A stretch of 64,000 bases of DNA, taken from the IMG/VR virus record IMGVR_UViG_3300001460_000004, positions 166,037 to 230,036 of that record; one strand, written 5' to 3'. Below are positions 1 to 64,000 of this stretch, piece after piece (the first letter of the stretch is position 1; each line of letters begins with the position of its first letter). The notes under the pieces were generated by a model. The model worked only from the letters and a program-made list of their open reading frames with translations, was not told where the DNA came from and did not search any database. The position numbers and the translations under genes are program-made.

Positions 1-4
1 GCAA

Positions 5-901
5 ATGGATTATAAACGTTGGCAATCGGTGTTAGACTCTCGTGACTTAATCAAAAAAGAATTTATAACTAGTAGTATTGCATTTGGAAATACATGCAAT
101 CTTAAATGTATTACATGCAGCAGCTGGGCTAGTAGTCGGTGGCACAAAGAATATAAAGACTTAACTGGTATGGATATTAAACCAGTACACTTTCGTAAAA
201 ATAAATTTGTAGAAGAGTTTGTTAAATGGGCACCTGATATGTTGCACATTGACATTCCAGGCGGTGAACCATTTTTAAGTGGTGTACCAGCACAACATCA
301 ATTATTAGACTACTATATTACAACAGGCAAAGCTCAACACATGACATTGCACTATACAACAAATGTTACAATTTGGCCTAATGACGAATGGTGGACTAGA
401 TGGCAACATTTTAAAAACGTAGAAATACAATTGAGTTTGGATGGTATTGATCAACAGTTTGAATACATTAGACATCCGGCAAACTGGAATACAGTATTAC
501 AACACATCAAACAATACCAAACCAAACAGATAAAATACATTAACGTTGAGCTAAGTGTTGCCCACACTGTAAGTGCATACAATGTTTATTACCTTGACAA
601 GTTTTATGCATGGTGCGAAAGCGTTGGGTTACCAAAACCTTGGTGCGGCAGAGTACATGATCCAAATGAAATGCGTCCAACTGTTTGGCATGGTAAAGCC
701 AAGCAAGCTATAATAAAAAGATTATATAAAAGTAAATTTATTGATGTAAGGAAATGGGCTCAACTGATGTTAGAAAATGATGACAGTGAGCATTATGATG
801 CATTTGTAAAACGTACGGCATGGCATGACCAATACCGCGGCACAAACTTTTCAAAAATTTTTCCTGAAATGTCTGAATATCTGTTGACACATGCGTCCTA
901 A
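5..901 (+). CDS. Radical SAM protein (twitch/SPASM-associated phage type); probably 5'-truncated by the window edge
   Basis: CNLKCITC (CxxxCxxC) cluster motif and GGEPF motif; the frame is open to the window edge. Confidence 0.85.
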   Translation: MDYKRWQSVLDSRDLIKKEFITSSIAFGNTCNLKCITCSSWASSRWHKEYKDLTGMDIKPVHFRKNKFVEEFVKWAPDMLHIDIPGGEPFLSGVPAQHQLLDYYITTGKAQHMTLHYTTNVTIWPNDEWWTRWQHFKNVEIQLSLDGIDQQFEYIRHPANWNTVLQHIKQYQTKQIKYINVELSVAHTVSAYNVYYLDKFYAWCESVGLPKPWCGRVHDPNEMRPTVWHGKAKQAIIKRLYKSKFIDVRKWAQLMLENDDSEHYDAFVKRTAWHDQYRGTNFSKIFPEMSEYLLTHAS

Positions 902-912
902 TAACGTATAAT
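884..912 (+). promoter_or_regulatory. Consensus sigma70 promoter; the ATG at 919 lies 6 nt after the -10 box (leaderless)
   Basis: TTGACA (884-889), 17-nt spacer, TATAAT (907-912); no SD before the ATG. Confidence 0.8.
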
Positions 913-918
913 AATTAT

Positions 919-1701
919 ATGTCAAAAAAAGTATTAGTAACTGGCTGTAGTATGACCCGAGGGCATGGATTACGCAATGAACAAGACGATAAATGTCTAT
1001 GGGTCAATGCATTGTTACCTAACTGTATAATTAACAATTATGCAGTTGATGGTGCAAACAACTATAGTATTTTTATGCAAACTCTTGCACACTTACGACA
1101 AAACTATTATGATGTAGTATTAGTTGGCTGGAGTGCAATACCTCGTTGGTGTTTTAATGTTGGACTTGAATTGTATCAAACACACACTGTACTTAGAGAT
1201 GACGGACACAGTATAAACACAAACGACGGTGGACATTTTACTAGCAAATGGTTAGGCGAAACTGGTGACCGACTACGTAAAATACAAAACGATCACTGGG
1301 ATCTATTAGACTTAGTTGCATTTGTGAATGTAATACGTGACATTCAAGTTACAATGAGAGGTGGTAAACTTGTATTTGTTAACACCCTTGGGCCATGGCC
1401 CAGTGAATACTTTGAAAGAAAAAACATTTCATTACCAGACGAACTAGACGAATTTGAAAAAGTCATGTATAATATAAACAATAGAGATGATGAAGAAATA
1501 TTAACCTTGTACAATAAAGTTCACGACGACTACAAATACAATGGCGGAATTCGTAGTGAATTGTGGTTGAACTTGTACAACAGTTTAGCATCTCTACAAC
1601 AAGACACGGTAAGTGCAGAAGATTTACATCCTGGGTATGCTAGCCAAGCACATTATACTGATGCTTTTAAAAATAAAATTGATCGGATGATTGCAGAATG
1701 A
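919..1701 (+). CDS. SGNH/GDSL-like hydrolase or acyltransferase
   Basis: VTGCSMT block I, NYAVDGANN block II, C-terminal DLHP. Confidence 0.6.
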   Translation: MSKKVLVTGCSMTRGHGLRNEQDDKCLWVNALLPNCIINNYAVDGANNYSIFMQTLAHLRQNYYDVVLVGWSAIPRWCFNVGLELYQTHTVLRDDGHSINTNDGGHFTSKWLGETGDRLRKIQNDHWDLLDLVAFVNVIRDIQVTMRGGKLVFVNTLGPWPSEYFERKNISLPDELDEFEKVMYNINNRDDEEILTLYNKVHDDYKYNGGIRSELWLNLYNSLASLQQDTVSAEDLHPGYASQAHYTDAFKNKIDRMIAE

Positions 1702-3164
1702 AACAAGCAACTCTCATAGTACGAGACGAAGTTAATATTAAATTTGAAGGCTTAGATTTAGATACTCGCAAAAAACTGCATGCTAAATTTAAATTTCCTG
1801 TACCTTATGCAAGATATTTACCAGCAGTTAAACTTGGACGATGGGATGGCAAGATTGCATTTTTTCAAATGGGAGGTAGTAGCTATGTAAACTTATTGCC
1901 ACAAATACTTCCGATGGTAGTTGACGAAGGATATGACATAGAATTAAGTGACCTGCGTGAATATACAACCACATTTGATTTTGACAAAGTAACGAGTAAT
2001 TCATTTGCACATATCAAATGGCCAGAAAAACATCCAGCTGCTGGCGAAAGTATAACATTACGTGATTATCAAGTTGAAATAGTTAATAAGTTTTTAGAAA
2101 ACCCACAATGTTTACAGGAAATTGCAACCGGCGCAGGTAAAACTATTATGACTGCGGCACTGAGTCAACGCATTGAATCATATGGACGTAGTATTGTTAT
2201 TGTTCCCAATAAAAGTTTAGTAACACAAACTGAAAAAGATTACATCAACATGGGATTGGATGTGGGTGTATTTTTTGGTGACAGAAAAGAATTTGGTAAA
2301 ACACATACAATTTGTACTTGGCAAAGTTTGAATATACTGTTAAAGAATACAAAAAGTTTTGAAGCCGAAGTTACAATACAAGATTTTTTAGAAGATGTTG
2401 TTTGTGTTATAGTTGATGAAGTACATATGGCTAAAGCAGACGCACTAAAAACACTATTAACTGGTGTAATGAGTCAAATACCTATACGTTGGGGATTAAC
2501 AGGAACAATACCCAAGGAAGCATTTGAATTTGAAGCATTACATGTAAGTATAGGCCCAGTTGAAAGTCAACTGAGTGCTAGTGAATTACAAGAGAGAGGT
2601 GTATTGGCAAATTGCCATGTGAATATTGTACAATTAATTGACCAGGTAGAATATAATAATTATCAAAGTGAATTAAAATACTTATTGGAAGAAACAGGTA
2701 GACTGGATACTATAAGCGAACTTGTTAGTCGAGTTAACTTAACTGGAAATACATTAGTATTAGTTGATAGAATTAGTGCAGGCACAGCATTACAACAAAG
2801 ATTGCCTGACAGTGTTTTTATTAGTGGTGGTACTAAATCAGGTGAAAGGCAAGATGAGTATGATGAAGTGGCTACTGCCCAAGGTAAAATTATTATTGCC
2901 ACTTATGGGGTGGCTGCTGTGGGGATTAATATTCCCCGTATCTTTAATTTGGTTTTGTTGGAACCTGGAAAAAGTTTTGTTCGAGTTATCCAAAGTATCG
3001 GGCGTGGGATAAGAAAAGCAGAGGACAAAGATCATGTGCAAATATGGGATATCACTAGTACATGTAAATACGCCAAACGACATTTAACAAAAAGAAAAAC
3101 ATTTTACAAAGAGGCAAATTATCCCTTTAGTATTGAAAAATTAGATTGGATGAAAATTAAATGA
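1698..3164 (+). CDS. uvsW: UvsW-like SF2 DNA helicase
   Basis: LRDYQ, ATGAGKT Walker A, DEVH, TGT, QSIGRGIR motif VI; 488 aa. Confidence 0.9.
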   Translation: MKQATLIVRDEVNIKFEGLDLDTRKKLHAKFKFPVPYARYLPAVKLGRWDGKIAFFQMGGSSYVNLLPQILPMVVDEGYDIELSDLREYTTTFDFDKVTSNSFAHIKWPEKHPAAGESITLRDYQVEIVNKFLENPQCLQEIATGAGKTIMTAALSQRIESYGRSIVIVPNKSLVTQTEKDYINMGLDVGVFFGDRKEFGKTHTICTWQSLNILLKNTKSFEAEVTIQDFLEDVVCVIVDEVHMAKADALKTLLTGVMSQIPIRWGLTGTIPKEAFEFEALHVSIGPVESQLSASELQERGVLANCHVNIVQLIDQVEYNNYQSELKYLLEETGRLDTISELVSRVNLTGNTLVLVDRISAGTALQQRLPDSVFISGGTKSGERQDEYDEVATAQGKIIIATYGVAAVGINIPRIFNLVLLEPGKSFVRVIQSIGRGIRKAEDKDHVQIWDITSTCKYAKRHLTKRKTFYKEANYPFSIEKLDWMKIK

Positions 3165-3177
3165 TAAGAGACTTAAA

Positions 3178-3681
3178 ATGAAAATACTACAACTTGATAC
3201 AAATAGATCATACAACTTAGAAACACTGCCAGATGAAATTGGTGATTTACGTTTTGCAATATTTGACAATAGTGATCCTACTAATCCAGATTATTTCTTT
3301 ATACCTTTAATTTACTTAGAGTCTTTTAGTAGCCCTGCATTGGTGTTACGCATTGGAGAACATACAGTAAAAATGCCAATGGATTGGCAACTTTTAATTG
3401 GTGAACATGATACTGGAGATCTTGAAGTATTGCCATTGACCAGTTTAAACGATCGAGGATTTAGTGCATTTAAATTTAATCCATTAACTGATTTTCGACC
3501 CGAGTTTTACCCTGTAGAAGTAATTGATGTCTATCAAGATGTTACATGGTATGCGCCTAAACTTAAAAACGGACAATTACTTTGTGTGCCACTTAGTGAC
3601 GACCCAAAGCCAGAATGTGTATACTTTGTTAAGGATGTAAACCGCAACAGTGAAATTGTTGATTATAACAAGGCTTGGTAA
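3178..3681 (+). CDS. Conserved phage hypothetical protein
   Basis: 167-aa ORF directly after the helicase, normal codon pattern. Confidence 0.7.
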   Translation: MKILQLDTNRSYNLETLPDEIGDLRFAIFDNSDPTNPDYFFIPLIYLESFSSPALVLRIGEHTVKMPMDWQLLIGEHDTGDLEVLPLTSLNDRGFSAFKFNPLTDFRPEFYPVEVIDVYQDVTWYAPKLKNGQLLCVPLSDDPKPECVYFVKDVNRNSEIVDYNKAW

Positions 3682-4005
3682 ATGGGAAAATATTTAATTG
3701 TCTTTGTGACACTGTTTGTTGGTGCTTGCAGTAATTTACCTCAACCGCCTATAAGTTTTAATAAAAAAACAGTTATTATACCAAGAATCACTCCAGTTAA
3801 ATTAAGAGAGGTTGACTGGATGACAATAAGCATGTATAATATAGATGAAACAATTACAACCCTGCAATCTAAAGGACAGCCTGCTACAGTGTTTGGTCTC
3901 AGCGGTCAAGACTATGAGGACATAAGCGTAAACTTTGAAGCAATGCGGGACTATATAAAAGCACAACAACGTATTATTGATGCATATGAGGAATATCTCA
4001 AGTGA
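3682..4005 (+). CDS. Lipoprotein (candidate outer-membrane spanin)
   Basis: Signal peptide with lipobox LFVGAC, Pro-rich linker, C-terminal amphipathic helix. Confidence 0.55.
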   Translation: MGKYLIVFVTLFVGACSNLPQPPISFNKKTVIIPRITPVKLREVDWMTISMYNIDETITTLQSKGQPATVFGLSGQDYEDISVNFEAMRDYIKAQQRIIDAYEEYLK

Positions 4006-4457
4006 GTGAAAAACTAAACATAGCAAATGAAATGCGATGTGTGGATCAAAAAGATCGAGCCTTCTATGACAGTTTGACTGACGAAGAAAGAAAAAAGTTT
4101 TCAAACTTTCTTATGATACGGTGGAGTAGTTGTGTTAGCGGTGGTCGAGAAATGCAAGAGTACTATGTACAAAGTTGCAATCATTTTTTAAACAAACATT
4201 TTTTTACTATTAACAAACATCCTAAACTACAATGGTTATGTGCTACAGCTATTAGTCCAGGAATGGGAACGCATCGACACAATTGGATAAGCCCTAAAAA
4301 GAAAAATAAAGGAACTGATGCAAAGGTTCGCAAAATACTTTTACAAGAATTTCCTAATACAAAGTCTGATGACTTAGATGTACTATTAAAAATAAACAAT
4401 TTAAAAGATGTACGAGCGTTTTTAAAAGAACGAGGGCATGATTCTAAAAGTCAGTAA
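4002..4457 (+). CDS. Probable clamp-loader small subunit (gp62-like)
   Basis: Size, replication-gene context and FSxFLMxRW...HxWIxPKK pattern; recognition from memory only. Confidence 0.5.
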   Translation: MSEKLNIANEMRCVDQKDRAFYDSLTDEERKKFSNFLMIRWSSCVSGGREMQEYYVQSCNHFLNKHFFTINKHPKLQWLCATAISPGMGTHRHNWISPKKKNKGTDAKVRKILLQEFPNTKSDDLDVLLKINNLKDVRAFLKERGHDSKSQ

Positions 4458-5184
4458 TATTGTATTCAAACCCTTTATTACGTATGCGTTCTAATACAGT
4501 ATCAAATACAGTACCATCATCCCCAATAGATATTAGTATTACATTAGGAGATTGGTAAGTTAATCCGGTTAAACGCCCGTCCTTTAAGGCACAATTTATT
4601 AATTGATGATCATGTGGACCAAACCAAAATTGATTTTGTATTTCTTCTTCAGAATTGGCTATTATCTCTAACCGTTTTCCACTAGTTGCATGTGGTAAAA
4701 GTGATCGGCAGTGCAAGTGTATCCGACTTTCAGTTCCATAATTTTGTGCAGTATGTGTTAAGCCAGTGTCCATTAAACTCCAAACACCGTTAACAGGCAT
4801 ATGGTGTATAGTTTGATTATCAAAGTCCATCATAACAGCTAGTGGATTTGTAGTAATAGCTAAGTGATACCGATCATCTTGATCACTGTGGGCACCGTAA
4901 TACCTACGTGGATCTAGTTTTCTTAAATAGGCACCACCAACTGGTCCTAATAAATTTAATGCATCTCCAACAGGAGTATTTTCAAATTCTGGTAACAACA
5001 CATATGGATCGTTTACATTTAAATTGGCTCCTGGTTTGACAACTGCATCGCTACCATCTGGGGCAGTGTTTACTTTGTATGCCCATCCATTGTCTTTACC
5101 ATTTGCCCATGGCATATTTAACACTTGCTCTATGAGCAAAGCTGTGTTAATATTAGCTAAGTGTGTTAGAGGTGTGAGTAGCAT
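4444..5184 (-). CDS. Asp/Asn beta-hydroxylase-like 2OG-Fe(II) oxygenase
   Basis: HSD...H facial triad (GAHSDQD...THTAQN) and R-I-H-L; start moved to ATG 5184, which has TAAGTA 5 nt upstream. Confidence 0.65.
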   Translation of the reverse strand: MLLTPLTHLANINTALLIEQVLNMPWANGKDNGWAYKVNTAPDGSDAVVKPGANLNVNDPYVLLPEFENTPVGDALNLLGPVGGAYLRKLDPRRYYGAHSDQDDRYHLAITTNPLAVMMDFDNQTIHHMPVNGVWSLMDTGLTHTAQNYGTESRIHLHCRSLLPHATSGKRLEIIANSEEEIQNQFWFGPHDHQLINCALKDGRLTGLTYQSPNVILISIGDDGTVFDTVLERIRNKGFEYNITDF

Positions 5185-5189
5185 GTTAG

Positions 5190-5195
5190 TACTTA
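5190..5195 (-). promoter_or_regulatory. Late-promoter variant TAAGTA, 5 nt before ATG 5184
   Basis: Same geometry as the six exact TAAATA-N5-ATG cases. Confidence 0.5.
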
Positions 5196-5202
5196 TTAAG
5201 AA

Positions 5203-5877
5203 ATGAAATACAAGTGTAAATATTGCAAAAAAGAATTTCAAAGGGAGAATACTCTTGCAGTGCATGTGTGCGAAAAGAAACGTAGATATTTAAATCGTAA
5301 CGAACCTGGGGTATTAATTGGCTACAAGGCATATCTACGTTTCTATGAAATAACACAGGGCAGTAAAAAAACAAAAACATATGAAGAATTTAGTAACACT
5401 GCATATTACAGAGCATTTGTAAAGTTTGGTTATTCTTGCAGAGACATTAGATGTGTTAACATTGTACAGTTTACAGAATGGCTAATCAAACATAATAAAA
5501 AATTAGACAATTGGTGCAGTGACCGATTGTATACTGAATTTCTTGAGGTGTACTTAACAGTAGAAAGTGTAAACGATGCACTCACTCGAGCAATTGAAGA
5601 AAGCATACGCTGGAATGAAAAAACTGGTAATCCAACACATGATTATTTGCGTTATGGAAATATAAATGAATTGTGTTATGCAGTTACAACAGGTAGAATA
5701 AGTGGATGGGTGTTGTATAACTGTAATAGCGGCCAGGAGTTGTTGACTAAGTTAAATAAAGAACAAATTGAAATGCTTTGGCCATGGATTACTAGTGATA
5801 TTTGGGCTAAAAAGTTTAAAGAGTATCCAGAAGATATGAAATATGCAAAACACATACTTAAAACAGCAGGTTGGTAA
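5203..5877 (+). CDS. Conserved phage protein with an N-terminal C2H2/C2HC-like zinc finger
   Basis: YKCKYCKKEF...LAVHVC. Confidence 0.7.
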   Translation: MKYKCKYCKKEFQRENTLAVHVCEKKRRYLNRNEPGVLIGYKAYLRFYEITQGSKKTKTYEEFSNTAYYRAFVKFGYSCRDIRCVNIVQFTEWLIKHNKKLDNWCSDRLYTEFLEVYLTVESVNDALTRAIEESIRWNEKTGNPTHDYLRYGNINELCYAVTTGRISGWVLYNCNSGQELLTKLNKEQIEMLWPWITSDIWAKKFKEYPEDMKYAKHILKTAGW

Positions 5878-6863
5878 TGATACTAATTGATTTTCCAGGT
5901 GGTGCACACGGCAACTATGTTGAATACATTTGCAATAGATTTCTAGCCGGAGTAAAAACCAATCCTAGTCCTTTTAAAAGCAGTGGTGTGAGTCATGCCA
6001 AAGAATACTATAGTCCAATTAAATTTGAGGCTAAACATTATTTTCAATTTGAACCCAAAAGTGTGCTAGGTAGTACCCTAATTTCAATACAAGTAAAACA
6101 GCAACATTTGATGCAATTAATAGCGATCAATTTTTTACGTGCAGGCGAAGGAAATATTGATGTAAGAAAATTAGAAGATACACTGTATGATAGGTTAAAA
6201 GTTACCAACACTGGAATGATTGATAGCATACGCAAGAATTATATCAACCAAAGTATACTTGGATACAAAGATATCAAGGATCCTAAGTGGCCCAATTGTG
6301 ATAGTATAGAAGAATATCATCAATTACCACAGTACATTAAAAAAGAATTAACTGAACTACACAACTTTGAATTTTGGGAGTTTGATGAAAACAACCCTTA
6401 TTGTCCACGATGGATAATGAGAGATTATTTTTATCAAGGATTTATGGCCGAAGAAAACAGCGGTTTTTGGCAGTTTTGTTTAACACAAGAACGTGTGCGT
6501 CAAACAGCCCAACAAAGTTTGAGCATTGATTTTATGGATTTGTATAATATAGATAGTTTCACAAATATTGTACAGCAAATTGCTAACTTTACTGGGTATA
6601 CATTTGAAGAGACACAAGAGTTTAGAAACATACATCAAACATTTTTAAATAACCAACCTTTTAAAAACAGCTACAATTTTTGTAGTATGTTAATTACCGA
6701 TATTATTAATAACCAAATTGATAAATTACCAGAACTTGATGTCTTGCAAGAAGGTTATATCTGTGCTAAACTATGTAAACATTATGACACCACTGTAGAT
6801 TTAAGCGATGCCAGAGACTGGTTTAAAACATCAATATTACTTAAAGGATTTGTAAATGATTAA
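5871..6863 (+). CDS. Hypothetical protein (possible sulfotransferase/P-loop-like fold) with an inserted DPxWPxC module
   Basis: 330-aa ORF; 34-aa segment shared with the protein at 11938. Confidence 0.6.
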   Translation: MVMILIDFPGGAHGNYVEYICNRFLAGVKTNPSPFKSSGVSHAKEYYSPIKFEAKHYFQFEPKSVLGSTLISIQVKQQHLMQLIAINFLRAGEGNIDVRKLEDTLYDRLKVTNTGMIDSIRKNYINQSILGYKDIKDPKWPNCDSIEEYHQLPQYIKKELTELHNFEFWEFDENNPYCPRWIMRDYFYQGFMAEENSGFWQFCLTQERVRQTAQQSLSIDFMDLYNIDSFTNIVQQIANFTGYTFEETQEFRNIHQTFLNNQPFKNSYNFCSMLITDIINNQIDKLPELDVLQEGYICAKLCKHYDTTVDLSDARDWFKTSILLKGFVND

Positions 6864-7137
6864 GCCAGTGATACAGTTTTTTAAAGAAAGCTATAGGCTT
6901 TCACCGCTTGCATATTATTGCGAATTAGCAGAAACTATATTATTAGTTTCTGCAAGTGCAATTCTTACATTAACAGTACTGGATCCTGCAACAAAGATTT
7001 TTATTCCGTTGTACCTGGCAGGCAGTATACTTGGAGTAGTTAGCACAGTAATTCGCAAAGCAGGCTTTGCTATTGTATTGTGTGGGTGGTTTGTTGTAAT
7101 GAATAGTATTGCAATGGTACAACTTTTTATACTATAG
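6856..7137 (+). CDS. Small membrane protein (3 predicted TM helices)
   Basis: Three hydrophobic stretches in 93 aa. Confidence 0.65.
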   Translation: MIKPVIQFFKESYRLSPLAYYCELAETILLVSASAILTLTVLDPATKIFIPLYLAGSILGVVSTVIRKAGFAIVLCGWFVVMNSIAMVQLFIL

Positions 7138-7144
7138 GTGAATA

Positions 7145-7708
7145 ATGGATATTGATATTGACTTTGCAGATCGTAAACATGTTTTAGATAGTCTAAAACA
7201 TGTGCCAGCAAGAATGGACACTGTAAAAGGAGTGCGTAATCACAATAGTGGTGTGTACTTTACTGAAATTCCATATGATAGTAAACATCAATGTGCTAGT
7301 ATTGATTATGAAACTGCCGAAGAACGTGGGTATTTTAAAATTGATTTTTTAAATATGCATGTATACAATTTAATTAAAGATACTAATCATTACACAGCAA
7401 TGCAAAACGCACAAGTACCGTGGGAACGATTATGGGAAGATGTTGAATTTGCTCAACTGTTGGTTCATGTTGGTAATCATACCAACTTGTTGCAATCAAT
7501 GCGTCCGGACAGTATAACTAGAATGGCTGCATTTATAAGTGTAATACGCCCTGGTAAAGCACATTTACAAAATAAACCCTGGGATCAAGTCTTTGACAGT
7601 GTATTTGACGGTGACAACAGCAAAGGGTTTATCTTTAAAAAGAGTCATGCAATCAGTTATGCAGCTTTGGTAGCATTGCATATGAATTTAATCCACTTTG
7701 CGGACTAG
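7145..7708 (+). CDS. Miniature DNA polymerase III alpha (DnaE, family C)-like protein
   Basis: DIDIDF, HNSGVY, GYFKIDFL, IRPG and FKKSHAISYA occur in the same order as DnaE palm/finger motifs. Confidence 0.8.
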   Translation: MDIDIDFADRKHVLDSLKHVPARMDTVKGVRNHNSGVYFTEIPYDSKHQCASIDYETAEERGYFKIDFLNMHVYNLIKDTNHYTAMQNAQVPWERLWEDVEFAQLLVHVGNHTNLLQSMRPDSITRMAAFISVIRPGKAHLQNKPWDQVFDSVFDGDNSKGFIFKKSHAISYAALVALHMNLIHFAD

Positions 7709-8065
7709 CATAATACTACGGCGCCTACCTTTGTTACGTTGTATATTCTTTAAACTACACACAGGACCATGAATTATTTGTAGATGTTTGTTGCTAAAAG
7801 TTTTTAAACAAAACTTAAATGGTTCCCAATCCTTCTTTAAAAACAAGTTTATTGGTATACTTCGATTGCTCTCCCACCACCATTGATGTGCTAATTCTAA
7901 GTATTCTTCCTTGAGTCCTCTTTCGATTACATCACCAAAGTCATATATGCTTGTTAGCGTATCGCCTCGATTTTGTATTACGCCTATGTGTTCATTTCCC
8001 ACATAGTCGACAAGGCTCAAGAAGGGGTAATTTTGGTTTAGTTTGTTAAAGACATTGTTTACCAT
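7688..8065 (-). CDS. Conserved phage hypothetical protein
   Basis: 125-aa ORF filling the gap between convergent and divergent genes. Confidence 0.7.
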   Translation of the reverse strand: MVNNVFNKLNQNYPFLSLVDYVGNEHIGVIQNRGDTLTSIYDFGDVIERGLKEEYLELAHQWWWESNRSIPINLFLKKDWEPFKFCLKTFSNKHLQIIHGPVCSLKNIQRNKGRRRSIMLVRKVD

Positions 8066-8070
8066 AAATA
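8065..8070 (+). promoter_or_regulatory. T4-type late promoter TAAATA followed by SD AAGGAG
   Basis: Lies upstream of structural-type gene 8088. Confidence 0.55.
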
Positions 8071-8087
8071 TTATAAGGAGTTCCTAG

Positions 8088-8867
8088 ATGTATGCAGCTA
8101 CAGTATATTTATACCAACAAATTCAGAAGGTCTTACTTGTGGACAACTCTGATGGAAGTTACTTTGACCGGAGGTGGAGTGAAGTGTATTCAAAAAAATT
8201 AAAATTAAATTTAGGAGTCGATAATGTTATTTTGTTTGCATTTGAAAATCAAGATCAAAAACCAGTAAACATTTCAGGCAGTACATTCACATTTCGTCTC
8301 ATAAGCCAAAATGGTGAACAGTTACTATTAGCCAAAGAGTTAGTTAGTCTCAATAATGCCAAAGGACGTGCTAAAGTTACCATTACCAGTGCTGACATAA
8401 ACACATTATTTGAGCAACCTGCTAGTTGGAGTATTGAGCAAGCAAGTGGTAATCTTGAAACCGCAGTATTAGTAGATGCATACAGTGGTGCTCGCGGAGA
8501 CATTGAAGTTAATAACAGTGTGTATCCTGCATTTGTGCCCAGCAAAACATTAACTATTCCTGCACAAGCGCCAGACAGTACAATTTATTATACTAGCACA
8601 GTAACAACAGAAGGTGTAGACCAAACAACATTTGTAGTAACTCCTAATGGATTCACAGGAGAGATAAGAGTTAATGGTGCAGTTGATACTAGCGGTGATT
8701 GGTATGATATTACTTTTGTAGACTTTTCAACACAAGCAACTGTTGACGAAGTGCAACTTGTCAATAGCAGTGATTTAATTGGACTCAACGTCCCAGGATA
8801 TCATCCCTATTTGCGTTTAGAATTTGTTATAAGTGCAGGAAGCATTAGCAACATACTTTATCGATAA
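8088..8867 (+). CDS. Putative virion/baseplate protein (BppU-N-like)
   Basis: Beta-rich composition, GVDNVILF...DQKPVNISG pattern, late promoter and SD. Confidence 0.5.
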   Translation: MYAATVYLYQQIQKVLLVDNSDGSYFDRRWSEVYSKKLKLNLGVDNVILFAFENQDQKPVNISGSTFTFRLISQNGEQLLLAKELVSLNNAKGRAKVTITSADINTLFEQPASWSIEQASGNLETAVLVDAYSGARGDIEVNNSVYPAFVPSKTLTIPAQAPDSTIYYTSTVTTEGVDQTTFVVTPNGFTGEIRVNGAVDTSGDWYDITFVDFSTQATVDEVQLVNSSDLIGLNVPGYHPYLRLEFVISAGSISNILYR

Positions 8868-9571
8868 TGAAAAAAATTGTAAGTTTTGGAGATAGCTATG
8901 TTTGGGGCGATGAATTAATTGATCCTAAATTAGCAACACAACCTGATGCACATCCAGTGTTGATTGAAAATACCAAATACAGAGAACAAAACTGTTATAC
9001 GGGTTTGTTGGCCAACAGCTATGGTATTCCATACGAAAACTTTGGAATACCAGGTGGAAGTTTACAAAGCACAGTTTGGACATATCTTTGGTGGCTTGAT
9101 AATGAAAAACTACCCATTGAAGATTGTTTAGTTCTAGTTGGACTTACTGAACCTGGTAGGCACAGTTTTTATAATCCAAAGCATCGTGTGTATCCAAATG
9201 ATACAGATTGGAATCGTTTTGTACACAGTAGCTGGATACATAGTAACAATAGCAGTGACAATGAACAGTGGCATGAACTTGTTAAGTTACACACAGTATT
9301 GACAGATTGTCAAGCGTTAAGAGATCTAACACTACATACCACTCAATTGTTTTTTGAAAACACACAACATTCACATCCTGTGGTACAATTTTTTACATTG
9401 AATCACACAGCTACTAAACCATACTCCACATTGTGGAATTCTACACAAAGCCTACGTGACTTAACCCTGTCACCAAAATTACAAAAACCAAATGGTCATC
9501 CCAACGAAATTGGACATAAAATTATAAAAGAAGTCTTGCAAGAATACATATACCGTGCTATACTAAGTTAA
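8867..9571 (+). CDS. SGNH/GDSL-like protein
   Basis: FGDSY, NFGIPGGS, PNGHPN. Confidence 0.65.
   Translation: MKKIVSFGDSYVWGDELIDPKLATQPDAHPVLIENTKYREQNCYTGLLANSYGIPYENFGIPGGSLQSTVWTYLWWLDNEKLPIEDCLVLVGLTEPGRHSFYNPKHRVYPNDTDWNRFVHSSWIHSNNSSDNEQWHELVKLHTVLTDCQALRDLTLHTTQLFFENTQHSHPVVQFFTLNHTATKPYSTLWNSTQSLRDLTLSPKLQKPNGHPNEIGHKIIKEVLQEYIYRAILS
9536..9564 (+). promoter_or_regulatory. sigma70 promoter with extended -10; primase ATG 6 nt downstream (leaderless)
   Basis: TTGCAA-N17-TATACT with TGn; ATG at 9571; no SD. Confidence 0.7.
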
Positions 9572-10524
9572 TGTTAAATGCAATTGAATTATTTCCAACT
9601 GGTAAACAAACCAGTAGTGGCTGGTACAGCTACAATGCTCCTTGTTGTGTACACAATGGAGAAAATGCCGATCGACGCAAGCGTGGTGGACTAAAGCCAC
9701 GTGACAATGGTTGGAGTTATCATTGTTTTAATTGTGGATATACTGCTAGTTTTACAATTGGTAGACAAGTAAGTTTTAAAGCAAGACGCTTACTGTCCTG
9801 GTTTGGTGTTGATAGTTCTGATATTGATAGATTAAATTTAGAAAGTCTACGCCAACGCAGTTTATTGGATGCAATTGATCAACAACCCAAACGTAAAATA
9901 ACATTTGATTTTGCAGAAAAACAATTGCCAGATGGGTGCTCTAACCCAACAGAACAAACAAATGAATACATAATTAATCGTGGCATACATCAAGTGGGTT
10001 TTCCTTTTTTAAGTTATAAAAGAGGACCAAGACTTGGTATTGTAACTCCGTTTACGTACAACGACACGATAGTAGGAAGTAGTATACGTTTCCTAGATGA
10101 TCGTATACCTAAGTATATTAACGATAAACCACAAGGATATGTTTTTGGTATAGATTTGCAACGTAATAACTGGGAACATGTATTTGTAGTTGAAGGTGTA
10201 TTTGATGCGTTGTCAATACAAGGTGTTGCTGTGTTACATGACGATGTAAATGATGCACAAGCTGAACTCATCAACAATTTAAGACGTAGTGTAACAGTAA
10301 TACCTGACCAAGACAACGCAGGTGTAAAACTAATAGACCGTGCAGTTGAACTAGGTTGGGCTGTAAGTATACCAAAGTGGCCCAACAACGATATCAAAGA
10401 CGTAAATGACGCAGTTGTAAAATATGGAATGACAGCAACAATGATTTTTATAATGCAAGCACGTAATACAAGTAAAATTAAAATTGAATTAGCAAAAAAA
10501 GCATTGGTTAGGAAGTTAAAATGA
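9571..10524 (+). CDS. gp61: DNA primase (gp61-like)
   Basis: Zn ribbon CCVH...HCFNC; TOPRIM VVEGVFD and DQD. Confidence 0.9.
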   Translation: MLNAIELFPTGKQTSSGWYSYNAPCCVHNGENADRRKRGGLKPRDNGWSYHCFNCGYTASFTIGRQVSFKARRLLSWFGVDSSDIDRLNLESLRQRSLLDAIDQQPKRKITFDFAEKQLPDGCSNPTEQTNEYIINRGIHQVGFPFLSYKRGPRLGIVTPFTYNDTIVGSSIRFLDDRIPKYINDKPQGYVFGIDLQRNNWEHVFVVEGVFDALSIQGVAVLHDDVNDAQAELINNLRRSVTVIPDQDNAGVKLIDRAVELGWAVSIPKWPNNDIKDVNDAVVKYGMTATMIFIMQARNTSKIKIELAKKALVRKLK

Positions 10525-10552
10525 TAAACAACTGTACGCAGGAGAACACTTA

Positions 10553-11941
10553 ATGCTTAAAGAATACAATCTCGATGTACAGAAATTGTTTTTAGAAATG
10601 ATGTTAGAAGATGCACAAAGTTATGTGCGTATTCAAAACATATTCAATCCAGAAAACTTTGATCGAAGCTTGATCGAAGTAGCTAAGTTCATTAAAGATC
10701 ATTGTGATGATTACAAAACAATGCCAGAGATAGCTCAGATAAACTCCAGCACTGGCGTGACACTAAGTCCAGTACCTGATCTCAACAGTGGACACTTTGA
10801 ATGGTTTATGACCGAGTTTGAAAACTTTACTAAAAGACAAGAACTTGAACGAGCAATACTAAAAGCTGCAGACTTATTAGAAAAAGGTACGTATGAGCCA
10901 GTTGAAAAACTTATCAAAGATGCAGTACAAATAAGTTTGACACGTGATTTAGGAATAAATTATTTTGATGATCCACGTGCCAGGCTAACTGCTTTAAAAA
11001 ACAACAATGGTCAAAACAGCACAGGCTGGAAAGCACTTGATAAAATGTTGTATGGTGGGTTTAACAGAGGCGAACTACAAATATTTGCAGGCGGATCGGG
11101 CTCGGGCAAGAGTTTGGTTATGCAAAATTTAGCAGTTAACTGGATACAAGCAGGACTCAATGGTGTGTACATTACACTAGAATTAAGTGAAGGCTTAACT
11201 GCAATGCGTGTTGATAGCATGTTAACGGGCACCAGTAGCAAAGACATTTTTCGAGAGTTAGATAATGTTGAAATGAAAATTAAAATGGCTGGCAAAGCAA
11301 GTGGGCAACTACAAGTCAAGTACATGCCAGCACAAAGCAATGTAAATGACATTAGGGCGTATTTAAAAGAATTAGAAATACAAAGTGGTTACAAAACAGA
11401 CTTTTTGTTAGTTGACTATCTAGACTTATTGATGCCGGTTAGTGCAAAAGTTAGCCCAAATGATCAATTTATTAAAGACAAGTATGTAAGCGAAGAACTA
11501 CGCAATTTAGCAAAAGAGTTAAATGTATTGTTTGTAACAGCATCGCAATTAAATCGTAGTGCAGTTGAAGAAATTGAATTCGACCACAGTCATATTGCTG
11601 GTGGTATTAGTAAAATTAATACAGCAGATAATGTGTTTGGTATATTTACTAGCAGGGCAATGCGTGAACGTGGGCGATATCAGATACAAGCAATGAAAAC
11701 ACGTAGTAGTAGTGGAGTTGGACAAAAAATTGATTTAGATTTTGATATAGCTAGTTTAAGAATTATGGATTGCGATGAAGATGCACAGCAAAGCAGTAGC
11801 GGGCATGGTAACATATACGAAAGCATTAAAGCAACAACAAATGTTAACGACACAAGTAGTCCAGTTACCGAAACTCGAAAAGTTGAAGCAGATGTGCAAA
11901 GTAGTAAACTTAAAGGCTTGCTAGCATCAATGAAATCATGA
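10553..11941 (+). CDS. gp41: Replicative DNA helicase (gp41/DnaB-like)
   Basis: GGSGSGKS Walker A, YITLEL, VDYLDL, TASQLNR. Confidence 0.92.
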   Translation: MLKEYNLDVQKLFLEMMLEDAQSYVRIQNIFNPENFDRSLIEVAKFIKDHCDDYKTMPEIAQINSSTGVTLSPVPDLNSGHFEWFMTEFENFTKRQELERAILKAADLLEKGTYEPVEKLIKDAVQISLTRDLGINYFDDPRARLTALKNNNGQNSTGWKALDKMLYGGFNRGELQIFAGGSGSGKSLVMQNLAVNWIQAGLNGVYITLELSEGLTAMRVDSMLTGTSSKDIFRELDNVEMKIKMAGKASGQLQVKYMPAQSNVNDIRAYLKELEIQSGYKTDFLLVDYLDLLMPVSAKVSPNDQFIKDKYVSEELRNLAKELNVLFVTASQLNRSAVEEIEFDHSHIAGGISKINTADNVFGIFTSRAMRERGRYQIQAMKTRSSSGVGQKIDLDFDIASLRIMDCDEDAQQSSSGHGNIYESIKATTNVNDTSSPVTETRKVEADVQSSKLKGLLASMKS

Positions 11942-12795
11942 TATTACCTAAGTTAGTTATTCCCAGTAGAATTAATCAACATTGGATAGAGAGTGGAATG
12001 GACTCGTACGATCTCTGTGTTGACAAAAAACATTTTAAAAAATACCCACACACTGTAAAATATTATTACAACAGCCGTGGTTTTCGTGACCGTGAATGGC
12101 CTAACTCAGTAGATGATTGCATATGGTGTGTTGGTGATAGTTTTACAGTAGGGTTAGGGGTACCACATGAACACAGCTGGAGTTATATACTAGGGGAACG
12201 TTTGAATAAACGCACAATAAATGTTAGCATGGATGGTGCTAGCAACACATGGATACGCAGGCAAGCTGTACAAATACTAGAACTACAACCCAAGTTACTA
12301 ATACTACAATGGAGTTACATCACTAGACGAGAAGCAACTATGGATCAATTGTGGCAAAAGTTCTACGATAGTGTGAGAGATCCAAGTTGGCCAGAATGTA
12401 AAACCTATGCACAAATTTCAGAGTTACCCGAGTGGATAAGAACTGAACTTGAAACAGTGCATAACTGTAGCAATGTTATGGAAAACATCGACGATACTAA
12501 TAAGCGTCTACGTTATACTCATACCAGCGACGAACAAGACAAAGAACATTTATACGATCAAATTACACAAGTTGAAAGTGCAGTAGATTCAACTTTATTA
12601 ATACATAGTTTTGTGCCTCATTTTAGTCCAAATGGATATGCTGTTCCCATTCCTAAAAGTATACAACCAAGACATATACCTGAAATAACTAAATTAGATC
12701 TTGCTCGGGACGGTCATCACTATGATCGGTTAACTGCTGAACATTTTGTTGATCAGTTGGAGAATTTAATAACTGAGAACAGTGCCATTTCCTAA
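11938..12795 (+). CDS. SGNH-like protein with an inserted DPxWPxC module
   Basis: VGDSF, NVSMDGASN, DGHHY. Confidence 0.65.
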   Translation: MILPKLVIPSRINQHWIESGMDSYDLCVDKKHFKKYPHTVKYYYNSRGFRDREWPNSVDDCIWCVGDSFTVGLGVPHEHSWSYILGERLNKRTINVSMDGASNTWIRRQAVQILELQPKLLILQWSYITRREATMDQLWQKFYDSVRDPSWPECKTYAQISELPEWIRTELETVHNCSNVMENIDDTNKRLRYTHTSDEQDKEHLYDQITQVESAVDSTLLIHSFVPHFSPNGYAVPIPKSIQPRHIPEITKLDLARDGHHYDRLTAEHFVDQLENLITENSAIS

Positions 12796-13900
12796 GTTCT
12801 TCGGATTCTTTTACAGCACTATCATCGCTGTTGTATGGCTTACCTATCCCGTTTTCTGCAACCCATTCGTTATACCAACCAGCAACTTCATCAAAGTTTT
12901 TAATCATTAATTTTTTTTCAGCCATAGTTTGTAATTTTATAGGCATTCCGGTTACTAATGCACCACGATCGGTTAGCTCTTTGATTGCTAGAAAACTTTT
13001 GGTGTATGCTTTGCTATTGTTTAACAAGTACTGTTGATCAGTATTGCTTAAACTTTGAATAATACCATTACGAGTGCTAGTATCATCTGGCACACTTAAT
13101 TGAAAGTTTGGTTTGTTACTTTTATCTTCTAACAGCAATGTTGGTTCTACTTGTTTACTAAGTCCACTTATATCTCCCAGCAAGTAATGACATCGATTCC
13201 AGTCTTCAAATTCAATGCCAAATATATCATTCCAGTTACGTTTTTCTTGATGATTAAAGCAAGGTAATTCTAAACAAAATTCTTCAGCTCGAGGCATGTC
13301 TTGCTCGTAAACAAAGTAACTACCAACAGTAAAATATTGATCTACCCACTCTAAGTATTTTGCATAGTCTTGAAGATATTTTATTAAACTCATGCGAGGA
13401 ACTTTAATTTTTATACTGTAAAGGTCTTCGTAGTAATCTGCTTTATCTAATGGGTTGTAAACATTAAGTTTGTCACTGCGGGTTACAATAACCCAACTTA
13501 GTGCATGTTCAAACAAATTTTCTCTTTGGGCACTAATAATATAAAAATGTTCATTTAGATATTTGTAAAATTCAACTTGTTGTGCAATTGGGTCATTGCG
13601 ATTGCGAATATGATATTGTGCTAATCTGCTAGTTTTATAATGATCTACACTGCTTAGTAAATCTGTTATTTCGCTAAGTGTTTGATGATATCCTCTAGGT
13701 TGGTCAATTCTTTCTGGCTTTCCAAGAATTTCACTATTGTATTCTGGGCTAAAGTATCGTATAATACCATTAGTAAGTTCGTGTAAGTTTATTACTGGAC
13801 GATCGTATTTGTGTGCATTCATTAAAATAGTCAGTAATCTTTGCAAAAAAGTACTGCCAACTCGATCTGGAGTTAATATTAATACATTGTTATGGTTCAT
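12689..13900 (-). CDS. Sulfotransferase-like protein
   Basis: N-terminal TPDRVGSTFL resembles the PAPS 5'-phosphosulfate loop; 403 aa. Confidence 0.5.
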   Translation of the reverse strand: MNHNNVLILTPDRVGSTFLQRLLTILMNAHKYDRPVINLHELTNGIIRYFSPEYNSEILGKPERIDQPRGYHQTLSEITDLLSSVDHYKTSRLAQYHIRNRNDPIAQQVEFYKYLNEHFYIISAQRENLFEHALSWVIVTRSDKLNVYNPLDKADYYEDLYSIKIKVPRMSLIKYLQDYAKYLEWVDQYFTVGSYFVYEQDMPRAEEFCLELPCFNHQEKRNWNDIFGIEFEDWNRCHYLLGDISGLSKQVEPTLLLEDKSNKPNFQLSVPDDTSTRNGIIQSLSNTDQQYLLNNSKAYTKSFLAIKELTDRGALVTGMPIKLQTMAEKKLMIKNFDEVAGWYNEWVAENGIGKPYNSDDSAVKESEELRKWHCSQLLNSPTDQQNVQQLTDHSDDRPEQDLI

Positions 13901-13905
13901 GATAA

Positions 13906-13913
13906 TATTTATA
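13906..13913 (-). promoter_or_regulatory. Full T4 late consensus TATAAATA, 5 nt before ATG 13900
   Basis: Plus-strand TATTTATA. Confidence 0.75.
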
Positions 13914-13950
13914 ACTACCCTAACTGCCCCAGGCTATAAGTAACACTGCA

Positions 13951-15213
13951 ATGAGCAAACTATTCCCTGGAAAAGAAATATTCCCTGTTAACTCGCCAAC
14001 TGCTTGTATGTTAAAATGGAGTTGGAGTACAATAAACCTGCAGGATGCATACACTAGTAGTTGTCACCGGGTAGAAGGTGAATATTTTGATATTGAACAA
14101 TTTGATAATTTTCATAACTTACCTGAGAAAATCCTTGCAAGAGAAAAAATGCAACAAGGTATTTGGCCAGGCAAAGGATGCGAGTATTGCGAACGTGTTG
14201 AATGTGCCGGCGGCATCAGTGACAGGACAATGACACTAGAAAGGCAACACACCCGAGATAAAATACCACCTGAGTTGCATGACAACCCCAATGCCACACA
14301 TGTAACACCTACAATACTCGAAGTGTACTTTAATAATACGTGTAATATGAGTTGTGTGTATTGTGCACCAAGTGTAAGTAGTCAAATAAATGCAGAAGTT
14401 ACAAAGAATGGTGGTTTCAGTGTAGGTAACATGCATGTTGAACCTTTTGTTACTAACAACACAAGGCAAAAACTATTAGTAGAAAAACTTTGGAAGTATC
14501 TAAGTACTAACAATCGATATCAACACATACGGCACTTTAATATATTGGGTGGTGAACCATTATTACAACAAGAGTTTGATCAGTGCATACAATTTTGGAA
14601 TGACCATCCCAATCCTAGTTTAACTATTAATTTAGTGAGCAATTTAAACTTTGATCCTAAATTTTTTAAAAACAGAATAAACCAACTGCGCCAGTTAGTT
14701 GATGAATATAAAATATTTCAAGTTGAAATTACTGCAAGTTTAGATTGTTTAGGACCAGAGCAAGAATATGTTCGCCGTGGACTAAAACTACAAGACTATT
14801 GGGTACCAAACTTTGAATTTTTATTACAACAAGATTGGATCAAACCCAGTGTACACAGTTGTATAAGTAGTCTCACAATTAAAACATTTGATCAATTAGT
14901 CAACAAACTTAACAGTTGGAACCACCAATACAATACTACAATAGATCATTCGTTTGATGTAGTAGTGGGGAAAAGTTGGCAAGAAATTGCTATGCATCCT
15001 ATGTTTTTTGGACCTGGCGTATTTGACGAAGATTTTGATCGAATAATTCAAGCTATGCCACAAGGACACAGTCGACAACACATGCAAGGAATTGCTGATA
15101 GTATTCAAGCCGCCCAACGTGATGAAGTTAAAATAAACCAGTTAAAACAGTATTTACGGATACTAGACACTAGAAGAAATACAGATTATACAGAATTATT
15201 TCCTTGGCTTTAG
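13951..15213 (+). CDS. Radical SAM protein with N-terminal twitch-like Cys domain
   Basis: CNMSCVYC, GGEPLL, N-terminal C...SCH...C..C. Confidence 0.88.
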   Translation: MSKLFPGKEIFPVNSPTACMLKWSWSTINLQDAYTSSCHRVEGEYFDIEQFDNFHNLPEKILAREKMQQGIWPGKGCEYCERVECAGGISDRTMTLERQHTRDKIPPELHDNPNATHVTPTILEVYFNNTCNMSCVYCAPSVSSQINAEVTKNGGFSVGNMHVEPFVTNNTRQKLLVEKLWKYLSTNNRYQHIRHFNILGGEPLLQQEFDQCIQFWNDHPNPSLTINLVSNLNFDPKFFKNRINQLRQLVDEYKIFQVEITASLDCLGPEQEYVRRGLKLQDYWVPNFEFLLQQDWIKPSVHSCISSLTIKTFDQLVNKLNSWNHQYNTTIDHSFDVVVGKSWQEIAMHPMFFGPGVFDEDFDRIIQAMPQGHSRQHMQGIADSIQAAQRDEVKINQLKQYLRILDTRRNTDYTELFPWL

Positions 15214-15227
15214 AAGTCATATTACAA

Positions 15228-15233
15228 TAAATA
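15228..15233 (+). promoter_or_regulatory. Late promoter TAAATA
   Basis: Intergenic; followed by SD GAGG and ATG 15258. Confidence 0.55.
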
Positions 15234-15257
15234 CATTTAGACAAAAGAGGTAGTGAC

Positions 15258-15515
15258 ATGCAGAGAAAGACTAAAAGCATACTTGAAGAATTAGATAGTA
15301 TCTATAAAGATAAGTATGCCAATATTGACCGCCAACAAACTATTAACAATAGGGCAAATCATGTTATTGCTAGTGCAATTCGTCTTTTAGAAGATTTTGA
15401 AACTCATTATAATGATGAAGATGCTCAAAAATTGCAACGCAAATTGCTCAATGCTATTCGGACCAAAGAACAAACTAAATTTACAAACACAATGAGACGA
15501 GTAAATGTCAAGTAA
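15258..15515 (+). CDS. Hypothetical protein
   Basis: 85-aa ORF with SD. Confidence 0.7.
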   Translation: MQRKTKSILEELDSIYKDKYANIDRQQTINNRANHVIASAIRLLEDFETHYNDEDAQKLQRKLLNAIRTKEQTKFTNTMRRVNVK

Positions 15516-17418
15516 TATTCTTTTAACTGAAGGCGGTAATGTTTTTAAAGACCCTGAGGGCAATATTAAAACTCAGCGTATACAGCTTGCCGACATTGCC
15601 CCCACCATTAAATGGTTAGAAAACTTAACTGGATTACCATTAAGTGTTAACATGTTGGGAAGTACCGGGCAAAAACCTTCTAGTGGTGATTTAGATTTAG
15701 CAGTTGATATTAACAAAGTCAGCAAAGAAGAACTTGACAAGACTCTTACAGATTGGCTTGTAAAGTCTGGCGTTGCTCCAGAAGATGTACATAAAAAACC
15801 CAATGGCTGGGTTATAAAGACTGGCATTAACGTACACTTCCTCACACCTATAGCCGGTAATCCTAAAAATGGTTATGTTCAAACTGATTTTATGTTTTTG
15901 CGTAAACCTGACTGGAGTAAGTTTATACTAACACAGGATCCCAACAGCGAATACAAAGGCGCAAGTCGTAATGTATTGTTAAACAGTATGGCTAAGAGCA
16001 TGGGGTTGAAACTAAATCAAAATGATGGAATTATGTCACGTGAAGATAATAGACTTATTAGTGATGATCCAGATGTTGTTGCAGAACTGTTACTAGGTAA
16101 GCCATACACTGCTCAAGACTTGATGAGTGTTGAAAAAATAATGAAAGCTCTCCAGAGTAATGGTAATCGAGACGCACTTATTGCTGATTGGCTAGCACAT
16201 ATGGAACGTCAAGGTACTCCATATCAAGGTGAAGTAAACGAAGATAACGAAGTAAGTTTAATGGCTAGGTTGCGTGATAGAATTATCAATCAAGGCATGA
16301 GTGTTATTACCGAAAACCCATATAATTTATATGTATTAAAAGAAGGAGCACGTATTGCACATCCTGAGGATCTAATATTTGACTTAGGTGCTGCAGGAGC
16401 AAACGATGCAATGCGGCAATTACAAGCTACTAGCGATAGTCCTACTAGTGCTACAGTTAAATGGGACGGAAAACCTGCAATTATTTTTGGTAGAGACGAA
16501 ACTGGGCAGTTTATACTCACTGATAAGAGTGCATTTGTGGCAACTAAATATGATGGTATAGCAAAATCACCCAAACAGTTAGCACAAATAATGAATATGA
16601 GAAAAGGTGACAGGACTGATTTAAATAAAATGTATGCTAGTATATGGCCAAAAGTAGAAGCTAGTTTACCTCAAAACTTTAGAGGATTTGTAATGGCTGA
16701 CTTGCTATACAGTAATACACCTCCTTTAAAAAATGGAAATTATATTTTTAAACCCAATACTGTAACTTACAGTGTAAATGCAAATAGCGAATTGGGCAAA
16801 CGTATTGCTGACAGTAGTGTAGGATTAGCAGTACACACTTACAAAAAAGGACCAGGTGACAGCGGAAGTCCTATACAAAGTTTAGATATAAATCCAGGTA
16901 CAGGTGTTACCATATTTGGTAGCAAAGATGAAGGTATACAAAGTGCAAAATTAAATAGTGCATTATACAAACAAACAGCCGGCATGATAAAACAACATAC
17001 TTCTGGTATCAACACACTGTTTGCACCAGAGAATTTGAGAAGTAATAAAATAAGCAACTTACCCGAGCTTATGAAACAGTATGTTAATCACAGAGTACGC
17101 AGTGGGGGATTTAAAAACTTGCTCACAGATTTTGCCCCTTGGGTGCGAGCTAAAGCACCGACTAAAAGCGAACGTATACTTAAATGGGCAAATGAAAACG
17201 AAGCTGCATTCGTAGCCGTATTTGAGATATTTTTAAAGATAACCCAACTCAAAAATGATTTAGTTGCACAGTTTGATAAACAAACAAAAGACGTACAAGC
17301 AAGCTATGATACTGGTGATCGTGGCCATGAAGGGTATGTAGCAAACGATTTAAAATTTGTAGATCGTTTTAAATTTAGTAGAGCAAACTTTGCACAAAAT
17401 AATCCTGACTTAACATGA
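15505..17418 (+). CDS. Two-domain putative internal head protein: Pol-beta-type nucleotidyltransferase plus ATP-dependent ligase-like domain
   Basis: LGSTG...SGDLD and QTDF; KWDG, EGYV and LKFV; LTE|G and LKE|G precede the two domains. Confidence 0.6.
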   Translation: MSSNILLTEGGNVFKDPEGNIKTQRIQLADIAPTIKWLENLTGLPLSVNMLGSTGQKPSSGDLDLAVDINKVSKEELDKTLTDWLVKSGVAPEDVHKKPNGWVIKTGINVHFLTPIAGNPKNGYVQTDFMFLRKPDWSKFILTQDPNSEYKGASRNVLLNSMAKSMGLKLNQNDGIMSREDNRLISDDPDVVAELLLGKPYTAQDLMSVEKIMKALQSNGNRDALIADWLAHMERQGTPYQGEVNEDNEVSLMARLRDRIINQGMSVITENPYNLYVLKEGARIAHPEDLIFDLGAAGANDAMRQLQATSDSPTSATVKWDGKPAIIFGRDETGQFILTDKSAFVATKYDGIAKSPKQLAQIMNMRKGDRTDLNKMYASIWPKVEASLPQNFRGFVMADLLYSNTPPLKNGNYIFKPNTVTYSVNANSELGKRIADSSVGLAVHTYKKGPGDSGSPIQSLDINPGTGVTIFGSKDEGIQSAKLNSALYKQTAGMIKQHTSGINTLFAPENLRSNKISNLPELMKQYVNHRVRSGGFKNLLTDFAPWVRAKAPTKSERILKWANENEAAFVAVFEIFLKITQLKNDLVAQFDKQTKDVQASYDTGDRGHEGYVANDLKFVDRFKFSRANFAQNNPDLT

Positions 17419-18029
17419 TACAATTAGACCGTAGCAGTCTTATTTTAACAACATATCGTACTGGAAGTACAGCCCTGTGTTCGCAACTGCAAGATAGTGG
17501 ATACCACAATCACGACGAAGCATTTACGTGGGGTAAAAATGCATTTGATTTTACAGAAGCTGTTAGGAATATTGATTACAAATTTGTTGTTAAAGTTATG
17601 CCTGATCAACTCAACGATAGCATTATTGCATATCTTAATAGGTTAATTAAAACAAATCATGTACAAGTAATTAGACTATATCGACGAGATATTGTTGCAC
17701 AAATTGCTAGCATTTATATTGCAAAAAAAACAAAAAATTGGCATGTTACTGATAGAGAAGATACAACTCAACAACAGATTGCAATTGATGATCGATTCTT
17801 AGCAGAAACAGTACACAACATGTTATCAATGTCATATAACTTAACACAATTGCCTATAGGTATTGATACACAATTAGTTTATGAAGATTTAGATTTATCT
17901 AACAGTCAGTACAAAGTAAATCCAAAACCCAATAACTACAATACAATATTAGATAAAATTCAAACAATTATACATAATAATACAGATTTAACCAATCAAT
18001 ACAGTACATTTTACAGTTGGTATGAATAA
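17415..18029 (+). CDS. Sulfotransferase-like protein (Stf0-like)
   Basis: TTYRTGSTAL, LYRRD..AQIAS, VYEDL. Confidence 0.6.
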   Translation: MIQLDRSSLILTTYRTGSTALCSQLQDSGYHNHDEAFTWGKNAFDFTEAVRNIDYKFVVKVMPDQLNDSIIAYLNRLIKTNHVQVIRLYRRDIVAQIASIYIAKKTKNWHVTDREDTTQQQIAIDDRFLAETVHNMLSMSYNLTQLPIGIDTQLVYEDLDLSNSQYKVNPKPNNYNTILDKIQTIIHNNTDLTNQYSTFYSWYE

Positions 18030-18046
18030 GTTTTGCTCAACTGGGC

Positions 18047-18052
18047 TAAATA
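18047..18052 (+). promoter_or_regulatory. Late promoter TAAATA followed by a short 5' hairpin (GGACT...AGTCC) and SD AGGAG
   Basis: Intergenic, upstream of 18099. Confidence 0.55.
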
Positions 18053-18098
18053 AAAGTAGGACTTAAATTAAAGAGTCCACAAACTTAGGAGAAATACA

Positions 18099-18566
18099 AT
18101 GGCAGTTTTTAACCCGTTTAACGGTGATGCACAACCGGTAATGAACACAGACGTTCATAACGGATCACAATCAGGTGCAATTTCATCAGCAGCATTGGTC
18201 CAAATGGACGGACCAAATCTAGACTTTTTTGGACTAACAGTTCAAAACAGTGGTAACACAGACCAAGACCTACGCAGTGAGCTAGGACTTTACAGTAGTG
18301 CAGTGTTTGATCCAGGCATTTTTGTACAAATTTTGCAAGCAATTCAAACTAAAGGCACAGTTGCTAAGTACCAAGTTGAAGCATCAGCTGGTGGAGAAGC
18401 ATCTTTTGCTGTATATCCACAAGGCGCATGGACACAAGCTACACTACAAGCAGCTATCCAGGCACTGGGTACAGTTACAGTAACTAAATCAGATGGCACA
18501 ACACGTACAGTTGACGTATCTGGTTCAGACGTAACTGACACAGGATTTAAACTAGCAGCAGCATAA
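18099..18566 (+). CDS. Putative virion structural protein
   Basis: A/G/T/S-rich; late promoter, strong SD and its own terminator. Confidence 0.6.
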   Translation: MAVFNPFNGDAQPVMNTDVHNGSQSGAISSAALVQMDGPNLDFFGLTVQNSGNTDQDLRSELGLYSSAVFDPGIFVQILQAIQTKGTVAKYQVEASAGGEASFAVYPQGAWTQATLQAAIQALGTVTVTKSDGTTRTVDVSGSDVTDTGFKLAAA

Positions 18567-18587
18567 GCTAGTAATTAACTAAACTTT

Positions 18588-18618
18588 AAAGGCTCAGTTT
18601 TTACTGGGCCTTTTTTTT
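18588..18618 (+). terminator. Rho-independent terminator
   Basis: AAAGGCTCAG-TTTTTA-CTGGGCC followed by T8. Confidence 0.85.
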
Positions 18619-18624
18619 GTGCGT

Positions 18625-18630
18625 TAAATA
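18625..18630 (+). promoter_or_regulatory. Late promoter TAAATA, 5 nt before ATG 18636
   Basis: TAAATA-CTGTT-ATG just after the terminator, no SD. Confidence 0.7.
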
Positions 18631-18635
18631 CTGTT

Positions 18636-19046
18636 ATGCATACTATCACACTTTATACACGTTTTGACATCACGTATACTGGAATCAGACAACATCATAG
18701 TAAACTGATACCGACTACAGATCGCAGCGGTTATGAAATTTCTACACTGTTACAATTTAATGTTAGTCGTAGTCAACAAAGTAATTGGGAAACAATTAAT
18801 CAACTTATAAGTTTACGTACATTACCGGATAACATCAAAGATCCAGTAGTGGACACAGTTGATGGTAAAAAAGTGTGGAGATTTAGCTTTGATGTATCAA
18901 ATCTTGATGCAATTGGCTCAGAAGACACTCCACTTAGTATGTTAATTGGCGATTGTAAAGGTACACCATTTATAACGGGACTTACAGAAGAGACTTCTGA
19001 TATTACTATCTCAGATAAAAACACTTGGTTTAAGATAAGTAATTGA
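18636..19046 (+). CDS. Conserved phage hypothetical protein
   Basis: 136-aa ORF. Confidence 0.7.
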   Translation: MHTITLYTRFDITYTGIRQHHSKLIPTTDRSGYEISTLLQFNVSRSQQSNWETINQLISLRTLPDNIKDPVVDTVDGKKVWRFSFDVSNLDAIGSEDTPLSMLIGDCKGTPFITGLTEETSDITISDKNTWFKISN

Positions 19047-19064
19047 ATACTATGGAGCTATAAA

Positions 19065-19334
19065 ATGGTACAAATACAATCAACTGATTTAGAAAAGAAA
19101 AACCTGGAGGCTCATGTTGATTTATGTGCCGAGAGATACAAGTACTTGGAACAAGCATTAGCTCAAACTAATGCAGACATGCAAGAATTAAAAGTTATGA
19201 TGCAACAACTACATGAGTTGCAAATAGCTAGTAATTCAAAAAGCCTGGCTCGCATATGGCAAATTGGTGGTGGAACTATTGGTACATTACTAATTATAGT
19301 TGGATATCTTTTAACAACATACGTATTGGTATAA
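19065..19334 (+). CDS. Coiled-coil protein with C-terminal TM helix
   Basis: SD GGAG; heptad pattern followed by a hydrophobic tail. Confidence 0.7.
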   Translation: MVQIQSTDLEKKNLEAHVDLCAERYKYLEQALAQTNADMQELKVMMQQLHELQIASNSKSLARIWQIGGGTIGTLLIIVGYLLTTYVLV

Positions 19335-19339
19335 AACAC

Positions 19340-19774
19340 ATGAATAAACCTAAAGCGTTAGAAACTTTTTTTAGCAAACATCTGGGCTCAGTGATGCATA
19401 AAATTATCCTTCCTTTGGATGATAATTGCTATCGTGTGTATAAAGAATATATTTTAACAAAAGCCGGAGCTTCAAAGGTCACTATACGCAAATCTGGGCA
19501 TGATGTTCAAACATTTATTGATGCAAAAACTGCTATATCGTGGTGTGCATATGATAAGAAAAATAATTTTGTAGATGCAAGAATGGTACTACGACTTGAT
19601 AAAGATCGCCGACGTATACGAGATGATGTGTTTTTTAGTAACCAACAACTTAGAGTGTGCCCAAGCGAAGACCGCAAGTACACATTAGAACTAAAAACAC
19701 AACATAAGCAACGTCTATTGGATGGTGTAGAAAACCAGATAAATAAATTCGTAGATAAAGCTAAATACGTATAA
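19340..19774 (+). CDS. Hypothetical protein
   Basis: Start moved to ATG 19340 to avoid overlap with the upstream gene. Confidence 0.65.
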   Translation: MNKPKALETFFSKHLGSVMHKIILPLDDNCYRVYKEYILTKAGASKVTIRKSGHDVQTFIDAKTAISWCAYDKKNNFVDARMVLRLDKDRRRIRDDVFFSNQQLRVCPSEDRKYTLELKTQHKQRLLDGVENQINKFVDKAKYV

Positions 19775-19794
19775 TATATACAAAGGAATCGATT

Positions 19795-20661
19795 ATGAAA
19801 TTACACGAGTTAGATAACCCATCGCGTGTTGCAAACATTTCAAAAGTATTTGAATCACAGTATGGTGTGCCATTCAATGCAGAAAAACTTTCAACAAACA
19901 GCGCCAGGGCGTTACTTAAAAAAGTTCGTAAAACATTAGGTGAGCAACGTTCGCTAACTTCGTTTTACACTAGTCAAAACAATCCTAGTTATCTTAAACT
20001 AGTAATAATGGAACAAGCATTAGAACAGCACATTGACGAGGACGAAGGTCTTCCAATTGACATGAATGATCCAAAATTAAAACAAACCATGGACAAAGCC
20101 AAGCGTGGTTCCCAACTTAGTCCCGAAGAACAAAAAACTATGACAGCCGTTGCACTTGCACAAGGTGTTAAGAAAGAAAGTTCACATAGACAAAAACGCA
20201 TGGTTAAAGAAGGTGAAATGCAAGAAGCCCAGGTGGTACTTGCAGCACAGGATTTTGTTGATCGTATCCAAGACATGATTGAAGATGTTAGCTCAATGCA
20301 ATATAAAGATTTACCTGCATTAGTTGATACTATACGTGCTGATATTGGTGCTGATCAAGCTGCGGCATTTAACACTGCCTCCATTAACGGTCTTACAAGT
20401 TTGCTAGATTGTTTGCAAACCAGTAAAGTTGACCTTGAAGCTGCACAGTCTACTCTAACTGGTGATGATGTTATTATCCCAGGTGCCGAAGATGTTGCAC
20501 CAGATGTAGATGCTGAAGTAGATGCACTTGACATTGATGCAGAAGAAATTGATGTTGACGTTGATACTGACGGAGATGTTGCAGATATGGATGACACCGA
20601 AACAGTTGATGTTGATATTGACATTGACGATGTACAAGACGTTGGTAGAGAACGGAGGTAA
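19795..20661 (+). CDS. Putative prohead core/scaffold-like protein with acidic tail
   Basis: MKLHEL N-terminus, helical core, D/V/I-rich C-terminus. Confidence 0.5.
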   Translation: MKLHELDNPSRVANISKVFESQYGVPFNAEKLSTNSARALLKKVRKTLGEQRSLTSFYTSQNNPSYLKLVIMEQALEQHIDEDEGLPIDMNDPKLKQTMDKAKRGSQLSPEEQKTMTAVALAQGVKKESSHRQKRMVKEGEMQEAQVVLAAQDFVDRIQDMIEDVSSMQYKDLPALVDTIRADIGADQAAAFNTASINGLTSLLDCLQTSKVDLEAAQSTLTGDDVIIPGAEDVAPDVDAEVDALDIDAEEIDVDVDTDGDVADMDDTETVDVDIDIDDVQDVGRERR

Positions 20662-20667
20662 ACTTCA

Positions 20668-21000
20668 GTGTTTGCTCGTGAGATACTTGAAACTACATCA
20701 ACAGAAGTAGAACAGTTAGCAGCTATCACTCGATTCCTGATAGGTAGAGCTGACGATGAAATGGCTGAGAAAAAAATCTCAGTTGACGTATTGATTTCAC
20801 TAGCAAATGATTTTGGACTTCCTATAAACAAAAGACAATTGCGTGACTTATCCCAAAAACCTCCAATGGATAGCTTTATTCAAAAAATCACCAATGATGA
20901 AATTTTCTTTACTGGAGCAACACAAGATATGGATGATAACATGGATATTGATAAAGCTAGAGATACTGTAAAGAAGATGGCCAAACGTGCAGCAAAGTAA
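20668..21000 (+). CDS. Hypothetical (head-associated?) protein
   Basis: GTG start with SD GGAGG; begins MFAREILE. Confidence 0.6.
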   Translation: MFAREILETTSTEVEQLAAITRFLIGRADDEMAEKKISVDVLISLANDFGLPINKRQLRDLSQKPPMDSFIQKITNDEIFFTGATQDMDDNMDIDKARDTVKKMAKRAAK

Positions 21001-21011
21001 TATTTGCAAAA

Positions 21012-21629
21012 ATGTTTCAAAAATATCAGCTTACCCCAACTAACTTAGAACACGATTATCTTTGGTATAATAACAATTGCGGATGGGTAAGTGTTCCTAA
21101 AAATGCAAATATGATGATTCGTAATATTTGCGAACATTTCAACATGGATTATAAATTAAAATCTGTAGCAGAACGTCCTGTTGAAATGTTTTGTGTTGTA
21201 CGCAATCCATGGCTGCGTTTTGTAAGTGGCATGGCGGAGTGCTTGTATCGACGGCACAACGGAACTACTCGCACAAGTATGAATGAGTTGCTGTTAGCAA
21301 TAGATCAATTTTACGAAGAGCCACATTTGTTTGATGAACATTTAGAACCGCAAATTGCATATGTACACGGGTATACTTTTACTAAAATTGTAAAATTTGA
21401 AAACTTACTAAATGACTTATTAAAAGTTGAGTATTTAAACAAGGACAAATACTTAGTAGCAAGATATACAAACCCTAGTTTAACACAAGTGAGTAAATAC
21501 TTTAACAGTATACATCAAGTTGTCAAACAACATGAATTATTAATTAATAAAGTAATTGAAAAGTATTATGCACGTGATTATGAAATATGGCTTTGCCCGC
21601 CAGAATACGAAAACAAACTTATAACTTAA
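21012..21629 (+). CDS. Sulfotransferase family 2 protein
   Basis: VPKNAN and VVRNPWLRFVS 3'-phosphate-binding motif. Confidence 0.7.
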   Translation: MFQKYQLTPTNLEHDYLWYNNNCGWVSVPKNANMMIRNICEHFNMDYKLKSVAERPVEMFCVVRNPWLRFVSGMAECLYRRHNGTTRTSMNELLLAIDQFYEEPHLFDEHLEPQIAYVHGYTFTKIVKFENLLNDLLKVEYLNKDKYLVARYTNPSLTQVSKYFNSIHQVVKQHELLINKVIEKYYARDYEIWLCPPEYENKLIT

Positions 21630-21639
21630 AGGAGCACAC

Positions 21640-21972
21640 ATGTTTAAATTTACTAAGCCAGCATTATCGAGAATAGTTAATGCTATTGAAGGCACTGACT
21701 ACAAAGGTATTTTTGTAGATATTAAAAAAAGTGGTTGCACTGGATATAGATATGTGTTACAATATGTAGATACAGTTGATGCAGAATGGAGTAAAAGCAC
21801 TTCGGATGGCATTGACATTTATTGTGATAAAACACAATATTTTATTAATACTACTATTGACTATAAAAGTGATATCTTTAAGGAAGGTTTTGAATTTGTT
21901 AATCCTAATGAAAGTGCCCAATGTGGCTGTGGGGAGAGTGTAAACTTTGATATCCCATCGCTACGAGTATAA
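21640..21972 (+). CDS. iscA: A-type Fe-S cluster carrier (IscA/HesB family)
   Basis: SGCTGYRY and CGCGESV. Confidence 0.88.
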   Translation: MFKFTKPALSRIVNAIEGTDYKGIFVDIKKSGCTGYRYVLQYVDTVDAEWSKSTSDGIDIYCDKTQYFINTTIDYKSDIFKEGFEFVNPNESAQCGCGESVNFDIPSLRV

Positions 21973-22660
21973 AAATTTAACTAGAAAAAACGTTAACGGA
22001 CAAAGATTGTACAGTACACCAGACGGTGAAGCACTACCTAGTGTTACAACTATCCTTGATCGTACTAAACCTGAAGCTGCTAGGCAAGCACTAGCCAATT
22101 GGAAAAAACGTGTTGGTACAGTTAAAGCACAAGCAATTACAACTGAAGCTGCAAACCGCGGCACACGTATGCACACTTATCTTGAAAACTACGTTAAAGA
22201 CGACACACTCGGAGAACGTGGTACCAATCCATTTAGTTGGAGTAGCCATGCCATGGCACAGCAAGTGGTTGAAAAAGGGTTGCCCAAGGCAGATGAATAT
22301 TGGGGAGTAGAAGTACCTTTGTACTATCCCGGTGTATATGCAGGGACTACAGATCTAGTAGGAGTTCATCAAGGCAGTGATGCCATTATGGATTTTAAAC
22401 AAAGTAATAAACCTAAAAAAGAAGAATGGGTTGACGATTATAAACTACAACTTTGTGCTTATGCTGAGGCTCACAATCAAGTATACGGTACTAATATACG
22501 CAAAGGTGTAATACTAATGTGTGTAAAACCAGAAGTTGACGACAATATGAACATGATAACTGCTCCTGTTTATCAAGAATTTATTATTGAAGGTGAAGAG
22601 TTTGAACTGTGGCGTCAGCAATGGTGGAAGCGTGTTGAGAAGTACTATTTGGCTAAATAG
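21947..22660 (+). CDS. PD-(D/E)xK exonuclease
   Basis: LPSVTTIL, YAGTTD, DFKQS, QLCAYA; TTG start. Confidence 0.85.
   Translation: MISHRYEYKNLTRKNVNGQRLYSTPDGEALPSVTTILDRTKPEAARQALANWKKRVGTVKAQAITTEAANRGTRMHTYLENYVKDDTLGERGTNPFSWSSHAMAQQVVEKGLPKADEYWGVEVPLYYPGVYAGTTDLVGVHQGSDAIMDFKQSNKPKKEEWVDDYKLQLCAYAEAHNQVYGTNIRKGVILMCVKPEVDDNMNMITAPVYQEFIIEGEEFELWRQQWWKRVEKYYLAK
22654..22659 (+). promoter_or_regulatory. Late promoter TAAATA
   Basis: Upstream of structural gene 22692. Confidence 0.5.
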
Positions 22661-22691
22661 TATATAAGCATATGATTCAGGTGAAAAGACA

Positions 22692-24269
22692 ATGGCAATA
22701 ATTCAAATTAGTAAAATTACCAACCGTAAAGGGTTATACGAAAACCTACCACAACTTGGTGGGGCTGAATTTGGATGGGCAGTTGATTCACAACGCTTGT
22801 TTATAGGTAACGGCACACTAACTGAAGGTGCACCTGCTATAGGCAACACTGAAATACTTACTGAAGAAAGCGATATAACTGTATTAAGCAATTATGATTA
22901 TCGCGATATTGCAGTTGGTTACACTGCACAAACAGGCACAACAGCTAGTAGCCCAACTATACGAACGCTACAAGCTAAACTAGATGATCATGCAAGTGTT
23001 AGAGACTTTGGTGCTGTAGGTGACGGTGTTACTGACGATACTGCAGCAATTAACAGAGCATTGTACCAGTTATACTGTAGAGAAGCAACAAGCCAAGTTC
23101 GGCGTACATTGTTTTTTCCAGCTGGAACTTATCTTATTAGTGAAAGTTTATTAATTCCAACTTACGCAAGTTTGTTAGGAGAAGGCCTCAATCACAGTAT
23201 TATTTACATGGCTACTGATGCAACTCCTAGTTCAGTTAATGCATATGTTGCAAAGTTTGCAGACAGTTTGCAGCAAACAGGAGCAAATATTGGATCTAAT
23301 AGTGCAACAGCACCTACTAATATTGAAATTAGTAGTATGTCGTTTCAATCTACTGAAGCTAATGATGTATTTTTAATTGATCGTGCTACTAAATGTTGGT
23401 TCAACAGTGTTGAATTTAAAGGACCAGTTACGTTAACTCAAGTAACAGACAGCGGATCAACTGCACTAGATACCAAGCAAGCCGTTGTGTTTGATAGCAA
23501 TGCAAGCTATCCAATTGAAGATATTACTTTTGACAAATGTGTTTTTAGTAATATTAAAACAGGATTTGGAACCAGTGTACTAGCAAAGGCTGTTACTGTA
23601 AGCAATAGTAAATTTGAAACACTTGAATTAGGTGCAGTGCTTGGCGGCAGTGCAACTGGATTTAGATTTGTACACAATGCATTTAATAACGTTTACTCAC
23701 AAGGTATTAATTTTGGCGCTGCTAACTTAAATGTCAGTGCATACAACTTGTTTTTAAATGTCGGCGAAGCTATATCAAGTGGTAACCCGCAAACATCAAT
23801 TGTAGAATGGTCCAATGACAACAATCTAAGTTTAGGTGACTTGTTTGAACGCACAATTGCAGAAAGTGCCACACATCCTACTGTGTTAGCATCAGGTGCT
23901 GATGCTAGTACTGGACAAACTGCATTACACTTAGGACGTTTTACGCAAGAAAATGGTAAAACTTTTACCTTGACAGATAATACTAGTAATGCTACAATAT
24001 TTACAGTAGACACAACGTTTACTAAAGCATTTACTATGGCATACACTATTACTAGAAGCACAGACGTTAGACACGGTACAATGAGAGTTGTTGCTGGACC
24101 TGACGATAGTACTAACCCAGTTGTGTATGTTGACGACTACAGTGAAAATACCAATACTGGTGTAACACTATTTGCTTCACAAGCAAGTGATGTTATCACT
24201 ATAAAATACACAACCAATAGTAACACGTTTAACGGCACTTTAACTTATTCAATATCTAAATTACAGTAA
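22692..24269 (+). CDS. Tail/baseplate protein with pectate-lyase-like beta-helix
   Basis: SVRDFGAVGDGVTDDTAAI motif, LFFPAGTY, beta-helix repeats. Confidence 0.75.
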   Translation: MAIIQISKITNRKGLYENLPQLGGAEFGWAVDSQRLFIGNGTLTEGAPAIGNTEILTEESDITVLSNYDYRDIAVGYTAQTGTTASSPTIRTLQAKLDDHASVRDFGAVGDGVTDDTAAINRALYQLYCREATSQVRRTLFFPAGTYLISESLLIPTYASLLGEGLNHSIIYMATDATPSSVNAYVAKFADSLQQTGANIGSNSATAPTNIEISSMSFQSTEANDVFLIDRATKCWFNSVEFKGPVTLTQVTDSGSTALDTKQAVVFDSNASYPIEDITFDKCVFSNIKTGFGTSVLAKAVTVSNSKFETLELGAVLGGSATGFRFVHNAFNNVYSQGINFGAANLNVSAYNLFLNVGEAISSGNPQTSIVEWSNDNNLSLGDLFERTIAESATHPTVLASGADASTGQTALHLGRFTQENGKTFTLTDNTSNATIFTVDTTFTKAFTMAYTITRSTDVRHGTMRVVAGPDDSTNPVVYVDDYSENTNTGVTLFASQASDVITIKYTTNSNTFNGTLTYSISKLQ

Positions 24270-24281
24270 AAAGTAGTAAAA

Positions 24282-24704
24282 ATGATTTGGCAACAGTCAT
24301 ATGAAAAGCGTGTAGCTGCTTGGCAAGCTATGCGTTCAGAAATTCAAACTCTACCTTTTGAACAAATGCTTCAAACATGCAACGATTGGTGGTATACTGC
24401 GCCTTTGTATAGCAGATGGTTGTGGTATGAAGATTATAGCAATTGGCCAAATCCTTGGGAGTTGTTAGAAGAAAATAAAATATGCGAGTTATCTCGTGCT
24501 TTGGGAATGGTGTACACGTTGTTGCTTATTGACGAACAACTGGTGCACCAAATTTCAATTGATTATACCGGAAATGAATTTATTGTAAACGTAGAAAATG
24601 GGAAATATATATTGAATTGGTCTGACGAAAAGATAGTAAGTATTACATCGCTCGAAACAAACATACTACGTTCAATTAAAGCAACGTCCATTAAAAAAAT
24701 ATAA
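24282..24704 (+). CDS. Conserved phage hypothetical protein
   Basis: 140-aa Trp-rich ORF. Confidence 0.7.
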   Translation: MIWQQSYEKRVAAWQAMRSEIQTLPFEQMLQTCNDWWYTAPLYSRWLWYEDYSNWPNPWELLEENKICELSRALGMVYTLLLIDEQLVHQISIDYTGNEFIVNVENGKYILNWSDEKIVSITSLETNILRSIKATSIKKI

Positions 24705-24724
24705 AGAAGAAGTGGGAAGAGAAA

Positions 24725-27037
24725 ATGCAAAAATCACAAGTGTTAGTACAAAAACGTAATGGTGAAAAAGAAGAATTAGATATTGAAAAATTGCATAAAG
24801 TTGTGTTTTTTGCTTGTAATGGAATTACTGGGGTTAGTGCAAGCGAAGTTGAACTAAAAAGTCAAATTCAATTTTTTAATGGTATAAAAACTGCTGAAGT
24901 ACAAGAGACACTTATTAAAAGTGCTGCAGATCTTATTAGTGAAGAAACTCCTAACTATCAATATGTTGGAGGGCGTCTTGTTAATTATGCATTGCGTAAA
25001 GAAGTATATGGTGGATTTGAACCTTCTCATATTTTTCCATTGGTACAAAAAAATGTTTTGGACGGATATTACACACAAGACTTATTGGAAAAATACACTG
25101 AGAGTGATTGGGAGAAAATTAACAGCTATATCAAACACGATCGTGATGAAAATTTAACCTATGTTGCAATGGAGCAATTTAGAGGTAAGTACCTAGCACA
25201 GAATCGAGTTACAAAAGAAATACGTGAAACACCTCAAGTAACTTATATGTTGATTGCAGCTACATTGTTTGCTGACTACCCAGAAGAGACCCGCTTATCG
25301 TGGGTTAAAGATTATTATGATACTATTAGTTTACATCAAATTAGTTTGCCAACTCCTGTTATGGCCGGTGTGCGTACTCCACAAAAACAATTCAGCAGTT
25401 GCGTCCTTATTGAAACTGGCGATAGCCTTGATAGTATTAACGCTACTACTAGTAGCATCGTTAAGTACGTCAGTCAAAAAGCAGGAATTGGAATCGGAGC
25501 TGGTAGTATACGAGCTCTTGGAAGTCCCATACGTAAAGGTGACGCCTATCATACAGGAGTCATCCCATTTTATAAAATGTTCCAAAGTGCAACAAGGAGT
25601 TGTAGCCAAGGTGGTGTGCGAAACGGAGCAGCCACCTTATATTATCCCATATGGCATCTCGAAATAGAAGATTTGCTAGTACTTAAAAACAACAAAGGTA
25701 CAGAAGAAAATCGTGTACGGCACATGGACTATGGTGTACAGTTTAACAAACTAATGTATGAACGACTGTTAACTGGTGGAAACATTACACTGTTTAGTCC
25801 TCATGATACACCTGGATTATATGATGCATTTTTTGCTGATACTGAGGAATTTAAAAGGTTATACGAACAGTACGAACGGGCATACAGTATTAAAAAGAAA
25901 AGTGTACCCGCTATTGATTTGTTTACTTCGTTTATGCAAGAACGCAAAGATACCGGCCGCATATATTTGATGAATGTTGATCATGCAAATGATCACGGAA
26001 GTTTTATTAAAAAAGTAGCACCAATTAAACAAAGTAATTTGTGCTGTGAAATTAACTTACCAACCAAGCCTCTAAACGATATTAATGATGAGGATGGTGA
26101 GATTGCATTATGTACGTTGAGTGCAGTTAATTGGGGTGCTTTTAAATCACCAGAAGATATGGAAAAAGCATGCCGGATGGCAGTATATGGACTTGATGCA
26201 TTGTTATCGTATCAAGATTACCCAGTTAAGGCTGCACGTAACAGCACTAAAAAACGCCGTCCTCTTGGGGTTGGGATTATTAACTTAGCATATTGGCTTG
26301 CAAAACACGATTTAAATTATAGCAATAGTGCAAGTCTCAAAGAAGTAGATCGCTGGGCTCAGCACTGGAGTTATTATTTGATACAAGCAAGTGTTGAGTT
26401 GGCCGAGCGTGACGGTGCATGTTCTGGGAGTAATGAAACCAAGTATCACAGTGGTATTTTACCTGTGGACACGTATAAACCAGAAGTTGATAACTTATTA
26501 CCACACAAAGATGTAGTTGACTGGGAATCACTGAGACAACGATTGCGTAAAACTGGAATACGCAACAGCACGTTAATGGCACTTATGCCAGCTGAAACAA
26601 GTGCCCAAATTGCAAACGCAACCAATGGTATTGAGCCGCCACGTAGTTTTGTTAGTATTAAACAAAGTAAAGATGGTGTGCTTAAACAAGTTGTGCCTGA
26701 ATATCGTCGTTTAAAAAACAAATACGAATTGCTTTGGGATCACAGTAGTCCAGAAGGATATATGAATATTTGTGCTATACTACAAAAATACATTGACCAA
26801 GGTATATCAGTAAACACAAGTTACAATCCAGTGAACTATGAAGATGAAAAAATACCAACCAGTGTAATGCTAAAGCATATTATTGATTTTTACAAATATG
26901 GTGGCAAGCAACTTTATTATTTTCAAACTTTTGACGGACAAGGTGAAATAGATGTTGACAAAATGAATCAAATGCAGTATACTGAGTTAGAAGTAAACAA
27001 TCAAGATGAAGAGAATTGCGACAGTTGCGTTCTATGA
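24725..27037 (+). CDS. nrdA: Ribonucleotide reductase class Ia alpha subunit with ATP-cone
   Basis: VQKRNG ATP-cone, QFSSC, SNLCCEI, PAETS, C-terminal CDSC. Confidence 0.97.
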   Translation: MQKSQVLVQKRNGEKEELDIEKLHKVVFFACNGITGVSASEVELKSQIQFFNGIKTAEVQETLIKSAADLISEETPNYQYVGGRLVNYALRKEVYGGFEPSHIFPLVQKNVLDGYYTQDLLEKYTESDWEKINSYIKHDRDENLTYVAMEQFRGKYLAQNRVTKEIRETPQVTYMLIAATLFADYPEETRLSWVKDYYDTISLHQISLPTPVMAGVRTPQKQFSSCVLIETGDSLDSINATTSSIVKYVSQKAGIGIGAGSIRALGSPIRKGDAYHTGVIPFYKMFQSATRSCSQGGVRNGAATLYYPIWHLEIEDLLVLKNNKGTEENRVRHMDYGVQFNKLMYERLLTGGNITLFSPHDTPGLYDAFFADTEEFKRLYEQYERAYSIKKKSVPAIDLFTSFMQERKDTGRIYLMNVDHANDHGSFIKKVAPIKQSNLCCEINLPTKPLNDINDEDGEIALCTLSAVNWGAFKSPEDMEKACRMAVYGLDALLSYQDYPVKAARNSTKKRRPLGVGIINLAYWLAKHDLNYSNSASLKEVDRWAQHWSYYLIQASVELAERDGACSGSNETKYHSGILPVDTYKPEVDNLLPHKDVVDWESLRQRLRKTGIRNSTLMALMPAETSAQIANATNGIEPPRSFVSIKQSKDGVLKQVVPEYRRLKNKYELLWDHSSPEGYMNICAILQKYIDQGISVNTSYNPVNYEDEKIPTSVMLKHIIDFYKYGGKQLYYFQTFDGQGEIDVDKMNQMQYTELEVNNQDEENCDSCVL

Positions 27038-27051
27038 AAGCAGGATAAAAG

Positions 27052-28179
27052 ATGGCAGTATTAAATCTAAATAAAGGAAATGATCATACCCAAGCAAAAG
27101 CATTTCTTGATAGCAGTGGTAGTTTGGGATTTCAACGTTATGATACGTTGAAGTATCGTCAGTTTGATAAGTTAACTGACAAGCAATTAGGTTTCTTTTG
27201 GAGACCAGAAGAAATAGATGTAGGCAAGGATTCTAAAGACTTTAGGGATTTAACTGACCACGAGCAACACATTTTTACTAGTAATTTGAAACGTCAAATT
27301 GTATTAGACAGTGTACAAGGCCGCAGTCCTAATTTAGCATTTCTTCCAGTGTGTACACTACCTGAATTAGAAACATGGATTGAAACATGGGCATTTAGTG
27401 AAACAATTCATTCACGTAGCTATACACATATTATTCGTAATGTCTATACTGATCCTAGCAAAGTTTTTGATAATATGCTTGACATTGATCAAATTGTAGA
27501 GTGTGGTGAAGATATTAGTCAACACTATGACGATCTCATTGAAGCCACACAATGGTATCAATTGCTCGGTGAAGGCACACACAAAGTAAACGGTAAAAAA
27601 GTTGAAGTTGATTTGTATGACATTAAGAAAAAACTATGGCTTGCTATTAACAGTGTAAATGTTCTTGAAGGTATTCGTTTTTATGTGAGCTTTGCATGCA
27701 GTTGGGCATTTGCTGAACTCAAAAAGATGGAAGGAAATGCTAAAATTATTAAATTAATTGCACGTGATGAAAACTTACATTTAGCAAGTACACAACAATT
27801 AATGAAAGTACTTCCAACAGATGATCCAGACTTTGCTAAAATTGAAAACGAATTAAAAGATCAATGTACTAAATTGTATGTTGATGCGGTGGAACAAGAA
27901 AAAGAATGGGCCGATTATTTGTTTAAAGATGGCTCAATGATTGGGCTCAATGCGGAACTTCTCAATCAGTATATTGAATGGATTGCTCATAAACGTATGA
28001 CCGCTGTTGGACTTGAATCACCGTTTAAAGGGAGTAGTAATCCTTTACCTTGGACACAAAAATGGATTAGTGGTGGTGAAGTACAAGTAGCACCACAAGA
28101 AACTGAAATCACAAGCTACGTTATTGGCGGCACTAAACAAGATGTTACATCAGAAACACTTGCAGGATTAAGTTTATGA
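27052..28179 (+). CDS. nrdB: Ribonucleotide reductase class Ia beta subunit
   Basis: FWRPEE, ETIHSRSY, LEGIRFY, RDENLH. Confidence 0.97.
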   Translation: MAVLNLNKGNDHTQAKAFLDSSGSLGFQRYDTLKYRQFDKLTDKQLGFFWRPEEIDVGKDSKDFRDLTDHEQHIFTSNLKRQIVLDSVQGRSPNLAFLPVCTLPELETWIETWAFSETIHSRSYTHIIRNVYTDPSKVFDNMLDIDQIVECGEDISQHYDDLIEATQWYQLLGEGTHKVNGKKVEVDLYDIKKKLWLAINSVNVLEGIRFYVSFACSWAFAELKKMEGNAKIIKLIARDENLHLASTQQLMKVLPTDDPDFAKIENELKDQCTKLYVDAVEQEKEWADYLFKDGSMIGLNAELLNQYIEWIAHKRMTAVGLESPFKGSSNPLPWTQKWISGGEVQVAPQETEITSYVIGGTKQDVTSETLAGLSL

Positions 28180-28457
28180 CACTAATTGTCTATACTAAAC
28201 CACGTTGTGGATACTGTGATGCATCAAAAACATTACTCGATTCCCATGACATTGAATACTCTACTATTGATATAACTGAATATCCACAAGCAATGAATAT
28301 GCTGATGGAAGCAGGGCATCGAACTATGCCGCAAATTTACTGGAACGATCAAGTATTTGTTGAGGGTGGCTACAATGGGTTAAGTAAGTATACAGGCGCA
28401 GAATTACATGACAAAATTAATTTATTATCTGGAAACATTAACTTAGGATCATTATGA
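28176..28457 (+). CDS. Glutaredoxin
   Basis: CGYC active site, TMPQI, GGY; follows nrdB. Confidence 0.9.
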   Translation: MTLIVYTKPRCGYCDASKTLLDSHDIEYSTIDITEYPQAMNMLMEAGHRTMPQIYWNDQVFVEGGYNGLSKYTGAELHDKINLLSGNINLGSL

Positions 28458-28780
28458 AACTTCCAATAGAAAAAAACAACATTTATACATTTAAGAGTAC
28501 TACTGGCGAAGAGTTTATAGCTCGTGTCAAAAGCACAGGAAATGATTATATTGTTATTGATCAACCTATACAAACTGTACTCAATCAAGCAGGCTTACAG
28601 ATGGTGCCTAGTTTGTTTAGTAGCGATGCTGACAAACCTGTTACCATAAATACTAGTACCATCTCAATGGTAGCAACTGCAAGGCAAGATGTTGAATTAA
28701 GTTATATTGAAGCAACATCAGGTGTGGCAACTGCAAAAACAATAGAAACTGGACAAAAGAGCCCAATCTTACACGGTTAA
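28454..28780 (+). CDS. Sm-like fold hypothetical protein
   Basis: FKSTTGEEFIA...DQP beta pattern. Confidence 0.5.
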   Translation: MKLPIEKNNIYTFKSTTGEEFIARVKSTGNDYIVIDQPIQTVLNQAGLQMVPSLFSSDADKPVTINTSTISMVATARQDVELSYIEATSGVATAKTIETGQKSPILHG

Positions 28781-29002
28781 ATGGCACATAGGTTTGAAAT
28801 AGTAGTTAACGGATCAACCGTTGTTTATGACAATTATGATGATATACCTGAACAAATAGAAAGAGTAATATCATTTGATCCTGACATACCACCTGAACCT
28901 CACAGTGATGCACAACACCATGAAATTGACAAGTGGCCCGCTCGATTCCAGCGTTTAATGGAGAAAGAATATGCCTTCTGGCGCAAGTTTTATAACAGCT
29001 AA
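28781..29002 (+). CDS. Small conserved phage protein
   Basis: 73-aa ORF with PPEPH motif. Confidence 0.65.
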   Translation: MAHRFEIVVNGSTVVYDNYDDIPEQIERVISFDPDIPPEPHSDAQHHEIDKWPARFQRLMEKEYAFWRKFYNS

Positions 29003-29270
29003 GTGCGTTCCACATTGTAGTCCACTCACCGTTGCAGGGCCAGGCGCTAGCAGCGTACTTGTAAATGGAAAACCAGCTGCACGGGCAGGTGATAAGGTCA
29101 CTCCACATTTAAAACCAGCAGGCAGGAAGTGTAAACCACATGCTCCTGCTATTTCTAAAGGCAGTACATCTGTTATAGTTGAAGGTAAACCGTTTGCTAG
29201 GATTGGCGATACTATTGCCGGTTGTACAGCAATTGCCCAAGGCTCTCCTGATGTTATTGTAGGTGGATAA
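28971..29270 (+). CDS. PAAR-domain spike-tip protein
   Basis: VNGKPAARAGD, EGKPFARIGD, His/Cys Zn ligands. Confidence 0.9.
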   Translation: MPSGASFITAKCVPHCSPLTVAGPGASSVLVNGKPAARAGDKVTPHLKPAGRKCKPHAPAISKGSTSVIVEGKPFARIGDTIAGCTAIAQGSPDVIVGG

Positions 29271-29272
29271 CC

Positions 29273-31300
29273 GTGTCTTATAGTAGTGTAATGGCAATAG
29301 CGGGTGCAGGATTTTTTAAACCTCCTCCAGGTGATGTGGGTACAAGTATTCATATTCCAACAACGTTAACTACGGCACTCAATAGTTACACTGGTCTTAC
29401 AACTATTACTAATGTACTGTCTGCAAAAACCAAAGCAAGTACCGCGGCTATTGCAACAAATATAAGTTTTAGTAACTATATTAAGATATTAAATTTAGGC
29501 AATACTACTCTAAGTCCATTAACAAATACTATACCTAGTGCTTATTCGGTTGATGATATATTACCAGCTAGTACGGTGTTACCATGGGACAGTGCATTGG
29601 TGTACGGTATTAATACAGTAGTTAGTTACCAAGGAAATTATTATATATCCTTGCAAGACAACAACCAAAGCAAAGTACCTACTACTGAAGCTACATTTTG
29701 GAAAATAGATTTTACACTTTACTCTTTTAGTAATGCACTATCGTTTAATGTAAATGCATTGCTGTTTGGAAACACCAGTGATCCAAGTATTTTTTGTCAA
29801 GTTTATGGCACCGCTGATGCTTACTTGACTCAAAGTAATGTTCTTATTAATAGTACTACTAGTACAGAAATAACAAGTCTTACTTTTAGTAACCTCACCG
29901 GGGGTATGAATAATTTAACAACCGGCAGTCTAAATCAATTTACTAGTAACTTTGCTGAAGTTGCAAAGGATATGAAAAATTTAGGATTTTTAATTGCACT
30001 TGATAGAACACAACAATTTGGATTACCAAGTGAGTTGGTGCGTAGGGTTGCTGATGTAACAGGAATTACAATTCCCTCATTGAATGATGCATTACTATTA
30101 AACGGTTTTGAGCAAGCAGAAATTGATGCAATAAATAGCGGATTGACAACTGCATTAACTGCCACCCAAGAAAAGTTACTATATGAAGTATTAACAACTA
30201 TTACCGATGATGATTTTAAAACAGTTTTATCATTGTTGCAAATAAAAGATAATCCTCAGATTGTACGTATGAGCGATTTACTTAACGTTGTTAAACTATT
30301 TCCTAACAGTTATCAATACCTTTTGACTCCACTTCCAAGTGGTCTAGAAAATCTTTTTATTAATGGAACTACAATTAATAACAATCTAGTTCTTAATCTT
30401 GAAGACAATCCAATTGTAACCTATATTGGACAGCCAAACTTATACGATTACCCAACTCTTAAATTAATATTACCAGCAGACCAAGCTGCGGCTGTTAAGG
30501 GAATAACCAAAGCATTAGAACAGATTCAAGACATAGCAAATTCAACATTACCTGGATTAGCAAAAGCACTAACCACAGTACAAGACAACACAGGGCTAGA
30601 CAAGGTAATAGCATTAACAACACCAGTTCCGGCTAATATAATCACATTTTATCAACAATCGCTTGGTAATGGGTCAGGTGCTGGAAATACACTTGTATTA
30701 AGTGATTTTTTAGGCACATTGAGTTTAAGTTTATTTCCAACAAATGTTAATACTGTTACAACTAACCTGACTGCAATTGATAATGCAAATGGATTAGACA
30801 CTTACAACAATGGGATCACCAACCTAATTAATTTGTTAGATGGTGATTATGGTCTTCCACTTGAAACAAACATTATTCCTAGTGGGCCCGGTGCAGGGAC
30901 TTATACTAGTTGGAACAATGCTCTTGATACATTAATCCCTGCAATTGAAACAGCTATTACTGGAGTAACAAGTGCATATCCTGCACAGTCCACGGCAATG
31001 AATAATGCATGGGCTTCTATGGTTGCTGAAATTGCTAGAGAAACAGCAAATCAAAAACTAGCTCAAATTGATTTAACAAACACAACACCAATGGATCAAA
31101 GTTTAATTTTAGCATGGGTGCAAGGTTTGCATGATTATGCGTTGGACACTAATACAAATGCACTATTAACAAATGTTGCTAATACAAGTACACTTGGCGG
31201 GCAATGCGTAATTGCAAGTTTACGTGAGGGAGTAAACATAGACACACTTGAAAATGATGCTGGAGTGTCAGTTCCAACAAATTTGCCTGAAAATCTATAA
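29273..31300 (+). CDS. Putative baseplate/tail structural protein with CBM5/12-like insert
   Basis: T/N/L-rich; PWDSALVY...VVSYQGNYY...FWK; adjacent to PAAR. Confidence 0.6.
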   Translation: MSYSSVMAIAGAGFFKPPPGDVGTSIHIPTTLTTALNSYTGLTTITNVLSAKTKASTAAIATNISFSNYIKILNLGNTTLSPLTNTIPSAYSVDDILPASTVLPWDSALVYGINTVVSYQGNYYISLQDNNQSKVPTTEATFWKIDFTLYSFSNALSFNVNALLFGNTSDPSIFCQVYGTADAYLTQSNVLINSTTSTEITSLTFSNLTGGMNNLTTGSLNQFTSNFAEVAKDMKNLGFLIALDRTQQFGLPSELVRRVADVTGITIPSLNDALLLNGFEQAEIDAINSGLTTALTATQEKLLYEVLTTITDDDFKTVLSLLQIKDNPQIVRMSDLLNVVKLFPNSYQYLLTPLPSGLENLFINGTTINNNLVLNLEDNPIVTYIGQPNLYDYPTLKLILPADQAAAVKGITKALEQIQDIANSTLPGLAKALTTVQDNTGLDKVIALTTPVPANIITFYQQSLGNGSGAGNTLVLSDFLGTLSLSLFPTNVNTVTTNLTAIDNANGLDTYNNGITNLINLLDGDYGLPLETNIIPSGPGAGTYTSWNNALDTLIPAIETAITGVTSAYPAQSTAMNNAWASMVAEIARETANQKLAQIDLTNTTPMDQSLILAWVQGLHDYALDTNTNALLTNVANTSTLGGQCVIASLREGVNIDTLENDAGVSVPTNLPENL

Positions 31301-31352
31301 TACACACTAACGGTATATAAATAAATTCTCCTTATATACACCAAAAACTAGG

Positions 31353-31358
31353 TAAATA
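31353..31358 (+). promoter_or_regulatory. Late promoter TAAATA, 5 nt before ATG 31364
   Basis: TAAATA-TTGTC-ATG, no SD. Confidence 0.7.
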
Positions 31359-31363
31359 TTGTC

Positions 31364-33913
31364 ATGATATTAATATTCTTAACTTTAATTACTGCATTAG
31401 CTTTAAGTGCAGTTGCAGCATTCTATAGTATAGTAGGTTTAACAACTATATTTGCAGCCAGTATACTGCCTGTTATTATTATGGCAAGTATACTCGAAGT
31501 TGGGAAACTTGTAACAACAGTTTGGCTACACGAAAACTGGCATCGTGTAAGATTTTTCATGCGTGTGTATTTGTGTATAGCAGTTGTCATATTAATGATC
31601 ATTACTTCAATGGGTATATTTGGGTTTCTAAGTAAAGCACACATTGAACAAGCAAGTAATGCAGCTCAAGGACAAGCACAAATTGAAAGAGTTGTCAGTG
31701 AAATTGAGCTTCAAGAAAACGTAATTGTACGAGCTAACAACCAAATTGAAAAACTTGAAGGACAAAGCACTAATACTAATATCAGCATACAAGAACAAAT
31801 TGCAGACGAACAAGCAAGAATTGACACCCAATACTCACGCATACAACCAGCAATTGATGAACAAAACAATATTATTGCAGACACTAGAGTTGATGATCTA
31901 GCACGTACTAACCCATACGAACAACAATTGGTTAGTTTATCAGATGAATTAAAAACTTTTAATGAACAAATACAAACATACGAAAGCAGTCTCAAAGAAG
32001 TTGGCAAAGACACCGCTAGCATTGATGCCAGCGTAAAGCCATATGAAGATACATTAAATAGTACTGCTGATGATGCAATACGTCCATATGTGGATCAAAT
32101 TGCTAGTATTAATAGAGATATTGAAAGTTTACAAAATTTAACAGCTAGTGGTAACAGAGAAGATATTAAACGAGCACAACAGTTAGTTGGTATAAGTGCA
32201 GATGGTATTTTTGGTACCGGCAGTGCTAGAGCAACTGATGAATGGAAAGACAAACAAGCACAGCGTATTGCTGAACTAAGTGCAACTATAACTGATTTAC
32301 GCCAACAACACCAATCTAAAATTGCTCAAGCAAGTAGTACTATTACCCAACTACGCAAAGAATTTGAAGATGGGGTAAGAAACGAGCGATCTCGTATAAC
32401 TGGTTTAATTAATGATATACAAAACGTACAAATACCTGCACTTAAAACTAGAGAGCTAGAAGTACTAGCAACCATTGACAATGTTAGAAGTACAGAATCA
32501 CCTATTATTATCCAAGCACGTGAAGAGATTGTTCGTATTAGATATGCAGCCAATCAAAACATAGAAGCCAGTCAAAAAATAATTGAACAACTACGAGATA
32601 AAATACAGATTGGTAGTACTGCAGAACAAGATGAATTAATTGATGCACAACGTTTGCGTATTACTACAGCAAACACACTAGTTGAACAACTAACTGACGA
32701 AAAATTTGCACTTGAGACCGAAGCAAGGGCATTTGAGGCTGAAGTAGGACCAGTTAAGTACATAGCAGCTTTGATATACGAAGACGGCGGCACTACTGAA
32801 TCTTTAGAAGATGCAGTGCGTTGGGTTATTATTATGTTGGTATTTGTATTTGATCCATTGGCAATTATGTTACTATTAGCTGCAACTGAAACAATATCTT
32901 GGCGTAGAAAAGAAAAACAACAGCAATTAGTAGATACACCACTTGAGACTAAACTAGAATCTAAAGAAGAAATAGTGTTTGAAGATGTTGACCAAGACAC
33001 ATTAGCCAAAGAAGCTGCCAATGAGGCCCAGCTTATTGAAGATGATATAGCCGAAGAAAAAAAACGTGAACAAGCTAGAGCCCAGGCTATAATTGATAAC
33101 CCTGGTTATCCCCCAAAAGAAAAGGATAATGACGATGTACCACAGGTTCACGTTAGCCGCAATGATGATCCAGTACCTTTTACTGAAACAACTGGAAGAG
33201 AACCCGACGGAGAAGGAGAAATAGATGGAACAGTGGTGGAACCTACAGACAGCAATATACAAGATGGTGATGTGGAACTTGATGAACGAGATCGAGAAGC
33301 CGATGATGCGGAAGGTCTATCAGGACGGAGCGATGTGGAACCTGCAGAAGAACAAGTACCTGACAGTGACCAAACCGAAGAAAGAACTAGTACCGAGCAG
33401 GACACCGGAGGAAGTGCTACAGCATCTGAACAGGTAGAAGGAGATATTACAGAAGAAAAAGATTGGGAAACATTAGCTAATGAAGCCGAAGCTATTGAAG
33501 GAAGTAACAATGTTCTTAAACAAGCAAAGCAGTTATGGAAACAGGATAACCCAGCCGAAACGTTAAAATTTGAACGTATAAAATTTATGCAAGGATTAAT
33601 TACAGACTTACCCTGGATGGAGTATATTGACGATCCACGTATTAATCGAGAAGTAAAATATGGTTCTGAATATCCAGCTGATGCATTACGAGGTGACTTG
33701 TTTATTAATACAAAACAAATACCAAGTAGTTTACACAAATTTAATGGTGAAAAGTGGATAAGTGTAAATAAACTTACTACAGACCAGTATGCATATAACA
33801 GTCAATACATTCAGTATTTGATTGGCCAAATAAGCGCCGGTGTGTACGACCCCGAACTGCTAACTGATAGCGAACGATCAATGATTGAGACACAATTGCA
33901 AAAAGATATGTAA
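31364..33913 (+). CDS. Large membrane protein: 3 TM helices, long coiled coil with peptidoglycan-binding-like motif, TM helix, acidic tail
   Basis: Hydropathy pattern; AQQLVGISADGIFGTGSARA. Confidence 0.7.
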   Translation: MILIFLTLITALALSAVAAFYSIVGLTTIFAASILPVIIMASILEVGKLVTTVWLHENWHRVRFFMRVYLCIAVVILMIITSMGIFGFLSKAHIEQASNAAQGQAQIERVVSEIELQENVIVRANNQIEKLEGQSTNTNISIQEQIADEQARIDTQYSRIQPAIDEQNNIIADTRVDDLARTNPYEQQLVSLSDELKTFNEQIQTYESSLKEVGKDTASIDASVKPYEDTLNSTADDAIRPYVDQIASINRDIESLQNLTASGNREDIKRAQQLVGISADGIFGTGSARATDEWKDKQAQRIAELSATITDLRQQHQSKIAQASSTITQLRKEFEDGVRNERSRITGLINDIQNVQIPALKTRELEVLATIDNVRSTESPIIIQAREEIVRIRYAANQNIEASQKIIEQLRDKIQIGSTAEQDELIDAQRLRITTANTLVEQLTDEKFALETEARAFEAEVGPVKYIAALIYEDGGTTESLEDAVRWVIIMLVFVFDPLAIMLLLAATETISWRRKEKQQQLVDTPLETKLESKEEIVFEDVDQDTLAKEAANEAQLIEDDIAEEKKREQARAQAIIDNPGYPPKEKDNDDVPQVHVSRNDDPVPFTETTGREPDGEGEIDGTVVEPTDSNIQDGDVELDERDREADDAEGLSGRSDVEPAEEQVPDSDQTEERTSTEQDTGGSATASEQVEGDITEEKDWETLANEAEAIEGSNNVLKQAKQLWKQDNPAETLKFERIKFMQGLITDLPWMEYIDDPRINREVKYGSEYPADALRGDLFINTKQIPSSLHKFNGEKWISVNKLTTDQYAYNSQYIQYLIGQISAGVYDPELLTDSERSMIETQLQKDM

Positions 33914-33920
33914 AAACTTC

Positions 33921-33949
33921 TTGCTTTTTGTGTTGCACTAGTATATAAT
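33921..33949 (+). promoter_or_regulatory. sigma70 promoter for guaC-aldolase
   Basis: TTGCTT-N17-TATAAT. Confidence 0.65.
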
Positions 33950-33979
33950 AAAACAATAAAAGCAAAGATAGGTTATAAC

Positions 33980-35158
33980 ATGCGTATAGATCAAGAAATC
34001 AAACTTGATTATAAGGACGTTTTAATTCGTCCAAAGCGTAGTACACTACAATCACGCAAAGAAGTAGATGTATCACGTAAATTTGAATATAGACACTATA
34101 AACCATACGTAGATACATCTGTTCTTCCCAATGGCTATCCTGCAGGACCTTATCCCGAAGACTCGCACTATCATGCAATTCCATTAATGGCAAGTAATAT
34201 GGATGGTGTTGGCACATTTCAAATGGCTGACAGTCTAGCTAATTTAGATTTTTTTACATGTCTTGTAAAAACATATCCTGTTGATAAACTAATTGGATAT
34301 TTTAATACAGATTGTGGTATTCGCCGTACAGAAAATGTTGCTATGAGTATTGGTACAAGCGATGCTGACTTTTTAAAGTTAGTTGAAGTTCAAGCACAAG
34401 TTGGTAGCAACTTAAAATATGTATGTATGGATATTGCAAATGGGTATAGTGAACACTTTGCGGCAAAAGTACGTAAAGTACGTGACCAGTTTCCAAACTT
34501 GGTTATTATTGCTGGGAACGTAGTAACAAGAGAAATGACGGAGGAACTTATTCTTGCAGGAGCTGATATTGTTAAAGTGGGTATTGGTCCCGGCTCTGTT
34601 TGCACTACTAGGATTCAAACTGGTGTTGGATACCCGCAGTTATCTGCGGTTATCGAATGTGCAGACGCCGCCCATGGACTTGGCGGTCACATTATTGCTG
34701 ACGGTGGGTGTACTTGCCCTGGAGATGTCGCTAAAGCCTTTGCAGCTGGAGCAGATTTTGTTATGCTCGGTGGTATGCTTGCTGGGCATGATGAAGGCGG
34801 TGGCGAAGTAATCACTAAAACTTATGAAACCAACGAAGTTATTGTAGATGCTGACGGTTTCTACGATTCGGTCTATTCTGAAAAACAGTTTGTACAGTTC
34901 TACGGAATGAGTAGTGAAAGTGCAAATGACAAACATTTTGGCGGACTAAAAGATTATCGTTCATCAGAAGGTAGGACTGTAATGGTACCCTACAGAGGCC
35001 AAGTAAAACACACAGTACAAGAAATACTTGGTGGTGTACGTAGTGCTATGACATACACCGGAGCAAAAAAACTAAAACAATTAGCTAAATGTACAACATT
35101 TGTTCGTTGCAGTCAAACACACAACGGGGTGTACGAAAGCTCAACTATAGGGAAATAA
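33980..35158 (+). CDS. guaC: GMP reductase
   Basis: [45 protein letters not shown]. Confidence 0.95.
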
Positions 35159-35159
35159 A

Positions 35160-35957
35160 ATGAGTAACAGATTTATTGCAGCAATGGATCACAGCGGTGG
35201 TTCAACAGGTGGCGTACTAGAACGATACGGACAAGCGTACACAGAAGACGACAAGATGGATAAAGTACATAACATGCGTTTACGTATGGTAAATTCCCCA
35301 ATGTTTACTAAAGAAAATATTTGGGGTGCTATTTTATATAAAGACACTCTCGAGCGAGGTATGTGTAAAGTCTTAAACAGTAAGGGGATTGAAACATTTT
35401 TAAAAATTGACAGCGGCTGCGAAGATGACGGTACACTGAAAGATTTTGACATCGAGCACATGATTGATTTGGCCGTAAATAATTTTTGTTTTGGTACAAA
35501 AATGCGATCTGTAGTTAAGACAGAAAATATTATCCAACCCTTAGTTAGGCAGCAGTTTAAGTTTGCTAAAAAGATTTCTAACAGAGGACTAATCCCTATT
35601 GTAGAACCTGAAGTTCCCATTGATCATCTTGATAAAAATAATATTGAAATAACTTTAGAAGCTTACCTTAAAAATAAGTTAGACAAATTTCATGGAAAAA
35701 TGATTTTAAAACTTACCTTGCCAGAGCAGGATAATTTATACTATGACTTATCGCAACATAAGAACGTGCATAAGTTAGTTGGACTAAGCGGTGGATATAA
35801 TACATCAGAAGCGTGTGAAAGATTAAAAAAGAATAAAAATATGTCTGCTAGCTTTAGTAGAGCATTAAGTGAAGGATTGCTTGTAACACAAAGTAATGAT
35901 GAATTCAATAAAAAAATTAATCAAAATATTGAGCAAATTGTAAAATCATCAGACTAA
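35160..35957 (+). CDS. fda: Class I fructose-bisphosphate aldolase (bacterial Fda type)
   Basis: FIAAMDHSGGST, FLKID, GTKMRS, PIVEPEV, LSGGY, SFSRAL. Confidence 0.9.
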   Translation: MSNRFIAAMDHSGGSTGGVLERYGQAYTEDDKMDKVHNMRLRMVNSPMFTKENIWGAILYKDTLERGMCKVLNSKGIETFLKIDSGCEDDGTLKDFDIEHMIDLAVNNFCFGTKMRSVVKTENIIQPLVRQQFKFAKKISNRGLIPIVEPEVPIDHLDKNNIEITLEAYLKNKLDKFHGKMILKLTLPEQDNLYYDLSQHKNVHKLVGLSGGYNTSEACERLKKNKNMSASFSRALSEGLLVTQSNDEFNKKINQNIEQIVKSSD

Positions 35958-35971
35958 TTTGCTAAATATAC

Positions 35972-36000
35972 TTGACAATATAGTAACAAGATGTTATTAT
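35972..36000 (+). promoter_or_regulatory. sigma70 promoter for hsp20
   Basis: TTGACA-N17-TATTAT with TGn. Confidence 0.7.
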
Positions 36001-36002
36001 AA

Positions 36003-36053
36003 TGTAGTAGTGCCGAAAGGGCTACAAATTTAATCTTGCTTTTTTAAAGGAGA
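36003..36053 (+). promoter_or_regulatory. ROSE-like RNA thermometer in the hsp20 5'UTR
   Basis: GAAA-loop hairpin, then TCTTGCTTTTTTAAAGGAGA pairing UUGCU (bulged G) with the SD. Confidence 0.65.
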
Positions 36054-36059
36054 AACAAA

Positions 36060-36512
36060 ATGACAAGACTTACAACCCTAAATCTACCTCAATTTACTCA
36101 AGCCACAATTGGTTTTGATAGACTATTTAATGAAATGGAACGCAAGTTCGCTAATAGTCCAAATGGCAACGGGTATCCCCCTTATAACATTGCACAAATT
36201 AACGACGACGAATATATGATTTCTGTTGCAGTTGCAGGATTTGGTATGGATAATTTAGAAATTACCAAAGATGGCAATGTTTTATCTATTGAAGGAACTA
36301 GTCCCAAAGGTGACGAAGATGTTAATTACTTGCACAAAGGTATTGGTGCTCGTAACTTTCGCAGAGAGTTTACAATTGCTGACTATGTGGAAGTAACACA
36401 TGCTGGACTTGAATTAGGTATGCTTAATGTACATCTAAAACGTGAGGTTCCAGAGGAAATGCAACCTAAAAAGATTAAAATTAGTTCTACACAAACATTA
36501 GAAGCTAATTAA
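36060..36512 (+). CDS. hsp20: Small heat-shock protein Hsp20 (IbpA-like)
   Basis: YPPYNI, AVAGF, YLHKGI..RNF, GMLNV. Confidence 0.95.
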   Translation: MTRLTTLNLPQFTQATIGFDRLFNEMERKFANSPNGNGYPPYNIAQINDDEYMISVAVAGFGMDNLEITKDGNVLSIEGTSPKGDEDVNYLHKGIGARNFRREFTIADYVEVTHAGLELGMLNVHLKREVPEEMQPKKIKISSTQTLEAN

Positions 36513-36526
36513 TTGAAATAAATACA

Positions 36527-36550
36527 TGGTAGGGGAGAAATCCCCTATCA
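36527..36550 (+). terminator. 10-bp GAAA-loop hairpin between hsp20 and clpS (terminator or processing site); TAAATA at 36519-36524
   Basis: TGGTAGGGGA-GAAA-TCCCCTATCA; weak U-tract. Confidence 0.5.
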
Positions 36551-36567
36551 TTAATTGAAGGATAACT

Positions 36568-36879
36568 ATGTCAAACGAATCACAAACATATATAAAAGTC
36601 GATGAGAGTTTACATCAACCTCCGATGTATCGTATTATATTTGTAAACGATGATCGAACTCCATTTGAATATGTTACTTCGTCAATAATGGGGCATTTCA
36701 AATATACGGCTATAACAGCAAGTAATATTGCACAAGAAATCCATAACAAAGGCGAAGAAACAGTTGCTATTTTACCGTTTGAAATTGCAGAACAAAAGGG
36801 TGTTGAAATAACAACTGAAGCCCGAGGACATGGATTTCCATTGCGTGTTAGACTAGCACCCGACGAGCCAATACTTTAA
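36568..36879 (+). CDS. clpS: ATP-dependent Clp protease adaptor ClpS
   Basis: PPMYRIIFVNDDRTPFEYV, IHNKG, AEQK, GFPL. Confidence 0.9.
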   Translation: MSNESQTYIKVDESLHQPPMYRIIFVNDDRTPFEYVTSSIMGHFKYTAITASNIAQEIHNKGEETVAILPFEIAEQKGVEITTEARGHGFPLRVRLAPDEPIL

Positions 36880-37658
36880 TCAATCTCAACTCTCAGAGGA
36901 TTATAAGGATCTTGTAACCATTTACTTCCAGTACGACCACGTGGGTTAGAAAAAAAGTTAGTATATGCTACTTGGTCAACAACTTTGTTATGATAATGAC
37001 CAAAGCACCAAGTTTTAATTTTTTGTTCAGTATCAACTTGAAACACCAAAGGCATATGATTGTTAACACTTGTATTAATGCGATAATGTTGATTCATATC
37101 CGGATCATCTTTAATAAATCTTCCCATTGGTAAAAAATGTGTAACACAAACTATATGTTTAACATCAGGCATTTTTTGAAGTTTACTTATACTTCTTTCC
37201 ATATACTGTGCATCGCTCCAGGCTCTAGCTTGTATTTCAGTAGTAACATCACGTGATATATCATAATTTTTTTCCATACCCAGCATACATTCCTCAGTTG
37301 AAAATCGTTGATCATAATCCATACTGTACCAACCGTTAGTACCAACAAAAGCAACACCTTCAAGAGTAGTTACGTTGTTGTGCATATTAACAACATTAGG
37401 TATTTTTCTAATTAGGTTGTCTAATTCGTGATAACTACTGATGAGATCATTGTAAGTATAACGATGTTCTTCATTACCATCAATGTAGAGTACCAAATGA
37501 TATTGCTCACTGATGTGTTTTAGTGTATTATATAGTTTAGTGCGATCAAGAGAAACATCGCCTGCTATAACACAAAGACGAGAGGTAGCTTTGTTAGACC
37601 AATTAAAATCCCAATCGTCTACGTGTAAGTCACTTATTAAATCGAATGAATCAAGCAT
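36876..37658 (-). CDS. Calcineurin-like metallophosphoesterase
   Basis: SDLH, AGD, GNEEH, THFLP, FGHYH. Confidence 0.85.
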   Translation of the reverse strand: MLDSFDLISDLHVDDWDFNWSNKATSRLCVIAGDVSLDRTKLYNTLKHISEQYHLVLYIDGNEEHRYTYNDLISSYHELDNLIRKIPNVVNMHNNVTTLEGVAFVGTNGWYSMDYDQRFSTEECMLGMEKNYDISRDVTTEIQARAWSDAQYMERSISKLQKMPDVKHIVCVTHFLPMGRFIKDDPDMNQHYRINTSVNNHMPLVFQVDTEQKIKTWCFGHYHNKVVDQVAYTNFFSNPRGRTGSKWLQDPYNPLRVEID

Positions 37659-37663
37659 AATAC

Positions 37664-37669
37664 TATTTA
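37664..37669 (-). promoter_or_regulatory. Late promoter TAAATA, 5 nt before ATG 37658
   Basis: Plus-strand CAT-AATAC-TATTTA. Confidence 0.7.
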
Positions 37670-37684
37670 AGGAAAGTTAATCAC

Positions 37685-38038
37685 ATGCAAATAATTATGG
37701 GAACAGAAAACGCTCAAGCCGCTGATACAAAGTATACCACGCTTCCAGTAGACACGTTTAAATTCCATAACTTGGAAGAACCAGTAACAGCATATGCACT
37801 TGTTGAAAGCAATCCATATGAGGAAATGAGTCAAGTTGAGGAATATAAAGCTCTGCATTATAAACTTATGGAAAATTTCTACAAACAAAATTGGGATTTT
37901 TGTCAACAAGCAATTGAAAATTTAACAGGGCGTTGGGGCAACGAGCTAGATACTTTTTACATAGATTTACTAGAACGTGTAGTTGATCACAAAGAAACTG
38001 CACCAGGTGAAGATTGGACTGGCTGGTTAGATCGTTGA
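37685..38038 (+). CDS. Hypothetical protein
   Basis: 117-aa ORF with SD AAGGA. Confidence 0.65.
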   Translation: MQIIMGTENAQAADTKYTTLPVDTFKFHNLEEPVTAYALVESNPYEEMSQVEEYKALHYKLMENFYKQNWDFCQQAIENLTGRWGNELDTFYIDLLERVVDHKETAPGEDWTGWLDR

Positions 38039-39333
38039 AGTCCACGCACTTCTCGTAATTGATTAGCTAATTGTTGTCTTGTGCGATATTCATTTGTTTG
38101 GACCAACTCTAATCGACACATAGGATCTTTGCTTGCAGTTTTCCAAAAGTTATACCAATTTTTTCCAGTTGCATTGATTTCACATTTATCTAATGCTGTT
38201 TGATAGTTTAACTTGAATTCATCAATTATTATGTTAAAAAAATTATCGCTAAAGAAATGTTTTTGATTGTATTCAGCAATTTCTGCTAATGGCCCAGCAA
38301 TGTTATCATAGTTGTTTTGAGCTTGTTTTAAACTATACACTACACGTTGCAATCTTTTAACAGGATCAGTTTCGGTGTCATAGCTTTCATCTAAGTAAGG
38401 AGCAAATGTTTTAAATCCATAACTACGTAAAAATTGTAAACTATTAGGAGTAGCTGCCAACACAAAAGGTTTACCACATGCAATTGGTCTAAGTGTTTTT
38501 TCAGTTAAGTGTATACGTTGATCATCAAACAGTGTTTCACCAACAACGTCTAACCAAGTATCAGTATAGTCACTAGCACAATATGTAGCACTACTATTAC
38601 TTGAAGCAGTATTATTTGATAATACTTCTAAATTGTTACGAGGAATAAACGCTGGGTTTTTAAAGATATGGTTTTTATAATGTATATTGTCGTCAATTGG
38701 ATTAAAACAAATATTACTGTGTTCGCATAGACCGGTTTGGATTAATAAATCTGTTAATTTAAGTCTATATTCTCTACTACCACTCCATGCACGATTATAA
38801 ATATTAAAGTAAAGTTTAGAAGAGTTATCTTTTTTTAATTGGGGGTCAATCTCTGCATATCTATACCAATCTCTAGCAATCACAGCATGTGACCACCAAT
38901 ATACTGTATTAAATCCATGCTGTTCATAAAAATCAACCTCTAGGCTATTCTTTTCACTATGACACAACAACTGAGTATCATATAATACTATGCTATCAAA
39001 CAATGCACAAAGATTTAAATCATTACGATGCTTTCGTATTATACTATTGTTATTATAAAAATACTCCCAACCAGGAAATGTATCTGCATACCATGAACTT
39101 AAATTTTTATCCATGTATTCACTATCGTACAATTTGTGATTTAAAGGTTCTTGATCATGCATCAACATTGCAATGGTGTGTACAAATGTTTCGTGTGTGT
39201 TTTGTGTTCTTGGCCGTAACAGTTTTACATCAGCAAGATTTCTACTACCAGCTGGAAAAAACTGATAAATTAAAGTATGGTCTGTTACAAGATTATCTAA
39301 AAAATTGTACAACTTATCAAAAGGAATGTTCAT
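37987..39333 (-). CDS. Glycosyltransferase-like protein (GT10-like ET...TEK..PI...PF family)
   Basis: VVGETL...LTEKTLRPIACGKPF...GFKTF...DESYD; start set at MNIPF. Confidence 0.6.
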   Translation of the reverse strand: MNIPFDKLYNFLDNLVTDHTLIYQFFPAGSRNLADVKLLRPRTQNTHETFVHTIAMLMHDQEPLNHKLYDSEYMDKNLSSWYADTFPGWEYFYNNNSIIRKHRNDLNLCALFDSIVLYDTQLLCHSEKNSLEVDFYEQHGFNTVYWWSHAVIARDWYRYAEIDPQLKKDNSSKLYFNIYNRAWSGSREYRLKLTDLLIQTGLCEHSNICFNPIDDNIHYKNHIFKNPAFIPRNNLEVLSNNTASSNSSATYCASDYTDTWLDVVGETLFDDQRIHLTEKTLRPIACGKPFVLAATPNSLQFLRSYGFKTFAPYLDESYDTETDPVKRLQRVVYSLKQAQNNYDNIAGPLAEIAEYNQKHFFSDNFFNIIIDEFKLNYQTALDKCEINATGKNWYNFWKTASKDPMCRLELVQTNEYRTRQQLANQLREVRGLQRSNQPVQSSPGAVSL

Positions 39334-40579
39334 GAATAATACTACTATTGGCTTTATCGGTTTAGGCAAATTAGGCCTAGATTGTGCTGAAGTCTTTGCT
39401 ACTTACTACAACACAGTGGGCTATGATATTTACCCGCGATCCAGTGACAGTGTAAAAGTTTTAGAAAGCATTGATGCTGTTGTTCAATTTGCTGACTGGA
39501 TTTTTATTGCAGTACCAACACCACATGATGAAGGATATGACGGAAGCGTACCAAGTTCACACAAAAAACCTAGAGATTTTGGGCATGATGCAGTTGAAAA
39601 TTGTTTAAAAGAAATCAATCGTGCGGCTATAACGCCAAAAAATATTGTGTTGATTAGCACAGTTCTTCCAGGTACTACAGCTCGCAAATTTAAACCTTTG
39701 CTTAGTGATCAACATAACTTTTTATATAATCCATATTTAATTGCTATGGGCAGTGTTAAGTGGGATATGGTAAATCCAGAAATGGTTATGATGGGTAGTG
39801 AAACTGGTGATGAAACTGAACTGAACAAACTAATTGATATCTATACACCAATTATGGAAAATCATCCACGTTATATTACAGGAACATGGGAAGAATGCGA
39901 AGCTATTAAAATCTTTTATAATACTTTTATCAGTGCCAAAGTTGGGTTAGCAAATATGATTCAAGACTTTGCACTAAAAATTGGAAATATTAATGTTGAC
40001 GTTGTAACAGATGCACTAGCAAAAAGTGATATGCGTATTATGGGTCCAAAGTATATGACAGCAGGGATGGGAGATGCAGGAGCATGTCATCCACGTGATA
40101 ACATTGCATTGCGTTGGCTAGCTGATGAACATGAGATTGGGTATGATATGTTTGATACAATTATGCATGCCCGAGAGAAACAAGCTGAAAATCTTGCTAA
40201 GTTTTTAATTGACCAAAAATCTACAGATGCAACACCTATTGTAATACATGGTAAAGCATACAAACCAGATGTTGAATACTGTATTGGAAGTTATAGTACA
40301 TTAATTGGACATTACATTAAACAAGCTGGGCATACTGTTTTCTACGTAGATCCATTAGCAGACAATCATGATGATTTGGTTACAGATGTTGACGAGCCTG
40401 CAGTTGTACTAATGGCGCACAATCGTTTTGTTACGTATGGATACACAGGTGAAGTGGAAGAAGATCCATTTTACTATAAAATAAAAGCAGGTTCAGTTAT
40501 TGTAGATCCATGGAGAACATATCCTAAAGACAGTAATATATACACAGTAGTACACTATGGCAACACGAGAAAACACTAA
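39332..40579 (+). CDS. ugd: UDP-glucose/GDP-mannose 6-dehydrogenase
   Basis: IGLGKLG Rossmann motif, IAVPTP, EAIK..YN, GACHPRD, GKAYKPD; SD AAGGA. Confidence 0.88.
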   Translation: MNNTTIGFIGLGKLGLDCAEVFATYYNTVGYDIYPRSSDSVKVLESIDAVVQFADWIFIAVPTPHDEGYDGSVPSSHKKPRDFGHDAVENCLKEINRAAITPKNIVLISTVLPGTTARKFKPLLSDQHNFLYNPYLIAMGSVKWDMVNPEMVMMGSETGDETELNKLIDIYTPIMENHPRYITGTWEECEAIKIFYNTFISAKVGLANMIQDFALKIGNINVDVVTDALAKSDMRIMGPKYMTAGMGDAGACHPRDNIALRWLADEHEIGYDMFDTIMHAREKQAENLAKFLIDQKSTDATPIVIHGKAYKPDVEYCIGSYSTLIGHYIKQAGHTVFYVDPLADNHDDLVTDVDEPAVVLMAHNRFVTYGYTGEVEEDPFYYKIKAGSVIVDPWRTYPKDSNIYTVVHYGNTRKH

Positions 40580-41078
40580 CTGGAAACAATACTCTATTGA
40601 ACCAAGTTGGTTTGCACATAGGGATATTGACTATCAAAATTCACCATTTAATGATGCTGTAAGTTTAAACTATTGGCAACAAGTAGGCTTTGCTAATACA
40701 AAATTTACAGGGGATATGTATGACATGAAACGTACTGCCCCGGAATGGATGGACAGTGTACTACTTCATTTTGCACATTGGAAACATGCTAGTTGGAGTA
40801 TATATAGAATGAGTCCTGGGACATGTTTGCCTAGGCATAGCGACAAATATGTAAAATTTAAAAAAATACATAACTTGAGTGAAAAAGATACAATCACAAG
40901 AGCTATTATATTTTTAGAAGATTGGGCAAGTGGACATTACTTTGAAATTGGTACTACACCTATAGTAAACTGGCAAGCCGGAGATGTTGTAGAATGGACA
41001 AACACTGTACCCCACCTGGCTAGTAATATGGGATACACAAACAGGTATACATTGCAAATAACAGGACTACAAGATTGA
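40557..41078 (+). CDS. 2OG-Fe(II) oxygenase (prolyl-hydroxylase-like)
   Basis: LPRHSD...PHLASN...RYTLQ. Confidence 0.75.
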   Translation: MATRENTNWKQYSIEPSWFAHRDIDYQNSPFNDAVSLNYWQQVGFANTKFTGDMYDMKRTAPEWMDSVLLHFAHWKHASWSIYRMSPGTCLPRHSDKYVKFKKIHNLSEKDTITRAIIFLEDWASGHYFEIGTTPIVNWQAGDVVEWTNTVPHLASNMGYTNRYTLQITGLQD

Positions 41079-42001
41079 CACTAAATTCACACAATGAATG
41101 GGATCCACTTGAAAAAATCATAGTAGGAGATGCCACAGGTGCTAATTGGCCATGGCACGATCCTAATTATAGAATTGAAGAAGTTAGAACACTGTGGAAA
41201 GAAACGCCTCTGCCACAAGGTAGAGTTGCACAGCATGTAATTGACGAAAGTAATGAAGATTTACAAATACTAGCCAACACATTGGAGAAATTGGGTATAG
41301 AAGTTTTACGTCCTATACCAAACGACTTTGCCAAAAGCATGGGTATGTACAATTATTGTCCACGTGATCGAGTATTAATTGCCGGTGATACTTGGATTGA
41401 TCCTGCTATGATGTATAGTAGTAGAGAACAAGAAACACAGTATTTGCAACATCATTTTGGAACAACAGCACCACACATAAAAATGCCACGTGATCAACGC
41501 ATGACATTAGATGCAGCAAATATCTCACGTTTTGGAGATACATGGTTATATTTGATAAGCAACAGCGGAAACAAGCTAGCATTAGAATGGTTACAACAAC
41601 AAGTTCCGCACATTAATATCATACCTGTTAATTTTTACGCAGGAGTACACATTGACAGCACTATATGTCCAATAAGTGAGGACACTGTTATACTAAATGC
41701 TCATAGAGTAAACAACGAGAACATGCCTGAGTTTTTAAGAGACTGGAATAAAATTTGGGTTGAAGATTGTGTACCGCAAAGTTTTTATGAATATCCCTAT
41801 GCTAGTAAATGGATAGGAATGAATGTACTTAGTGTTGATCCCAAAACTGTAATTGTAGACCGTGAACAAAAACAACTAATAAATAATTTAGAGAAGCAAA
41901 ACTTTACAGTGATTCCGTTAGCGTTACGTCATAGCAGAACATTAGGTGGTGGTTTTCATTGTGTCACATTGGATCTAAGGAGAACACATGTTAAAAGTTG
42001 A
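41075..42001 (+). CDS. Amidinotransferase (glycine/inosamine-phosphate amidinotransferase family)
   Basis: NSHNEWDPL, CPRD, LDAAN, HIDST, GGGFHCVTLD; TTG start. Confidence 0.88.
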   Translation: MTLNSHNEWDPLEKIIVGDATGANWPWHDPNYRIEEVRTLWKETPLPQGRVAQHVIDESNEDLQILANTLEKLGIEVLRPIPNDFAKSMGMYNYCPRDRVLIAGDTWIDPAMMYSSREQETQYLQHHFGTTAPHIKMPRDQRMTLDAANISRFGDTWLYLISNSGNKLALEWLQQQVPHINIIPVNFYAGVHIDSTICPISEDTVILNAHRVNNENMPEFLRDWNKIWVEDCVPQSFYEYPYASKWIGMNVLSVDPKTVIVDREQKQLINNLEKQNFTVIPLALRHSRTLGGGFHCVTLDLRRTHVKS

Positions 42002-43268
42002 AACAGGTGCAATTGAAGAATTAATTCAAGACGAAGTTTCGTTACAAGTCCAAGAAGCGTTGGCTGACGGTAAGTGGTTAGTCAGCTTAGAACAACGCAT
42101 TACTGACTTTGTGCAAGGTAGAATTACTAAACGTTTTGCTAATATTGATACTGTGCCCGACTTAGTTAAAAGTGTTGAAACAAGTGTAGAGAAATTGTTT
42201 AATGATGGATTTATTCCAGACTTACATCACTTAGTGAACACAAGTGTTTTAACAAATGCAGTTGATACTGCTATCCAACAACAAATAGCCACCACCATTG
42301 ATCAATTAATAATCAATGATGAATGGATTAAAAAAATTGAAACACTAGTAAACAATAACTTTGCACGTAAAATACAAAACAAAATTAATGAAGTCGATTT
42401 TAATCTATTAATAGTAGAACAAATTGATAAAGGTGTAACACGTTGGCAAGATAAACTACTTGACCAACTAAACACACAAGGTATTGATGACCAAGCATCA
42501 AAAAATGTTCTTAGACTCAATGATTTGGGTGTTGACATTACAGGTGAACTTATTGCAGACAGTGCAGATATTTCTGATGTGACTGTAAGTAACGCACTAG
42601 TAGTTAATGATTTAGTAGTTAAAAATAGTGTAAATACTGACAGTCCTAAATGGGATGAACTAAAACGCAGCATTACTGACAAAACATTAGAAAGTCTTAA
42701 CTTTGAATGGCGTGATAGTTTGGTTAAACAAGTACTAAGCGATGCTGAAACTAGTGGCATTGAGTTTGATCATGTGTTAGTTGATGGACAACCATTAGTA
42801 GCTAACCACACATTAGGACACCAAGTTAGTAAAAGTTCACTACAAAGTGTTGGTGTATTAAATGCTTTACAAGTTGCAGGTGAAGCTGAAATAAACAATA
42901 CCATGTATGTGCTTAGTGGTCGTGTAGGTATTAATACTACATCACCCGACAGAGCTCTTAGCATATGGGATGAAGAAGTAGCAATTAGTATTGGTAAAGG
43001 CAGTGCTGAAACTGCTTTAATTGGAACAACTCGAAACCATAAACTAAGTTTTGGAGTCAACCGAAAAAGTAATATTAGTATTGACCTTGATGGTACTACA
43101 TGGTTAGATAAACTTAAAGTTGATAGATGGGAAATTGGAACACACAAAGGTGTACCAGGTCACAGCGGAACACGTGGTGACATCTTATTCAATAATGATC
43201 CCAAAGAAGGTGAAGCATTTTGTTGGCAATGCCTAGGCGGATATAAATGGAAAGAAGTCCGGTTATGA
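41988..43268 (+). CDS. Hypothetical, possibly virion-associated protein
   Basis: Helical N-half; GRVGINTTSP tail-fibre-type repeat. Confidence 0.55.
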   Translation: MLKVETGAIEELIQDEVSLQVQEALADGKWLVSLEQRITDFVQGRITKRFANIDTVPDLVKSVETSVEKLFNDGFIPDLHHLVNTSVLTNAVDTAIQQQIATTIDQLIINDEWIKKIETLVNNNFARKIQNKINEVDFNLLIVEQIDKGVTRWQDKLLDQLNTQGIDDQASKNVLRLNDLGVDITGELIADSADISDVTVSNALVVNDLVVKNSVNTDSPKWDELKRSITDKTLESLNFEWRDSLVKQVLSDAETSGIEFDHVLVDGQPLVANHTLGHQVSKSSLQSVGVLNALQVAGEAEINNTMYVLSGRVGINTTSPDRALSIWDEEVAISIGKGSAETALIGTTRNHKLSFGVNRKSNISIDLDGTTWLDKLKVDRWEIGTHKGVPGHSGTRGDILFNNDPKEGEAFCWQCLGGYKWKEVRL

Positions 43269-43822
43269 AAATAGCATGGTGCTTTGCTAGTGGCACTCAA
43301 ATTGATCCTGCAATTGAAATAGAACAGATAAAGAAAATTGGATCCAGCTGGGGAAGTTGGAACACATGGCGCGGCTGTGAGACAGAAAATATTGTGTGTT
43401 ACGATTTACAAAAGGCTGTTGAGCTAAACAAGAGAGCATTACAAGCTGTTACTAATTTGTATGTTCCTGAAAACTTTTATCAAAAAATGAATCAACCAGT
43501 AGGATTTAAATATTATTCTGGCGAATTTAATGAAAATGTTGACAACATTGAAGATATAGTTTCAATGCATTTAGCTGCTAGTAGCGGCAATCCTGTTGTG
43601 TTGTTGTTGGGATATAAATTTAAAATTAGTGGAGTTACTGACAATCCTTTAGCTCTACACAAGCAAAAAAACTATCACGGAATGTTACGTAGTGTCTTAA
43701 ACGAGTATAAAGATGTTCAGTGGGTTGCAGTAGATATAGCTGAAGATGATTTAGATAATGCATATAGTGAATTAACAAATTTTACTTGCGATACTATGGA
43801 AACTGTGCTAAACTTGCTGTAA
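43265..43822 (+). CDS. Hypothetical protein (Rossmann-like, possibly nucleotide-sugar related)
   Basis: ATGA overlap with the upstream gene; MKIAWCFASG...LLGY. Confidence 0.55.
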   Translation: MKIAWCFASGTQIDPAIEIEQIKKIGSSWGSWNTWRGCETENIVCYDLQKAVELNKRALQAVTNLYVPENFYQKMNQPVGFKYYSGEFNENVDNIEDIVSMHLAASSGNPVVLLLGYKFKISGVTDNPLALHKQKNYHGMLRSVLNEYKDVQWVAVDIAEDDLDNAYSELTNFTCDTMETVLNLL

Positions 43823-43841
43823 CAAAAAGAGGAAACAGGCA

Positions 43842-44285
43842 TTGTTACGTGAATTAAGTAAAGAAGAAATAAAAAAAATTGTTCATGATGATCCAGTACG
43901 TCCACATATAAGTGCAGCTTGGCGTTGTCGTAGTGGCAGAGAAGTATATGGATTATTCAATGACGTTACAGGAGATATTAGGGCAGTTATTTGTGTAGCA
44001 TACACAGATGAAGTACCATCATGCGAACGTGATATGGGGTGGGTTGGTACTAATGTAGCAGTTTTTTATACAGTGTGGAGTTACGACAAGGGTGCTGGTA
44101 AAGAGATTGTACTGAGTGTAGCTGATCATATAAATTGCAAAAATCATTATGTAAAAAGATTTGTAACACTTAGCCCGTTAACTAATATGGCTGAAAGATT
44201 CCATATAAAGAATGGTGCTAGTTTCTTGAATCGACATATTAAATGTCAAAACTTTGAATATTTTTTGCAACCTGTTGAGCTGTAA
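43842..44285 (+). CDS. GNAT-fold protein resembling the malonyl-CoA decarboxylase catalytic domain
   Basis: AVFYTVWSY.KGAG...FVTLSP. Confidence 0.45.
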   Translation: MLRELSKEEIKKIVHDDPVRPHISAAWRCRSGREVYGLFNDVTGDIRAVICVAYTDEVPSCERDMGWVGTNVAVFYTVWSYDKGAGKEIVLSVADHINCKNHYVKRFVTLSPLTNMAERFHIKNGASFLNRHIKCQNFEYFLQPVEL

Positions 44286-44298
44286 ACAAATTTTTTTC

Positions 44299-44327
44299 TT
44301 GACCTTTTGAACAACATATGTTAATAT
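44299..44327 (+). promoter_or_regulatory. Early sigma70 promoter
   Basis: TTGACC-N17-TAATAT with TGn. Confidence 0.65.
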
Positions 44328-44356
44328 ACATGTATAGCTAATAGAAAGGTTCACTG

Positions 44357-44554
44357 ATGTTACGTATTTTCAACTCAGCTTATTATGCTCAAACTGGCGA
44401 CGAGCGTTTTATTGATTTAAGTGAAGTTAATATCGTAGAACAAAAAATTGACTGGAATGGTCGTCCTTACATTTTGTTTGAACATACAGACTTTCCTCTT
44501 GGTTGCTTAAAAGCAACATATGACGGTACCTATTGGGGTTGTGATTTAGATTGA
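44357..44554 (+). CDS. Small early hypothetical protein
   Basis: 65 aa, SD AAGG. Confidence 0.65.
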   Translation: MLRIFNSAYYAQTGDERFIDLSEVNIVEQKIDWNGRPYILFEHTDFPLGCLKATYDGTYWGCDLD

Positions 44555-44688
44555 AGCGTGTTAAACTATACAGACAATGGTACAAGCAATTAAGGCAGAA
44601 TCCAAACTATGCATGGTACAACTGTATAGTATGGGCAATTTACAATTCAGGCACACACGAACTAGACGGTTCGTACAGGAAGTTCTAA
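44551..44688 (+). CDS. Small hypothetical protein (45 aa; not in the ORF track)
   Basis: TTG start in a TTGA overlap; fills the gap to uvsE; MKRVKLYRQW...RKF. Confidence 0.45.
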   Translation: MKRVKLYRQWYKQLRQNPNYAWYNCIVWAIYNSGTHELDGSYRKF

Positions 44689-44725
44689 TATGCAAGATCT
44701 TAAATTTACAACATGTGGAGATTAT

Positions 44726-45862
44726 ATGAATCAATCAAAACGGCGTATTGGCTTTGCATGCAAGTATCTACATGAAGATCAATCACAAAAACCTAAGTTA
44801 CTCGAAGAACTACAGCGACCTTTAACAGAAAAGAGTACTACTGTAACTTGGCTAAATAATCAAAGCAGAGATGTTGCTGAACAACGTTTGTGGGACATCA
44901 TGGTACACAATGCAGCAGCTGCAGAAAGGTTGGTAAAGTATGTGGGAAGCCTTGATCCTGAGCTTAGAATGGTCCGACTGGGTAGCAATCAGCTTCCTTG
45001 TGCTACCCACCCTGATTGGATGTATTTTTGGAGTAAGCCTGATGTTATTGCCTACTGTGAAAAACACTATGCCAAAGTCGGTGAAGCGGCAAGAGCCCTC
45101 GATGTCCGATTATCGATGCATCCCGGTCAATTTGTCGTACTGGCCAGTGACAACGATGACATTGTCAAACGATCAATAGAGGAGTTTGAATACCATGCTA
45201 ATCTCATCAGGTGGATGGGCTTCGGCCGAGAATTTCAAGACTTTAAATGTAACATCCACATATCGGGTCGTAAAGGCCCGGCAGGCATCAAAGCAGTTCT
45301 CCCAAGACTCTCGCAAGAAGCGAGAAACACTATTACAATCGAAAACGACGAAAACAAGTGGGGAATTAACGACAGCCTCGAACTTGCAGACGACCTCGCA
45401 CTCGTACTTGACATACACCACCACTGGTGCCGTGAAGGTGAATACTTCAGCCCCACCGACGATAGATATCAACGCATAATTGATAGTTGGCGTGGTGTGC
45501 GGCCTGTGATACATTACAGTTACAGCAGGACTGAGCAATTGCCCCAAGGCTATGCACACAATACACTACCTGATATGCCAGCACTATTAGAAGCAGGCTA
45601 CAAAAAAGGTAAGCTACGTGGACACAGTGACTACTATCCTAATCAGCTTGTAAATGACTATGCACTAAGTTTTTGGGACTATGCAGATATTATGTGCGAG
45701 GCTAAAATGAAAAACTTGGCTAGTTTTCAATTGTATCAACAATATCAGACACAATTAGAGCAACCCAATCAGTCTCAAACATTAATTGAAAATTGTGCTC
45801 CACAATTGGTTTACATTGCGCCAGGTAATGATCAACATCAAGTTGATTTACAGCCAGTATAG
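44726..45862 (+). CDS. uvsE: UV-damage endonuclease
   Basis: RIGFACK, RLSMHPGQF, IENDE, LDIHHHW, RPVIHYS, HSD, MCEAK; start at the SD-preceded ATG 44726. Confidence 0.92.
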   Translation: MNQSKRRIGFACKYLHEDQSQKPKLLEELQRPLTEKSTTVTWLNNQSRDVAEQRLWDIMVHNAAAAERLVKYVGSLDPELRMVRLGSNQLPCATHPDWMYFWSKPDVIAYCEKHYAKVGEAARALDVRLSMHPGQFVVLASDNDDIVKRSIEEFEYHANLIRWMGFGREFQDFKCNIHISGRKGPAGIKAVLPRLSQEARNTITIENDENKWGINDSLELADDLALVLDIHHHWCREGEYFSPTDDRYQRIIDSWRGVRPVIHYSYSRTEQLPQGYAHNTLPDMPALLEAGYKKGKLRGHSDYYPNQLVNDYALSFWDYADIMCEAKMKNLASFQLYQQYQTQLEQPNQSQTLIENCAPQLVYIAPGNDQHQVDLQPV

Positions 45863-46706
45863 AACTAGCAACATCACTCATACGATTTACTAGAAATGGT
45901 TGCTGGTCATAACTTTCATTAATAATTCCATCAAATGTTTTAAAACCTAACTTTCTCAAATTTTTTAAATAATGTTGGCCACTAGCAACAACAAACGGAC
46001 GTTTAGCCAATATAGGTTTTACTATTTTTTCTGTAAAAAAACTAAATTCATTATCGCTTTGTGTTTCGGCAACAACTGTACTATGAGTAAGAGCATAGAT
46101 GTCGTGCGGTAATATTTGACTTAAACTTACAATAACACCATCTACTGTTACTTCATCAACTGTTTGGTATATGTTGGATTGTTGGGGGAGAATACTAGGC
46201 CAAACAAATTCTTTATCTGAAAGTTGTGCAATATCGTTGTTGTTATATTCTTTAAAATATTTTACAATGTTTTGTGATGTACCCATGTAATGTTTTAAAA
46301 GATCTCTGTGATATTTTTTTCTTCCTAGTAGTGCATCAAATCCGTTGGTACCATGTTTGGTTTCTAAGTGGCGTGGAAACTGTTTGTAAAAAGCTATAGT
46401 GCTATCAAAAAAATACATATAAGTTTTTACAACAGCATCCCGGGTTTGGTAGTTTAAATAACCAGGAATAAAAATAGTAACATTAGGCAAGTCAAATTTA
46501 TCAATTAATGCAGTTGATGTTAATTCTTGTAAAAACAACAACACAGGTTTACCGGTGTTAACAAATGGCATTATATTTGCAAAATCATTGTCTTGATATT
46601 CAATAATCTCAATTATTGCAACATCCCAAATGTTGTCCTCAGTGATAGTATAAGTGGTTTGATTAAGCCACCATTTTACTTGTTCTGATTGCGTATATAC
46701 TAACAT
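45720..46706 (-). CDS. Glycosyltransferase-like protein (GT10-like family)
   Basis: VVAETQ...FTEKIVKPILAKRPF...GFKTF...NESYD. Confidence 0.6.
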   Translation of the reverse strand: MLVYTQSEQVKWWLNQTTYTITEDNIWDVAIIEIIEYQDNDFANIMPFVNTGKPVLLFLQELTSTALIDKFDLPNVTIFIPGYLNYQTRDAVVKTYMYFFDSTIAFYKQFPRHLETKHGTNGFDALLGRKKYHRDLLKHYMGTSQNIVKYFKEYNNNDIAQLSDKEFVWPSILPQQSNIYQTVDEVTVDGVIVSLSQILPHDIYALTHSTVVAETQSDNEFSFFTEKIVKPILAKRPFVVASGQHYLKNLRKLGFKTFDGIINESYDQQPFLVNRMSDVASSILAVNQLDVDHYLAQCKPIVEHNFQLMFETDWVALIVSDIVDTIEN

Positions 46707-46711
46707 ATTGA

Positions 46712-46717
46712 TATTTA
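46712..46717 (-). promoter_or_regulatory. Late promoter TAAATA, 5 nt before ATG 46706
   Basis: Plus-strand CAT-ATTGA-TATTTA. Confidence 0.7.
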
Positions 46718-46775
46718 AGGATAAAAAAACTTTCAGAAAAATTATAAGTCATTGAAATCATTGAAAACGTTTTGG

Positions 46776-46804
46776 TTGACCATTTGAACTTTATGTCGTA
46801 TAGT
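46776..46804 (+). promoter_or_regulatory. Early sigma70 promoter
   Basis: TTGACC-N17-TATAGT. Confidence 0.75.
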
Positions 46805-46835
46805 GTATATATAAGTTAAGCAAAACGGAGACAAT

Positions 46836-47234
46836 ATGTTAGACCAAACAGTACAATTTGAAGATGTAGACACTTACACACTATGCGTTGAACACTTTGA
46901 CAATATGAAAGACCAGTTGGGTATGTCAACTGTTTGGAGCATGTGGGACGGCGGAACAATGTCCGCAGAGCAAGCTATCTTTAGCGATAAGATGCGTAAA
47001 GTTACATATAATTTTGTACGTCATGATGCAACAATCGAAGAGCTTGATGCAGACTTGGATAATGGCACTAACAATACAATGGCTCAAGTTAGTTCGTTTG
47101 CAGTAAACGGAACAGTCAAAGCACTTTGGGCGGCTGCTGAAAGTTGCATTAAACAAAGCGGAACACATCATTCTTTCATTGAAGACTTTGAAATGCAAGA
47201 TGATGGATCGCTTGCACTAGTAACAGGATCTTAA
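46836..47234 (+). CDS. Early hypothetical protein
   Basis: 132 aa, SD GGAG. Confidence 0.75.
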   Translation: MLDQTVQFEDVDTYTLCVEHFDNMKDQLGMSTVWSMWDGGTMSAEQAIFSDKMRKVTYNFVRHDATIEELDADLDNGTNNTMAQVSSFAVNGTVKALWAAAESCIKQSGTHHSFIEDFEMQDDGSLALVTGS

Positions 47235-47258
47235 AAGATAGAAACAAAGGAATGTTTT

Positions 47259-47516
47259 ATGCGTATTAAAGGTGCAATGACTGTTTTAGAAAGACGTGCT
47301 AAGTTTTATGGTAAAACTGTCGACTGGCTAATTGATGCTATGGATAATCATATGGATGAAAATATGACTGTTACACAAGCATATGAGGTTTACAAAATGG
47401 ATCAAGGTCTAGTTTGGTGCGGTGTAAATGGTGTTGGTTTTACTACACCTGAAAAATCCTCAAACGAATGGAAAATATTCCGAGGTGAAGGTGTACAGTT
47501 GGAGATGGCAATATAA
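47259..47516 (+). CDS. Early hypothetical protein
   Basis: 85 aa, SD AAGGA. Confidence 0.7.
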   Translation: MRIKGAMTVLERRAKFYGKTVDWLIDAMDNHMDENMTVTQAYEVYKMDQGLVWCGVNGVGFTTPEKSSNEWKIFRGEGVQLEMAI

Positions 47517-47662
47517 TGTATACAGTTGAATATGGTTACTATAATTACCCTACTAAAATACGTGAGTTTAAAACTTACCAAAGTGCAAAGAAGTTCTTCT
47601 ACTACATCACTAAACAAAAAGGTGTAAAGAAGACCGAACTTATAGTCCCAGGAGGTTACTAA
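47516..47662 (+). CDS. Small hypothetical protein (48 aa; not in the ORF track)
   Basis: TAATG coupling at both ends; MYTVEYGYYNYP... Confidence 0.55.
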   Translation: MYTVEYGYYNYPTKIREFKTYQSAKKFFYYITKQKGVKKTELIVPGGY

Positions 47663-47958
47663 TGAATAAATTACAAAATGCAATGGATGCAATTCGTGCA
47701 ATTGAAACACAAGCTGATTTAAATGAATTAGCAGATGTTTGGAAACAACAAATGACCTATATTGGTCGTAATGCAACACGTGGTATGAAACGAGGCGATA
47801 CTGTTACTTGGGAGTCACGTGGATTTGTGCGTACTGGTGTTATTAGCAAAATGAATCGCAAGACTACTGAAATTACAGCTAGTGGCGCTACACCGTTTGG
47901 ACGTACCACAACACGAGTTCCAAATAGTATGATAACAGGAATAGTAGAAACTGCATGA
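47662..47958 (+). CDS. Early hypothetical protein (SH3-like C-terminal half)
   Basis: SD GGAGG; GDTVTW...G.I.KMNRKT. Confidence 0.7.
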   Translation: MNKLQNAMDAIRAIETQADLNELADVWKQQMTYIGRNATRGMKRGDTVTWESRGFVRTGVISKMNRKTTEITASGATPFGRTTTRVPNSMITGIVETA

Positions 47959-48524
47959 TAATATCTAGTGCTTGGGGTGGCTGTGGAAATCTTGTTAGTA
48001 ACATAATACACAGCTCATCTGATTATAAAAATATTATAAATTATTACAAAAGTATTAATTTACGCAGGAGTTGGACTGATCAAGAATGGACAATGGGGCC
48101 ACGCTATATTTACGATGATATAAAACATACATATATACCAGATAGTATCATGGTAGGATGGAAAAATAGTAGCGATACATGTTTTCACTATGCTATAAAA
48201 AATCCTAAAATAAATCATTTAATTGGTAACAGTATTGAAAGACATCGTGCATTGTTGGATAATAATCGATCGTTAGAAAACAAATTTAAGAGAACAGAAT
48301 ACTGGCAAATGGATCATTTGCTTATAGATTATGATGCATTTTATAATAAATGTATTGGTGTAAATAAAGATGTGCAACGAGAACACATGGAAGAAATCAT
48401 TAACTTATGGAAAGAAAAAACTTTGAAGTTTTATAATAAAAATAAAGATTCTGTACTTGAGGACTTGGTGAAACTAGTACCAGATTACAATACAACAAAT
48501 TTTGAATCAAAGTTAGTAGGATGA
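47955..48524 (+). CDS. Hypothetical protein
   Basis: 189 aa, ATGA overlap. Confidence 0.65.
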   Translation: MIISSAWGGCGNLVSNIIHSSSDYKNIINYYKSINLRRSWTDQEWTMGPRYIYDDIKHTYIPDSIMVGWKNSSDTCFHYAIKNPKINHLIGNSIERHRALLDNNRSLENKFKRTEYWQMDHLLIDYDAFYNKCIGVNKDVQREHMEEIINLWKEKTLKFYNKNKDSVLEDLVKLVPDYNTTNFESKLVG

Positions 48525-48685
48525 TACGTTGGTATGACTATCCTGCTAGTTTTTTGTTTGCTTACATGATGCTAGCATTGTTTTTTAATTATGCAATGCT
48601 AGGAGGTATTCTAGCATATGGTGTTTATAAATTATGGATTGACATGTATTGTGATTGGCGCCACAAACAAGAACATGGATATTAG
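48521..48685 (+). CDS. Small membrane protein (54 aa; not in the ORF track)
   Basis: ATGA overlap; MIRWYDYPASFLFAYMMLALFF... Confidence 0.5.
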   Translation: MIRWYDYPASFLFAYMMLALFFNYAMLGGILAYGVYKLWIDMYCDWRHKQEHGY

Positions 48686-50046
48686 TCACTTACTTGATAA
48701 CTAATTTTACCTTTATCTGCACCGGCGCTGCTTTTGCTTCTTAATGCTACTTTACCGTCAACTTTTGCTGGCCAAAATGCTTTAACACTAAGCTGACCTT
48801 TTTTAATGTTACTGTAAATTTGCACAAAGTTAAATCCTAAGCTGGTTAAAATACATTCTCTAAAGTTTGGAATTGCTCCAGCGTTTACTACTTTCATAAC
48901 ATCACTAATAACACTCCAGAAAACTTTACCACCGTCGGTTGCATTGCCTTCTTTGACTTTAGGACTTAATCTTGCCATTGCAGCTTGCATTATATCATCA
49001 GGTATGTTAGCATCTTTGCCTTTCATACTTGTTTGTATAGCTTGCATGTCGCTTTCACTAAACGGAACTACGTTACGCCATGCTTCTGGTAATACATCAG
49101 GTTCGTTTTGTGCTATCCAGTTCATTAAATACATAGGTTGTGTAATACCAGTACCTTTTGTTTGTGCTACACGTATAAATTGATATGCTTCTGGATATTT
49201 ACGTGATAAGAAATCAGGCATCTTCAAACTAGTTAATGCAGGAGGCGCACCTTTGCCAGCTGCTTTACTACTAATAGCTAATGCATTACCAGTTTGGTTG
49301 TTTAGCAAACTGTAGCTGTCTGCAATTGGATTGTTTGATGCTTTAGGAAAGTATAACAACAAGCTACCAAGATCGGTTCCAACCCATTGTAAAAAAGCAT
49401 CTCGTTTATCAAAATCAGCAACACCTTTGATTACTGCTAGCACACCTAAAAATTCTGTAGCATAAAGTTCAATTGCTTTTATCTCTTCGTCACTCAACCC
49501 ATCTGGTAGTGTAGCTGTTTGCCCTTGATCCAATTGTTTGGCCATACTAATTATTGCTTCACCAACTTTACCAAGACTTTTCAACTGTTGATTACTTGCA
49601 AGTTTTTTGTACATATCATTGGCTCGAAACGCACCAGCCTGAAGCATAGTATCAACATTTCCGCCAACTTTATCAACATCAACATCAACTGTATCTGAAA
49701 ATACGTCACTAGGTTTAACTGCAATTTTTTGACGATCTAGACTACCAAATTCACTAGTCTTTTGCAACTGCGTATTAGTAACTATACCACCGTCATTTGT
49801 TTTTAATCGAATTATGCCAGTAGGTCCACTTTGTAACCATTTTTTTACATTTTCGGCTTCGCCAGGATCAACAATAACATCATTTCCATCAACATGTTTA
49901 AATGGTGCATTGTTAAGTACCTTAAACAGAAATAATTCTTGCCGAGTCAAGGGCTTTTTAGTCTTTGGATTAAACACAGCACTTAACTTATTTGACGGTA
50001 TTTGATTTGAAGCCAGATTAGCTTCTTTAAGATGTCTTATCTTCAT
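48682..50046 (-). CDS. Putative internal head protein with PD-(D/E)xK-like motif
   Basis: MKIRHLKE|A N-terminus; E...NPIADSY...ISSK; late box at 50087-50092. Confidence 0.5.
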   Translation of the reverse strand: MKIRHLKEANLASNQIPSNKLSAVFNPKTKKPLTRQELFLFKVLNNAPFKHVDGNDVIVDPGEAENVKKWLQSGPTGIIRLKTNDGGIVTNTQLQKTSEFGSLDRQKIAVKPSDVFSDTVDVDVDKVGGNVDTMLQAGAFRANDMYKKLASNQQLKSLGKVGEAIISMAKQLDQGQTATLPDGLSDEEIKAIELYATEFLGVLAVIKGVADFDKRDAFLQWVGTDLGSLLLYFPKASNNPIADSYSLLNNQTGNALAISSKAAGKGAPPALTSLKMPDFLSRKYPEAYQFIRVAQTKGTGITQPMYLMNWIAQNEPDVLPEAWRNVVPFSESDMQAIQTSMKGKDANIPDDIMQAAMARLSPKVKEGNATDGGKVFWSVISDVMKVVNAGAIPNFRECILTSLGFNFVQIYSNIKKGQLSVKAFWPAKVDGKVALRSKSSAGADKGKISYQVSD

Positions 50047-50086
50047 TTGTTATATCCTAGTATGCTTCAAATTACTTTGATGTACA

Positions 50087-50102
50087 TATTTACCAATAAA
50101 TA
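50087..50102. promoter_or_regulatory. Back-to-back late promoters (TATTTA-CCAA-TAAATA); the + box is 5 nt before ATG 50108
   Basis: Lies between divergent genes. Confidence 0.65.
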
Positions 50103-50107
50103 TCTGT

Positions 50108-51043
50108 ATGCATAGATTTGAAATTAAAGCATCTGGTGATAGATTTACTAATCCAACAGAGTTTACTAAATGGCTAAGTGAAGTTCCAGATGATGCCCGA
50201 TTAGTATTGGACATGCAAAGTGAGGCACCATGTTTAGAAATATTAGGTATTGTTGCACAAATAAAAGATAGAGATTTTATTGTGCTGAATTACCCCAATG
50301 CACATCGAGATTGTACATATCCTACTGTAGGAGAACACCATGTAAGTCATTTTTGGTGGCTTAGTGAAAGATATGATCGCGGTACATTTTCTTGGAACAA
50401 AAATTATGTATTTGGTTGTTTTATAGGTAGGAAAACACTAGCAAGATGTGTTATACTATATGAGATGCAAAATTATAGATGCATATCAAGTTTAATGGAC
50501 AAAGAACCTGGGCCCTGGATTGTTAAGCCAACAGGCACAGATTATGAAACTGTTGATGAATGGGATGCAAACTTAGATCAATTCTTTTACGGATTTGATT
50601 TTGATAGTATTAAAAGCATCGATGACCACGAAGTTCGAGACCAATATAATAGTAAATACAATACAAACAGAGATATACTTAATTGGTACCATGATTTTTT
50701 AGTTGAAGTGAGTGCGGAAACATACACTTTGGGTAAAACTTTTTTTGTTACTGAAAAAACAGTTAGACCATTATTGAGTGGCAAAGGTTTAATAATGTAT
50801 GCACCAATTGGGTATATGCAACATCTAAGAGATTTAGGATTGAAAACATTTGATACACTTTGGAACGAAGATTACGACAATTACCAAGGATCAGAAAGAT
50901 GGCATCGTATGCAACACTCGATAAATCAACTTGGAATGATGAGTCACAATCAATTGCATGATTTAGATGTTGAAATACAAAAAATAACTCAACATAACAG
51001 GACTGTAATTGCTAACATAATTGAAAAGAATAAACCACAATGA
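50108..51043 (+). CDS. Glycosyltransferase-like protein (GT10-like family)
   Basis: VSAETY...VTEKTVRPLL...GLKTF...NEDYD. Confidence 0.6.
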   Translation: MHRFEIKASGDRFTNPTEFTKWLSEVPDDARLVLDMQSEAPCLEILGIVAQIKDRDFIVLNYPNAHRDCTYPTVGEHHVSHFWWLSERYDRGTFSWNKNYVFGCFIGRKTLARCVILYEMQNYRCISSLMDKEPGPWIVKPTGTDYETVDEWDANLDQFFYGFDFDSIKSIDDHEVRDQYNSKYNTNRDILNWYHDFLVEVSAETYTLGKTFFVTEKTVRPLLSGKGLIMYAPIGYMQHLRDLGLKTFDTLWNEDYDNYQGSERWHRMQHSINQLGMMSHNQLHDLDVEIQKITQHNRTVIANIIEKNKPQ

Positions 51044-52002
51044 TACAACATGAATATAATGCTGGTTGGGGGAATGAATGGGCCACCAAACAGTTTGAAA
51101 ATGAATTGCTTGATAAATTGTATGTTCATCATAATGACGTAGCAGTTGTCAACAGTGTTTGGTACAACAAAGAGTATCATAAATCAGTGCTAGCTGATAT
51201 AAAACAAAAAAACTATAGTATGGTTGCTGTTAGTGCTATGTTAGATTACAGTATACCAGACCTAGACTGGTTTGACAGTTTAGATATACCTGTACATTTT
51301 GTAGGATATTATCCTGGTAAGCATATGATTGATTACTGGGCATTATTTATTAATCAATACTTTACAGAATATACTCGAGAAGATATAGTATCACCAATTA
51401 TTGACAGAGCGTTCATGTGCATGAACCGTAAACCACATTGGCATCGAAAACAACTTTTTGGTTGGTTACAACATTATGGCATAGTTGATGGTCAACTTGT
51501 TAGCATGGGAACAGATAACGGAGTTGCATTACATACATTACCTGATGACGATAATCAAAGTAACTTAGCACCCAATGGTGGAAAACAACAAAATGGAATT
51601 GGAAATGATATTGCAAGTTTAGGTAACTTGCACAACTGGCGTAGACACCTAGTTAATATTGTTTCTGAAACTGTTTACGATATTGAAAAACATCAGTTTG
51701 TAAGTGAAAAGATATACAAACCTATTATAGGATGTAAACCATTTTTGATTTATGCCAACGGTGCTAATAAATGGCTACACGACAGAGGGTTTGAAACATA
51801 TGAAAACGACTTTAAAGACTTGACTGATATAGATTTAAATGTAACTGCTAACATACCACCGTTCTTAAAAATACTTGATGCAGCAGGTCCAAATTATTGG
51901 CAAATGAAACACAAACAATTGCGAGAAAAAACTTTTCGCAATCAACAAAACTTCACTAACTATATACAACAACAGAAAATTATTTTAAACTCGGGATTTT
52001 AA
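51040..52002 (+). CDS. Glycosyltransferase-like protein (GT10-like family)
   Basis: IVSETV...VSEKIYKPIIGCKPF...GFETY. Confidence 0.55.
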   Translation: MIQHEYNAGWGNEWATKQFENELLDKLYVHHNDVAVVNSVWYNKEYHKSVLADIKQKNYSMVAVSAMLDYSIPDLDWFDSLDIPVHFVGYYPGKHMIDYWALFINQYFTEYTREDIVSPIIDRAFMCMNRKPHWHRKQLFGWLQHYGIVDGQLVSMGTDNGVALHTLPDDDNQSNLAPNGGKQQNGIGNDIASLGNLHNWRRHLVNIVSETVYDIEKHQFVSEKIYKPIIGCKPFLIYANGANKWLHDRGFETYENDFKDLTDIDLNVTANIPPFLKILDAAGPNYWQMKHKQLREKTFRNQQNFTNYIQQQKIILNSGF

Positions 52003-53145
52003 ATGTTTTTTAGCATTAGCAGAGTACATGATCAACGTTTTCCATACCACACACCTTTAGGAGATACTCGTTGGATATGTTCACATGATGAAGGCTGGCA
52101 AGTTTATAACTCTCCCTCTGCACCGCTGCGGAAAGGCTATGTTGTTGGCAATCACAAAAATGCTAATAGTTTAACAATTACTATACATAAAGATAAAGTT
52201 ATACTACAACATGAAAACATGCGTAGTTTTCCACTGTGGTGGTATCCTAAACGTGCAGTATTAACCAATTTAAGTATACTTGATGAATTTAATGTTGAAA
52301 CAATATTTGTTGATCAACAAGTAACCTTGCAAGGACTTAGTTTAAAATTACACAAAATAGATCCACTTGGTGATATAACTCATATTAAACCTAACAGCAA
52401 AACCATTACCCAGGTTGTTAATGAAACAAAGTCAATACTAACAGAAACATGCATTGATTTCTTTACACAATACAAAAACGTTAATTTATTTGTTACTGGT
52501 GGCATTGACACAATGTTATTGCAAAGTATAATTGATTCTTCAGGGTTGCATTGTAACACAATTGATCGTGAACATTTTGAGTATGACTTGTTTACTAACA
52601 AAAACATAGAACAGCTACAAGAACTTCACTGGGCATACAAGCAAATACATCATTGGCGTGGTCCAAACATATTAATGACTGGGGGGTGCGGAGATGAGTT
52701 TATGATGCGTGGCCCAAACATGGTTGGGTTGTATTGTGCATGGCATAACATTGACATACTTGATATTTTACGATTAACTAAAAACCAGTATCATAGTGTT
52801 TATTATCTTAAAGATAAAAATGTTCGTGTGTTTGATGATCTTTGGAAAAATCGATGGGAATGGCAAGATCGACTCCCTACATATAAAGACTTAGTTGAGT
52901 ATATTCTCAATTATAATGCTAACGATCACCAGCATTGGCACCTTGGTAATACCCTTACATTTACGCCGTTTAAAAATATTGATCTTACTAAATTATTGTT
53001 GCAACTGAGTCCAGAGCAGCTAACAACACAATTTACTGATGCAAATGTAAACAAACAAATAATATATAACTTATCACCTAATAGACTTAAAGAAGTAAGC
53101 GAGTTTAAAAATATTATGACCCGGGGCAATCTTGTGGTTAAATAA
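52003..53145 (+). CDS. Asparagine-synthetase-like (PP-loop) ATP-dependent ligase
   Basis: LFVTGGIDT (cf. SGGxDS) and LMTGGCGDE (cf. GxGADE); no N-terminal catalytic Cys. Confidence 0.55.
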   Translation: MFFSISRVHDQRFPYHTPLGDTRWICSHDEGWQVYNSPSAPLRKGYVVGNHKNANSLTITIHKDKVILQHENMRSFPLWWYPKRAVLTNLSILDEFNVETIFVDQQVTLQGLSLKLHKIDPLGDITHIKPNSKTITQVVNETKSILTETCIDFFTQYKNVNLFVTGGIDTMLLQSIIDSSGLHCNTIDREHFEYDLFTNKNIEQLQELHWAYKQIHHWRGPNILMTGGCGDEFMMRGPNMVGLYCAWHNIDILDILRLTKNQYHSVYYLKDKNVRVFDDLWKNRWEWQDRLPTYKDLVEYILNYNANDHQHWHLGNTLTFTPFKNIDLTKLLLQLSPEQLTTQFTDANVNKQIIYNLSPNRLKEVSEFKNIMTRGNLVVK

Positions 53146-53149
53146 TTAT

Positions 53150-53224
53150 CTGAAGCGTGGCAGAGTGGTTATGCACTTCTCTAGGGGAGAAGACTACGGA
53201 GGTTCGAATCCCCCCTTCAGACCA
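53150..53224 (+). tRNA. Atypical tRNA with AGG anticodon (Pro-type) and irregular acceptor/T-stem junction
   Basis: D-arm GCA/TGC with GG, anticodon stem CTTCT/AGAAG with loop CT-AGG-GG, GGTTCGAATCC T-loop, CTGAAG/CTTCAG acceptor pairing, encoded ACCA. Confidence 0.75.
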
Positions 53225-53238
53225 AACAGAGGAAAATA

Positions 53239-53943
53239 ATGAAACGTATTGGCTTTTATGGACACAGTGCTGCATGTTGGGCAAACTTCCCTATATATGA
53301 CCAAACTAGCTTTATTGATATGACTATTGAAAAAACTGGCTATAAACTGGTCAATAAAGGTGTTCCGCAAGGTTCACAAGAACGTATACTATTTGAATTA
53401 AAAAAAACTAAAAAGCTAGACTTTGCAATAATATTTCATAGTATCCCAAAGTTTGTTTTCTTGCCCACAGCAGATCGTGATGTAGACATAAATGATATTG
53501 ATCAACGAAAATGTACATACATGTGGAAAGAAAAACAAGAACGCAACGAACTTGAATCAATGCGAGATGATTATTTTAACTACGGTGGAATAAAGGAAGC
53601 ATTTGGAGATATCAAAAACTTTATTACTACGTTTGCAAGTTACAGGGAATATTTGCATCATCCAGATTTACAAATGAATAGATTTTTTGGTGCATTAGTG
53701 CAAATCGATCAGTACGTAACACATATGAAAATACCCACTATACACATTTACGGCACAAAGCATATACCAAATTGGTTTGAATTTAATAAAACAAGTTTGC
53801 AACGACCAGACATACACGAGCTATGTGAGCAACACTACCAAGGGGGTTATCCAAATAACATAAGTGCCGAAGGACAACATATTATTGCTGAAGAGTTGAT
53901 TAATCAACTTTACATACTTGACGAAGATCATCATTTAGATTAG
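53239..53943 (+). CDS. SGNH-like hypothetical protein
   Basis: FYGHSA, NKGVPQGS; SD GAGG. Confidence 0.5.
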   Translation: MKRIGFYGHSAACWANFPIYDQTSFIDMTIEKTGYKLVNKGVPQGSQERILFELKKTKKLDFAIIFHSIPKFVFLPTADRDVDINDIDQRKCTYMWKEKQERNELESMRDDYFNYGGIKEAFGDIKNFITTFASYREYLHHPDLQMNRFFGALVQIDQYVTHMKIPTIHIYGTKHIPNWFEFNKTSLQRPDIHELCEQHYQGGYPNNISAEGQHIIAEELINQLYILDEDHHLD

Positions 53944-53953
53944 GAGAAATTAA

Positions 53954-54307
53954 ATGGGAATTAAAGCAGGCAAAGTATGGGGAAACACAGAGTTAATCCA
54001 TGCTAATGGTGTATTAGAGTTTCACCGTATTGAGTTTAATGCAGGATATAAATGCAGTGAACATGAACATAAGTTTAAATGGAATGGGTTTTTTGTTGAA
54101 TCAGGAAAAATGATTGTTCGAGTTTGGCAAGATGATCAAGGATTGTTAGATGAAACTATTCTTGAAGCCGGAGACTTTACACAAGTAAAGCCTGGAAAAA
54201 TTCACCAGTTTGAAGGTTTAGAGGATGGTGTCGCTTTTGAACTATATTGGGCAGAATTTAATCACGATGACATTGTTCGTCGGACTAGCGGCACAGAGGT
54301 AAAATAA
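53954..54307 (+). CDS. Cupin (sugar-isomerase-like)
   Basis: CSEHEH, ESG, KPGKIHQF. Confidence 0.75.
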   Translation: MGIKAGKVWGNTELIHANGVLEFHRIEFNAGYKCSEHEHKFKWNGFFVESGKMIVRVWQDDQGLLDETILEAGDFTQVKPGKIHQFEGLEDGVAFELYWAEFNHDDIVRRTSGTEVK

Positions 54308-54642
54308 TGGGAGATCTTTTGCAAGGCGAAGCATTAATATATGAAAGAGTTGATAGTGTTGTATATGCTCGATATAGAGATCCCCCACATAACAAAATAC
54401 CTCGATGGATTATTGGTGGTGATGCAGATGGCATAGCACGTACAAAAGCTAAAGAACCATATCGTAAAATAGGTGATAACAATTGGCTAATAGAAGTGCA
54501 AGAAAATGGCAAAACCAAAGAACTGTTTATAGAATTCCCACCTGGGTGTTTAGATCAAGTTGGTTGGGATGTTGGCGATACTCTTATTTGGGAAGAATTG
54601 GATCACGGCGCCTGGAGTATTAAAAAAGCAGGGCAATTGTGA
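54307..54642 (+). CDS. Hypothetical protein with AbrB-like C-terminal half
   Basis: LFIEFP...QVGWDVGDTLIW. Confidence 0.55.
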   Translation: MGDLLQGEALIYERVDSVVYARYRDPPHNKIPRWIIGGDADGIARTKAKEPYRKIGDNNWLIEVQENGKTKELFIEFPPGCLDQVGWDVGDTLIWEELDHGAWSIKKAGQL

Positions 54643-54905
54643 AACGTATATTTAAAATCATATTATGGCCATTAATAATGTTTAAAAATATTTTAGATGC
54701 AGGTTGGTGGGCAGAAAAGATATGGACTAAAAATAATTTAGAAGAAAAAGTCCAAGGAAGTAGATTTAATAGATGGCAGAACAGTTTACCTCAACCATGG
54801 AGATTTATATTTAAAACATCTATGTTAGTAATATGTGTTTATCTAATTGAAATGTATTTTAATCTGGTAGATATGTCAATACTACCGTGGAGATGGGATT
54901 GGTAA
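54639..54905 (+). CDS. Small membrane protein
   Basis: GTGA overlap; hydrophobic C-terminus. Confidence 0.6.
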   Translation: MKRIFKIILWPLIMFKNILDAGWWAEKIWTKNNLEEKVQGSRFNRWQNSLPQPWRFIFKTSMLVICVYLIEMYFNLVDMSILPWRWDW

Positions 54906-55003
54906 TGGATCCTCAAAAGCGTATTGTATATTTGATGTTGGGTATTTGTATTGCTTTACATTTTATTATTATTCCAATATGGATGTGGAGTTTAGGACTG
55001 TGA
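54905..55003 (+). CDS. Small membrane peptide (32 aa; not in the ORF track)
   Basis: TAATG and GTGA coupling; MDPQKRIVYLMLGICIALHFIIIPIW. Confidence 0.4.
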   Translation: MDPQKRIVYLMLGICIALHFIIIPIWMWSLGL

Positions 55004-55173
55004 GTCTTGAACCTAAAGACACATGTAGTATATGCGATAGTCCTTATGACGAGGATGCAGGTGGCATACAAGGATATTTTGGTATAATGCCAGTTACATT
55101 TTGTGAATGGTGTTACAGTAGTATGTACGATATGATAGCACAAGATATAAAGGACAGTGAAGTCGATGAGTAA
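55000..55173 (+). CDS. Small Zn-ribbon protein
   Basis: CSIC...CEWC; GTG start coupled to the upstream stop. Confidence 0.6.
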   Translation: MSLEPKDTCSICDSPYDEDAGGIQGYFGIMPVTFCEWCYSSMYDMIAQDIKDSEVDE

Positions 55174-55199
55174 GTTAAATATTAAAGAAGAGATGAGAA

Positions 55200-55385
55200 A
55201 TGAAATATAAAAAAAATATGTACGATATAATTTATACACCAAGAATACACGACGAGGTTTCTGTTGCACGTTTCCATACTGAAACAGAAGCACAGAAATA
55301 TTTAGAAAAAATCAAAGAGGTACGCCCAAAGGCATATCTACATCACCGCATTGAAGAGGTGATAAACAAAGGAGAAACAGTATGA
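55200..55385 (+). CDS. Small hypothetical protein
   Basis: 61-aa ORF. Confidence 0.55.
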   Translation: MKYKKNMYDIIYTPRIHDEVSVARFHTETEAQKYLEKIKEVRPKAYLHHRIEEVINKGETV

Positions 55386-55507
55386 CATTTTTAGTATGGC
55401 ACTTGCTAGCTATAGGAACAGTAATGGCGTTGTCTTTTTTTGCTGGTTACAAATTTGCTAGACGTAAAGAAGATAAATACTACTTGAGTAAGATAAATAC
55501 TATTTAA
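55382..55507 (+). CDS. Small membrane peptide (41 aa; not in the ORF track)
   Basis: ATGA overlap, SD AAGGAG. Confidence 0.45.
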   Translation: MTFLVWHLLAIGTVMALSFFAGYKFARRKEDKYYLSKINTI

Positions 55508-55510
55508 GTA
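55471..55510 (+). repeat. Tandem 20-nt duplication, each unit carrying GATAAATA
   Basis: AGATAAATACTACTTGAGTA / AGATAAATACTATTTAAGTA (18/20 identical). Confidence 0.7.
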
Positions 55511-55551
55511 ACAGTGCAGTAATCGTTACTACATTTTCAAGAGGAAAATTT

Positions 55552-56841
55552 ATGAAATACATTACAGCAGCACTAGCAGCTTTATTCCCACTTGTCCTAT
55601 CAGCACAAACATACACTAGCGAAGTAGCAGATATCATCAACGATAACTGTGTAGTGTGTCATCGTGCAGGCGGCATTGGGCCAATGAGCTTTGAAACATA
55701 CGAGCAAGTAAGACCTTGGGCACCATTAATATCACTTAAAGTAATGAAAAGAGAAATGCCACCATATGCGTATGACCATGGCATTGGAATTCAAGACCTT
55801 CAAGGTGATTGGCGCTTATCACAAAAAGACATAGACGCAGTAGTTGAGTGGGTAGATAACGGAGCAAGTTATGGAGATCCAGACAAGGTAGTACAGCCAG
55901 CAAATTTACGTGATCCAGAAGCATGGAACTTTGAAGGAGACTTTGGCGCACCGGACACAATTATTGCAAGCGTAGCAATAGATATTCCTGCAAGCGGCAA
56001 CGACTTGTGGCATAAGCACAATGTTCCAACAGGACTAAGCGAAGACCGTTGCATTAAAGCAGTACAAGTTAAACCACGTGGCGATGCAAAATCAGTAGTA
56101 CATCATGCCAACTCAAGTATTATAACTGAGGGAGGCAGACAAGGTATGCTAACTGAGTATGCTATGGGAAAGTGGGGAGAGATAGTTCCAGAAGGAGTAT
56201 GCAGAACTATCCCAGCAAACGCAGAAGTAGCATGGGATATTCACATGTTCCCAGGTGGACTTGGAGCAATGGCACCAGGATCAGTTATTCGAGACAACGT
56301 GGTAGAGATTGGTCTTTGGTTATACACCGAAGAGGAAAGCCAAGAACTGAAATACAAACAAGATTTGAGTTTGTATCGCCTGGGCGATCAGGACGATATT
56401 ACTATCCCACCACACGGCTATTACATGACACAAGGCTTCCACAGTTTTGATCATCCAGTTAGACTAGATAGTTTTCAACCACACGGACACTTGCGTATGA
56501 ACGCAGCAAGTTTGGAAATATTCTATCCAGAGACAGGACGCACAGAACAGATTAGCCAAGTAAGTAATTGGAGTGCAACATGGCATCACAGTCATTTGTA
56601 TGACCCGGACGTTGCACCACTCCTACCAGCTGGAGCAGTTATTGTTCTAAAGCAATGGTATGACAACACAGCAGAAAATCCAAACAATCCAGATCCTGAT
56701 ATGTGGGTAATGGGCGGTTCACGTACAGGTGATGAAATGACCCATGCATGGCTTGCTATCACACACTTAGACGATGAAGGATACAACAAACTAAAGGAAG
56801 AAAGGAATGGCATATTCAAGCAAAGTATTGGATCATTATGA
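55552..56841 (+). CDS. Secreted c-type-heme / Cu type II monooxygenase (PHM-like)
   Basis: Signal peptide, CVVCH heme motif, VVHHA (CuH), PHGH and DEM (CuM). Confidence 0.75.
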   Translation: MKYITAALAALFPLVLSAQTYTSEVADIINDNCVVCHRAGGIGPMSFETYEQVRPWAPLISLKVMKREMPPYAYDHGIGIQDLQGDWRLSQKDIDAVVEWVDNGASYGDPDKVVQPANLRDPEAWNFEGDFGAPDTIIASVAIDIPASGNDLWHKHNVPTGLSEDRCIKAVQVKPRGDAKSVVHHANSSIITEGGRQGMLTEYAMGKWGEIVPEGVCRTIPANAEVAWDIHMFPGGLGAMAPGSVIRDNVVEIGLWLYTEEESQELKYKQDLSLYRLGDQDDITIPPHGYYMTQGFHSFDHPVRLDSFQPHGHLRMNAASLEIFYPETGRTEQISQVSNWSATWHHSHLYDPDVAPLLPAGAVIVLKQWYDNTAENPNNPDPDMWVMGGSRTGDEMTHAWLAITHLDDEGYNKLKEERNGIFKQSIGSL

Positions 56842-57181
56842 AAATCCAAGAAACGTAGGAAAATGGGATCCTGCAGATAATATTGGCACAGGTATGGTAG
56901 GAGCGCCTGCCTGTGGCGATGTTATGCGTCTACAAATTAAAGTAGAAGATAACATAATCACTGATGCTAAGTTTAAAACATATGGGTGTGGTAGTGCTAT
57001 TGCAAGTAGTAGCTTACTCACTGAATGGGTTAAAGGAATGACATTAGAAACAGCAGGTGAAATAAAGAATATAGATCTTGCAGAAGAACTTGCATTACCT
57101 CCAGTTAAGATACATTGCAGTGTATTAGCCGAAGATGCTATTAATGCTGCAATAAAAGATTATACGGATAAACAACAATAA
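56807..57181 (+). CDS. iscU: Fe-S scaffold protein IscU
   Basis: YSSKVLDHYENPRNVG, GAPACGD, GCGSAIASSS, LPPVKIHCS. Confidence 0.95.
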   Translation: MAYSSKVLDHYENPRNVGKWDPADNIGTGMVGAPACGDVMRLQIKVEDNIITDAKFKTYGCGSAIASSSLLTEWVKGMTLETAGEIKNIDLAEELALPPVKIHCSVLAEDAINAAIKDYTDKQQ

Positions 57182-57188
57182 ATAAAGG

Positions 57189-57250
57189 TTGCATGTACAC
57201 CAATTGTTTGTTATAATAAAGTATTACAAACTTGCAAACAAGGTGTACAT
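57189..57250 (+). promoter_or_regulatory. sigma70 promoter embedded in a 16-bp inverted repeat that sequesters the downstream SD
   Basis: TTGCAT-N17-TATAAT; ATGTACACC-AA-TTGTTTG ... CAAACAA-GGTGTACAT. Confidence 0.65.
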
Positions 57251-57251
57251 T

Positions 57252-57449
57252 ATGAACAATCAACAAAATATAGCACAAACACTTCAAGCCGCCAGTGACA
57301 TGTGTAAACAAGCTAAAAACAAAGAAGAATTAGAGCGAGTCTTAAGAGTAACCAATGATCTTATTACTTGGACTGCTAGTCAATTGACCAAAGAAGATAC
57401 AACTATTGATATTAAATCAATTTGGAGAAAAGTTAACGAAAAAGTGTAA
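57252..57449 (+). CDS. Small helical hypothetical protein
   Basis: SD AAGGTG; start moved to ATG 57252. Confidence 0.6.
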   Translation: MNNQQNIAQTLQAASDMCKQAKNKEELERVLRVTNDLITWTASQLTKEDTTIDIKSIWRKVNEKV

Positions 57450-57459
57450 AGGAAAGCAA

Positions 57460-58560
57460 GTGGCATTTAAAATATCCCCTATTAAAGAATTTGGAACATT
57501 TGGTGTATATGTAGATAATGTAGATATGGACCATATGACTGATGATGATTGGTTAGAACTAGGTCAATTAGCAGTGGAAAAATTAGTAATTGTTTTTAGA
57601 AATATTAACATGAGCAAAGGACAATATGCCGATTGGATACCAAAATGGGGACCACTTAAAGCTGATCTTAGAGCTAGATTTAGAAGAAAATACGGACAAG
57701 ACTTTGACGCACTTAAACCTGAAACATGGGAAGGCATTGATGGGGTTGACCGAACATGGTTAGAAACTAGAGGAAATGCACTAGAAGCAGTTGATGATGG
57801 AAGCGGTCGTCACTTAACACGTATATACGGAGGCAAAGACGGACAAGGTAAAATGATGGGTGCCTTTGCATATGGAGAATTGTACTGGCATAGTAACGAA
57901 AGCAGTAGTTTAACTTTTAGCCCAATGGTGAGTTTGTTAGGTTGGGAAGAAATGCATAATAGTTGCACAGGATTTGTACAAACAATTGATTACTACGAAT
58001 CACTAAGTGATAGTTTTCGTCGTGAACTTAATGACATGATTGTAGTACATGGGTATAAAGCAGGCTTTGTAAACGATAACGAACACACTGATGAAGTTTT
58101 TAGTGCCCATGTTAAGATGAGTTTTTGTCCAGATGAAGGTACTGAAACACCATTAGTGTGCGTTGCACCAAATGGTCGTAAAGGGTTGCATTACACAGTT
58201 AATAGTGCAGTAAAGATAAAAGGTATGAGCGACAACGAAAGTAAAAAATTGTTTACACGTTTAGATCACGAATTGTTTACAAGTGAAAATATATTTGATC
58301 ATCATTATGCTGTAGGTTCAAAAGATCTGCTGGTATTTGATAACAGTGTAACATTACATCGTCGAGTAGGTGGAGAACCAGGGCGTAAAGCATTTAGAAT
58401 GCAGTTTGATATATCACCATTGATAGATAAACCCTGGAGACCGTTTTTAGCACATCCTGAATACGATAAAGAATACGTTGAAAAAACACATGATCTTGTT
58501 AATTTAGTAGGAGGCGATTTAGGTGAACGCTTTAAATTGCCTTCAAGGGGTGTGAACTAA
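57460..58560 (+). CDS. TauD/TfdA-family 2OG-Fe(II) dioxygenase
   Basis: LYWHSNE, FDNSVTLHRR; GTG start with SD AAGGA. Confidence 0.8.
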   Translation: MAFKISPIKEFGTFGVYVDNVDMDHMTDDDWLELGQLAVEKLVIVFRNINMSKGQYADWIPKWGPLKADLRARFRRKYGQDFDALKPETWEGIDGVDRTWLETRGNALEAVDDGSGRHLTRIYGGKDGQGKMMGAFAYGELYWHSNESSSLTFSPMVSLLGWEEMHNSCTGFVQTIDYYESLSDSFRRELNDMIVVHGYKAGFVNDNEHTDEVFSAHVKMSFCPDEGTETPLVCVAPNGRKGLHYTVNSAVKIKGMSDNESKKLFTRLDHELFTSENIFDHHYAVGSKDLLVFDNSVTLHRRVGGEPGRKAFRMQFDISPLIDKPWRPFLAHPEYDKEYVEKTHDLVNLVGGDLGERFKLPSRGVN

Positions 58561-58592
58561 ATAGATGCAGTAAAACATAGCAACCCAAATTT

Positions 58593-58637
58593 GGCTCTGT
58601 TGGCGATAGTGCTGGCAGAGCCTACTCTTTTTAGAGT
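58593..58637 (+). other. Tandem hairpins in the intergenic leader after a TAAATA box (58558-58563)
   Basis: GGCTCTGTTGGC-GATAGT-GCTGGCAGAGCC, then ACTCT-TTTT-AGAGT. Confidence 0.5.
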
Positions 58638-58675
58638 TTAAACTATAAACGCAAACCATATGAGGAAAGAAAGAA

Positions 58676-58900
58676 ATGCGTATTACAATAATGTTAGTTG
58701 GAATGTTAGTGGCCTTAACAGGCTGTAAAAATGTAGATGAAGTAATTGATTTTGAAACAATGGAATTTAATTTTGAAAATTTAATCCCAGAACAACCCAA
58801 ATTTGATTGGGCTCCTGAGCCTGAGGTATTTCAGCAAAATATAAGAGACTGTCGATCACAGCCTGTTTGTCGTGCCGAAACTCTTTTCCGGGTAAGTTAA
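58676..58900 (+). CDS. Small lipoprotein
   Basis: Lipobox ALTGC; SD GAGGA. Confidence 0.6.
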   Translation: MRITIMLVGMLVALTGCKNVDEVIDFETMEFNFENLIPEQPKFDWAPEPEVFQQNIRDCRSQPVCRAETLFRVS

Positions 58901-59013
58901 TCTTTAAATGCTTCGTGTCCTTCAAAATACATTTGTATCATAACATGTATAGCAACATTAATACCTGCTACAATCAACATGTATGTAAAGAACATTGGAG
59001 CTCCACCGATCAT
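58897..59013 (-). CDS. Small membrane peptide (38 aa)
   Basis: ATG follows the upstream stop; hydrophobic core. Confidence 0.45.
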   Translation of the reverse strand: MIGGAPMFFTYMLIVAGINVAIHVMIQMYFEGHEAFKD

Positions 59014-59014
59014 A

Positions 59015-59176
59015 TTATTCGGATTTCCAAATGGTCCAAGCACCATAGGCAATAGCAAGTCCCGCAGCAATTTTTGCCAATGGTGCAAGGAACAACACCA
59101 TAAGTCCTAGTACTACTAGTGCAGCACCATCCCAAGACGTGCGTTCTTTCATGCGTTTATCAATCCAATTTTTCAT
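59015..59176 (-). CDS. Small 2-TM membrane protein (53 aa; not in the ORF track)
   Basis: SD GGGAG; MKNWIDKRMKERTSWDGAALVVLG... Confidence 0.65.
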   Translation of the reverse strand: MKNWIDKRMKERTSWDGAALVVLGLMVLFLAPLAKIAAGLAIAYGAWTIWKSE

Positions 59177-59197
59177 TAAATTTCTCCCTAATTTACC

Positions 59198-59209
59198 ATA
59201 AATATTTAT
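59198..59209. promoter_or_regulatory. Palindromic bidirectional late promoter ATAAATATTTAT
   Basis: Perfect 12-bp palindrome containing TAAATA on both strands, between divergent genes. Confidence 0.6.
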
Positions 59210-59231
59210 CTACAAAAGAAAAGGAAAGACA

Positions 59232-59873
59232 ATGTTAGGAATTTTTAAAGACGTAGACCGAACTATGATGCTGAAACTAGCGTTATTGCATGTTGCAGTA
59301 ATCACAGTGTCAAATGCTTTAGTAAGTATTCCAGTAGAATTTTTTGGAGTTAAACTAACATGGGCAGCATTTACCTTCCCATTGGTTGTTCTTGCAACCG
59401 ACCTAACAGTACGAATGTTAGGTAAAAACATTGCCCGAGCAACTATTGCGGCAGCGTATCCATTGGCTATTATTGGATCTATTGCAGTTGTAATGCTAGA
59501 AGGAGCTCCACAAAGTGTTGCATTACGCATTGGTTTTGCAAGTGCTACTGCTTACGCAGTTGGTACAATGCTTGATGTATATGTATTTCAATACCTACGT
59601 GAGAATTGGGCCAAGCAATGGTGGCTAGCACCAGCAGTGTCAACAGTAGCCGCAAACATTATTGATACGTACACATTCTTCTGGGTAGCATTTAATAACT
59701 CAGCAGACGAGTATATGGCAGCTAACTGGATGGAAATTGCAGGATCACAAGTTGTACTTAAAATTGCTGTGGGATTAATTATCTTCCTTCCAGCATATGG
59801 CGTACTGTTACGTTATCTAAATGGAGCGTTAAGTGAATCAGTCGTTAAGAAGAAAAAGACTGCAAAAAAATAA
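59232..59873 (+). CDS. yhhQ: Queuosine precursor (preQ0/preQ1) transporter, YhhQ/Vut_1 family
   Basis: SNALV, TWAAFTFP..LATDLTVR..G, RIGFAS, IIDT..FF..AF. Confidence 0.85.
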   Translation: MLGIFKDVDRTMMLKLALLHVAVITVSNALVSIPVEFFGVKLTWAAFTFPLVVLATDLTVRMLGKNIARATIAAAYPLAIIGSIAVVMLEGAPQSVALRIGFASATAYAVGTMLDVYVFQYLRENWAKQWWLAPAVSTVAANIIDTYTFFWVAFNNSADEYMAANWMEIAGSQVVLKIAVGLIIFLPAYGVLLRYLNGALSESVVKKKKTAKK

Positions 59874-60170
59874 CTAACCTTTTTTACTTGTACCAGTGTA
59901 CAAGCCAAACCAAGCTGCGCCTGCACCAACAACAATACTTACTAAACCAGATTGTTCAAGTGTAGGCGTAGGTAATGCCATATACCACTCCACAACCCTA
60001 TATAGTAAATAAATGTACACAGTTAAAAACAATCTTGGAAAAATTCGCCAGGCATCAACTGCTTTAGCAAGGTCAATTAAAAATTGAAATCTATTTTTGC
60101 TACTATCAGTTACACTAGTGTCAACTTCAAGATCAATGGTTACTTTTTTAGTTTGTGTATCATCGCTCAT
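59874..60170 (-). CDS. 2-TM membrane protein (holin-like candidate)
   Basis: DAWRIFPRLF...EQSGLVS...WFGLY. Confidence 0.6.
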   Translation of the reverse strand: MSDDTQTKKVTIDLEVDTSVTDSSKNRFQFLIDLAKAVDAWRIFPRLFLTVYIYLLYRVVEWYMALPTPTLEQSGLVSIVVGAGAAWFGLYTGTSKKG

Positions 60171-60453
60171 ACTTTAATCCTTCTAATTTCTTAATACGAC
60201 CTTCAAGGTCTTCAATCTTTTTTGTTAACTTGGGATTTGCAGATTTCCATGCATCTGGATTGTGTTTGAACCAAGTCCAGCCCCACCGATTAACCAAAAA
60301 GTCTAATGTTGCTTCCCACTTGTTAATTGCCCAAAAAGCAATGTATGTATCTTTGATCCAGTAAACAAACAATGCGCCAAATATACTACCTGCTAATGCT
60401 GTATAAATCCACAACCGATCTGTGATCATTCTTTCAATTATTTCCCACATCAT
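60160..60453 (-). CDS. Membrane protein with C-terminal coiled coil
   Basis: One TM helix; 97 aa. Confidence 0.65.
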   Translation of the reverse strand: MMWEIIERMITDRLWIYTALAGSIFGALFVYWIKDTYIAFWAINKWEATLDFLVNRWGWTWFKHNPDAWKSANPKLTKKIEDLEGRIKKLEGLKYER

Positions 60454-60854
60454 TGACCCTCTATTTTATCAATACGTTTTTTATTTTGAGCTATATCGTG
60501 ACTGTTGTTATCTGGTGTATGGTCAAATATAACTTTTTCTAATTTTAAAAACGAAATACGTTCATTAGGAACATATCTCCATACATAATCTCCGTCAAAC
60601 TCTCCAGACGTTTTAGTAACACCAAACACAGTTTCTGTAATTCCAATTTTTACAATTAATGCACGTTCGCCATCAAGGATAACTTTGTCACCTTCTTGGA
60701 ATTGCTTGTTCATTTGAAATGCCAGGCCTTTAGCAATTTTAGTTGCATAATCTTTAAACCAAAGGGTAACAACAAGTAACATTAATGCACTCACAAAAGG
60801 CATCAATAGATTAGTTAATTCTAATCCAATGTCTGTAGATGCTATTGTTTCCAT
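60450..60854 (-). CDS. Mini MscS-like membrane protein
   Basis: TM helix then FQEGDKVILDG...KIG..ET, matching the MscS beta-domain signature. Confidence 0.55.
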   Translation of the reverse strand: METIASTDIGLELTNLLMPFVSALMLLVVTLWFKDYATKIAKGLAFQMNKQFQEGDKVILDGERALIVKIGITETVFGVTKTSGEFDGDYVWRYVPNERISFLKLEKVIFDHTPDNNSHDIAQNKKRIDKIEGQ

Positions 60855-60856
60855 GT

Positions 60857-61597
60857 TTAGTCCTTTGCATTACTTAAATATTTTATATATTCATTCATAC
60901 TATGGTCGTATAATCCATCAAAAGGTACACCTTTTTTAAAAGCACGCCAGCGTCCACGCCAGCTATCTTTTATACGTTGCCATTTTGTCATTTTACGAAC
61001 ATTACCAAAATAGTTTAGGTAAAATAATTCACCTACATGCTTGTACCCTAATAACCAAAACGGTACTTTTGTCACAACATCATTATTGTTTACTACTCTT
61101 ATTACTGGTACTGGGCATTTATAACTTTTACTTAAACTTGTTGCACGTGGTCCACCAAATGTAATAACATGCTTAACATTAAAATTTGGACCCGGGTCTT
61201 GTGGTTTACTAGCAAGATAATAAGATGCAACAACACTCATACCGCCACCTAAACTGTGTCCTGTAATTGTAACAGGCCGACTTTTCTTTTTGAGAAGCGT
61301 TTTTAATTCAATTTGTATTTTATTAATAAGTTTGTCTGCTTCAGTTTTAAATCCTGCATGAAACCCATTACTGTACCATGCTTTGGCATCAGCTGCAAGA
61401 TCGCTGATTTCAGACGGTTCGGTTCCTCTAAAACAAACAGTTATTTGATCCTTGTTGCTTACAATATATGCCTGAGCACCTTCATGTTCAATAAATTTAC
61501 TAACAGTATATCCTAATTTTTTAAATTTTGATCCACCTTTGTCCAAATAAGCCAATTGACTGCATTGAGCATAATGGTGTAATTTAGTTGCTTCCAT
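60857..61597 (-). CDS. Lipase class 3 (alpha/beta hydrolase)
   Basis: FRGTE, FHAGF, ITGHSLGG, FGGPR, NNNDVVTKVP, DHSM; start at the SD-preceded ATG. Confidence 0.9.
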   Translation of the reverse strand: MEATKLHHYAQCSQLAYLDKGGSKFKKLGYTVSKFIEHEGAQAYIVSNKDQITVCFRGTEPSEISDLAADAKAWYSNGFHAGFKTEADKLINKIQIELKTLLKKKSRPVTITGHSLGGGMSVVASYYLASKPQDPGPNFNVKHVITFGGPRATSLSKSYKCPVPVIRVVNNNDVVTKVPFWLLGYKHVGELFYLNYFGNVRKMTKWQRIKDSWRGRWRAFKKGVPFDGLYDHSMNEYIKYLSNAKD

Positions 61598-61632
61598 AAT
61601 TTTCTTGCTCTCCAACGAAGTTTGTGTTACTA

Positions 61633-61645
61633 TATTTAGTAAATA
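61633..61645. promoter_or_regulatory. Back-to-back late boxes TATTTA-G-TAAATA; a further TAAATA at 61668-61673 lies 4 nt before ATG 61678
   Basis: Lies between divergent genes. Confidence 0.55.
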
Positions 61646-61677
61646 ATACCTTAGATTAGGAGGCGCTTAAATACTAC

Positions 61678-62589
61678 ATGCTCACTGGCTTACACATCGA
61701 ACCCACAAACTTATGTACTCTCAAATGCGAAGGTTGTGCAAGAACTATATTTAGAAAACAATGGCTTAAACATTGGAAAAATTATAGTATTGATATTGTC
61801 AAACTACTACAATTTTTAGATATAAATCTCGATAACATGTTGATATATCTCTGTGGTAATTATGGAGATCCAATATATCATCCTAAATTTTATGAGCTTG
61901 TTACAGAACTTAAGGCACGTGGTGCCCAGTTAAAAATAACAACAAATGGTAGTTACAAGACAACAGCTTGGTGGAAAAAATTAGTTGCACAGCTAGATAA
62001 AAATGATACTATTGAATTTAGTATCGATGGTACACCTGAAACATTTACAAACTACAGAGAAAATGGTGACTGGAAAAGCATAAAACTAGGAATAGACGTA
62101 GCAACAGCGGCTAGTGTTCGCACAATTTGGAAGTATATTCCTTTTGCATTTAATGCCAATGACATTGATAATGTTGCCCAACTGAGTATAAAAATGGGGT
62201 TTGATGGATTTTTGTTAGACCGCAGTGATAGGTATGAGGGAGAACTTAGAGATTTGGCGCCAGACGATGAAAACTTAATACACCCAAGGGCCAAAGGAAG
62301 AGTTAAAGCCTTAGATGGAACAGCTGACATTGATGCAAAATGCGACAAAGGCAATATGCATTACATAAGTGCCGATGGTTACTATTCACCTTGTTGCTTT
62401 ATAGCTGATCATCGTTACTATTACAAAACACCTTTTGGAAAAAACAAAAACAATTACGGCATTGCCAATACAACAATAAGTAATATTTTAAAGCAGAATG
62501 ACACAGTTTCTTTCTACAAAAACATACACTTAACCAAACCATTATGTTGCACAATGAATTGTCCAAGGTTGAAAGGCACCAATGATTAA
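61678..62589 (+). CDS. Radical SAM protein with C-terminal SPASM/twitch domain
   Basis: CTLKCEGC, GNYGDP, TNG, SIDG, YISADGYYSPCC. Confidence 0.88.
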   Translation: MLTGLHIEPTNLCTLKCEGCARTIFRKQWLKHWKNYSIDIVKLLQFLDINLDNMLIYLCGNYGDPIYHPKFYELVTELKARGAQLKITTNGSYKTTAWWKKLVAQLDKNDTIEFSIDGTPETFTNYRENGDWKSIKLGIDVATAASVRTIWKYIPFAFNANDIDNVAQLSIKMGFDGFLLDRSDRYEGELRDLAPDDENLIHPRAKGRVKALDGTADIDAKCDKGNMHYISADGYYSPCCFIADHRYYYKTPFGKNKNNYGIANTTISNILKQNDTVSFYKNIHLTKPLCCTMNCPRLKGTND

Positions 62590-63097
62590 ACAATATATTA
62601 AAAGTTTTAACGACTTTCCAGTTAAGGGAGTAGTGTTTAAAGACACAGCTAGTCTTTGTTCTAGTCCTGGATTTGAATTAGTAAATGACAGTTTCTATAG
62701 TCAGTTGCTCAAGTATATGCCTTGTGATAAAATTATAGGAATTGATGCAAGAGGATTTCCTTTTGCTAGTGTCTTTGCATATCGTACCCGGCATCCTTTG
62801 GTACTTGCACGTAAAACAGGCAAGCTACCCGGTGCAACTATTTCTCAAGAATTTGAACTAGAGTATGGAAGTGCAACAATAGAAATACAAGCAGATGCTA
62901 TTAGCAAAGGAGATAGAGTTATTATATTTGATGACTTGTTGGCTACCGGCGGCACTATGAATGCTGTAATAGATTTAACCGAACGTGCAGGTGCCGAGGT
63001 AATTGCTGTAGCATGTGCAATTGATCTAACATACTTGCCAGGAGGAGATTCTATACGTAAGCGTGATATACCAATTTATTCAACAGTGGAGTATTAA
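62582..63097 (+). CDS. apt: Adenine phosphoribosyltransferase
   Basis: DFPVKGVVFKD, GIDARGF, RKTGKLPG, LEYG, IFDDLLATGGT. Confidence 0.93.
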   Translation: MIKQYIKSFNDFPVKGVVFKDTASLCSSPGFELVNDSFYSQLLKYMPCDKIIGIDARGFPFASVFAYRTRHPLVLARKTGKLPGATISQEFELEYGSATIEIQADAISKGDRVIIFDDLLATGGTMNAVIDLTERAGAEVIAVACAIDLTYLPGGDSIRKRDIPIYSTVEY

Positions 63098-63098
63098 T

Positions 63099-63281
63099 AT
63101 GTCAATGAACCATATGCCTAAAAAGAATACAGATGCAGATTTAATCGCCGAATACTTAGCTAAAGGCGGAGAAGTCAAAGTAGGAAAAACCAAACCCATG
63201 CCAAGCGAATTAGGTATTAGCAACAACACCTGGGGGAATAAATTAACAAAAGAAGAAAAAGCTGCAAAGAAAAAACAATGA
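63099..63281 (+). CDS. Small hypothetical protein
   Basis: SD GGAG; IAEYLAKGGEV. Confidence 0.6.
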   Translation: MSMNHMPKKNTDADLIAEYLAKGGEVKVGKTKPMPSELGISNNTWGNKLTKEEKAAKKKQ

Positions 63282-64000
63282 ACATTGAAATTACAACACA
63301 CCCAACAGGAAGAAGCCCAGAGAACAAATATTTCTTTGGACACAAAACAAAATGCTTAGACATGTCAAGGCCTAAGTATCATAAGATTGGCGAAGAAACA
63401 GATTTTAAAGAGTTTCATAATGATATGTATGAACTAGAATATAATCACAACCTAGTATTTTATACTTGTGGGTTATGTTTTAGAGTAGAAACAAATGACG
63501 ACAGACATGCACAGTTTGTACGCAATATGTTTACTGTAGAAGAAAACGGATTAGAACATACTGCTGACTGGACAATACTACACAACACAGACCTGATAGT
63601 ACCTAAGCCTAAAATATATGTACACTTAGATGAACAAGTGATGCTTATTGCAGGTACAACATTCTTAGGAGAGATTAAGAAAGGTGTATTTGGTATTGTA
63701 AGTTTTGTAACGCCAAGAAGAGATGCGTTGCCAATGCATTGTAGTGCATTTACATACAAAGATACAACTAACTTAATGTTTGGGCTTAGTGGCACAGGAA
63801 AAACAACACTTAGTAGTGACCCTGATTATCAACTTATTAGTGACGACGAAGTGTTGTGGGAACAAGACGGTATCCAAATGATTGAAACTGGATGCTATGC
63901 TAAAAGCGAAGGCTTAACACCAGAAACACATAAAACAATTTTTGATGCAGTAGAACTAGCACGTAGTAAAGATACATTAGTAGTAGAAAATCCTGGTGTA
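63278..64000 (+). CDS. pckA: Phosphoenolpyruvate carboxykinase (ATP); runs off the window (not in the ORF track)
   Basis: Hand translation: TGRSPENK, GEIKKG, LPMHCSA, FGLSGTGKTTLSSDP, SDDE, TGCYAK. Confidence 0.9.
   Translation, partial: MNIEITTHPTGRSPENKYFFGHKTKCLDMSRPKYHKIGEETDFKEFHNDMYELEYNHNLVFYTCGLCFRVETNDDRHAQFVRNMFTVEENGLEHTADWTILHNTDLIVPKPKIYVHLDEQVMLIAGTTFLGEIKKGVFGIVSFVTPRRDALPMHCSAFTYKDTTNLMFGLSGTGKTTLSSDPDYQLISDDEVLWEQDGIQMIETGCYAKSEGLTPETHKTIFDAVELARSKDTLVVENPGV

What the first reader, a model, noticed from the sequence alone, without database searches (positions are those of the whole stretch)
919..62589. Dispersed tailoring toolkit: SGNH, sulfotransferase, glycosyltransferase, radical SAM and oxygenase genes scattered among core genes
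Seen: 4 SGNH-like, 3 or more sulfotransferase-like, 4 GT10-like, 3 radical SAM, 3 2OG-Fe oxygenase, UDP-glucose dehydrogenase, amidinotransferase, AsnB-like ligase and cupin genes, about 20 in 64 kb, inserted singly and on either strand between core genes. Known: these families build and decorate glycans (acetylation, sulfation, oxidation) or modify nucleobases. Inference: the phage makes a complex sulfated/acylated glycoconjugate (virion coat, host-surface remodelling or DNA hypermodification) with a non-operonic pathway. The substrate cannot be told from sequence.
Basis: partly seen in the sequence, partly recalled or inferred. Interest (0 to 1): 0.65.

Follow-up and report, generated by a model that had tools for sequence, protein, structure and literature searches.

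The report
Sugar-tailoring gene modules in marine jumbo phage
The window is the right end of an uncultured marine T4-like jumbo phage that really does carry about twenty sugar-modifying enzyme genes, but they sit in small conserved modules (one six-gene cassette is shared by dozens of related viral contigs) rather than singly, and what they decorate is still unknown.

Summary
The observation largely holds. HMM, profile, fold and paralogy tests support 19 tailoring genes, 28% of the window:
- four GT-B glycosyltransferase-like paralogs
- four SGNH-like genes, one of them weakly supported
- two sulfotransferase-like genes
- three radical SAM genes, two of them N-terminal-twitch type
- three Fe/2OG-type oxygenases
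- a nucleotide-sugar 6-dehydrogenase
- a StrB1-like amidinotransferase
- an AsnB-like gene

A third sulfotransferase and a separate cupin were not found. "GT10" membership is not established.

"Inserted singly, non-operonic" is only partly right. Adjacent toolkit pairs number 9 against 4.3 expected (P=0.006). Genes 37987-46706 form a cassette: GT-B | dehydrogenase, hydroxylase, amidinotransferase, coiled-coil/beta protein | GT-B. The same cassette recurs in 37-39 of 80 viral loci and in all four fully compared ~350 kb relatives.

Outside the window the genome has a dense 22 kb sugar cluster. In total it holds 7 GT-B, 14 radical SAM and 3 amidinotransferase genes.

The gateway enzymes of the known DNA-hypermodification routes, and lipid-carrier initiating transferases and flippases, are absent from complete relatives.

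The best reading is cytoplasmic assembly of a heavily tailored glycan, probably on a phage protein. This is a new variant of the glycan gene sets already noted in large T4-like marine phages.

The parts
5..901 (+). N-terminal-twitch radical SAM gene. It is cut by the window start; the full ORF is G000:165792-166937, 381 aa.
   Evidence: NF033640 227.9 bits against a cut-off of 170. CNLKCITC motif. Paralogs elsewhere in the genome.
919..1701 (+). SGNH-like gene (GCS...DLHPG) lying 18 bp after the radical SAM gene. Accessory: absent from four relatives.
   Evidence: Member of family A4, whose profile hits only GDSL/SGNH chains in PDB. The same rSAM>SGNH pair occurs in L050 and L053. No ortholog in G001, G002, G004 or G005.
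4444..5265 (-). Asp/Arg beta-hydroxylase-type (PF05118) oxygenase. A solitary accessory insertion.
   Evidence: Pfam 25.7 bits against a cut-off of 22.6. HSD motif. Absent from relatives.
5871..6863 (+). Accessory gene of unknown fold that shares a 34-aa motif with the SGNH-like gene at 11938.
   Evidence: blastp motif match. No Pfam, PHROG, NCBIfam or PDB match, and hhalign is negative.
8867..9571 (+). SGNH-like gene (GDS...NGHPNE) between a core gene and the primase. Syntenic in G001 and G002.
   Evidence: Family A4. Orthologs of 47-53% identity at the same slot.
11938..12795 (+). SGNH-like gene, the first gene of a three-gene island after DnaB.
   Evidence: Weak Pfam and NCBIfam GDSL matches. 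Family A4. Travels with the sulfotransferase as a pair in G001 (50.1-52.2 kb) and G002 (65.6-67.7 kb).
12689..13900 (-). Sulfotransferase-like gene (N-terminal DRVGST loop), convergent with and overlapping the SGNH gene.
   Evidence: ESM-Atlas neighbours carry Stf0 / Sulfotransfer_3 (features 0.91-0.93; structure TM up to 0.52). No direct HMM hit.
13951..15213 (+). N-terminal-twitch radical SAM gene, third gene of the island.
   Evidence: NF033640 191.2 bits against 170. CNMSCVYC motif.
17415..18029 (+). Stf0-type sulfotransferase-like gene overlapping the stop codon of the core DUF6267 gene. Accessory.
   Evidence: PF09037 29.6 bits against 22. Absent from relatives.
36876..37658 (-). Metallophosphoesterase next to the cassette, conserved in G001 and G002.
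   Evidence: phrog_1649 E=3e-25. Synteny.
37987..39369 (-). GT-B glycosyltransferase-like paralog, the left flank of the conserved cassette.
   Evidence: Paralogy. Family HMM 82 bits. Syntenic in G001 and G002, with a GT-B at the same cassette position in 30+ loci.
39305..40579 (+). Nucleotide-sugar 6-dehydrogenase (UDP-Glc/GDP-Man dehydrogenase family), first gene of the overlapping operon.
   Evidence: PF00984 and PF03721. PDB UDP-glucose dehydrogenases at E about 1e-15. 56-73% identical in all four relatives.
40557..41078 (+). PF05118 (LpxO/KdoO/Asp-hydroxylase type) Fe/2OG oxygenase.
   Evidence: Pfam 22.7 bits against 22.6. HSD motif. Conserved in all relatives and in 36 loci.
41075..42001 (+). 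StrB1/AGAT-type amidinotransferase with a C-terminal GGGFHCVT motif.
   Evidence: Profile A3 against 1bwd E=1.5e-51; also AGAT, HsvA and SxtG. 56-58% identical in all relatives. 35% identical to the 'inosamine amidinotransferase' of cyanophage S-SCSM2R, which also sits after a 2OG oxygenase.
41988..43268 (+). Conserved ~425-aa protein with long N-terminal helices and a confident C-terminal beta domain. Possible fibre or appendage, and a candidate acceptor.
   Evidence: AlphaFold: C-terminal part pLDDT 77-95, whole model 63.5. Only weak BFVD/PDB resemblance to tail fibres. One copy per genome, present in 39 of 80 loci. No named homolog.
43247..43822 (+). Unknown 191-aa gene, last of the overlapping run. 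Present in G001 and G002 only.
   Evidence: No family match.
45720..46706 (-). GT-B glycosyltransferase-like gene, right flank of the cassette. This is the protein that was modelled.
   Evidence: 545 homologs, none with a Pfam domain. pLDDT 94.4. Foldseek top hit HpFucT 2nzw. VIA Z 12.6-11 for many GT-B enzymes.
50108..52002 (+). Two tandem GT-B paralogs (50108-51043 and 51040-52002) that overlap by 4 bp.
   Evidence: AET/SET...TEK motif.
52003..53145 (+). AsnB-like (PP-loop TGGIDT) amide ligase without an N-terminal Cys nucleophile. It abuts the GT-B pair.
   Evidence: Atlas structure TM 0.65-0.69 to Asn_synthase clusters. Motif. AsnB-like genes lie near GT-B in L008, L024 and L061.
53239..53943 (+). 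Weak SGNH-like gene (GHS) after tRNA-Pro.
   Evidence: hhalign against A4: E=2.3e-4, probability 45%, N-terminal 72 columns only. No other match.
57406..58560 (+). TauD/TfdA-family Fe/2OG dioxygenase. Accessory.
   Evidence: PF02668 68.4 bits. PDB hits. Absent from relatives.
61678..62589 (+). Short radical SAM gene, not of the N-terminal-twitch type. Accessory.
   Evidence: PF04055 36.5 bits. CTLKCEGC motif. One paralog at G000:87755-88783.

Best explanation
The window is the right-hand 64 kb of an uncultured marine T4-like jumbo phage. Its relatives are about 350 kb long.

The tailoring genes are a modular set of soluble, cytoplasmic sugar-modifying enzymes shared by the whole clade.

Shown:
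- A fixed core cassette. A nucleotide-sugar 6-dehydrogenase, a PF05118 oxygenase, a StrB1-type amidinotransferase and a conserved coiled-coil/beta-domain protein are read as one overlapping operon, bracketed by two GT-B glycosyltransferase-like genes.
- A second conserved cluster outside the window. It holds a sugar dehydratase/epimerase, an aminotransferase, GT-B genes, an amidinotransferase, a carbamoyltransferase, a kinase, five twitch radical SAM genes and an SGNH gene.
- Small swappable modules (rSAM+SGNH, SGNH+sulfotransferase, GT-B+SGNH, GT-B+GT-B+AsnB-like) that occupy fixed slots between core replication genes and differ between relatives.

Inferred:
- Nucleotide sugars from the host pool are oxidised to uronic acids, aminated and amidinated.
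- The GT-B enzymes transfer them onto an acceptor.
- The product is then acylated or de-acylated (SGNH), sulfated, amidated (AsnB-like), hydroxylated, and altered by radical chemistry.
- The acceptor is most likely a phage protein. The protein encoded inside the cassette is the first candidate.
- The fast turnover of the peripheral modules diversifies the glycan between related phages.
For: Family assignments.

Clustering: adjacent toolkit pairs 9 against 4.3 expected, P=0.006.

Conservation:
- The cassette is present in G001, G002, G004 and G005 at 41-73% identity.
- It appears in the same order in 37-39 of 80 viral loci.
- GT-B/SGNH convergent pairs occur in about 20 further loci.

Sugar supply: SDR epimerase/dehydratase and DegT aminotransferase genes are in all 7 clade genomes. 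In G000 they sit directly upstream of the 30-50 kb cluster.

No lipid-carrier route: no phosphoglycosyl transferase (PF02397, PF00953) and no Wzx flippase in 7 genomes, 6 of them at least 92% complete. The enzymes have no membrane segments.

Context: fibre or spike genes lie in the same stretch, namely a pectate-lyase protein at 22692, a tail-fibre PHROG at 29273 and a virion-protein PHROG at 19795.

Slot swapping: after DnaB, G000 has SGNH+sulfotransferase+rSAM, G001 has a GT-B, and G002 has two rSAM genes.

Precedent: in cyanophage S-SCSM2R a homologous oxygenase+amidinotransferase pair sits in a GT/rSAM/aminotransferase cluster. One amidinotransferase and one prolyl hydroxylase were detected in its virion proteome (PMC12801897).
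Against: - No enzyme activity, donor or acceptor is known for any of these proteins.
- The GT-B family has no sequence match to any curated glycosyltransferase family, and its fold ties at Z about 12 with DNA, protein, small-molecule and glycan transferases alike.
- The 'fibre-like' label rests on a poor whole-chain model (pLDDT 63.5) and weak fold hits. Its uniform length across homologs is not typical of tail fibres.
- The 80 loci were chosen by similarity to one GT-B, so the recurring cassette reflects conservation within a broad lineage, not independent association.
- Several accessory genes (TauD, the short rSAM, the Stf0-like gene) could serve unrelated functions.
Confidence: 0.45

Rival explanations
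1. Host-envelope remodelling. The enzymes make or tailor sugar units that enter the host's own lipid-carrier pathways. This changes LPS, capsule or S-layer glycans during infection, for superinfection exclusion, grazer avoidance or receptor masking.
For: This is the interpretation given in the literature for the glycan gene sets of P-SSM2, S-SCSM1 and S-SCSM2R (PMC12801897). PF05118 includes, from my own knowledge, lipid A and Kdo hydroxylases. AsnB-like plus uronic-acid dehydrogenase is a known O-antigen combination, again from my own knowledge.
Against: No phage-encoded initiating transferase, flippase or membrane-bound enzyme in 7 genomes. The cassette encloses a phage-specific non-enzyme protein.
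Confidence: 0.22
2. DNA hypermodification. The GT-B enzymes and tailoring enzymes decorate phage DNA bases with modified sugars, as in T-even phages, to evade restriction.
For: The phage is T4-like (Gp23 capsid protein). T4 beta-glucosyltransferase ties with the best fold matches (Z 12.2). Fast turnover of modules fits an arms race. A YhhQ-type transporter and a phosphoribosyltransferase are in the window.
Against: No thymidylate-synthase-family hydroxymethylase in G000, the complete genome G001, or G002. No TGT/DpdA or QueC in any of five genomes. Sulfation, amidination and uronic acids are unknown in DNA modification, to my knowledge.
Confidence: 0.08
3. A diffusible or intracellular small molecule. 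The clusters would build an aminoglycoside-, aminocyclitol- or nucleoside-like metabolite that acts on the host, on competitors or on defence systems.
For: The amidinotransferase profile matches streptomycin StrB1 best (E=1.5e-51). The out-of-window cluster has a NodU/TobZ-type carbamoyltransferase, a P-loop kinase, a DegT aminotransferase and twitch-domain radical SAM genes. The S-SCSM2R authors called the homologs 'antibiotic synthesis genes'.
Against: I searched for no cyclitol synthase or exporter, and none was seen. A conserved non-enzyme protein sits inside the cassette. The number and turnover of GT-B and SGNH genes fit polymer or protein decoration better.
Confidence: 0.12
4. No common product. 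The genes are unrelated auxiliary or moron genes that accumulated in the plastic regions of a large T4-like genome.
For: Many are lineage-specific single insertions (919, 4444, 5871, 17415, and most of 46.8-64 kb) next to plainly unrelated accessory genes such as PEPCK, IMPDH-type and cytochrome-c-like genes.
Against: Adjacency exceeds chance. The same pairs and the same cassette recur across many contigs. The same few families are expanded in every relative.
Confidence: 0.13

Closest known systems
Glycan ('LPS' / cell-wall synthesis and modification) gene sets of large T4-like cyanophages: P-SSM2, S-SCSM1 and S-SCSM2R (PMC12801897)
   Same: T4-like marine myovirus. Many glycosyltransferases, sugar epimerases, 2OG oxygenases, a radical SAM gene, an aminotransferase, and an oxygenase+amidinotransferase pair (35% identity). 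Function unproven there too.
   Different: - This clade is larger (about 350 kb) and lacks psbA.
- It uses a virus-specific GT-B family without Pfam membership instead of GT2/GT11/GT25.
- It has 12-18 radical SAM and 4-12 SGNH genes per genome.
- It has a fixed cassette that includes a dehydrogenase and a conserved non-enzyme protein. Neither that protein nor the GT-B has a tblastn match in 50,697 phage records.
T4-like environmental viral genome TARA_ERS488813_N000010 with 12 radical SAM genes (PMC5332604)
   Same: Marine T4-like genome with a large radical SAM complement.
   Different: That genome is 183 kb and was discussed for Fe-S cluster supply. No link to sugar tailoring or to the cassette was made. 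I did not test whether it is related to this clade.
Virus-encoded virion glycosylation (Mimivirus fibrils, chlorovirus capsid glycans, mycobacteriophage capsid/tail O-glycans). Named from my own knowledge, not tested here.
   Same: Cytoplasmic, virus-encoded nucleotide-sugar and transferase genes acting on the virus's own structural proteins, without a lipid-carrier pathway.
   Different: No glycan has been observed for this phage. The enzyme families (twitch radical SAM, amidinotransferase, sulfotransferase) differ.
GT10 alpha-1,3-fucosyltransferase (H. pylori FucT, PDB 2nzw)
   Same: GT-B fold. Best Foldseek E-value (1.7e-5). A similar acidic ...TEK motif in the C-terminal domain.
   Different: No PF00852 match. 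About 8-10% identity. Z 12.4 ties with SenB, EXT1/2, T4 BGT and Gtf3.
StrB1 inosamine-phosphate amidinotransferase / AGAT family
   Same: Strong profile match, and the conserved C-terminal Cys motif.
   Different: The acceptor is unknown. The gene is encoded in a phage operon with a sugar dehydrogenase and an oxygenase rather than in an aminocyclitol cluster.

Membership tests
GT10 fucosyltransferase (Pfam PF00852) | Sequence match to the family HMM | tested here: not met
   No PF00852 hit for any of the four paralogs at E<=0.01. No hit in the six-frame search of the whole genome at E<=10. None of 120 listed homologs carries a Pfam domain.
GT10 fucosyltransferase (Pfam PF00852) | GT-B fold, closest to solved GT10 structures | tested here: inconclusive
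   The GT-B fold is clear (pLDDT 94.4). HpFucT is top by Foldseek E-value. By VIA, Z 12.4 ties with SenB 12.6, EXT 12.4, T4 BGT 12.2 and Gtf3 12.1.
GT10 fucosyltransferase (Pfam PF00852) | C-terminal donor-binding motif (ENS...YxTEK, recalled from memory) | tested here: inconclusive
   E214, T215, E226 and K227 are invariant or nearly so in 37 sequences. The AET...TEK pattern is found in 3 of 4 paralogs, and GET...TEK in the fourth. No residue-level structural alignment was made.
SGNH/GDSL hydrolase | Catalytic Ser in an N-terminal GxS block, an Asn block, and a C-terminal DxxH block | tested here: met
   In the 36-sequence family, G9, S11, N48 and H237 are at least 90% conserved. Consensus GCSFT ... 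GAxN ... DxxHP.
SGNH/GDSL hydrolase | Family HMM above the curated cut-off | tested here: not met
   PF13472 gives 22.7-23.3 bits against 32.9 for 11938-12795 only. However, the family profile hits only GDSL/SGNH chains in PDB (best E=5.6e-5, N- and C-terminal blocks).
Sulfotransferase (Stf0 PF09037 and relatives) | Family HMM match | tested here: inconclusive
   17415-18029 scores 29.6 bits against 22, but no single stretch passes. 12689-13900 has no HMM hit, only Atlas neighbours with Stf0 / Sulfotransfer_3.
Sulfotransferase (Stf0 PF09037 and relatives) | PAPS-binding N-terminal loop | tested here: inconclusive
   By eye, DRVGST and YRTGST at residues 12-18. No structural check. A possible APS-kinase-like gene lies next to the SGNH+sulfotransferase pair in G001 and G002, but none was detected in G000.
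Amidinotransferase (StrB1/AGAT; guanidino-group-modifying superfamily) | Sequence homology over the whole domain | tested here: met
   Profile of three paralogs against 1bwd E=1.5e-51, AGAT 4e-36, HsvA, SxtG. The window protein alone gives weak NCBIfam hits to dimethylargininase and arginine dihydrolase.
Amidinotransferase (StrB1/AGAT; guanidino-group-modifying superfamily) | Catalytic Cys near the C-terminus, with conserved His and Asp | tested here: met
   C296 in GGGFHCVT, H192 and D194 are invariant among the paralogs. Their roles are assigned from general knowledge of the family.
Radical SAM; NF033640 N-terminal twitch subfamily | CxxxCxxC cluster motif and a family HMM above cut-off | tested here: met
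   The motif is present in all three window genes. NF033640 gives 227.9 and 191.2 bits against 170 for 5-901 and 13951-15213. 61678-62589 scores only 40 bits there but passes Pfam PF04055.
UDP-glucose/GDP-mannose 6-dehydrogenase | N-terminal NAD and central domains above cut-off | tested here: met
   PF03721 46.1 bits against 27. PF00984 54.6 bits against 25.4. PDB UDP-glucose dehydrogenases at E about 1e-15. The C-terminal domain was not detected and the sugar specificity is unknown.
Asparagine synthetase B-like amide ligase | PP-loop synthetase domain | tested here: inconclusive
   No Pfam, NCBIfam or PDB sequence hit. Atlas structure TM 0.65-0.69 to Asn_synthase clusters. TGGIDT motif at residue 165.
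Asparagine synthetase B-like amide ligase | N-terminal Cys glutaminase nucleophile | tested here: not met
   The protein starts MFFSIS. If active, it would not use glutamine in the canonical way.
Fe(II)/2OG oxygenases | Family HMM plus an HxD/E metal motif | tested here: met
   PF05118 25.7 and 22.7 bits against 22.6. TauD 68.4 bits against 27. HSD, HSD and HTD motifs. The distal His was not mapped.

The most novel reading that the evidence does not exclude
A widespread lineage of marine T4-like jumbo phages encodes a self-contained pathway for an aminoglycoside-like or guanidino-sugar product. The enzymes involved would be a StrB1-type amidinotransferase, a TobZ/NodU-type carbamoyltransferase, twitch radical SAM enzymes, an aminotransferase, a kinase, and a virus-only GT-B family. 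The product would either be a free metabolite or an unprecedented guanidino-, carbamoyl- and sulfate-bearing glycan on a dedicated virion protein. In either case 12-18 uncharacterised radical SAM enzymes per genome would be doing sugar chemistry.
Probability: 0.12. Interest if true: 0.85.

Novelty: new variant of a known kind. Interest (0 to 1): 0.55.

Why it matters
Large T4-like marine phages are known to carry glycan-related genes, but nobody knows what those genes act on. This work gives a defined, testable unit: a six-to-seven-gene cassette conserved across dozens of viral contigs and built around a phage-specific protein.

It also identifies two large, uncharacterised, mostly viral enzyme families:
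- a GT-B family with more than 500 members and no Pfam model
- N-terminal-twitch radical SAM genes, 12-18 per genome

If the product is a virion glycan, phages would join giant viruses in making complex, self-encoded protein glycans. Module swapping would then be a route to antigenic or adhesive diversity. If it is a metabolite or a DNA modification, it would be new chemistry.

Tried and rejected
- Megablast of 25 kb against GenBank phages: no match.
- tblastn of the GT-B and of the cassette protein against phages: no match.
- PDB sequence and profile searches found nothing useful for the GT-B family, the AsnB-like gene (41), the 12689 sulfotransferase-like gene (42), the 40557 oxygenase (91) and 5871 (106).
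- PHROGs gave almost nothing for 20 unknown proteins.
- The look-up of encoding contigs only returned near-identical copies of the same phage.
- Complex prediction of GT-B 45720 with the cassette protein returned no answer (score 0.00). This is not evidence either way.
- 5871-6863 as an SGNH or sulfotransferase gene: rejected for lack of any support.
- Cyanophage host: psbA is absent in five genomes, so a cyanobacterial host is doubtful.
- Literature searches for a described clade or cassette found only the S-SCSM2R paper and the 12-rSAM T4-like genome.

Full report
**What the window is**

The 64 kb window is bases 166,037-230,036, the right end, of a 230,036-bp linear IMG/VR virus contig rated 66% complete. 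GC is about 0.35.
- The genome encodes a T4-type major capsid protein (PF07068, E=9e-99).
- Its DnaB-type helicase is 64-70% identical to those of nine other viral contigs. Six of these are 320-357 kb and 92-100% complete, and one has terminal repeats.
- Near-identical DNA occurs in marine and brine metagenomes from well over a dozen studies. No RNA run holds it.
- There is no megablast match in GenBank phages.
- No psbA is present in five clade genomes, so the host is unknown and probably not a cyanobacterium.
- From 1.7 to 46.7 kb the window is collinear with G001 289.7-345.4 kb and with G002. This stretch holds a helicase, primase, DnaB, a DUF6267 protein, ribonucleotide reductase, HSP20, UvdE and putative spike and fibre genes.

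**Checking the observation**

I scanned 63 ORFs against Pfam, 20 against PHROGs and 13 window ORFs against NCBIfam (10, 3).

Direct HMM support exists for:
- three radical SAM genes
- two PF05118 oxygenases and one TauD dioxygenase
- one Stf0-type sulfotransferase
- a nucleotide-sugar 6-dehydrogenase
- weakly, one SGNH gene

The remaining claims needed deeper tests.
- *'GT10-like' genes.* The four genes are true paralogs. They belong to a family of at least 545 metagenomic proteins, none with a Pfam domain. A 37-sequence alignment gave an AlphaFold model with pLDDT 94.4. Foldseek ranks H. pylori alpha-1,3-fucosyltransferase first. VIA-align gives Z 12.6-11 to many GT-B enzymes, including SenB, EXT1/2, T4 beta-glucosyltransferase and Gtf3. 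The fold is GT-B, but GT10 membership is not shown.
- *SGNH-like genes.* Iterative local profile searches join 919-1701, 8867-9571 and 11938-12795 into one family. A 36-sequence profile of it hits only GDSL/SGNH chains in PDB and keeps the Ser, Asn and His blocks. 53239-53943 is only weakly linked.
- *Amidinotransferase.* 41075-42001 and two paralogs elsewhere in the genome give a profile that matches StrB1 at E=1.5e-51.
- *ESM-Atlas neighbours.* They support 52003-53145 as Asn-synthase-like and 12689-13900 as sulfotransferase-like.
- *Not found.* A third sulfotransferase and a separate cupin. 5871-6863 remains of unknown fold.

In all, 19 genes, 28% of the window, are supported.

**Layout**

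The genes are not mainly solitary.
- Nine adjacent toolkit pairs are seen against 4.3 expected by shuffling (P=0.006).
- The modules are rSAM+SGNH (5-1701), SGNH+sulfotransferase+rSAM (11938-15213), the cassette at 37987-46706, and GT-B+GT-B+AsnB-like+tRNA-Pro+SGNH-like (50108-53943).
- In the cassette, genes 39305-43822 overlap one another at start and stop codons.
- Truly solitary accessory insertions are 4444(-), 5871, 17415, 57406 and 61678.
- Most of 46.8-64 kb has no counterpart in four relatives.

**Comparative evidence**

I fetched four complete relatives and 80 viral loci around GT-B homologs.
- The dehydrogenase, PF05118 oxygenase, amidinotransferase and the ~425-aa protein at 41988 are conserved in all four relatives (27-73% identity), with GT-B genes on both flanks.
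- The same order, GT-B> <protein <(~245-aa gene) <amidinotransferase <oxygenase <dehydrogenase GT-B>, occurs in 37-39 of the 80 loci. A twitch radical SAM gene often lies just downstream of the 41988-type gene.
- The ~245-aa gene is missing in G000, G001 and G002.
- About 20 further loci pair a GT-B with a convergent, overlapping SGNH gene. rSAM>SGNH pairs and AsnB-like genes next to GT-B also recur.
- The 80 loci were selected by similarity to one GT-B. This shows conservation across a broad lineage rather than independent association.
- The slot after DnaB carries SGNH+sulfotransferase+rSAM in G000, a GT-B in G001, and two rSAM genes in G002.
- Per genome the clade has 4-10 GT-B, 4-12 SGNH, 12-18 radical SAM and 1-6 amidinotransferase genes.

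**The rest of the genome**

- G000 28-50 kb is a dense cluster. In order it holds an SDR epimerase/dehydratase, a DegT aminotransferase, two GT-B genes, an amidinotransferase, a zeta-toxin-type P-loop kinase, a carbamoyltransferase, a PNP_UDP_1 nucleosidase-type gene, five radical SAM genes, a GT-B, a radical SAM gene, an amidinotransferase and an SGNH gene.
- The cluster is conserved in G001 at 149.7-168.7 kb.
- Eight of ten radical SAM proteins tested pass the NF033640 N-terminal-twitch cut-off.

**Discriminating the possible targets**

- *DNA.* The gateway enzymes for the two well-known DNA-hypermodification routes are missing. No thymidylate-synthase-family gene is found in G000, the complete genome G001, or G002. 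No TGT/DpdA or QueC is found in five genomes.
- *Host envelope.* No phosphoglycosyl transferase (PF02397, PF00953) and no Wzx flippase is present in seven genomes. The toolkit proteins lack membrane segments. The product is therefore assembled in the cytoplasm on something other than a phage-primed lipid carrier.
- *Phage protein.* The cassette protein has long N-terminal helices and a confidently predicted C-terminal beta domain. Its resemblance to tail fibres is only weak. All homologs are unnamed and of uniform length.
- A complex prediction with the neighbouring GT-B gave no answer.

**What is known**

- Cyanophage S-SCSM2R (244 kb) has a 35%-identical amidinotransferase directly after a 2OG oxygenase, inside a glycosyltransferase/rSAM/aminotransferase cluster.
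- Its authors list 22 'cell wall synthesis and modification' genes, including 13 glycosyltransferases, and three 'antibiotic synthesis' genes. They note homologs in S-SCSM1 and P-SSM2.
- They also detected an amidinotransferase and a prolyl hydroxylase in the virion proteome. They left the function open (PMC12801897).
- A 183-kb T4-like environmental genome with 12 radical SAM genes has been reported (PMC5332604).

**Verdict**

- The 'non-operonic' description is not right. The toolkit consists of a conserved cassette plus swappable modules, within a genome-wide expansion of a few enzyme families.
- I favour cytoplasmic synthesis of a heavily tailored glycan on a phage protein (confidence 0.45). 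The rivals are host-envelope remodelling (0.22), unrelated accessory genes (0.13), a small molecule (0.12) and DNA modification (0.08).
- It is a new variant of a known kind of phage gene set. The defined cassette and the two uncharacterised enzyme families are the parts worth following up.

Noticed in passing
window 53150-53224: tRNA-Pro (anticodon AGG) sits between the AsnB-like gene and the weak SGNH-like gene, inside an accessory module.
   Followed up: no
window 63278-64000: ATP-dependent PEP carboxykinase gene fragment (PF01293, E=7e-49), cut by the contig end. This is an unusual auxiliary gene for a phage, and no counterpart was found in four relatives.
   Followed up: partly
window 33980-35957: An IMPDH/GMP-reductase-family gene followed by a weak class-I aldolase-like gene. 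Both are accessory and absent from four relatives.
   Followed up: partly
window 59232-63097: YhhQ/Vut_1 queuosine-precursor-type transporter, class-3 lipase (minus strand), a short radical SAM gene and a phosphoribosyltransferase lie together in the variable end. No TGT or QueC is present in the genome.
   Followed up: partly
window 5871-6863 and 11938-12795: A 34-residue motif (DPxWPxC...LPxxIxxEL..HN, 38% identity) is shared by a protein of unknown fold and an SGNH-like protein. Its meaning is unknown.
   Followed up: partly
window 55552-56841: A 429-aa protein with a weak N-terminal cytochrome-c-type match (PF13442, E=1e-3). Accessory.
   Followed up: no
window 56807-57181: A 124-aa gene that is 73-79% identical in all four relatives but lies at a different position there (next to the 21640-type gene). 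This implies a local rearrangement in this genome.
   Followed up: no
L081 8317-8883 (G000:38317-38883, minus strand): A PNP_UDP_1 phosphorylase-superfamily gene directly upstream of five radical SAM genes. It could remove 5'-deoxyadenosine, the inhibitory by-product of radical SAM enzymes. That role is my inference.
   Followed up: no
L081 10125-14348 and L003 12284-13576: In these radical SAM proteins the SPASM/twitch Cys-rich domain lies N-terminal to the radical SAM core, the reverse of the usual order. This matches NCBIfam NF033640.
   Followed up: partly
G001:48670-48936 and G002:64870-65133: A partial APS-kinase-like P-loop gene lies just upstream of the SGNH+sulfotransferase pair in two relatives, which hints at local PAPS supply. 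It was not detected in G000.
   Followed up: partly
L003 14824-15567 and about 38 other loci: A conserved ~245-aa gene of unknown family lies between the amidinotransferase and the 41988-type gene in most cassettes (also in G004 and G005). It is absent from G000, G001 and G002.
   Followed up: partly
window 48682-50046 (minus strand): A 454-aa orphan ORF with no homolog in the relatives or the fetched loci, and no family match.
   Followed up: no

What the first reader, a model, noticed from the sequence alone, without database searches (positions are those of the whole stretch)
5184..61680. TAAATA-N5-ATG: late-promoter boxes that would produce leaderless mRNAs for stand-alone accessory genes
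Seen: six genes have TAAATA ending exactly 5 nt before the ATG with no SD (13900-, 18636+, 31364+, 37658-, 46706-, 50108+). One has TAAGTA at the same spacing (5184-), one has N4 spacing (61678+), and the tRNA 5' end at 53150 has the same N5 spacing. A rough chance estimate (hexamer p about 0.002 x about 100 genes) gives about 0.2 expected. Known: the T4 late box TATAAATA lies at about -13 to -6, so +1 falls on the A of ATG. Inference: an 11-nt signal gives both transcription and translation start, making each accessory gene a self-contained plug-in. That would explain their scattered, often antisense positions.
Basis: partly seen in the sequence, partly recalled or inferred. Interest (0 to 1): 0.72.

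Follow-up and report, generated by a model that had tools for sequence, protein, structure and literature searches.

The report
Late promoter fused to start codon
In this marine giant phage and its uncultured relatives, and also in the cultured SAR11 phage HTVC008M, about a quarter of the T4-type late promoter boxes sit exactly 5 bases before an ATG, so these genes are most likely expressed as leaderless mRNAs; no RNA data confirm this yet.

Summary
In the whole 230-kb contig, TAAATA-N5-ATG opens 13-14 long ORFs, against about 0.4 at neighbouring spacings (Poisson p about 1e-15). In an unbiased hexamer-by-offset scan it beats every Shine-Dalgarno hexamer.

- **Spacing.** It is bimodal: 4-7 nt, none at 8-12, then 13-60 nt with an SD.
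- **Start site signs.** The codon after the spacer is ATG (134, against 3 GTG). Position -1 is a pyrimidine in 97% of sites.
- **Sigma factor.** A gp55-like late sigma is encoded. No gp45 or gp33 was detected.
- **Conservation.** The arrangement holds in a 337-kb complete relative and in about 160 IMG/VR loci, for example the small gene after the portal and gp25. It recurs in Pelagibacter phage HTVC008M at annotated starts.
- **Controls.** T4 and PA5oct lack it.

The best explanation is that a T4-type late box at -11 to -6 places +1 on the A of ATG, giving leaderless late mRNAs. This is inferred; the public RNA runs were uninformative.

The "accessory plug-in" reading is only partly right. Core late genes use the arrangement too, and the antisense singletons have no terminators. 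They are, however, enriched at divergent junctions. I rate this a new variant of known kinds.

The parts
13898..13911 (-). TAAATA (13906-13911), 5-nt spacer, ATG (13900-13898). Starts a 403-aa ORFan (12689-13900), sulfotransferase-like by Atlas leads only. It is an antisense singleton, and its 3' end overlaps the neighbouring + gene by 107 nt.
   Evidence: coding score 104.8
18625..18638 (+). TAAATA (18625-18630), 5-nt spacer, ATG 18636. Starts a 136-aa ORFan (18636-19046). A strong intrinsic terminator (18588-18613 plus a T run) lies directly upstream. The G001 orthologue is SD-led.
31353..31366 (+). TAAATA (31353-31358), 5-nt spacer, ATG 31364. Starts an 849-aa protein of unknown function (31364-33913). 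A second, full TATAAATA box lies 40 nt upstream.
37656..37669 (-). TAAATA (37664-37669), 5-nt spacer, ATG 37658. Starts a 260-aa metallophosphoesterase (36876-37658). The intergenic region is 26 nt, and the box overlaps the SD of the divergent gene at 37685 on the other strand. The G001 orthologue has the box at spacing 6.
46704..46717 (-). TAAATA (46712-46717), 5-nt spacer, ATG 46706. Starts a 328-aa ORFan (45720-46706, coding score 65). Its 3' end overlaps the convergent endonuclease gene by 143 nt.
50097..50110 (+). TAAATA (50097-50102), 5-nt spacer, ATG 50108. Starts a 311-aa protein of unknown function, the first gene of a + strand block divergent from 48682-50046(-).
5182..5195 (-). Variant box TAAGTA (5190-5195), 5-nt spacer, ATG 5184. 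Starts a 246-aa cupin / Asp-Arg hydroxylase-like protein (4444-5184). The gap to the divergent gene at 5203 is 18 nt. TAAGTA is the only variant that recurs: at the terminase gene here and in G001, and at 6 sites with spacing 4-7 in G001.
61668..61680 (+). TAAATA (61668-61673), 4-nt spacer, ATG 61678. Starts a 303-aa radical SAM protein. This site is ambiguous: an upstream TAAATA at spacing 32, together with AGGAGG 14 nt before the ATG, could give a leadered mRNA.
53139..53224 (+). TAAATA (53139-53144), 5-nt spacer, then base 1 (C, 53150) of tRNA-Pro(AGG), with the CCA end encoded. It may be a tRNA transcript that begins at or next to its mature 5' end. Weak evidence.
884..921 (+). A second, sigma-70-type leaderless arrangement: TTGACA (884-889), 17 nt, TATAAT (907-912), 6 nt, ATG 919. 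Starts a 260-aa ORFan.
8065..8090 (+). Example of the leadered class in the window: TAAATA, 17 nt containing GGAG, then ATG 8088. With +1 six nt after the box, the mRNA would begin one base before the GGAG, at the A of AGGAG.

Best explanation
TAAATA is the core of this phage's late promoter: a T4-type '-10' box read by host RNA polymerase carrying the phage's gp55-like sigma, with no -35 element. In about a quarter of late transcription units the box ends 5 nt (range 4-7) before the ATG. RNA polymerase, which starts about 6 nt after the box and prefers a purine after a pyrimidine, would then initiate on the A of the start codon. The transcript would have no 5' UTR and no SD, and would be translated as a leaderless mRNA through its 5'-terminal AUG. 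The remaining late units carry the same box 13-60 nt upstream and use an SD.

Shown here: the positional enrichment, its conservation, the requirement for ATG, the pyrimidine at -1, the empty 8-12 nt zone, and the presence of a gp55 homologue.

Inferred: the position of the transcription start, dependence on gp55, late timing, and leaderless translation.
For: - **Enrichment and rank.**
- **Bimodal spacing.** Of 57 genes with a box within 60 nt upstream, 15 have k<=7, none has k=8-12 and 42 have k=13-60. Relatives show the same pattern: k=4 25, k=5 35, k=7 10, almost none at 8-14, and a second peak at 16-21.
- **Start codon.** After TAAATA-N5, with at least 60 open codons downstream: ATG 134, the next codon 12, GTG 3.
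- **Position -1.** It is T or C in 97% of 104 unique sites. In this genome the figure is 15/16, against 97/235 for other genes (p = 3e-5). In G001 it is 25/27 across spacings 4-7.
- **No upstream element.** No -35 element is conserved; position -12 is A in 59% of sites.
- **Sigma factor.** gp55-like sigma: phrog_12791 at E = 1.6e-73, and T4 gp55 at E = 9.5e-6.
- **Late genes.** The box precedes the sheath, baseplate and head genes.
- **Orthologues keep the box next to the ATG while the flanks diverge.** 77 of 78 post-portal genes have it at k=4-7, including about 19 in which the portal stop codon is not part of the box. gp25-like genes have it in 53 loci. In G001 the orthologues of p114, the cytidylyltransferase, the phosphoesterase, the 448-aa virion protein and the terminase all keep it.
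- **Controls.** T4 and PA5oct have 0-1 sites at k=4-7 and only the leadered hump.
- **Independent lineage.** HTVC008M has 12 sites at k=5. All seven that fall in the 15-kb stretch inspected coincide with RefSeq CDS starts.
- **Geometry.** The T4 box spans -13 to -6 (PMC2988020).
Against: - There is no RNA evidence. The only RNA-type run holds a few low-depth contig pieces, with no information on 5' ends.
- No gp33 or gp45 homologue was found here or in the complete relative G001, although the gp45 model finds T4 and HTVC008M. The polymerase complex therefore cannot be assumed to be T4-like in detail.
- Spacings of 4-7 nt mean that either the start-site choice is flexible or some mRNAs carry 1-2 nt leaders.
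- For co-directional cases such as the post-portal gene, the TAA of the box is often the stop codon of the upstream gene. Termination-reinitiation on a polycistronic mRNA could therefore also serve these genes.
- The host is unknown, so its ability to translate leaderless mRNAs is untested.
Confidence: 0.72

Rival explanations
1. The box is a promoter, but transcription starts 1-3 nt away from the A of ATG or at several positions. The mRNAs would then carry very short leaders rather than being strictly leaderless.
For: Spacings of 4, 6 and 7 nt are used as well as 5: in G001 k=4 has 9 sites and k=7 has 5; the portal genes of one subclade use k=7.
Against: At every spacing from 4 to 7, -1 is a pyrimidine and +1 is the A of ATG (25/27 in G001). 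That is what start-site selection on that A predicts. Spacing 5 dominates in this genome and in HTVC008M.
Confidence: 0.12
2. TAAATA-N5-ATG acts at the RNA level, either as an A/U-rich translation signal or as a stop-restart junction that uses the TAA, on polycistronic transcripts. On this view it is not a promoter.
For: In about 57 of 78 relatives the portal stop codon is the TAA of the box in front of the next gene. In this genome the terminase stop codon abuts the next box.
Against: - Half of the sites lie at divergent junctions, with no upstream gene on the same strand.
- The box is kept when the upstream stop codon lies elsewhere.
- The same hexamer sits at variable, longer distances before SD-led late genes.
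- One copy abuts a tRNA.
- It matches the T4-family late box, and a gp55 homologue is present.
Confidence: 0.06
3. The box is read by the host's own sigma factor rather than by the phage gp55-like protein. The genes would then not be specifically late.
For: Leaderless arrangements also occur behind perfect TTGACA-N17-TATAAT promoters: 2 in this genome and 4 in G001. Leaderless expression as such is therefore not tied to the late sigma.
Against: TAAATA lacks the -7 T of a sigma-70 -10 element and comes with no -35. The phage's sigma-70-type promoters form a distinct, canonical class. The box clusters in front of virion genes.
Confidence: 0.08
4. The pattern is chance, a composition effect or a gene-calling artefact.
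For: The genome is AT-rich (36% G+C).
Against: Poisson p = 1e-15. Dinucleotide shuffles give 8.8 +/- 2.8 TAAATA-N5-ATG sites of any kind, almost none of which would open a long ORF. The test does not depend on gene calls. The pattern is conserved in relatives of 44-46% G+C and coincides with RefSeq starts in HTVC008M.
Confidence: 0.01

Closest known systems
Bacteriophage T4 late promoters (TATAAATA at -13 to -6, read by gp55 with gp33 and the gp45 clamp)
   Same: The core hexamer is the same. There is no -35 element. A gp55 homologue is encoded. The box precedes virion genes. The box-to-start geometry fits the spacing seen here.
   Different: T4 has no box at 4-7 nt from a start codon; its late mRNAs have SD-bearing leaders. 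Here only (A)TAAATA is conserved, not the first TA. No gp33 or gp45 is detectable. The sigma is about 313 aa, against 185 aa in T4.
Predicted ATAAATA late promoters of RaK2-like jumbo phages (CBB, GAP32)
   Same: These belong to the same wider phage group (portal identity 44-51%). The motif is the same, a gp55-like sigma is present, and no gp33 or gp45 was found (PMC5259590).
   Different: That paper does not mention placement next to the start codon or leaderless mRNAs. A RaK2-like genome (fHe-Yen9-04) and PA5oct show no enrichment at spacing 5.
Leaderless transcripts of Thermus phages phiYS40 and Lalka27a, and '-10 adjacent to ORF' expression in Deinococcus-Thermus
   Same: A promoter -10-type element lies a few nt before the start codon, so that the 5' end of the mRNA is the initiator codon. 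This was shown by experiment (bioRxiv 10.64898/2026.04.20.719267; PMC12340547).
   Different: The hosts, the sigma factors and the motifs are different (for example TAGGGT for late genes in Lalka27a). In those phages most transcripts are leaderless. Here about 6% of genes and about 26% of late units are, alongside normal SD-led genes.
Lambda cI mRNA from PRM (the classic leaderless phage mRNA)
   Same: Transcription starts on the A of the AUG, and translation proceeds without an SD. This rests on established knowledge, cited within PMC12340547.
   Different: That is a single regulatory gene expressed from a sigma-70 promoter, not a genome-wide class tied to a late sigma.

Membership tests
T4-type late transcription system | Short A/T box of the TATAAATA type about one helical turn upstream of +1, with no -35 element | tested here: met
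   TAAATA is the fixed search pattern. In the flanks of 104 unique sites, -12 is A in 59%, -13 is not conserved, and nothing is conserved from -14 to -31. TAAGTA is the only variant that recurs.
T4-type late transcription system | Phage-encoded gp55-family sigma | tested here: met
   Genome 81652-82647(+): T4 gp55 at E = 9.5e-6; phrog_12791 at E = 1.6e-73 and phrog_234 at E = 2.5e-23. No Pfam hit.
T4-type late transcription system | gp45 sliding clamp acting as activator | tested here: not met
   T4 gp45 protein, PF02916 and PF09116 find nothing in this contig, and the T4 gp45 protein and PF09116 find nothing in the complete relative G001. PF09116 scores 175 bits in T4 and 64 bits in HTVC008M. 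This contig is only about 66% complete, but G001 is complete.
T4-type late transcription system | gp33 co-activator | tested here: inconclusive
   T4 gp33 finds nothing in this contig or in G001. gp33 is short and poorly conserved (PMC2988020), so a miss is weak evidence.
T4-type late transcription system | Box precedes late (virion) genes | tested here: met
   The sheath gene, the baseplate and head modules, the terminase gene and portal-neighbour genes carry the box within 60 nt upstream. Expression timing itself was not tested.
Leaderless mRNA | The 5' end of the primary transcript is the A of the start codon | not testable with these tools
   The only RNA-type public run gave low-depth contig pieces with no 5'-end information.
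Leaderless mRNA | Promoter -10-type element 4-7 nt upstream of the start codon, with no room for an SD | tested here: met
Leaderless mRNA | AUG strongly preferred as the start codon | tested here: met
   ATG 134, against GTG 3, after TAAATA-N5 with a long open frame.
Leaderless mRNA | Start-site signature: pyrimidine at -1, purine at +1 | tested here: met
   97% pyrimidine at -1; 15/16 against 97/235 for other genes, p = 3e-5; 11/12 in HTVC008M.
Self-contained accessory cassette ('moron'-like plug-in) | Own promoter and own terminator | tested here: not met
   A promoter box is present. No terminator-like site follows the antisense singletons at 4444, 12689, 36876 or 45720. The counts of terminator-like sites equal the shuffle expectation. 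The 3' ends overlap neighbouring genes by 4-143 nt.
Self-contained accessory cassette ('moron'-like plug-in) | Patchy presence among relatives, and restriction to accessory genes | tested here: inconclusive
   The 403-aa, 849-aa and cupin genes have no start-aligned homologue in G001 or the portal-region loci, and IMG/VR scans with the 403-aa and 849-aa proteins found no relative beyond one identical copy of the 403-aa gene. But the terminase, gp25, post-portal and virion-protein genes use the same module.

The most novel reading that the evidence does not exclude
Two T4-like lineages of marine phages that differ in gp45 content and in nearest cultured relatives have both fused the late-promoter box to the start codon for a quarter or so of their late units. 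One is this jumbo clade, which has no detectable gp45. The other is the gp45-bearing pelagiphage HTVC008M. If this is a convergent adaptation to alphaproteobacterial hosts (SAR11-like) whose ribosomes handle 5'-AUG mRNAs well, a 14-nt promoter-plus-start module would be a general way for these phages to fit genes into gaps of 18-50 nt. It might also let them begin a tRNA at its mature 5' end without RNase P processing.
Probability: 0.3. Interest if true: 0.7.

Novelty: new variant of a known kind. Interest (0 to 1): 0.6.

Why it matters
T4-type late transcription and leaderless translation are each well known, but I found no report that links them. The papers on RaK2-like phages, PA5oct and the pelagimyophage-related phage Melnitz that I searched predict late boxes or other promoters without noting this placement.

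If confirmed, three things would follow.
- Start-codon calls and promoter annotation would improve for a large, globally distributed group of uncultured marine jumbo phages. More than 590 IMG/VR stretches matched each of the portal and gp55 queries.
- It would point to hosts that translate 5'-AUG mRNAs efficiently.
- It would give a compact 14-nt expression module.

HTVC008M grows on Pelagibacter ubique HTCC1062, so the prediction can be tested directly.

Tried and rejected
- **Public RNA data.** Two run searches found mostly DNA-type (inferred) marine and brine metagenomes, one small RNA-type run (share 0.05) and one run of unknown type. Laying them on window 31700-37699 gave only low-depth contig pieces and no 5' ends.
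- **Conservation of the window's ORFans.** IMG/VR scans with the 849-aa and 403-aa proteins found no relatives, apart from one identical copy of the 403-aa gene. Conservation was therefore tested on genes shared with G001 and on portal- and gp55-region loci.
- **Host via the tmRNA tag.** The pattern for the first ten residues of the tag (ANDNYAPAMA) found nothing. The shorter ANDNYAPA pattern hit 40 genomes, about 30 of them Alphaproteobacteria or Pseudomonadota MAGs. That narrows the host to a class only.
- **Phage ribosomal protein S21** as a possible translation modifier: none found.
- **Broader distribution.** Raw pattern counts show no enrichment in S-PM2, Syn9, phiM12, Phosso, Vibrio phage 2.275.O or fHe-Yen9-04. 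Atu_ph07 is marginal, at 15 against 9. These are coarse counts, and the late motifs of those phages were not determined.
- **Other pelagimyophages** (Mosig, Melnitz) did not appear among the top hits, so they were not tested.
- **PHROG and Pfam scans** of most window genes returned nothing. Atlas hits are leads only.

Full report
**What the window is.** The window is bases 166037-230036 of a 230,036-bp IMG/VR virus contig with 36% G+C, estimated 66% complete by CheckV. Near-identical DNA occurs in marine and brine metagenomes. The phage is a T4-superfamily jumbo myovirus.
- The portal, sheath, baseplate wedge, terminase and SbcC-like genes hit T4-type PHROGs.
- The portal is 44-51% identical to those of Sinorhizobium phage Phosso, Pseudomonas phage PA5oct, Agrobacterium phage Atu_ph07 and the RaK2-like phages.
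- No gene caller was available, so I wrote one: a periodic Markov model trained on long ORFs. It gave 251 genes covering 94% of the contig. About half the genes have a clear SD such as AGGA or GGAG, so the host uses SD-led initiation.

**The observation.**
- Without gene calls, TAAATA-Nk-ATG on both strands of the contig gives 17 sites at k=5, of which 14 open ORFs of at least 50 aa. Other spacings give about 4.5 sites and about 1 such ORF.
- Counting only the first ATG of long ORFs, k=5 has 13 against a neighbouring mean of 0.42. Poisson p is 1e-15 for the contig and 3e-9 for the six window sites.
- In an unbiased scan of all hexamers at all offsets from 0 to 30, TAAATA at offset 5 ranks first, ahead of the SD hexamers.
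- TAAATA is depleted in the genome: 227 copies against 392 +/- 18 in shuffles. It is 8-fold concentrated in the 60 nt upstream of starts.

**Evidence that the box is a promoter with +1 on the A of ATG.**
1. Spacing is bimodal. Of 57 genes with a box within 60 nt upstream, 15 have it at 7 nt or less, none at 8-12 nt and 42 at 13-60 nt. Leaders of 3-7 nt can neither hold an SD nor present a 5'-AUG. The empty zone is what a start about 6 nt after the box predicts.
2. After TAAATA-N5 with a long open frame, ATG occurs 134 times, the next codon 12 times and GTG 3 times.
3. Position -1 is a pyrimidine in 97% of 104 unique sites. In this genome the figure is 15/16, against 97/235 for other genes (p = 3e-5). 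In the relative G001 it is 25/27 across spacings 4-7. This is the usual pyrimidine-purine preference at a bacterial transcription start.
4. No -35 element is conserved, and -12 is A in 59% of sites.
5. The T4 late box occupies -13 to -6 (PMC2988020), so a box ending 5 nt before the ATG puts +1 on the A.
6. A gp55-family sigma is encoded at genome 81652-82647.
7. The same box precedes SD-led sheath, baseplate and head genes.

**Conservation and controls.**
- In 79 IMG/VR loci around the portal gene of relatives (924 kb, 45% G+C, portal identity 67-75%), spacing 5 has 122 sites, 108 of them with long ORFs. Background is 5-10.
- The small gene after the portal keeps TAAATA at spacing 4-7 in 77 of 78 loci. 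These include about 19 in which the portal stop codon is not the TAA of the box.
- In 80 loci around gp55 (1.23 Mb), k=4 has 25, k=5 has 35 and k=7 has 10. Almost nothing falls at 8-14, and a second peak lies at 16-21. Thirteen protein families are involved, led by gp25.
- A complete 337-kb relative, G001, has 27 such starts at k=4-7. Its orthologues of five of this phage's leaderless genes keep a TAAATA box at k=4-7, although the proteins are only 42-54% identical. The terminase orthologue (69% over the aligned part) keeps the TAAGTA variant at k=7. One orthologue has switched to an SD.
- T4 and PA5oct, analysed the same way, show only the leadered hump, with 0-1 sites at k=4-7.
- Raw counts are not enriched in fHe-Yen9-04, Vibrio phage 2.275.O, Phosso, S-PM2, Syn9 or phiM12, and are marginal in Atu_ph07.

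**An independent cultured case.** Pelagibacter phage HTVC008M is a 147-kb T4-like phage that does encode gp45. It shows the same spike.
- It has 12 first-ATG long ORFs at k=5, again the top hexamer-by-offset combination, with a pyrimidine at -1 in 11 of 12.
- In the 15-kb stretch I inspected, all seven sites coincide with RefSeq CDS starts. The products are annotated as 2OG-Fe(II) oxygenase, CsgF, a cyclase, a putative tail tape measure, DNA end protector, head closure and baseplate tail tube cap.
- I found no paper that describes this placement.

**Which genes use it.**
- *Core late genes:* large terminase (variant TAAGTA-N5), a 448-aa virion protein, the 76-aa post-portal protein, and gp25 (N4).
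- *Accessory genes:* three radical SAM proteins, a metallophosphoesterase, a cupin/hydroxylase-like protein, and a cytidylyltransferase-plus-cupin protein.
- *ORFans:* several. One is sulfotransferase-like by Atlas leads only.
- Eight of 16 lie at divergent junctions, against 26 of 235 other genes (odds ratio 8, p = 3e-4). Intergenic gaps are as short as 18-26 nt. At 37658 the box overlaps the SD of the opposite gene.
- The antisense singletons have no terminators, and their 3' ends overlap neighbouring genes.
- The compactness idea therefore has support. The 'self-contained accessory plug-in' idea is too narrow.

**Leaderless starts are not confined to the late class.** Perfect TTGACA-N17-TATAAT promoters sit 6 nt before an ATG at window 919 and at genome 52992(-), and at four genes in G001. 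This suggests a host that translates 5'-AUG mRNAs readily. The phage carries an alphaproteobacterial-type permuted tmRNA (RF01849, 132 bits). The start of its tag occurs mainly in alphaproteobacterial genomes. HTVC008M's host is also an alphaproteobacterium. The link to the host is inference.

**Limits.**
- There is no direct evidence for the transcription starts.
- gp45 and gp33 were not detected here or in G001, as reported for RaK2-like phages (PMC5259590). The activation mechanism may therefore differ from T4's.
- For co-directional genes, restart after the upstream stop codon could contribute.
- Site 61678 has an alternative leadered route, and 31364 has a second upstream box.
- The tRNA-Pro case is a single instance with a predicted +1 of C. 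Loosely similar arrangements occur at G001 tRNAs.

**Verdict.** The leaderless-late-promoter reading is well supported in silico, with a confidence of about 0.7. The restriction to accessory genes is not supported. This is a new variant of known kinds: the T4 late promoter combined with promoter-adjacent leaderless expression, as seen in Thermus phages and in Deinococcus-Thermus.

Noticed in passing
outside the window: genome 15190-15538 (L001:15190-15538); also G001 at about 196894: The phage encodes a permuted, alphaproteobacterial-type tmRNA (RF01849, 132 bits; tag ANDNYAPAMAIAA). Its promoter region combines TTGACA-N17-TATAAA with an overlapping full TATAAATA box. Two-piece tmRNAs in marine phages have been reported before (PMC9004378).
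   Followed up: partly
window 53150-53224; L001:5808-5897: Two phage tRNAs have A at the wobble position: tRNA-Pro(AGG) and tRNA-Ser(ACT). To my knowledge this is unusual in bacteria outside tRNA-Arg(ACG). The tRNA-Pro scores only 32.6 bits in Rfam.
   Followed up: no
window 61678-62589; genome 7546-8766(-), 82607-83782, 84798-85934, 87755-88783, 165792-166937: Many radical SAM / SPASM-like paralogues are scattered through the genome. Several are inserted between the gp55, gp47-like (metallophosphoesterase-like by N-terminal motif only) and gp46-like (SbcC) genes. Three have leaderless-type starts, and 23 related loci (22 portal-region loci and G001) carry homologues. The assignment rests on Pfam/PHROG hits for three of them and on Cys-rich N-terminal motifs read by eye for the others.
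   Followed up: partly
window 11938-13900 and 44690-46706: Convergent gene pairs overlap at their 3' ends by 107 nt and 143 nt. In both pairs the minus-strand member is a leaderless-type ORFan with a good coding score.
   Followed up: partly
window 37659-37684: This 26-nt divergent intergenic region does two jobs. The late box of the minus-strand gene is the reverse complement of the stretch that holds the AAGGAAAG SD of the plus-strand gene. HTVC008M 18916/18943 has two back-to-back leaderless starts 26 nt apart, with boxes on both strands.
   Followed up: yes
outside the window: genome 81652-82647: The gp55-like sigma is about 313 aa, against 185 aa in T4. The gp55 homology lies in the C-terminal part (residues about 205-305). 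Relatives align from residue 18-20 onwards, so the real start is probably the ATG of the sequence MTKSPKR. No gp33 or gp45 was found. Whether the extra N-terminal part replaces them is unknown.
   Followed up: partly
outside the window: genome 56335-70848(-): A single 4837-aa ORF lies next to the baseplate wedge genes.
   Followed up: no
window 29291 and 39333(-): Two more genes without an SD have -10-like hexamers next to the ATG: TATAGT-N6-ATG and TAGTAT-N5-ATG, each with a weak -35-like hexamer. They may be further sigma-70-type leaderless starts.
   Followed up: no
window 8065-8090; relatives' peak at spacing 16-21: The leadered late units have very short predicted leaders of 11-16 nt. The leader would begin essentially at the SD.
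   Followed up: partly

What the first reader, a model, noticed from the sequence alone, without database searches (positions are those of the whole stretch)
15505..17418. Putative virion-delivered polyprotein joining a Pol-beta nucleotidyltransferase to an RNA-ligase-like domain
Seen: the N-half has GS-x7-GDLD plus a distal Asp (QTDF), the Pol-beta NTase signature. The C-half has KWDG, EGYV and LKFV, matching motifs I, IV and V of ATP-dependent ligases/capping enzymes, with no OB domain evident. Each half is preceded by an L-x-E|G site (LTE|GG, LKE|GA), and the gene is in a late-promoter unit. Known: T4-type prohead proteases cut after (I/L)-x-E in internal head proteins. Inference: two nucleotidyl-transfer enzymes are packaged, released by cleavage and injected, possibly for RNA/tRNA end repair, DNA-end protection, or AMPylation of host defence proteins at the moment of infection.
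Basis: partly seen in the sequence, partly recalled or inferred. Interest (0 to 1): 0.75.

Follow-up and report, generated by a model that had tools for sequence, protein, structure and literature searches.

The report
Phage PolX–ligase repair protein, probably capsid-packaged
A late-expressed gene of a T4-related jumbo phage joins a minimal family-X DNA polymerase to an RNA-ligase-like enzyme, each preceded by a conserved prohead-protease-type cut site, so the phage probably carries a gap-filling and nick-sealing kit in its capsid, as African swine fever virus does.

Summary
The N half is a true family-X polymerase core: palm plus thumb, Z 10.3 to human Pol beta, with a conserved Asp triad. 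The C half (Pfam DUF6267) has the adenylyltransferase fold of ATP-dependent ligases, closest to RNA ligases. Its KxDG lysine and EG motif are invariant, it carries a helical insert, and it has no OB domain.

The two modules are shuffled across thousands of phage proteins: alone, in either order, as adjacent genes, or fused to other enzymes. Nearly every module starts after (L/I)-x-E.

Cleavage and packaging are not shown for this phage, but several lines support them:
- a sense-oriented ATAAATA element upstream;
- a gp21-family protease in the genome;
- cut-site motifs in low-confidence segments of the models;
- T4 capsid-targeting-like leaders on stand-alone C proteins;
- a PolX-module homologue, PA5oct gp253, marked as detected by mass spectrometry in the PA5oct record.

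Against: the cyanophage homologue (T4-GC71, core to 16 cyanomyoviruses) has no proteomic mark in the virion proteome table.

The likeliest role is gap filling and nick sealing of incoming nucleic acid. AMPylation is not supported.

The parts
15227..15233 (+). ATAAATA, a T4-type late-promoter-like element (context CAATAAATAC), 31 nt upstream of the 85-aa ORF
   Evidence: The heptamer is depleted in the window (18 vs 36 +/- 6), yet lies in sense orientation within 80 nt upstream of 33 of 240 ORFs of the contig. That the element marks late genes is inferred from T4 knowledge.
15258..15515 (+). 85-aa ORF whose end overlaps the target's start codon by 11 nt, so probably co-transcribed. It is a homologue of a small protein annotated 'virion structural protein' in PA5oct and 121Q.
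   Evidence: phrog_11854, E 7e-15. tblastn finds 62 jumbo-phage records. The same primase-helicase-small protein order is seen.
15505..17418 (+). Target ORF, 637 aa: leader, PolX-like module, conserved linker helix, ligase-like module
15505..15531 (+). N-terminal leader MSSNILLTE (residues 1-9), ending in the putative protease site LTE|GG
   Evidence: Mean pLDDT is 55 for residues 1-10 against 94 for 11-20. P3 is L/I in 189/195 modules. T4 Alt starts MELITE, and a 7-residue Alt propeptide is reported in PMC9026906.
15532..16134 (+). Family-X polymerase-like palm+thumb core (residues 10-210). Catalytic Asp codons: D62 at 15688-15690, D64 at 15694-15696, D128 at 15886-15888.
   Evidence: AF2 pLDDT 91. 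Foldseek PDB hits at E<=1e-3 number 62, and all 50 listed are PolX, Pol lambda or Pol beta. VIA Z 10.3, rmsd 3.0 A over 164 residues to human Pol beta 102/139-335. Conservation.
16252..16314 (+). Conserved linker helix (A-R-L-R-D-R-I-x-N-Q-G-M motif) ending in VITE|N, the position that carries the I-x-E|G site in most homologues
   Evidence: Column conservation is 75-94% across 55 N-C proteins. pLDDT is 56-71. The same helix heads some stand-alone C proteins.
16336..16344 (+). LKE (residues 278-280), the second putative protease site, cutting before G281
   Evidence: Residues 271-280 all have pLDDT <50 in the C-module model. Glu is 78% and the following Gly 78% conserved.
16345..17415 (+). Ligase-like adenylyltransferase module (DUF6267), residues 281-637. 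Key codons: K319 (motif I) at 16459-16461, E609 at 17329-17331, K617 at 17353-17355. Helical insert at about residues 485-593 (16957-17283). No OB domain.
   Evidence: Pfam DUF6267, 1.1e-43. AF2 pLDDT 94.6. The VIA-wide top 13 of 48,161 chains are all RNA/DNA ligases, led by NgrRnl at Z 6.9. All top 50 are ligases. Invariant residues.
17415..18029 (+). 204-aa sulfotransferase-like ORF overlapping the target's stop by 4 nt, in the same putative transcription unit
   Evidence: Pfam Sulphotransf (Stf0), 6e-7
18099..18566 (+). 155-aa ORF of unknown function, last gene before the terminator. An ORF of similar size (156 aa) follows the target in a related contig.
18588..18613 (+). Intrinsic-terminator-like hairpin (11-bp stem followed by a T run), the probable end of the unit

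Best explanation
The gene encodes two nucleic-acid repair enzymes on one chain.

Shown:
- Residues 10-210 form a minimal family-X DNA polymerase, palm plus thumb only, like the ASFV Pol X architecture. The Asp triad is intact.
- Residues 281-637 form a covalent nucleotidyltransferase (ligase) domain of the RNA-ligase type. Its KxDG lysine is invariant, a helical domain is inserted before motif IV, and there is no OB domain.
- The two modules are independent units in nature: alone, in either order, as adjacent genes, or fused to other enzymes.

Inferred:
- The gene is transcribed late from an ATAAATA promoter, together with a small protein annotated as a virion protein.
- The chain is taken into the prohead and cut by the phage's gp21-family protease after the conserved (L/I)-x-E sites: LTE|GG at the N terminus, and VITE|N and/or LKE|GA in the linker.
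- The released polymerase and ligase travel in the capsid and enter the cell with the DNA.
- There they fill gaps and seal nicks in the incoming genome, or in another duplex nucleic acid, before phage genes are expressed. This would be the phage counterpart of the Pol X plus ligase that ASFV packages.
For: Domain identity: N module; C module; conservation.

An intein-like insert (33.9 bits, below Pfam's 35.8-bit gathering cut-off) sits directly after KWDG in one homologue, which points to a functionally important site.

Modularity.

Late unit.

Protease and sites:
- An S77 protease and a gp23 homologue are in the genome.
- The major capsid protein starts with two LLE|G sites.
- The motif is 97-98% conserved with a variable middle residue.
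- It lies in segments with low pLDDT.
- A conserved h-x-R-E tail follows C modules only when another module comes after them.

Packaging:
- PA5oct gp253 is marked 'structural protein; ESI-MS/MS' in its record and is an N-module homologue: hhalign probability 99%, E 6e-18; profile search E 3.5e-20. The PA5oct virion proteome is described in PMC7318152.
- 9 of 46 stand-alone C proteins begin with a leader like the T4 IPII/IPIII capsid targeting sequence, against 1/239 and 8/961 background ORFs (CTS facts in PMC9026906).
- The cytidylyltransferase that lies next to the cyanophage homologue, and is fused to N-C in some metagenome proteins, was detected in S-SM1 virions (PMC3037559).

Precedents: ASFV packages late-expressed Pol X, ligase and AP endonuclease (PMC12172490). 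A PolX-ligase fusion performs base excision repair in PgV-16T (PMC5537341).
Against: - No proteomic or cleavage data exist for this phage or for any full N-C protein.
- The residues right after the N-terminal site (G-G-N-V/I-F) are themselves over 90% conserved and well ordered. The preceding L-x-E could therefore be part of the fold rather than a cut site.
- PA5oct gp253 starts directly at the GGN-equivalent position with no leader, so packaging there does not need the motif.
- Cyanophage C-only proteins lack the motif. T4-GC71 carries no proteomic mark in the table covering the S-SM1, S-PM2 and Syn9 virion proteomes.
- The gene keeps a conserved place just downstream of primase and replicative helicase, which also fits a cytoplasmic replication or repair role.
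- Structural matches of the C module are individually modest: Z about 7, best Foldseek E 0.04.
- The substrate (DNA, RNA or hybrid) and the cofactor are unknown.
Confidence: 0.45

Rival explanations
1. The protein is a cytoplasmic replication or repair enzyme that is never packaged. The PolX-ligase fusion fills and seals gaps (base excision repair, Okazaki-fragment or concatemer repair before packaging). The (L/I)-x-E residues are simply the first structural element or linker of each domain.
For: - Synteny with primase and DnaB-like helicase holds in the window and in relatives. It also holds downstream of gp41 and MazG in cyanophages.
- The complete Syn9 and P-RSM6 genomes have no PF01068 or PF01653 ligase but do carry DUF6267. 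The literature notes that cyanomyoviruses lack g30 (PMC2984593).
- T4-GC71 has no proteomic mark in the cyanophage virion proteome table.
- The PgV PolX-ligase fusion acts in base excision repair (PMC5537341).
- E-G-G-N-x-F is conserved as a block.
Against: - A late-promoter-like element precedes the gene, and the co-transcribed neighbour is annotated as a virion protein.
- All 5 related jumbo-phage records tested already carry a canonical ATP-dependent DNA ligase, so it is not their sole ligase.
- The N-module homologue is marked as detected by ESI-MS/MS in the PA5oct record.
- Homologues carry CTS-like leaders.
- The linker motif lies in a segment predicted disordered.
Confidence: 0.3
2. The protein is an RNA repair or counter-defence kit. 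The ligase module reseals tRNAs or other RNAs cut by host nucleases, as T4 Rnl1 does with Pnkp. The PolX-like module restores missing 3' nucleotides. Partner modules such as 2H/Acb1, HAD/NT5C and HIGH-type nucleotidyltransferases heal ends or counter nucleotide-based immunity. This could hold with or without packaging.
For: - RNA ligases (NgrRnl, T4 Rnl2, REL1, Trl1, T4 Rnl1, Rnl3) rank above DNA ligases in both structure searches and in the language-model search.
- There is no OB domain.
- The modules are fused to Acb1, Tad3, NT5C, cytidylyltransferase-like and amidoligase domains.
- Relatives already have a DNA ligase.
Against: - The N module matches template-dependent family-X DNA polymerases, including the thumb, and not CCA-adding or poly(A) enzymes.
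- No polynucleotide kinase module was seen among the fusion partners.
- The score differences between RNA and DNA ligases are small (Z 5-7).
Confidence: 0.15
3. The protein is a nucleotide-signalling or protein-AMPylation effector. One or both nucleotidyltransferases modify host defence proteins or immune nucleotides rather than repair polynucleotides.
For: Only the fusion context with the anti-CBASS domain Acb1 and the anti-Thoeris domain Tad3 in distant homologues.
Against: Both folds match polynucleotide enzymes with their catalytic motifs intact. Only one cGAS-like protein appeared among the hits (rank 6, probability 0.05), and no Fic or other protein-AMPylating NTase appeared.
Confidence: 0.05

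Closest known systems
African swine fever virus Pol X (pO174L) with its DNA ligase (pNP419L), packaged in the virion
   Same: Both have a minimal family-X polymerase with palm and thumb only, paired with a ligase. The ASFV enzymes are expressed late and carried in the particle, and are thought to repair the genome before replication (PMC12172490). This is the mechanism proposed here.
   Different: The ASFV enzymes are separate proteins in a eukaryotic virus, and its ligase is a canonical ATP-dependent DNA ligase with an OB domain. Here the two are one chain in a phage, with an RNA-ligase-type DUF6267 module, and packaging is not yet shown.
Phaeocystis globosa virus 16T PolX-ligase fusion (PgVPolX)
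   Same: [quoted passage not shown] Gap filling and nick sealing were demonstrated for base excision repair (PMC5537341).
   Different: The PgV ligase part is NAD+-dependent-ligase-like, and the enzyme also has dRP/AP lyase activity. The protein here lacks the 8-kDa lyase and fingers domains and has an unrelated ligase module.
T4 internal head proteins and Alt (capsid targeting sequence plus gp21 processing)
   Same: Both have short N-terminal leaders ending in (L/I)-x-E that are removed by the prohead protease. In T4 the cargo is ejected with the DNA, and Alt is an enzyme with a 7-residue propeptide (PMC9026906; leader sequences).
   Different: No homology beyond the leaders. The internal site would make this a two-cargo polyprotein, which is not described for T4. 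The target's own leader is only loosely CTS-like.
ATP-dependent RNA ligases: Naegleria NgrRnl (Rnl5), T4 Rnl2, T. brucei REL1
   Same: The adenylyltransferase fold is the best structural match. Motif I KxDG and the EGYV-type motif IV are shared, and neither has a DNA-ligase OB domain or motif VI.
   Different: Sequence identity is only 8-13% and Z is 6-7. A helical insert of about 110 residues sits between the core and motif IV. An N-terminal H-x-E-D motif is invariant. No activity is known.
Bacterial LigD (polymerase + phosphoesterase + ligase), from my own knowledge
   Same: One protein combines an end-filling polymerase with a ligase for break repair.
   Different: The LigD polymerase is of the primase type (AEP), not family X, and its ligase has an OB domain.

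Membership tests
Family X DNA polymerases (Pol beta / Pol lambda / bacterial PolX / ASFV Pol X) | Palm plus thumb fold of Pol beta | tested here: met
   Foldseek PDB gives 62 hits at E<=1e-3, and all 50 listed are family X (best 5e-5, probability 1.00). VIA Z 10.3, rmsd 3.0 A over 164 residues to human Pol beta 102/139-335.
Family X DNA polymerases | Catalytic Asp triad with the G-S...G-D-x-D motif | tested here: met
   G52-S53, D62, D64 and D128 are present. D64 is invariant and D62, D128 and G52 are at least 90% conserved in 96 sequences. Equivalence to Pol beta D190/D192/D256 was not checked residue by residue.
Family X DNA polymerases | 8-kDa dRP-lyase domain and helix-hairpin-helix fingers domain | tested here: not met
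   Only about 14 residues precede the palm, and the structural alignment starts at Pol beta residue ~102/139. The same minimal layout is known in ASFV Pol X (my own knowledge), so this does not exclude family membership.
Family X DNA polymerases | Template-directed nucleotide addition | not testable with these tools
   Needs an enzyme assay.
Covalent nucleotidyltransferases (ATP/NAD-dependent ligases, capping enzymes) | Adenylyltransferase (NTase) fold | tested here: met
   In the search that does not rely on Foldseek, the top 13 of 48,161 chains are all RNA/DNA ligases, with Z 6.9-5.2 and 160-192 residues aligned. All top 50 are ligases. Individual scores are modest.
Covalent nucleotidyltransferases | Motif I K-x-D-G with the nucleophilic lysine | tested here: met
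   K319, D321 and G322 are invariant in 121 sequences. An intein-like insert (33.9 bits, below Pfam's 35.8-bit gathering cut-off) lies directly after KWDG in P0163.
Covalent nucleotidyltransferases | Motifs III, IIIa, IV and V | tested here: inconclusive
   E609-G610 are invariant, and K617 and R621 at least 90% conserved, which fits motifs IV and V. Motifs III and IIIa could not be assigned: the candidates are the conserved T-D-K at 339-341 and D-L-L-Y at 399-402. No residue-level superposition was available.
DNA ligases / capping enzymes specifically | C-terminal OB domain with motif VI | tested here: not met
   The protein ends 18 residues after K617. The model shows only the core plus a helical insert. 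It is therefore filed with the RNA-ligase-like group, not with DNA ligases.
Covalent nucleotidyltransferases | Self-adenylylation and strand joining | not testable with these tools
   Needs an assay with labelled ATP or NAD+.
Pfam DUF6267 | Match above the gathering score | tested here: met
   150.5 bits against a cut-off of 27, covering residues 284-631.
T4-type packaged, gp21-processed head proteins | The phage encodes a gp21-family (S77) prohead protease | tested here: met
   PF03420 match at 92 bits at contig position 99817, next to the gp23 homologue.
T4-type packaged, gp21-processed head proteins | (L/I)-x-E site after a short N-terminal leader that resembles a capsid targeting sequence | tested here: inconclusive
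   The site is present and conserved. The target's own leader MSSNILLTE resembles Alt's MELITE more than the IPIII CTS. Clear CTS-like leaders occur in 9/46 stand-alone C homologues.
T4-type packaged, gp21-processed head proteins | Physical presence of the processed protein in virions | not testable with these tools
   The evidence is only by homology. PA5oct gp253 (N module) is marked ESI-MS/MS in its record. Cyanophage T4-GC71 (C module) has no proteomic mark.

The most novel reading that the evidence does not exclude
T4-superfamily marine and jumbo phages load their capsids with a modular kit of nucleotide-handling enzymes: a minimal PolX, a DUF6267 RNA-ligase-like enzyme, a HIGH-type nucleotidyltransferase and, in some lineages, Acb1- or Tad3-like anti-defence domains. 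These are made as polyproteins or leader-tagged proteins, cut by the prohead protease at (L/I)-x-E, and injected with the DNA. The same DUF6267 family (T4-GC71) is a core gene of all 16 compared cyanomyoviruses. It would then be the long-sought ligase-type enzyme of phages said to lack one.
Probability: 0.3. Interest if true: 0.85.

Novelty: new variant of a known kind. Interest (0 to 1): 0.72.

Why it matters
Three consequences follow if this holds.
1. It gives a testable function to DUF6267 / T4-GC71. This family has thousands of members and is core to all 16 cyanomyoviruses in the 2010 comparison. Those phages have no recognised DNA ligase.
2. It identifies a family-X polymerase in tailed phages that no Pfam model covers. 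A 2022 review of phage DNA polymerases lists only the ASFV enzyme as a viral family-X example. One member, PA5oct gp253, is already marked as detected in a cultured phage's virion.
3. If the cleavage and packaging inference holds, it extends the T4 capsid-targeting idea from small internal proteins and Alt to multi-enzyme polyproteins. It would also show convergence with ASFV, which carries its own Pol X and ligase in the particle.

Tried and rejected
- Sequence searches of the whole protein and of both module profiles against PDB chains found nothing meaningful. NCBIfam gave nothing. Pfam has no model for the N module.
- I asked whether PA5oct gp258 and gp257 are diverged N and C modules. They are ESI-MS/MS-marked proteins of matching size, placed right after the small protein. 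hhalign shows no relation. The real PA5oct homologue turned out to be gp253. PA5oct has no C module, and 121Q has neither module.
- I asked whether Syn9 gp182, gp184 or gp185 hide an N module. They do not.
- I considered that DUF6267 is simply the replicative ligase of this lineage. I rejected this for the jumbo phages, because 5 of 5 related records carry a PF01068 ligase. It stays open for cyanophages. The window's own 230-kb contig shows no canonical ligase, but it is only 66% complete.
- ORFs of this genome are not generally enriched for (L/I)-x-E-[GAS] near their N termini: 6 in the first 16 residues against 3-7 in control windows.
- Not every module boundary has a strict (L/I)-x-E-[GAS] site. 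Several C-to-cytidylyltransferase junctions show only V-x-R-E.
- No papers mention DUF6267.
Full report
OBSERVATION. The window is the last 64 kb of a 230-kb IMG/VR virus contig judged 66% complete. That contig encodes a T4 gp21-family prohead protease and a gp23-type capsid protein, so the phage belongs to the T4 superfamily. Gene order and the small upstream protein tie it to the PA5oct / 121Q / RaK2-like jumbo phages.

FAMILY AND MODULARITY.
- Pfam sees only DUF6267, on residues 284-631. PHROGs gives a family of unknown function. PDB sequence searches give nothing.
- More than 3,800 metagenomic proteins match, and about 615-640-aa full-length relatives are common.
- I mapped the two halves onto the 150 best hits of an exhaustive search of 50%-identity cluster representatives. 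The halves behave as independent modules: 62 C only, 49 N-C, 29 N only, 6 C-N, and 4 with a split or repeated module match.
- Sixty of the 150 carry at least 130 further residues. These include cytidylyltransferase-like (HIGH-motif), DUF5661, amidoligase, NT5C, Tad3 and Acb1 domains, and an intein-like insert.
- In one contig the N and C modules are adjacent overlapping genes in the same place, after helicase and a small ORF.

THE N MODULE.
- AlphaFold2 on a 96-sequence alignment gives pLDDT 91.
- Foldseek against the PDB gives 62 hits at E<=1e-3. The 50 listed are all family-X polymerases: Thermus PolX at 5e-5, Pol lambda and Pol beta.
- VIA-align gives Z 10.3 and rmsd 3.0 A over 164 residues to human Pol beta residues 102/139-335, which is palm plus thumb up to the C terminus.
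- The ESM Atlas structure search also lists Pol-beta palm and thumb clusters.
- D64 is invariant, and D62 and D128 are at least 90% conserved.
- There is no 8-kDa domain and no fingers domain. This is the minimal architecture known from ASFV Pol X (my own knowledge).
- No Pfam model covers this module.

THE C MODULE.
- The model has pLDDT 94.6.
- Foldseek E-values are weak (best 0.04), but ligases fill the lists.
- VIA-align on Foldseek's top 1000 puts only ATP-dependent RNA and DNA ligases in its top 50.
- The search of 48,161 representatives that does not use Foldseek puts ligases in the first 13 places: NgrRnl Z 6.9, T4 Rnl2 6.0, REL1 6.0, Trl1 5.8, T4 Rnl1 5.5, then DNA ligases near 5.
- K319, D321, G322 (motif I), E609 and G610 (motif IV) are invariant. 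K617 and R621 are at least 90% conserved.
- One homologue has an intein-like insert directly after KWDG, scoring 33.9 bits, just below Pfam's 35.8-bit gathering cut-off.
- A helical insert of about 110 residues precedes motif IV, and the chain ends 18 residues after K617, so there is no OB domain.
The N half can be named more precisely as a family-X polymerase core.

THE PUTATIVE CUT SITES.
- In 195 N modules the residue two before the Glu is L or I in 189, while the middle residue varies freely.
- In 206 of 209 C modules a hydrophobic-x-E lies just upstream of the R-I-x-H-x-E-D anchor.
- In most N-C proteins the junction reads ...RLRDRIVNQGM-x-x-I-x-E|G-x-R-I-x-H. The window's protein has a 10-residue insertion and so has two candidate sites, VITE|N and LKE|G.
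- The junction residues 271-280 all have pLDDT below 50, and residues 1-10 average 55. A strongly conserved short motif in a low-confidence segment suggests a linear signal rather than a structural element.
- When a C module is followed by another module, its tail is extended by a conserved A-N-R-x-V-x-R-E.
- In P0226 an I-N-E|G lies two residues before the Tad3 domain.
- The capsid protein of this phage begins with two L-L-E|G sites.
- Caveats: G-G-N-V/I-F after the first site is itself over 90% conserved. Some junctions lack a strict site.

EVIDENCE ON PACKAGING.
For:
1. ATAAATA is depleted in the window, 18 copies against 36 +/- 6 in shuffles. Yet it lies in sense orientation within 80 nt upstream of 33 of 240 ORFs of the contig, several of them over 1,100 aa long. 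One copy lies 31 nt before the 85-aa ORF that overlaps the target. A strong terminator-like hairpin follows at 18588-18613. By analogy with the T4 late promoter TATAAATA (my own knowledge), this is a late unit.
2. The 85-aa ORF is homologous to a protein annotated 'virion structural protein' in PA5oct and 121Q. In those phages the genes after primase and helicase are largely annotated virion proteins, marked ESI-MS/MS in the PA5oct record.
3. PA5oct gp253 (237 aa, note 'structural protein; ESI-MS/MS') is a true homologue of the N module. tblastn gives E 6e-5, hhalign gives probability 99.0% and E 5.9e-18 over 187 columns, and the profile search gives E 3.5e-20. The G-S...G-D-I-D and Q-V-D motifs are intact. 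PMC7318152 reports 93 gene products identified by ESI-MS/MS of purified PA5oct particles.
4. Nine of 46 stand-alone C proteins begin with M-[KR]-x(2-3)-[ED]-[LFIV]-[LIFV]-x-E-[SAGE], for example M-K-I-I-E-L-L-T-E|A. Background ORFs show this in 1/239 and 8/961. T4 IPII and IPIII begin M-K-T-Y-Q-E-F-I-A-E|A, and Alt begins M-E-L-I-T-E. PMC9026906 states that these ten residues suffice for capsid targeting and that Alt loses a 7-residue propeptide. My pattern was written after seeing the data, and the proteins are related, so the enrichment is suggestive rather than a formal test.
5. In cyanophages the DUF6267 gene (T4-GC71, present in all 16 genomes compared) is followed by a cytidylyltransferase (T4-GC190) that was detected in S-SM1 virions. 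The same kind of domain is fused behind N-C in some metagenome proteins (PMC3037559).

Against:
- T4-GC71 itself has no proteomic mark in that table, and the cyanophage proteins lack the leader.
- PA5oct gp253 starts directly at the GGN-equivalent position.

FUNCTION.
- The closest working analogues are ASFV and the PgV-16T fusion. ASFV packages late-expressed Pol X, ligase and AP endonuclease, presumably to repair its DNA before replication (PMC12172490). The PgV-16T PolX-ligase fusion fills and seals single-nucleotide gaps (PMC5537341).
- The best structural matches of the C module are NgrRnl, T4 Rnl2 and REL1. To my knowledge these three seal nicks in duplexes.
- I therefore favour gap filling plus nick sealing on a duplex substrate.
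- It is not the only ligase of this lineage: all five related jumbo records tested carry a canonical ATP-dependent DNA ligase, although none is seen in the window's incomplete contig.
- In cyanomyoviruses it is the only ligase-like gene. Syn9 and P-RSM6 have no PF01068 or PF01653 match, and the field has noted the missing g30 (PMC2984593).
- RNA or tRNA repair remains a live alternative, given the RNA-ligase-like fold and the Acb1 (2H), NT5C and Tad3 partners.
- Protein AMPylation has no support.

VERDICT.
- Observation: confirmed.
- Domain interpretation: supported and sharpened.
- Late expression: supported by motif statistics.
- Cleavage and capsid delivery: plausible, with one piece of experimental support by homology, but unproven.
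- Kind: a new variant of known kinds (PolX-ligase repair pair; T4-style leader-directed packaging), in a very large uncharacterised phage family.

Noticed in passing
whole contig G000; in the window at 8064, 15227, 19739, 31317, 50096, 55493, 59198 (+): ATAAATA behaves as a promoter element. It is depleted overall (18 vs 36 expected in the window; 51 copies in 230 kb), yet sits in sense orientation 11-80 nt upstream of 33 ORFs, often as N-ATAAATA-C/A.
   Followed up: partly
PA5oct NC_071039.1 153120-153833 (locus L100:3899-4612): PA5oct gp253 is annotated only as 'structural protein (ESI-MS/MS)'. It is a family-X-polymerase-like protein with an intact Asp motif. A polymerase-like enzyme in a jumbo-phage virion appears to have gone unremarked.
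   Followed up: yes
Cyanophage loci L005 (Syn9 gp183-gp185) and L001 (P-RSM6): T4-GC71, a hypothetical protein found in all 16 cyanomyoviruses compared in 2010, is the DUF6267 ligase-like family. It always lies next to the virion-detected cytidylyltransferase T4-GC190, downstream of gp41 and MazG. Syn9 and P-RSM6 have no canonical DNA ligase.
   Followed up: partly
protein P0163 (metagenome homologue), residues ~322-424: An intein-like sequence starts with Cys immediately after the KWDG motif of the ligase module. The Pfam Intein_splicing match has E 3e-8 but scores just under the gathering cut-off. The ORF runs off its contig.
   Followed up: partly
G000:C1:101523-102722 (outside the window): The gp23-type major capsid protein starts M-S-Q-D-L-L-E|G...A-L-L-E|G. 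These are two gp21-type sites within 20 residues, implying a much shorter propeptide than T4's 65 residues.
   Followed up: no
window 12689-13900 (-), 13951-15213, 17415-18029, 21012-21629; also 5-901: A cluster of sulfotransferase-like and radical-SAM genes is interleaved with the replication genes and the genes annotated as virion proteins. A radical-SAM gene and, at one locus, a sulfotransferase recur in related contigs, along with NifU and Fe-S assembly genes. This may be a glycan or nucleic-acid modification pathway.
   Followed up: no
window 19795-20661 (+): A 288-aa protein matches a 'virion structural protein' PHROG and has an extremely acidic C-terminal tail rich in D, E, V and I. It has its own upstream ATAAATA.
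   Followed up: no
related virus records G001-G005 (loci L091-L095): All five related jumbo-phage records carry a gp30-like ATP-dependent DNA ligase. It lies about 17 kb from the PolX-ligase gene in the 316-kb record and 12-26 kb away in the others. The window's own contig shows none in 230 kb.
   Followed up: partly
proteins P0226, P0265, P0147, P0251 (metagenome homologues): The PolX-like or ligase-like modules occur in 750-1300-aa ORFs together with Tad3 (anti-Thoeris), Acb1 (anti-CBASS), NT5C, amidoligase and DUF5661 domains. The architecture resembles the 'polyvalent proteins' described for phages and conjugative elements (my own knowledge).
   Followed up: partly
window 7145-7708 (+): A 187-aa ORF matches a 'DNA polymerase' PHROG at E 8e-50. 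121Q has a gene annotated DNA polymerase in the same relative position, which suggests a split or accessory polymerase subunit.
   Followed up: no
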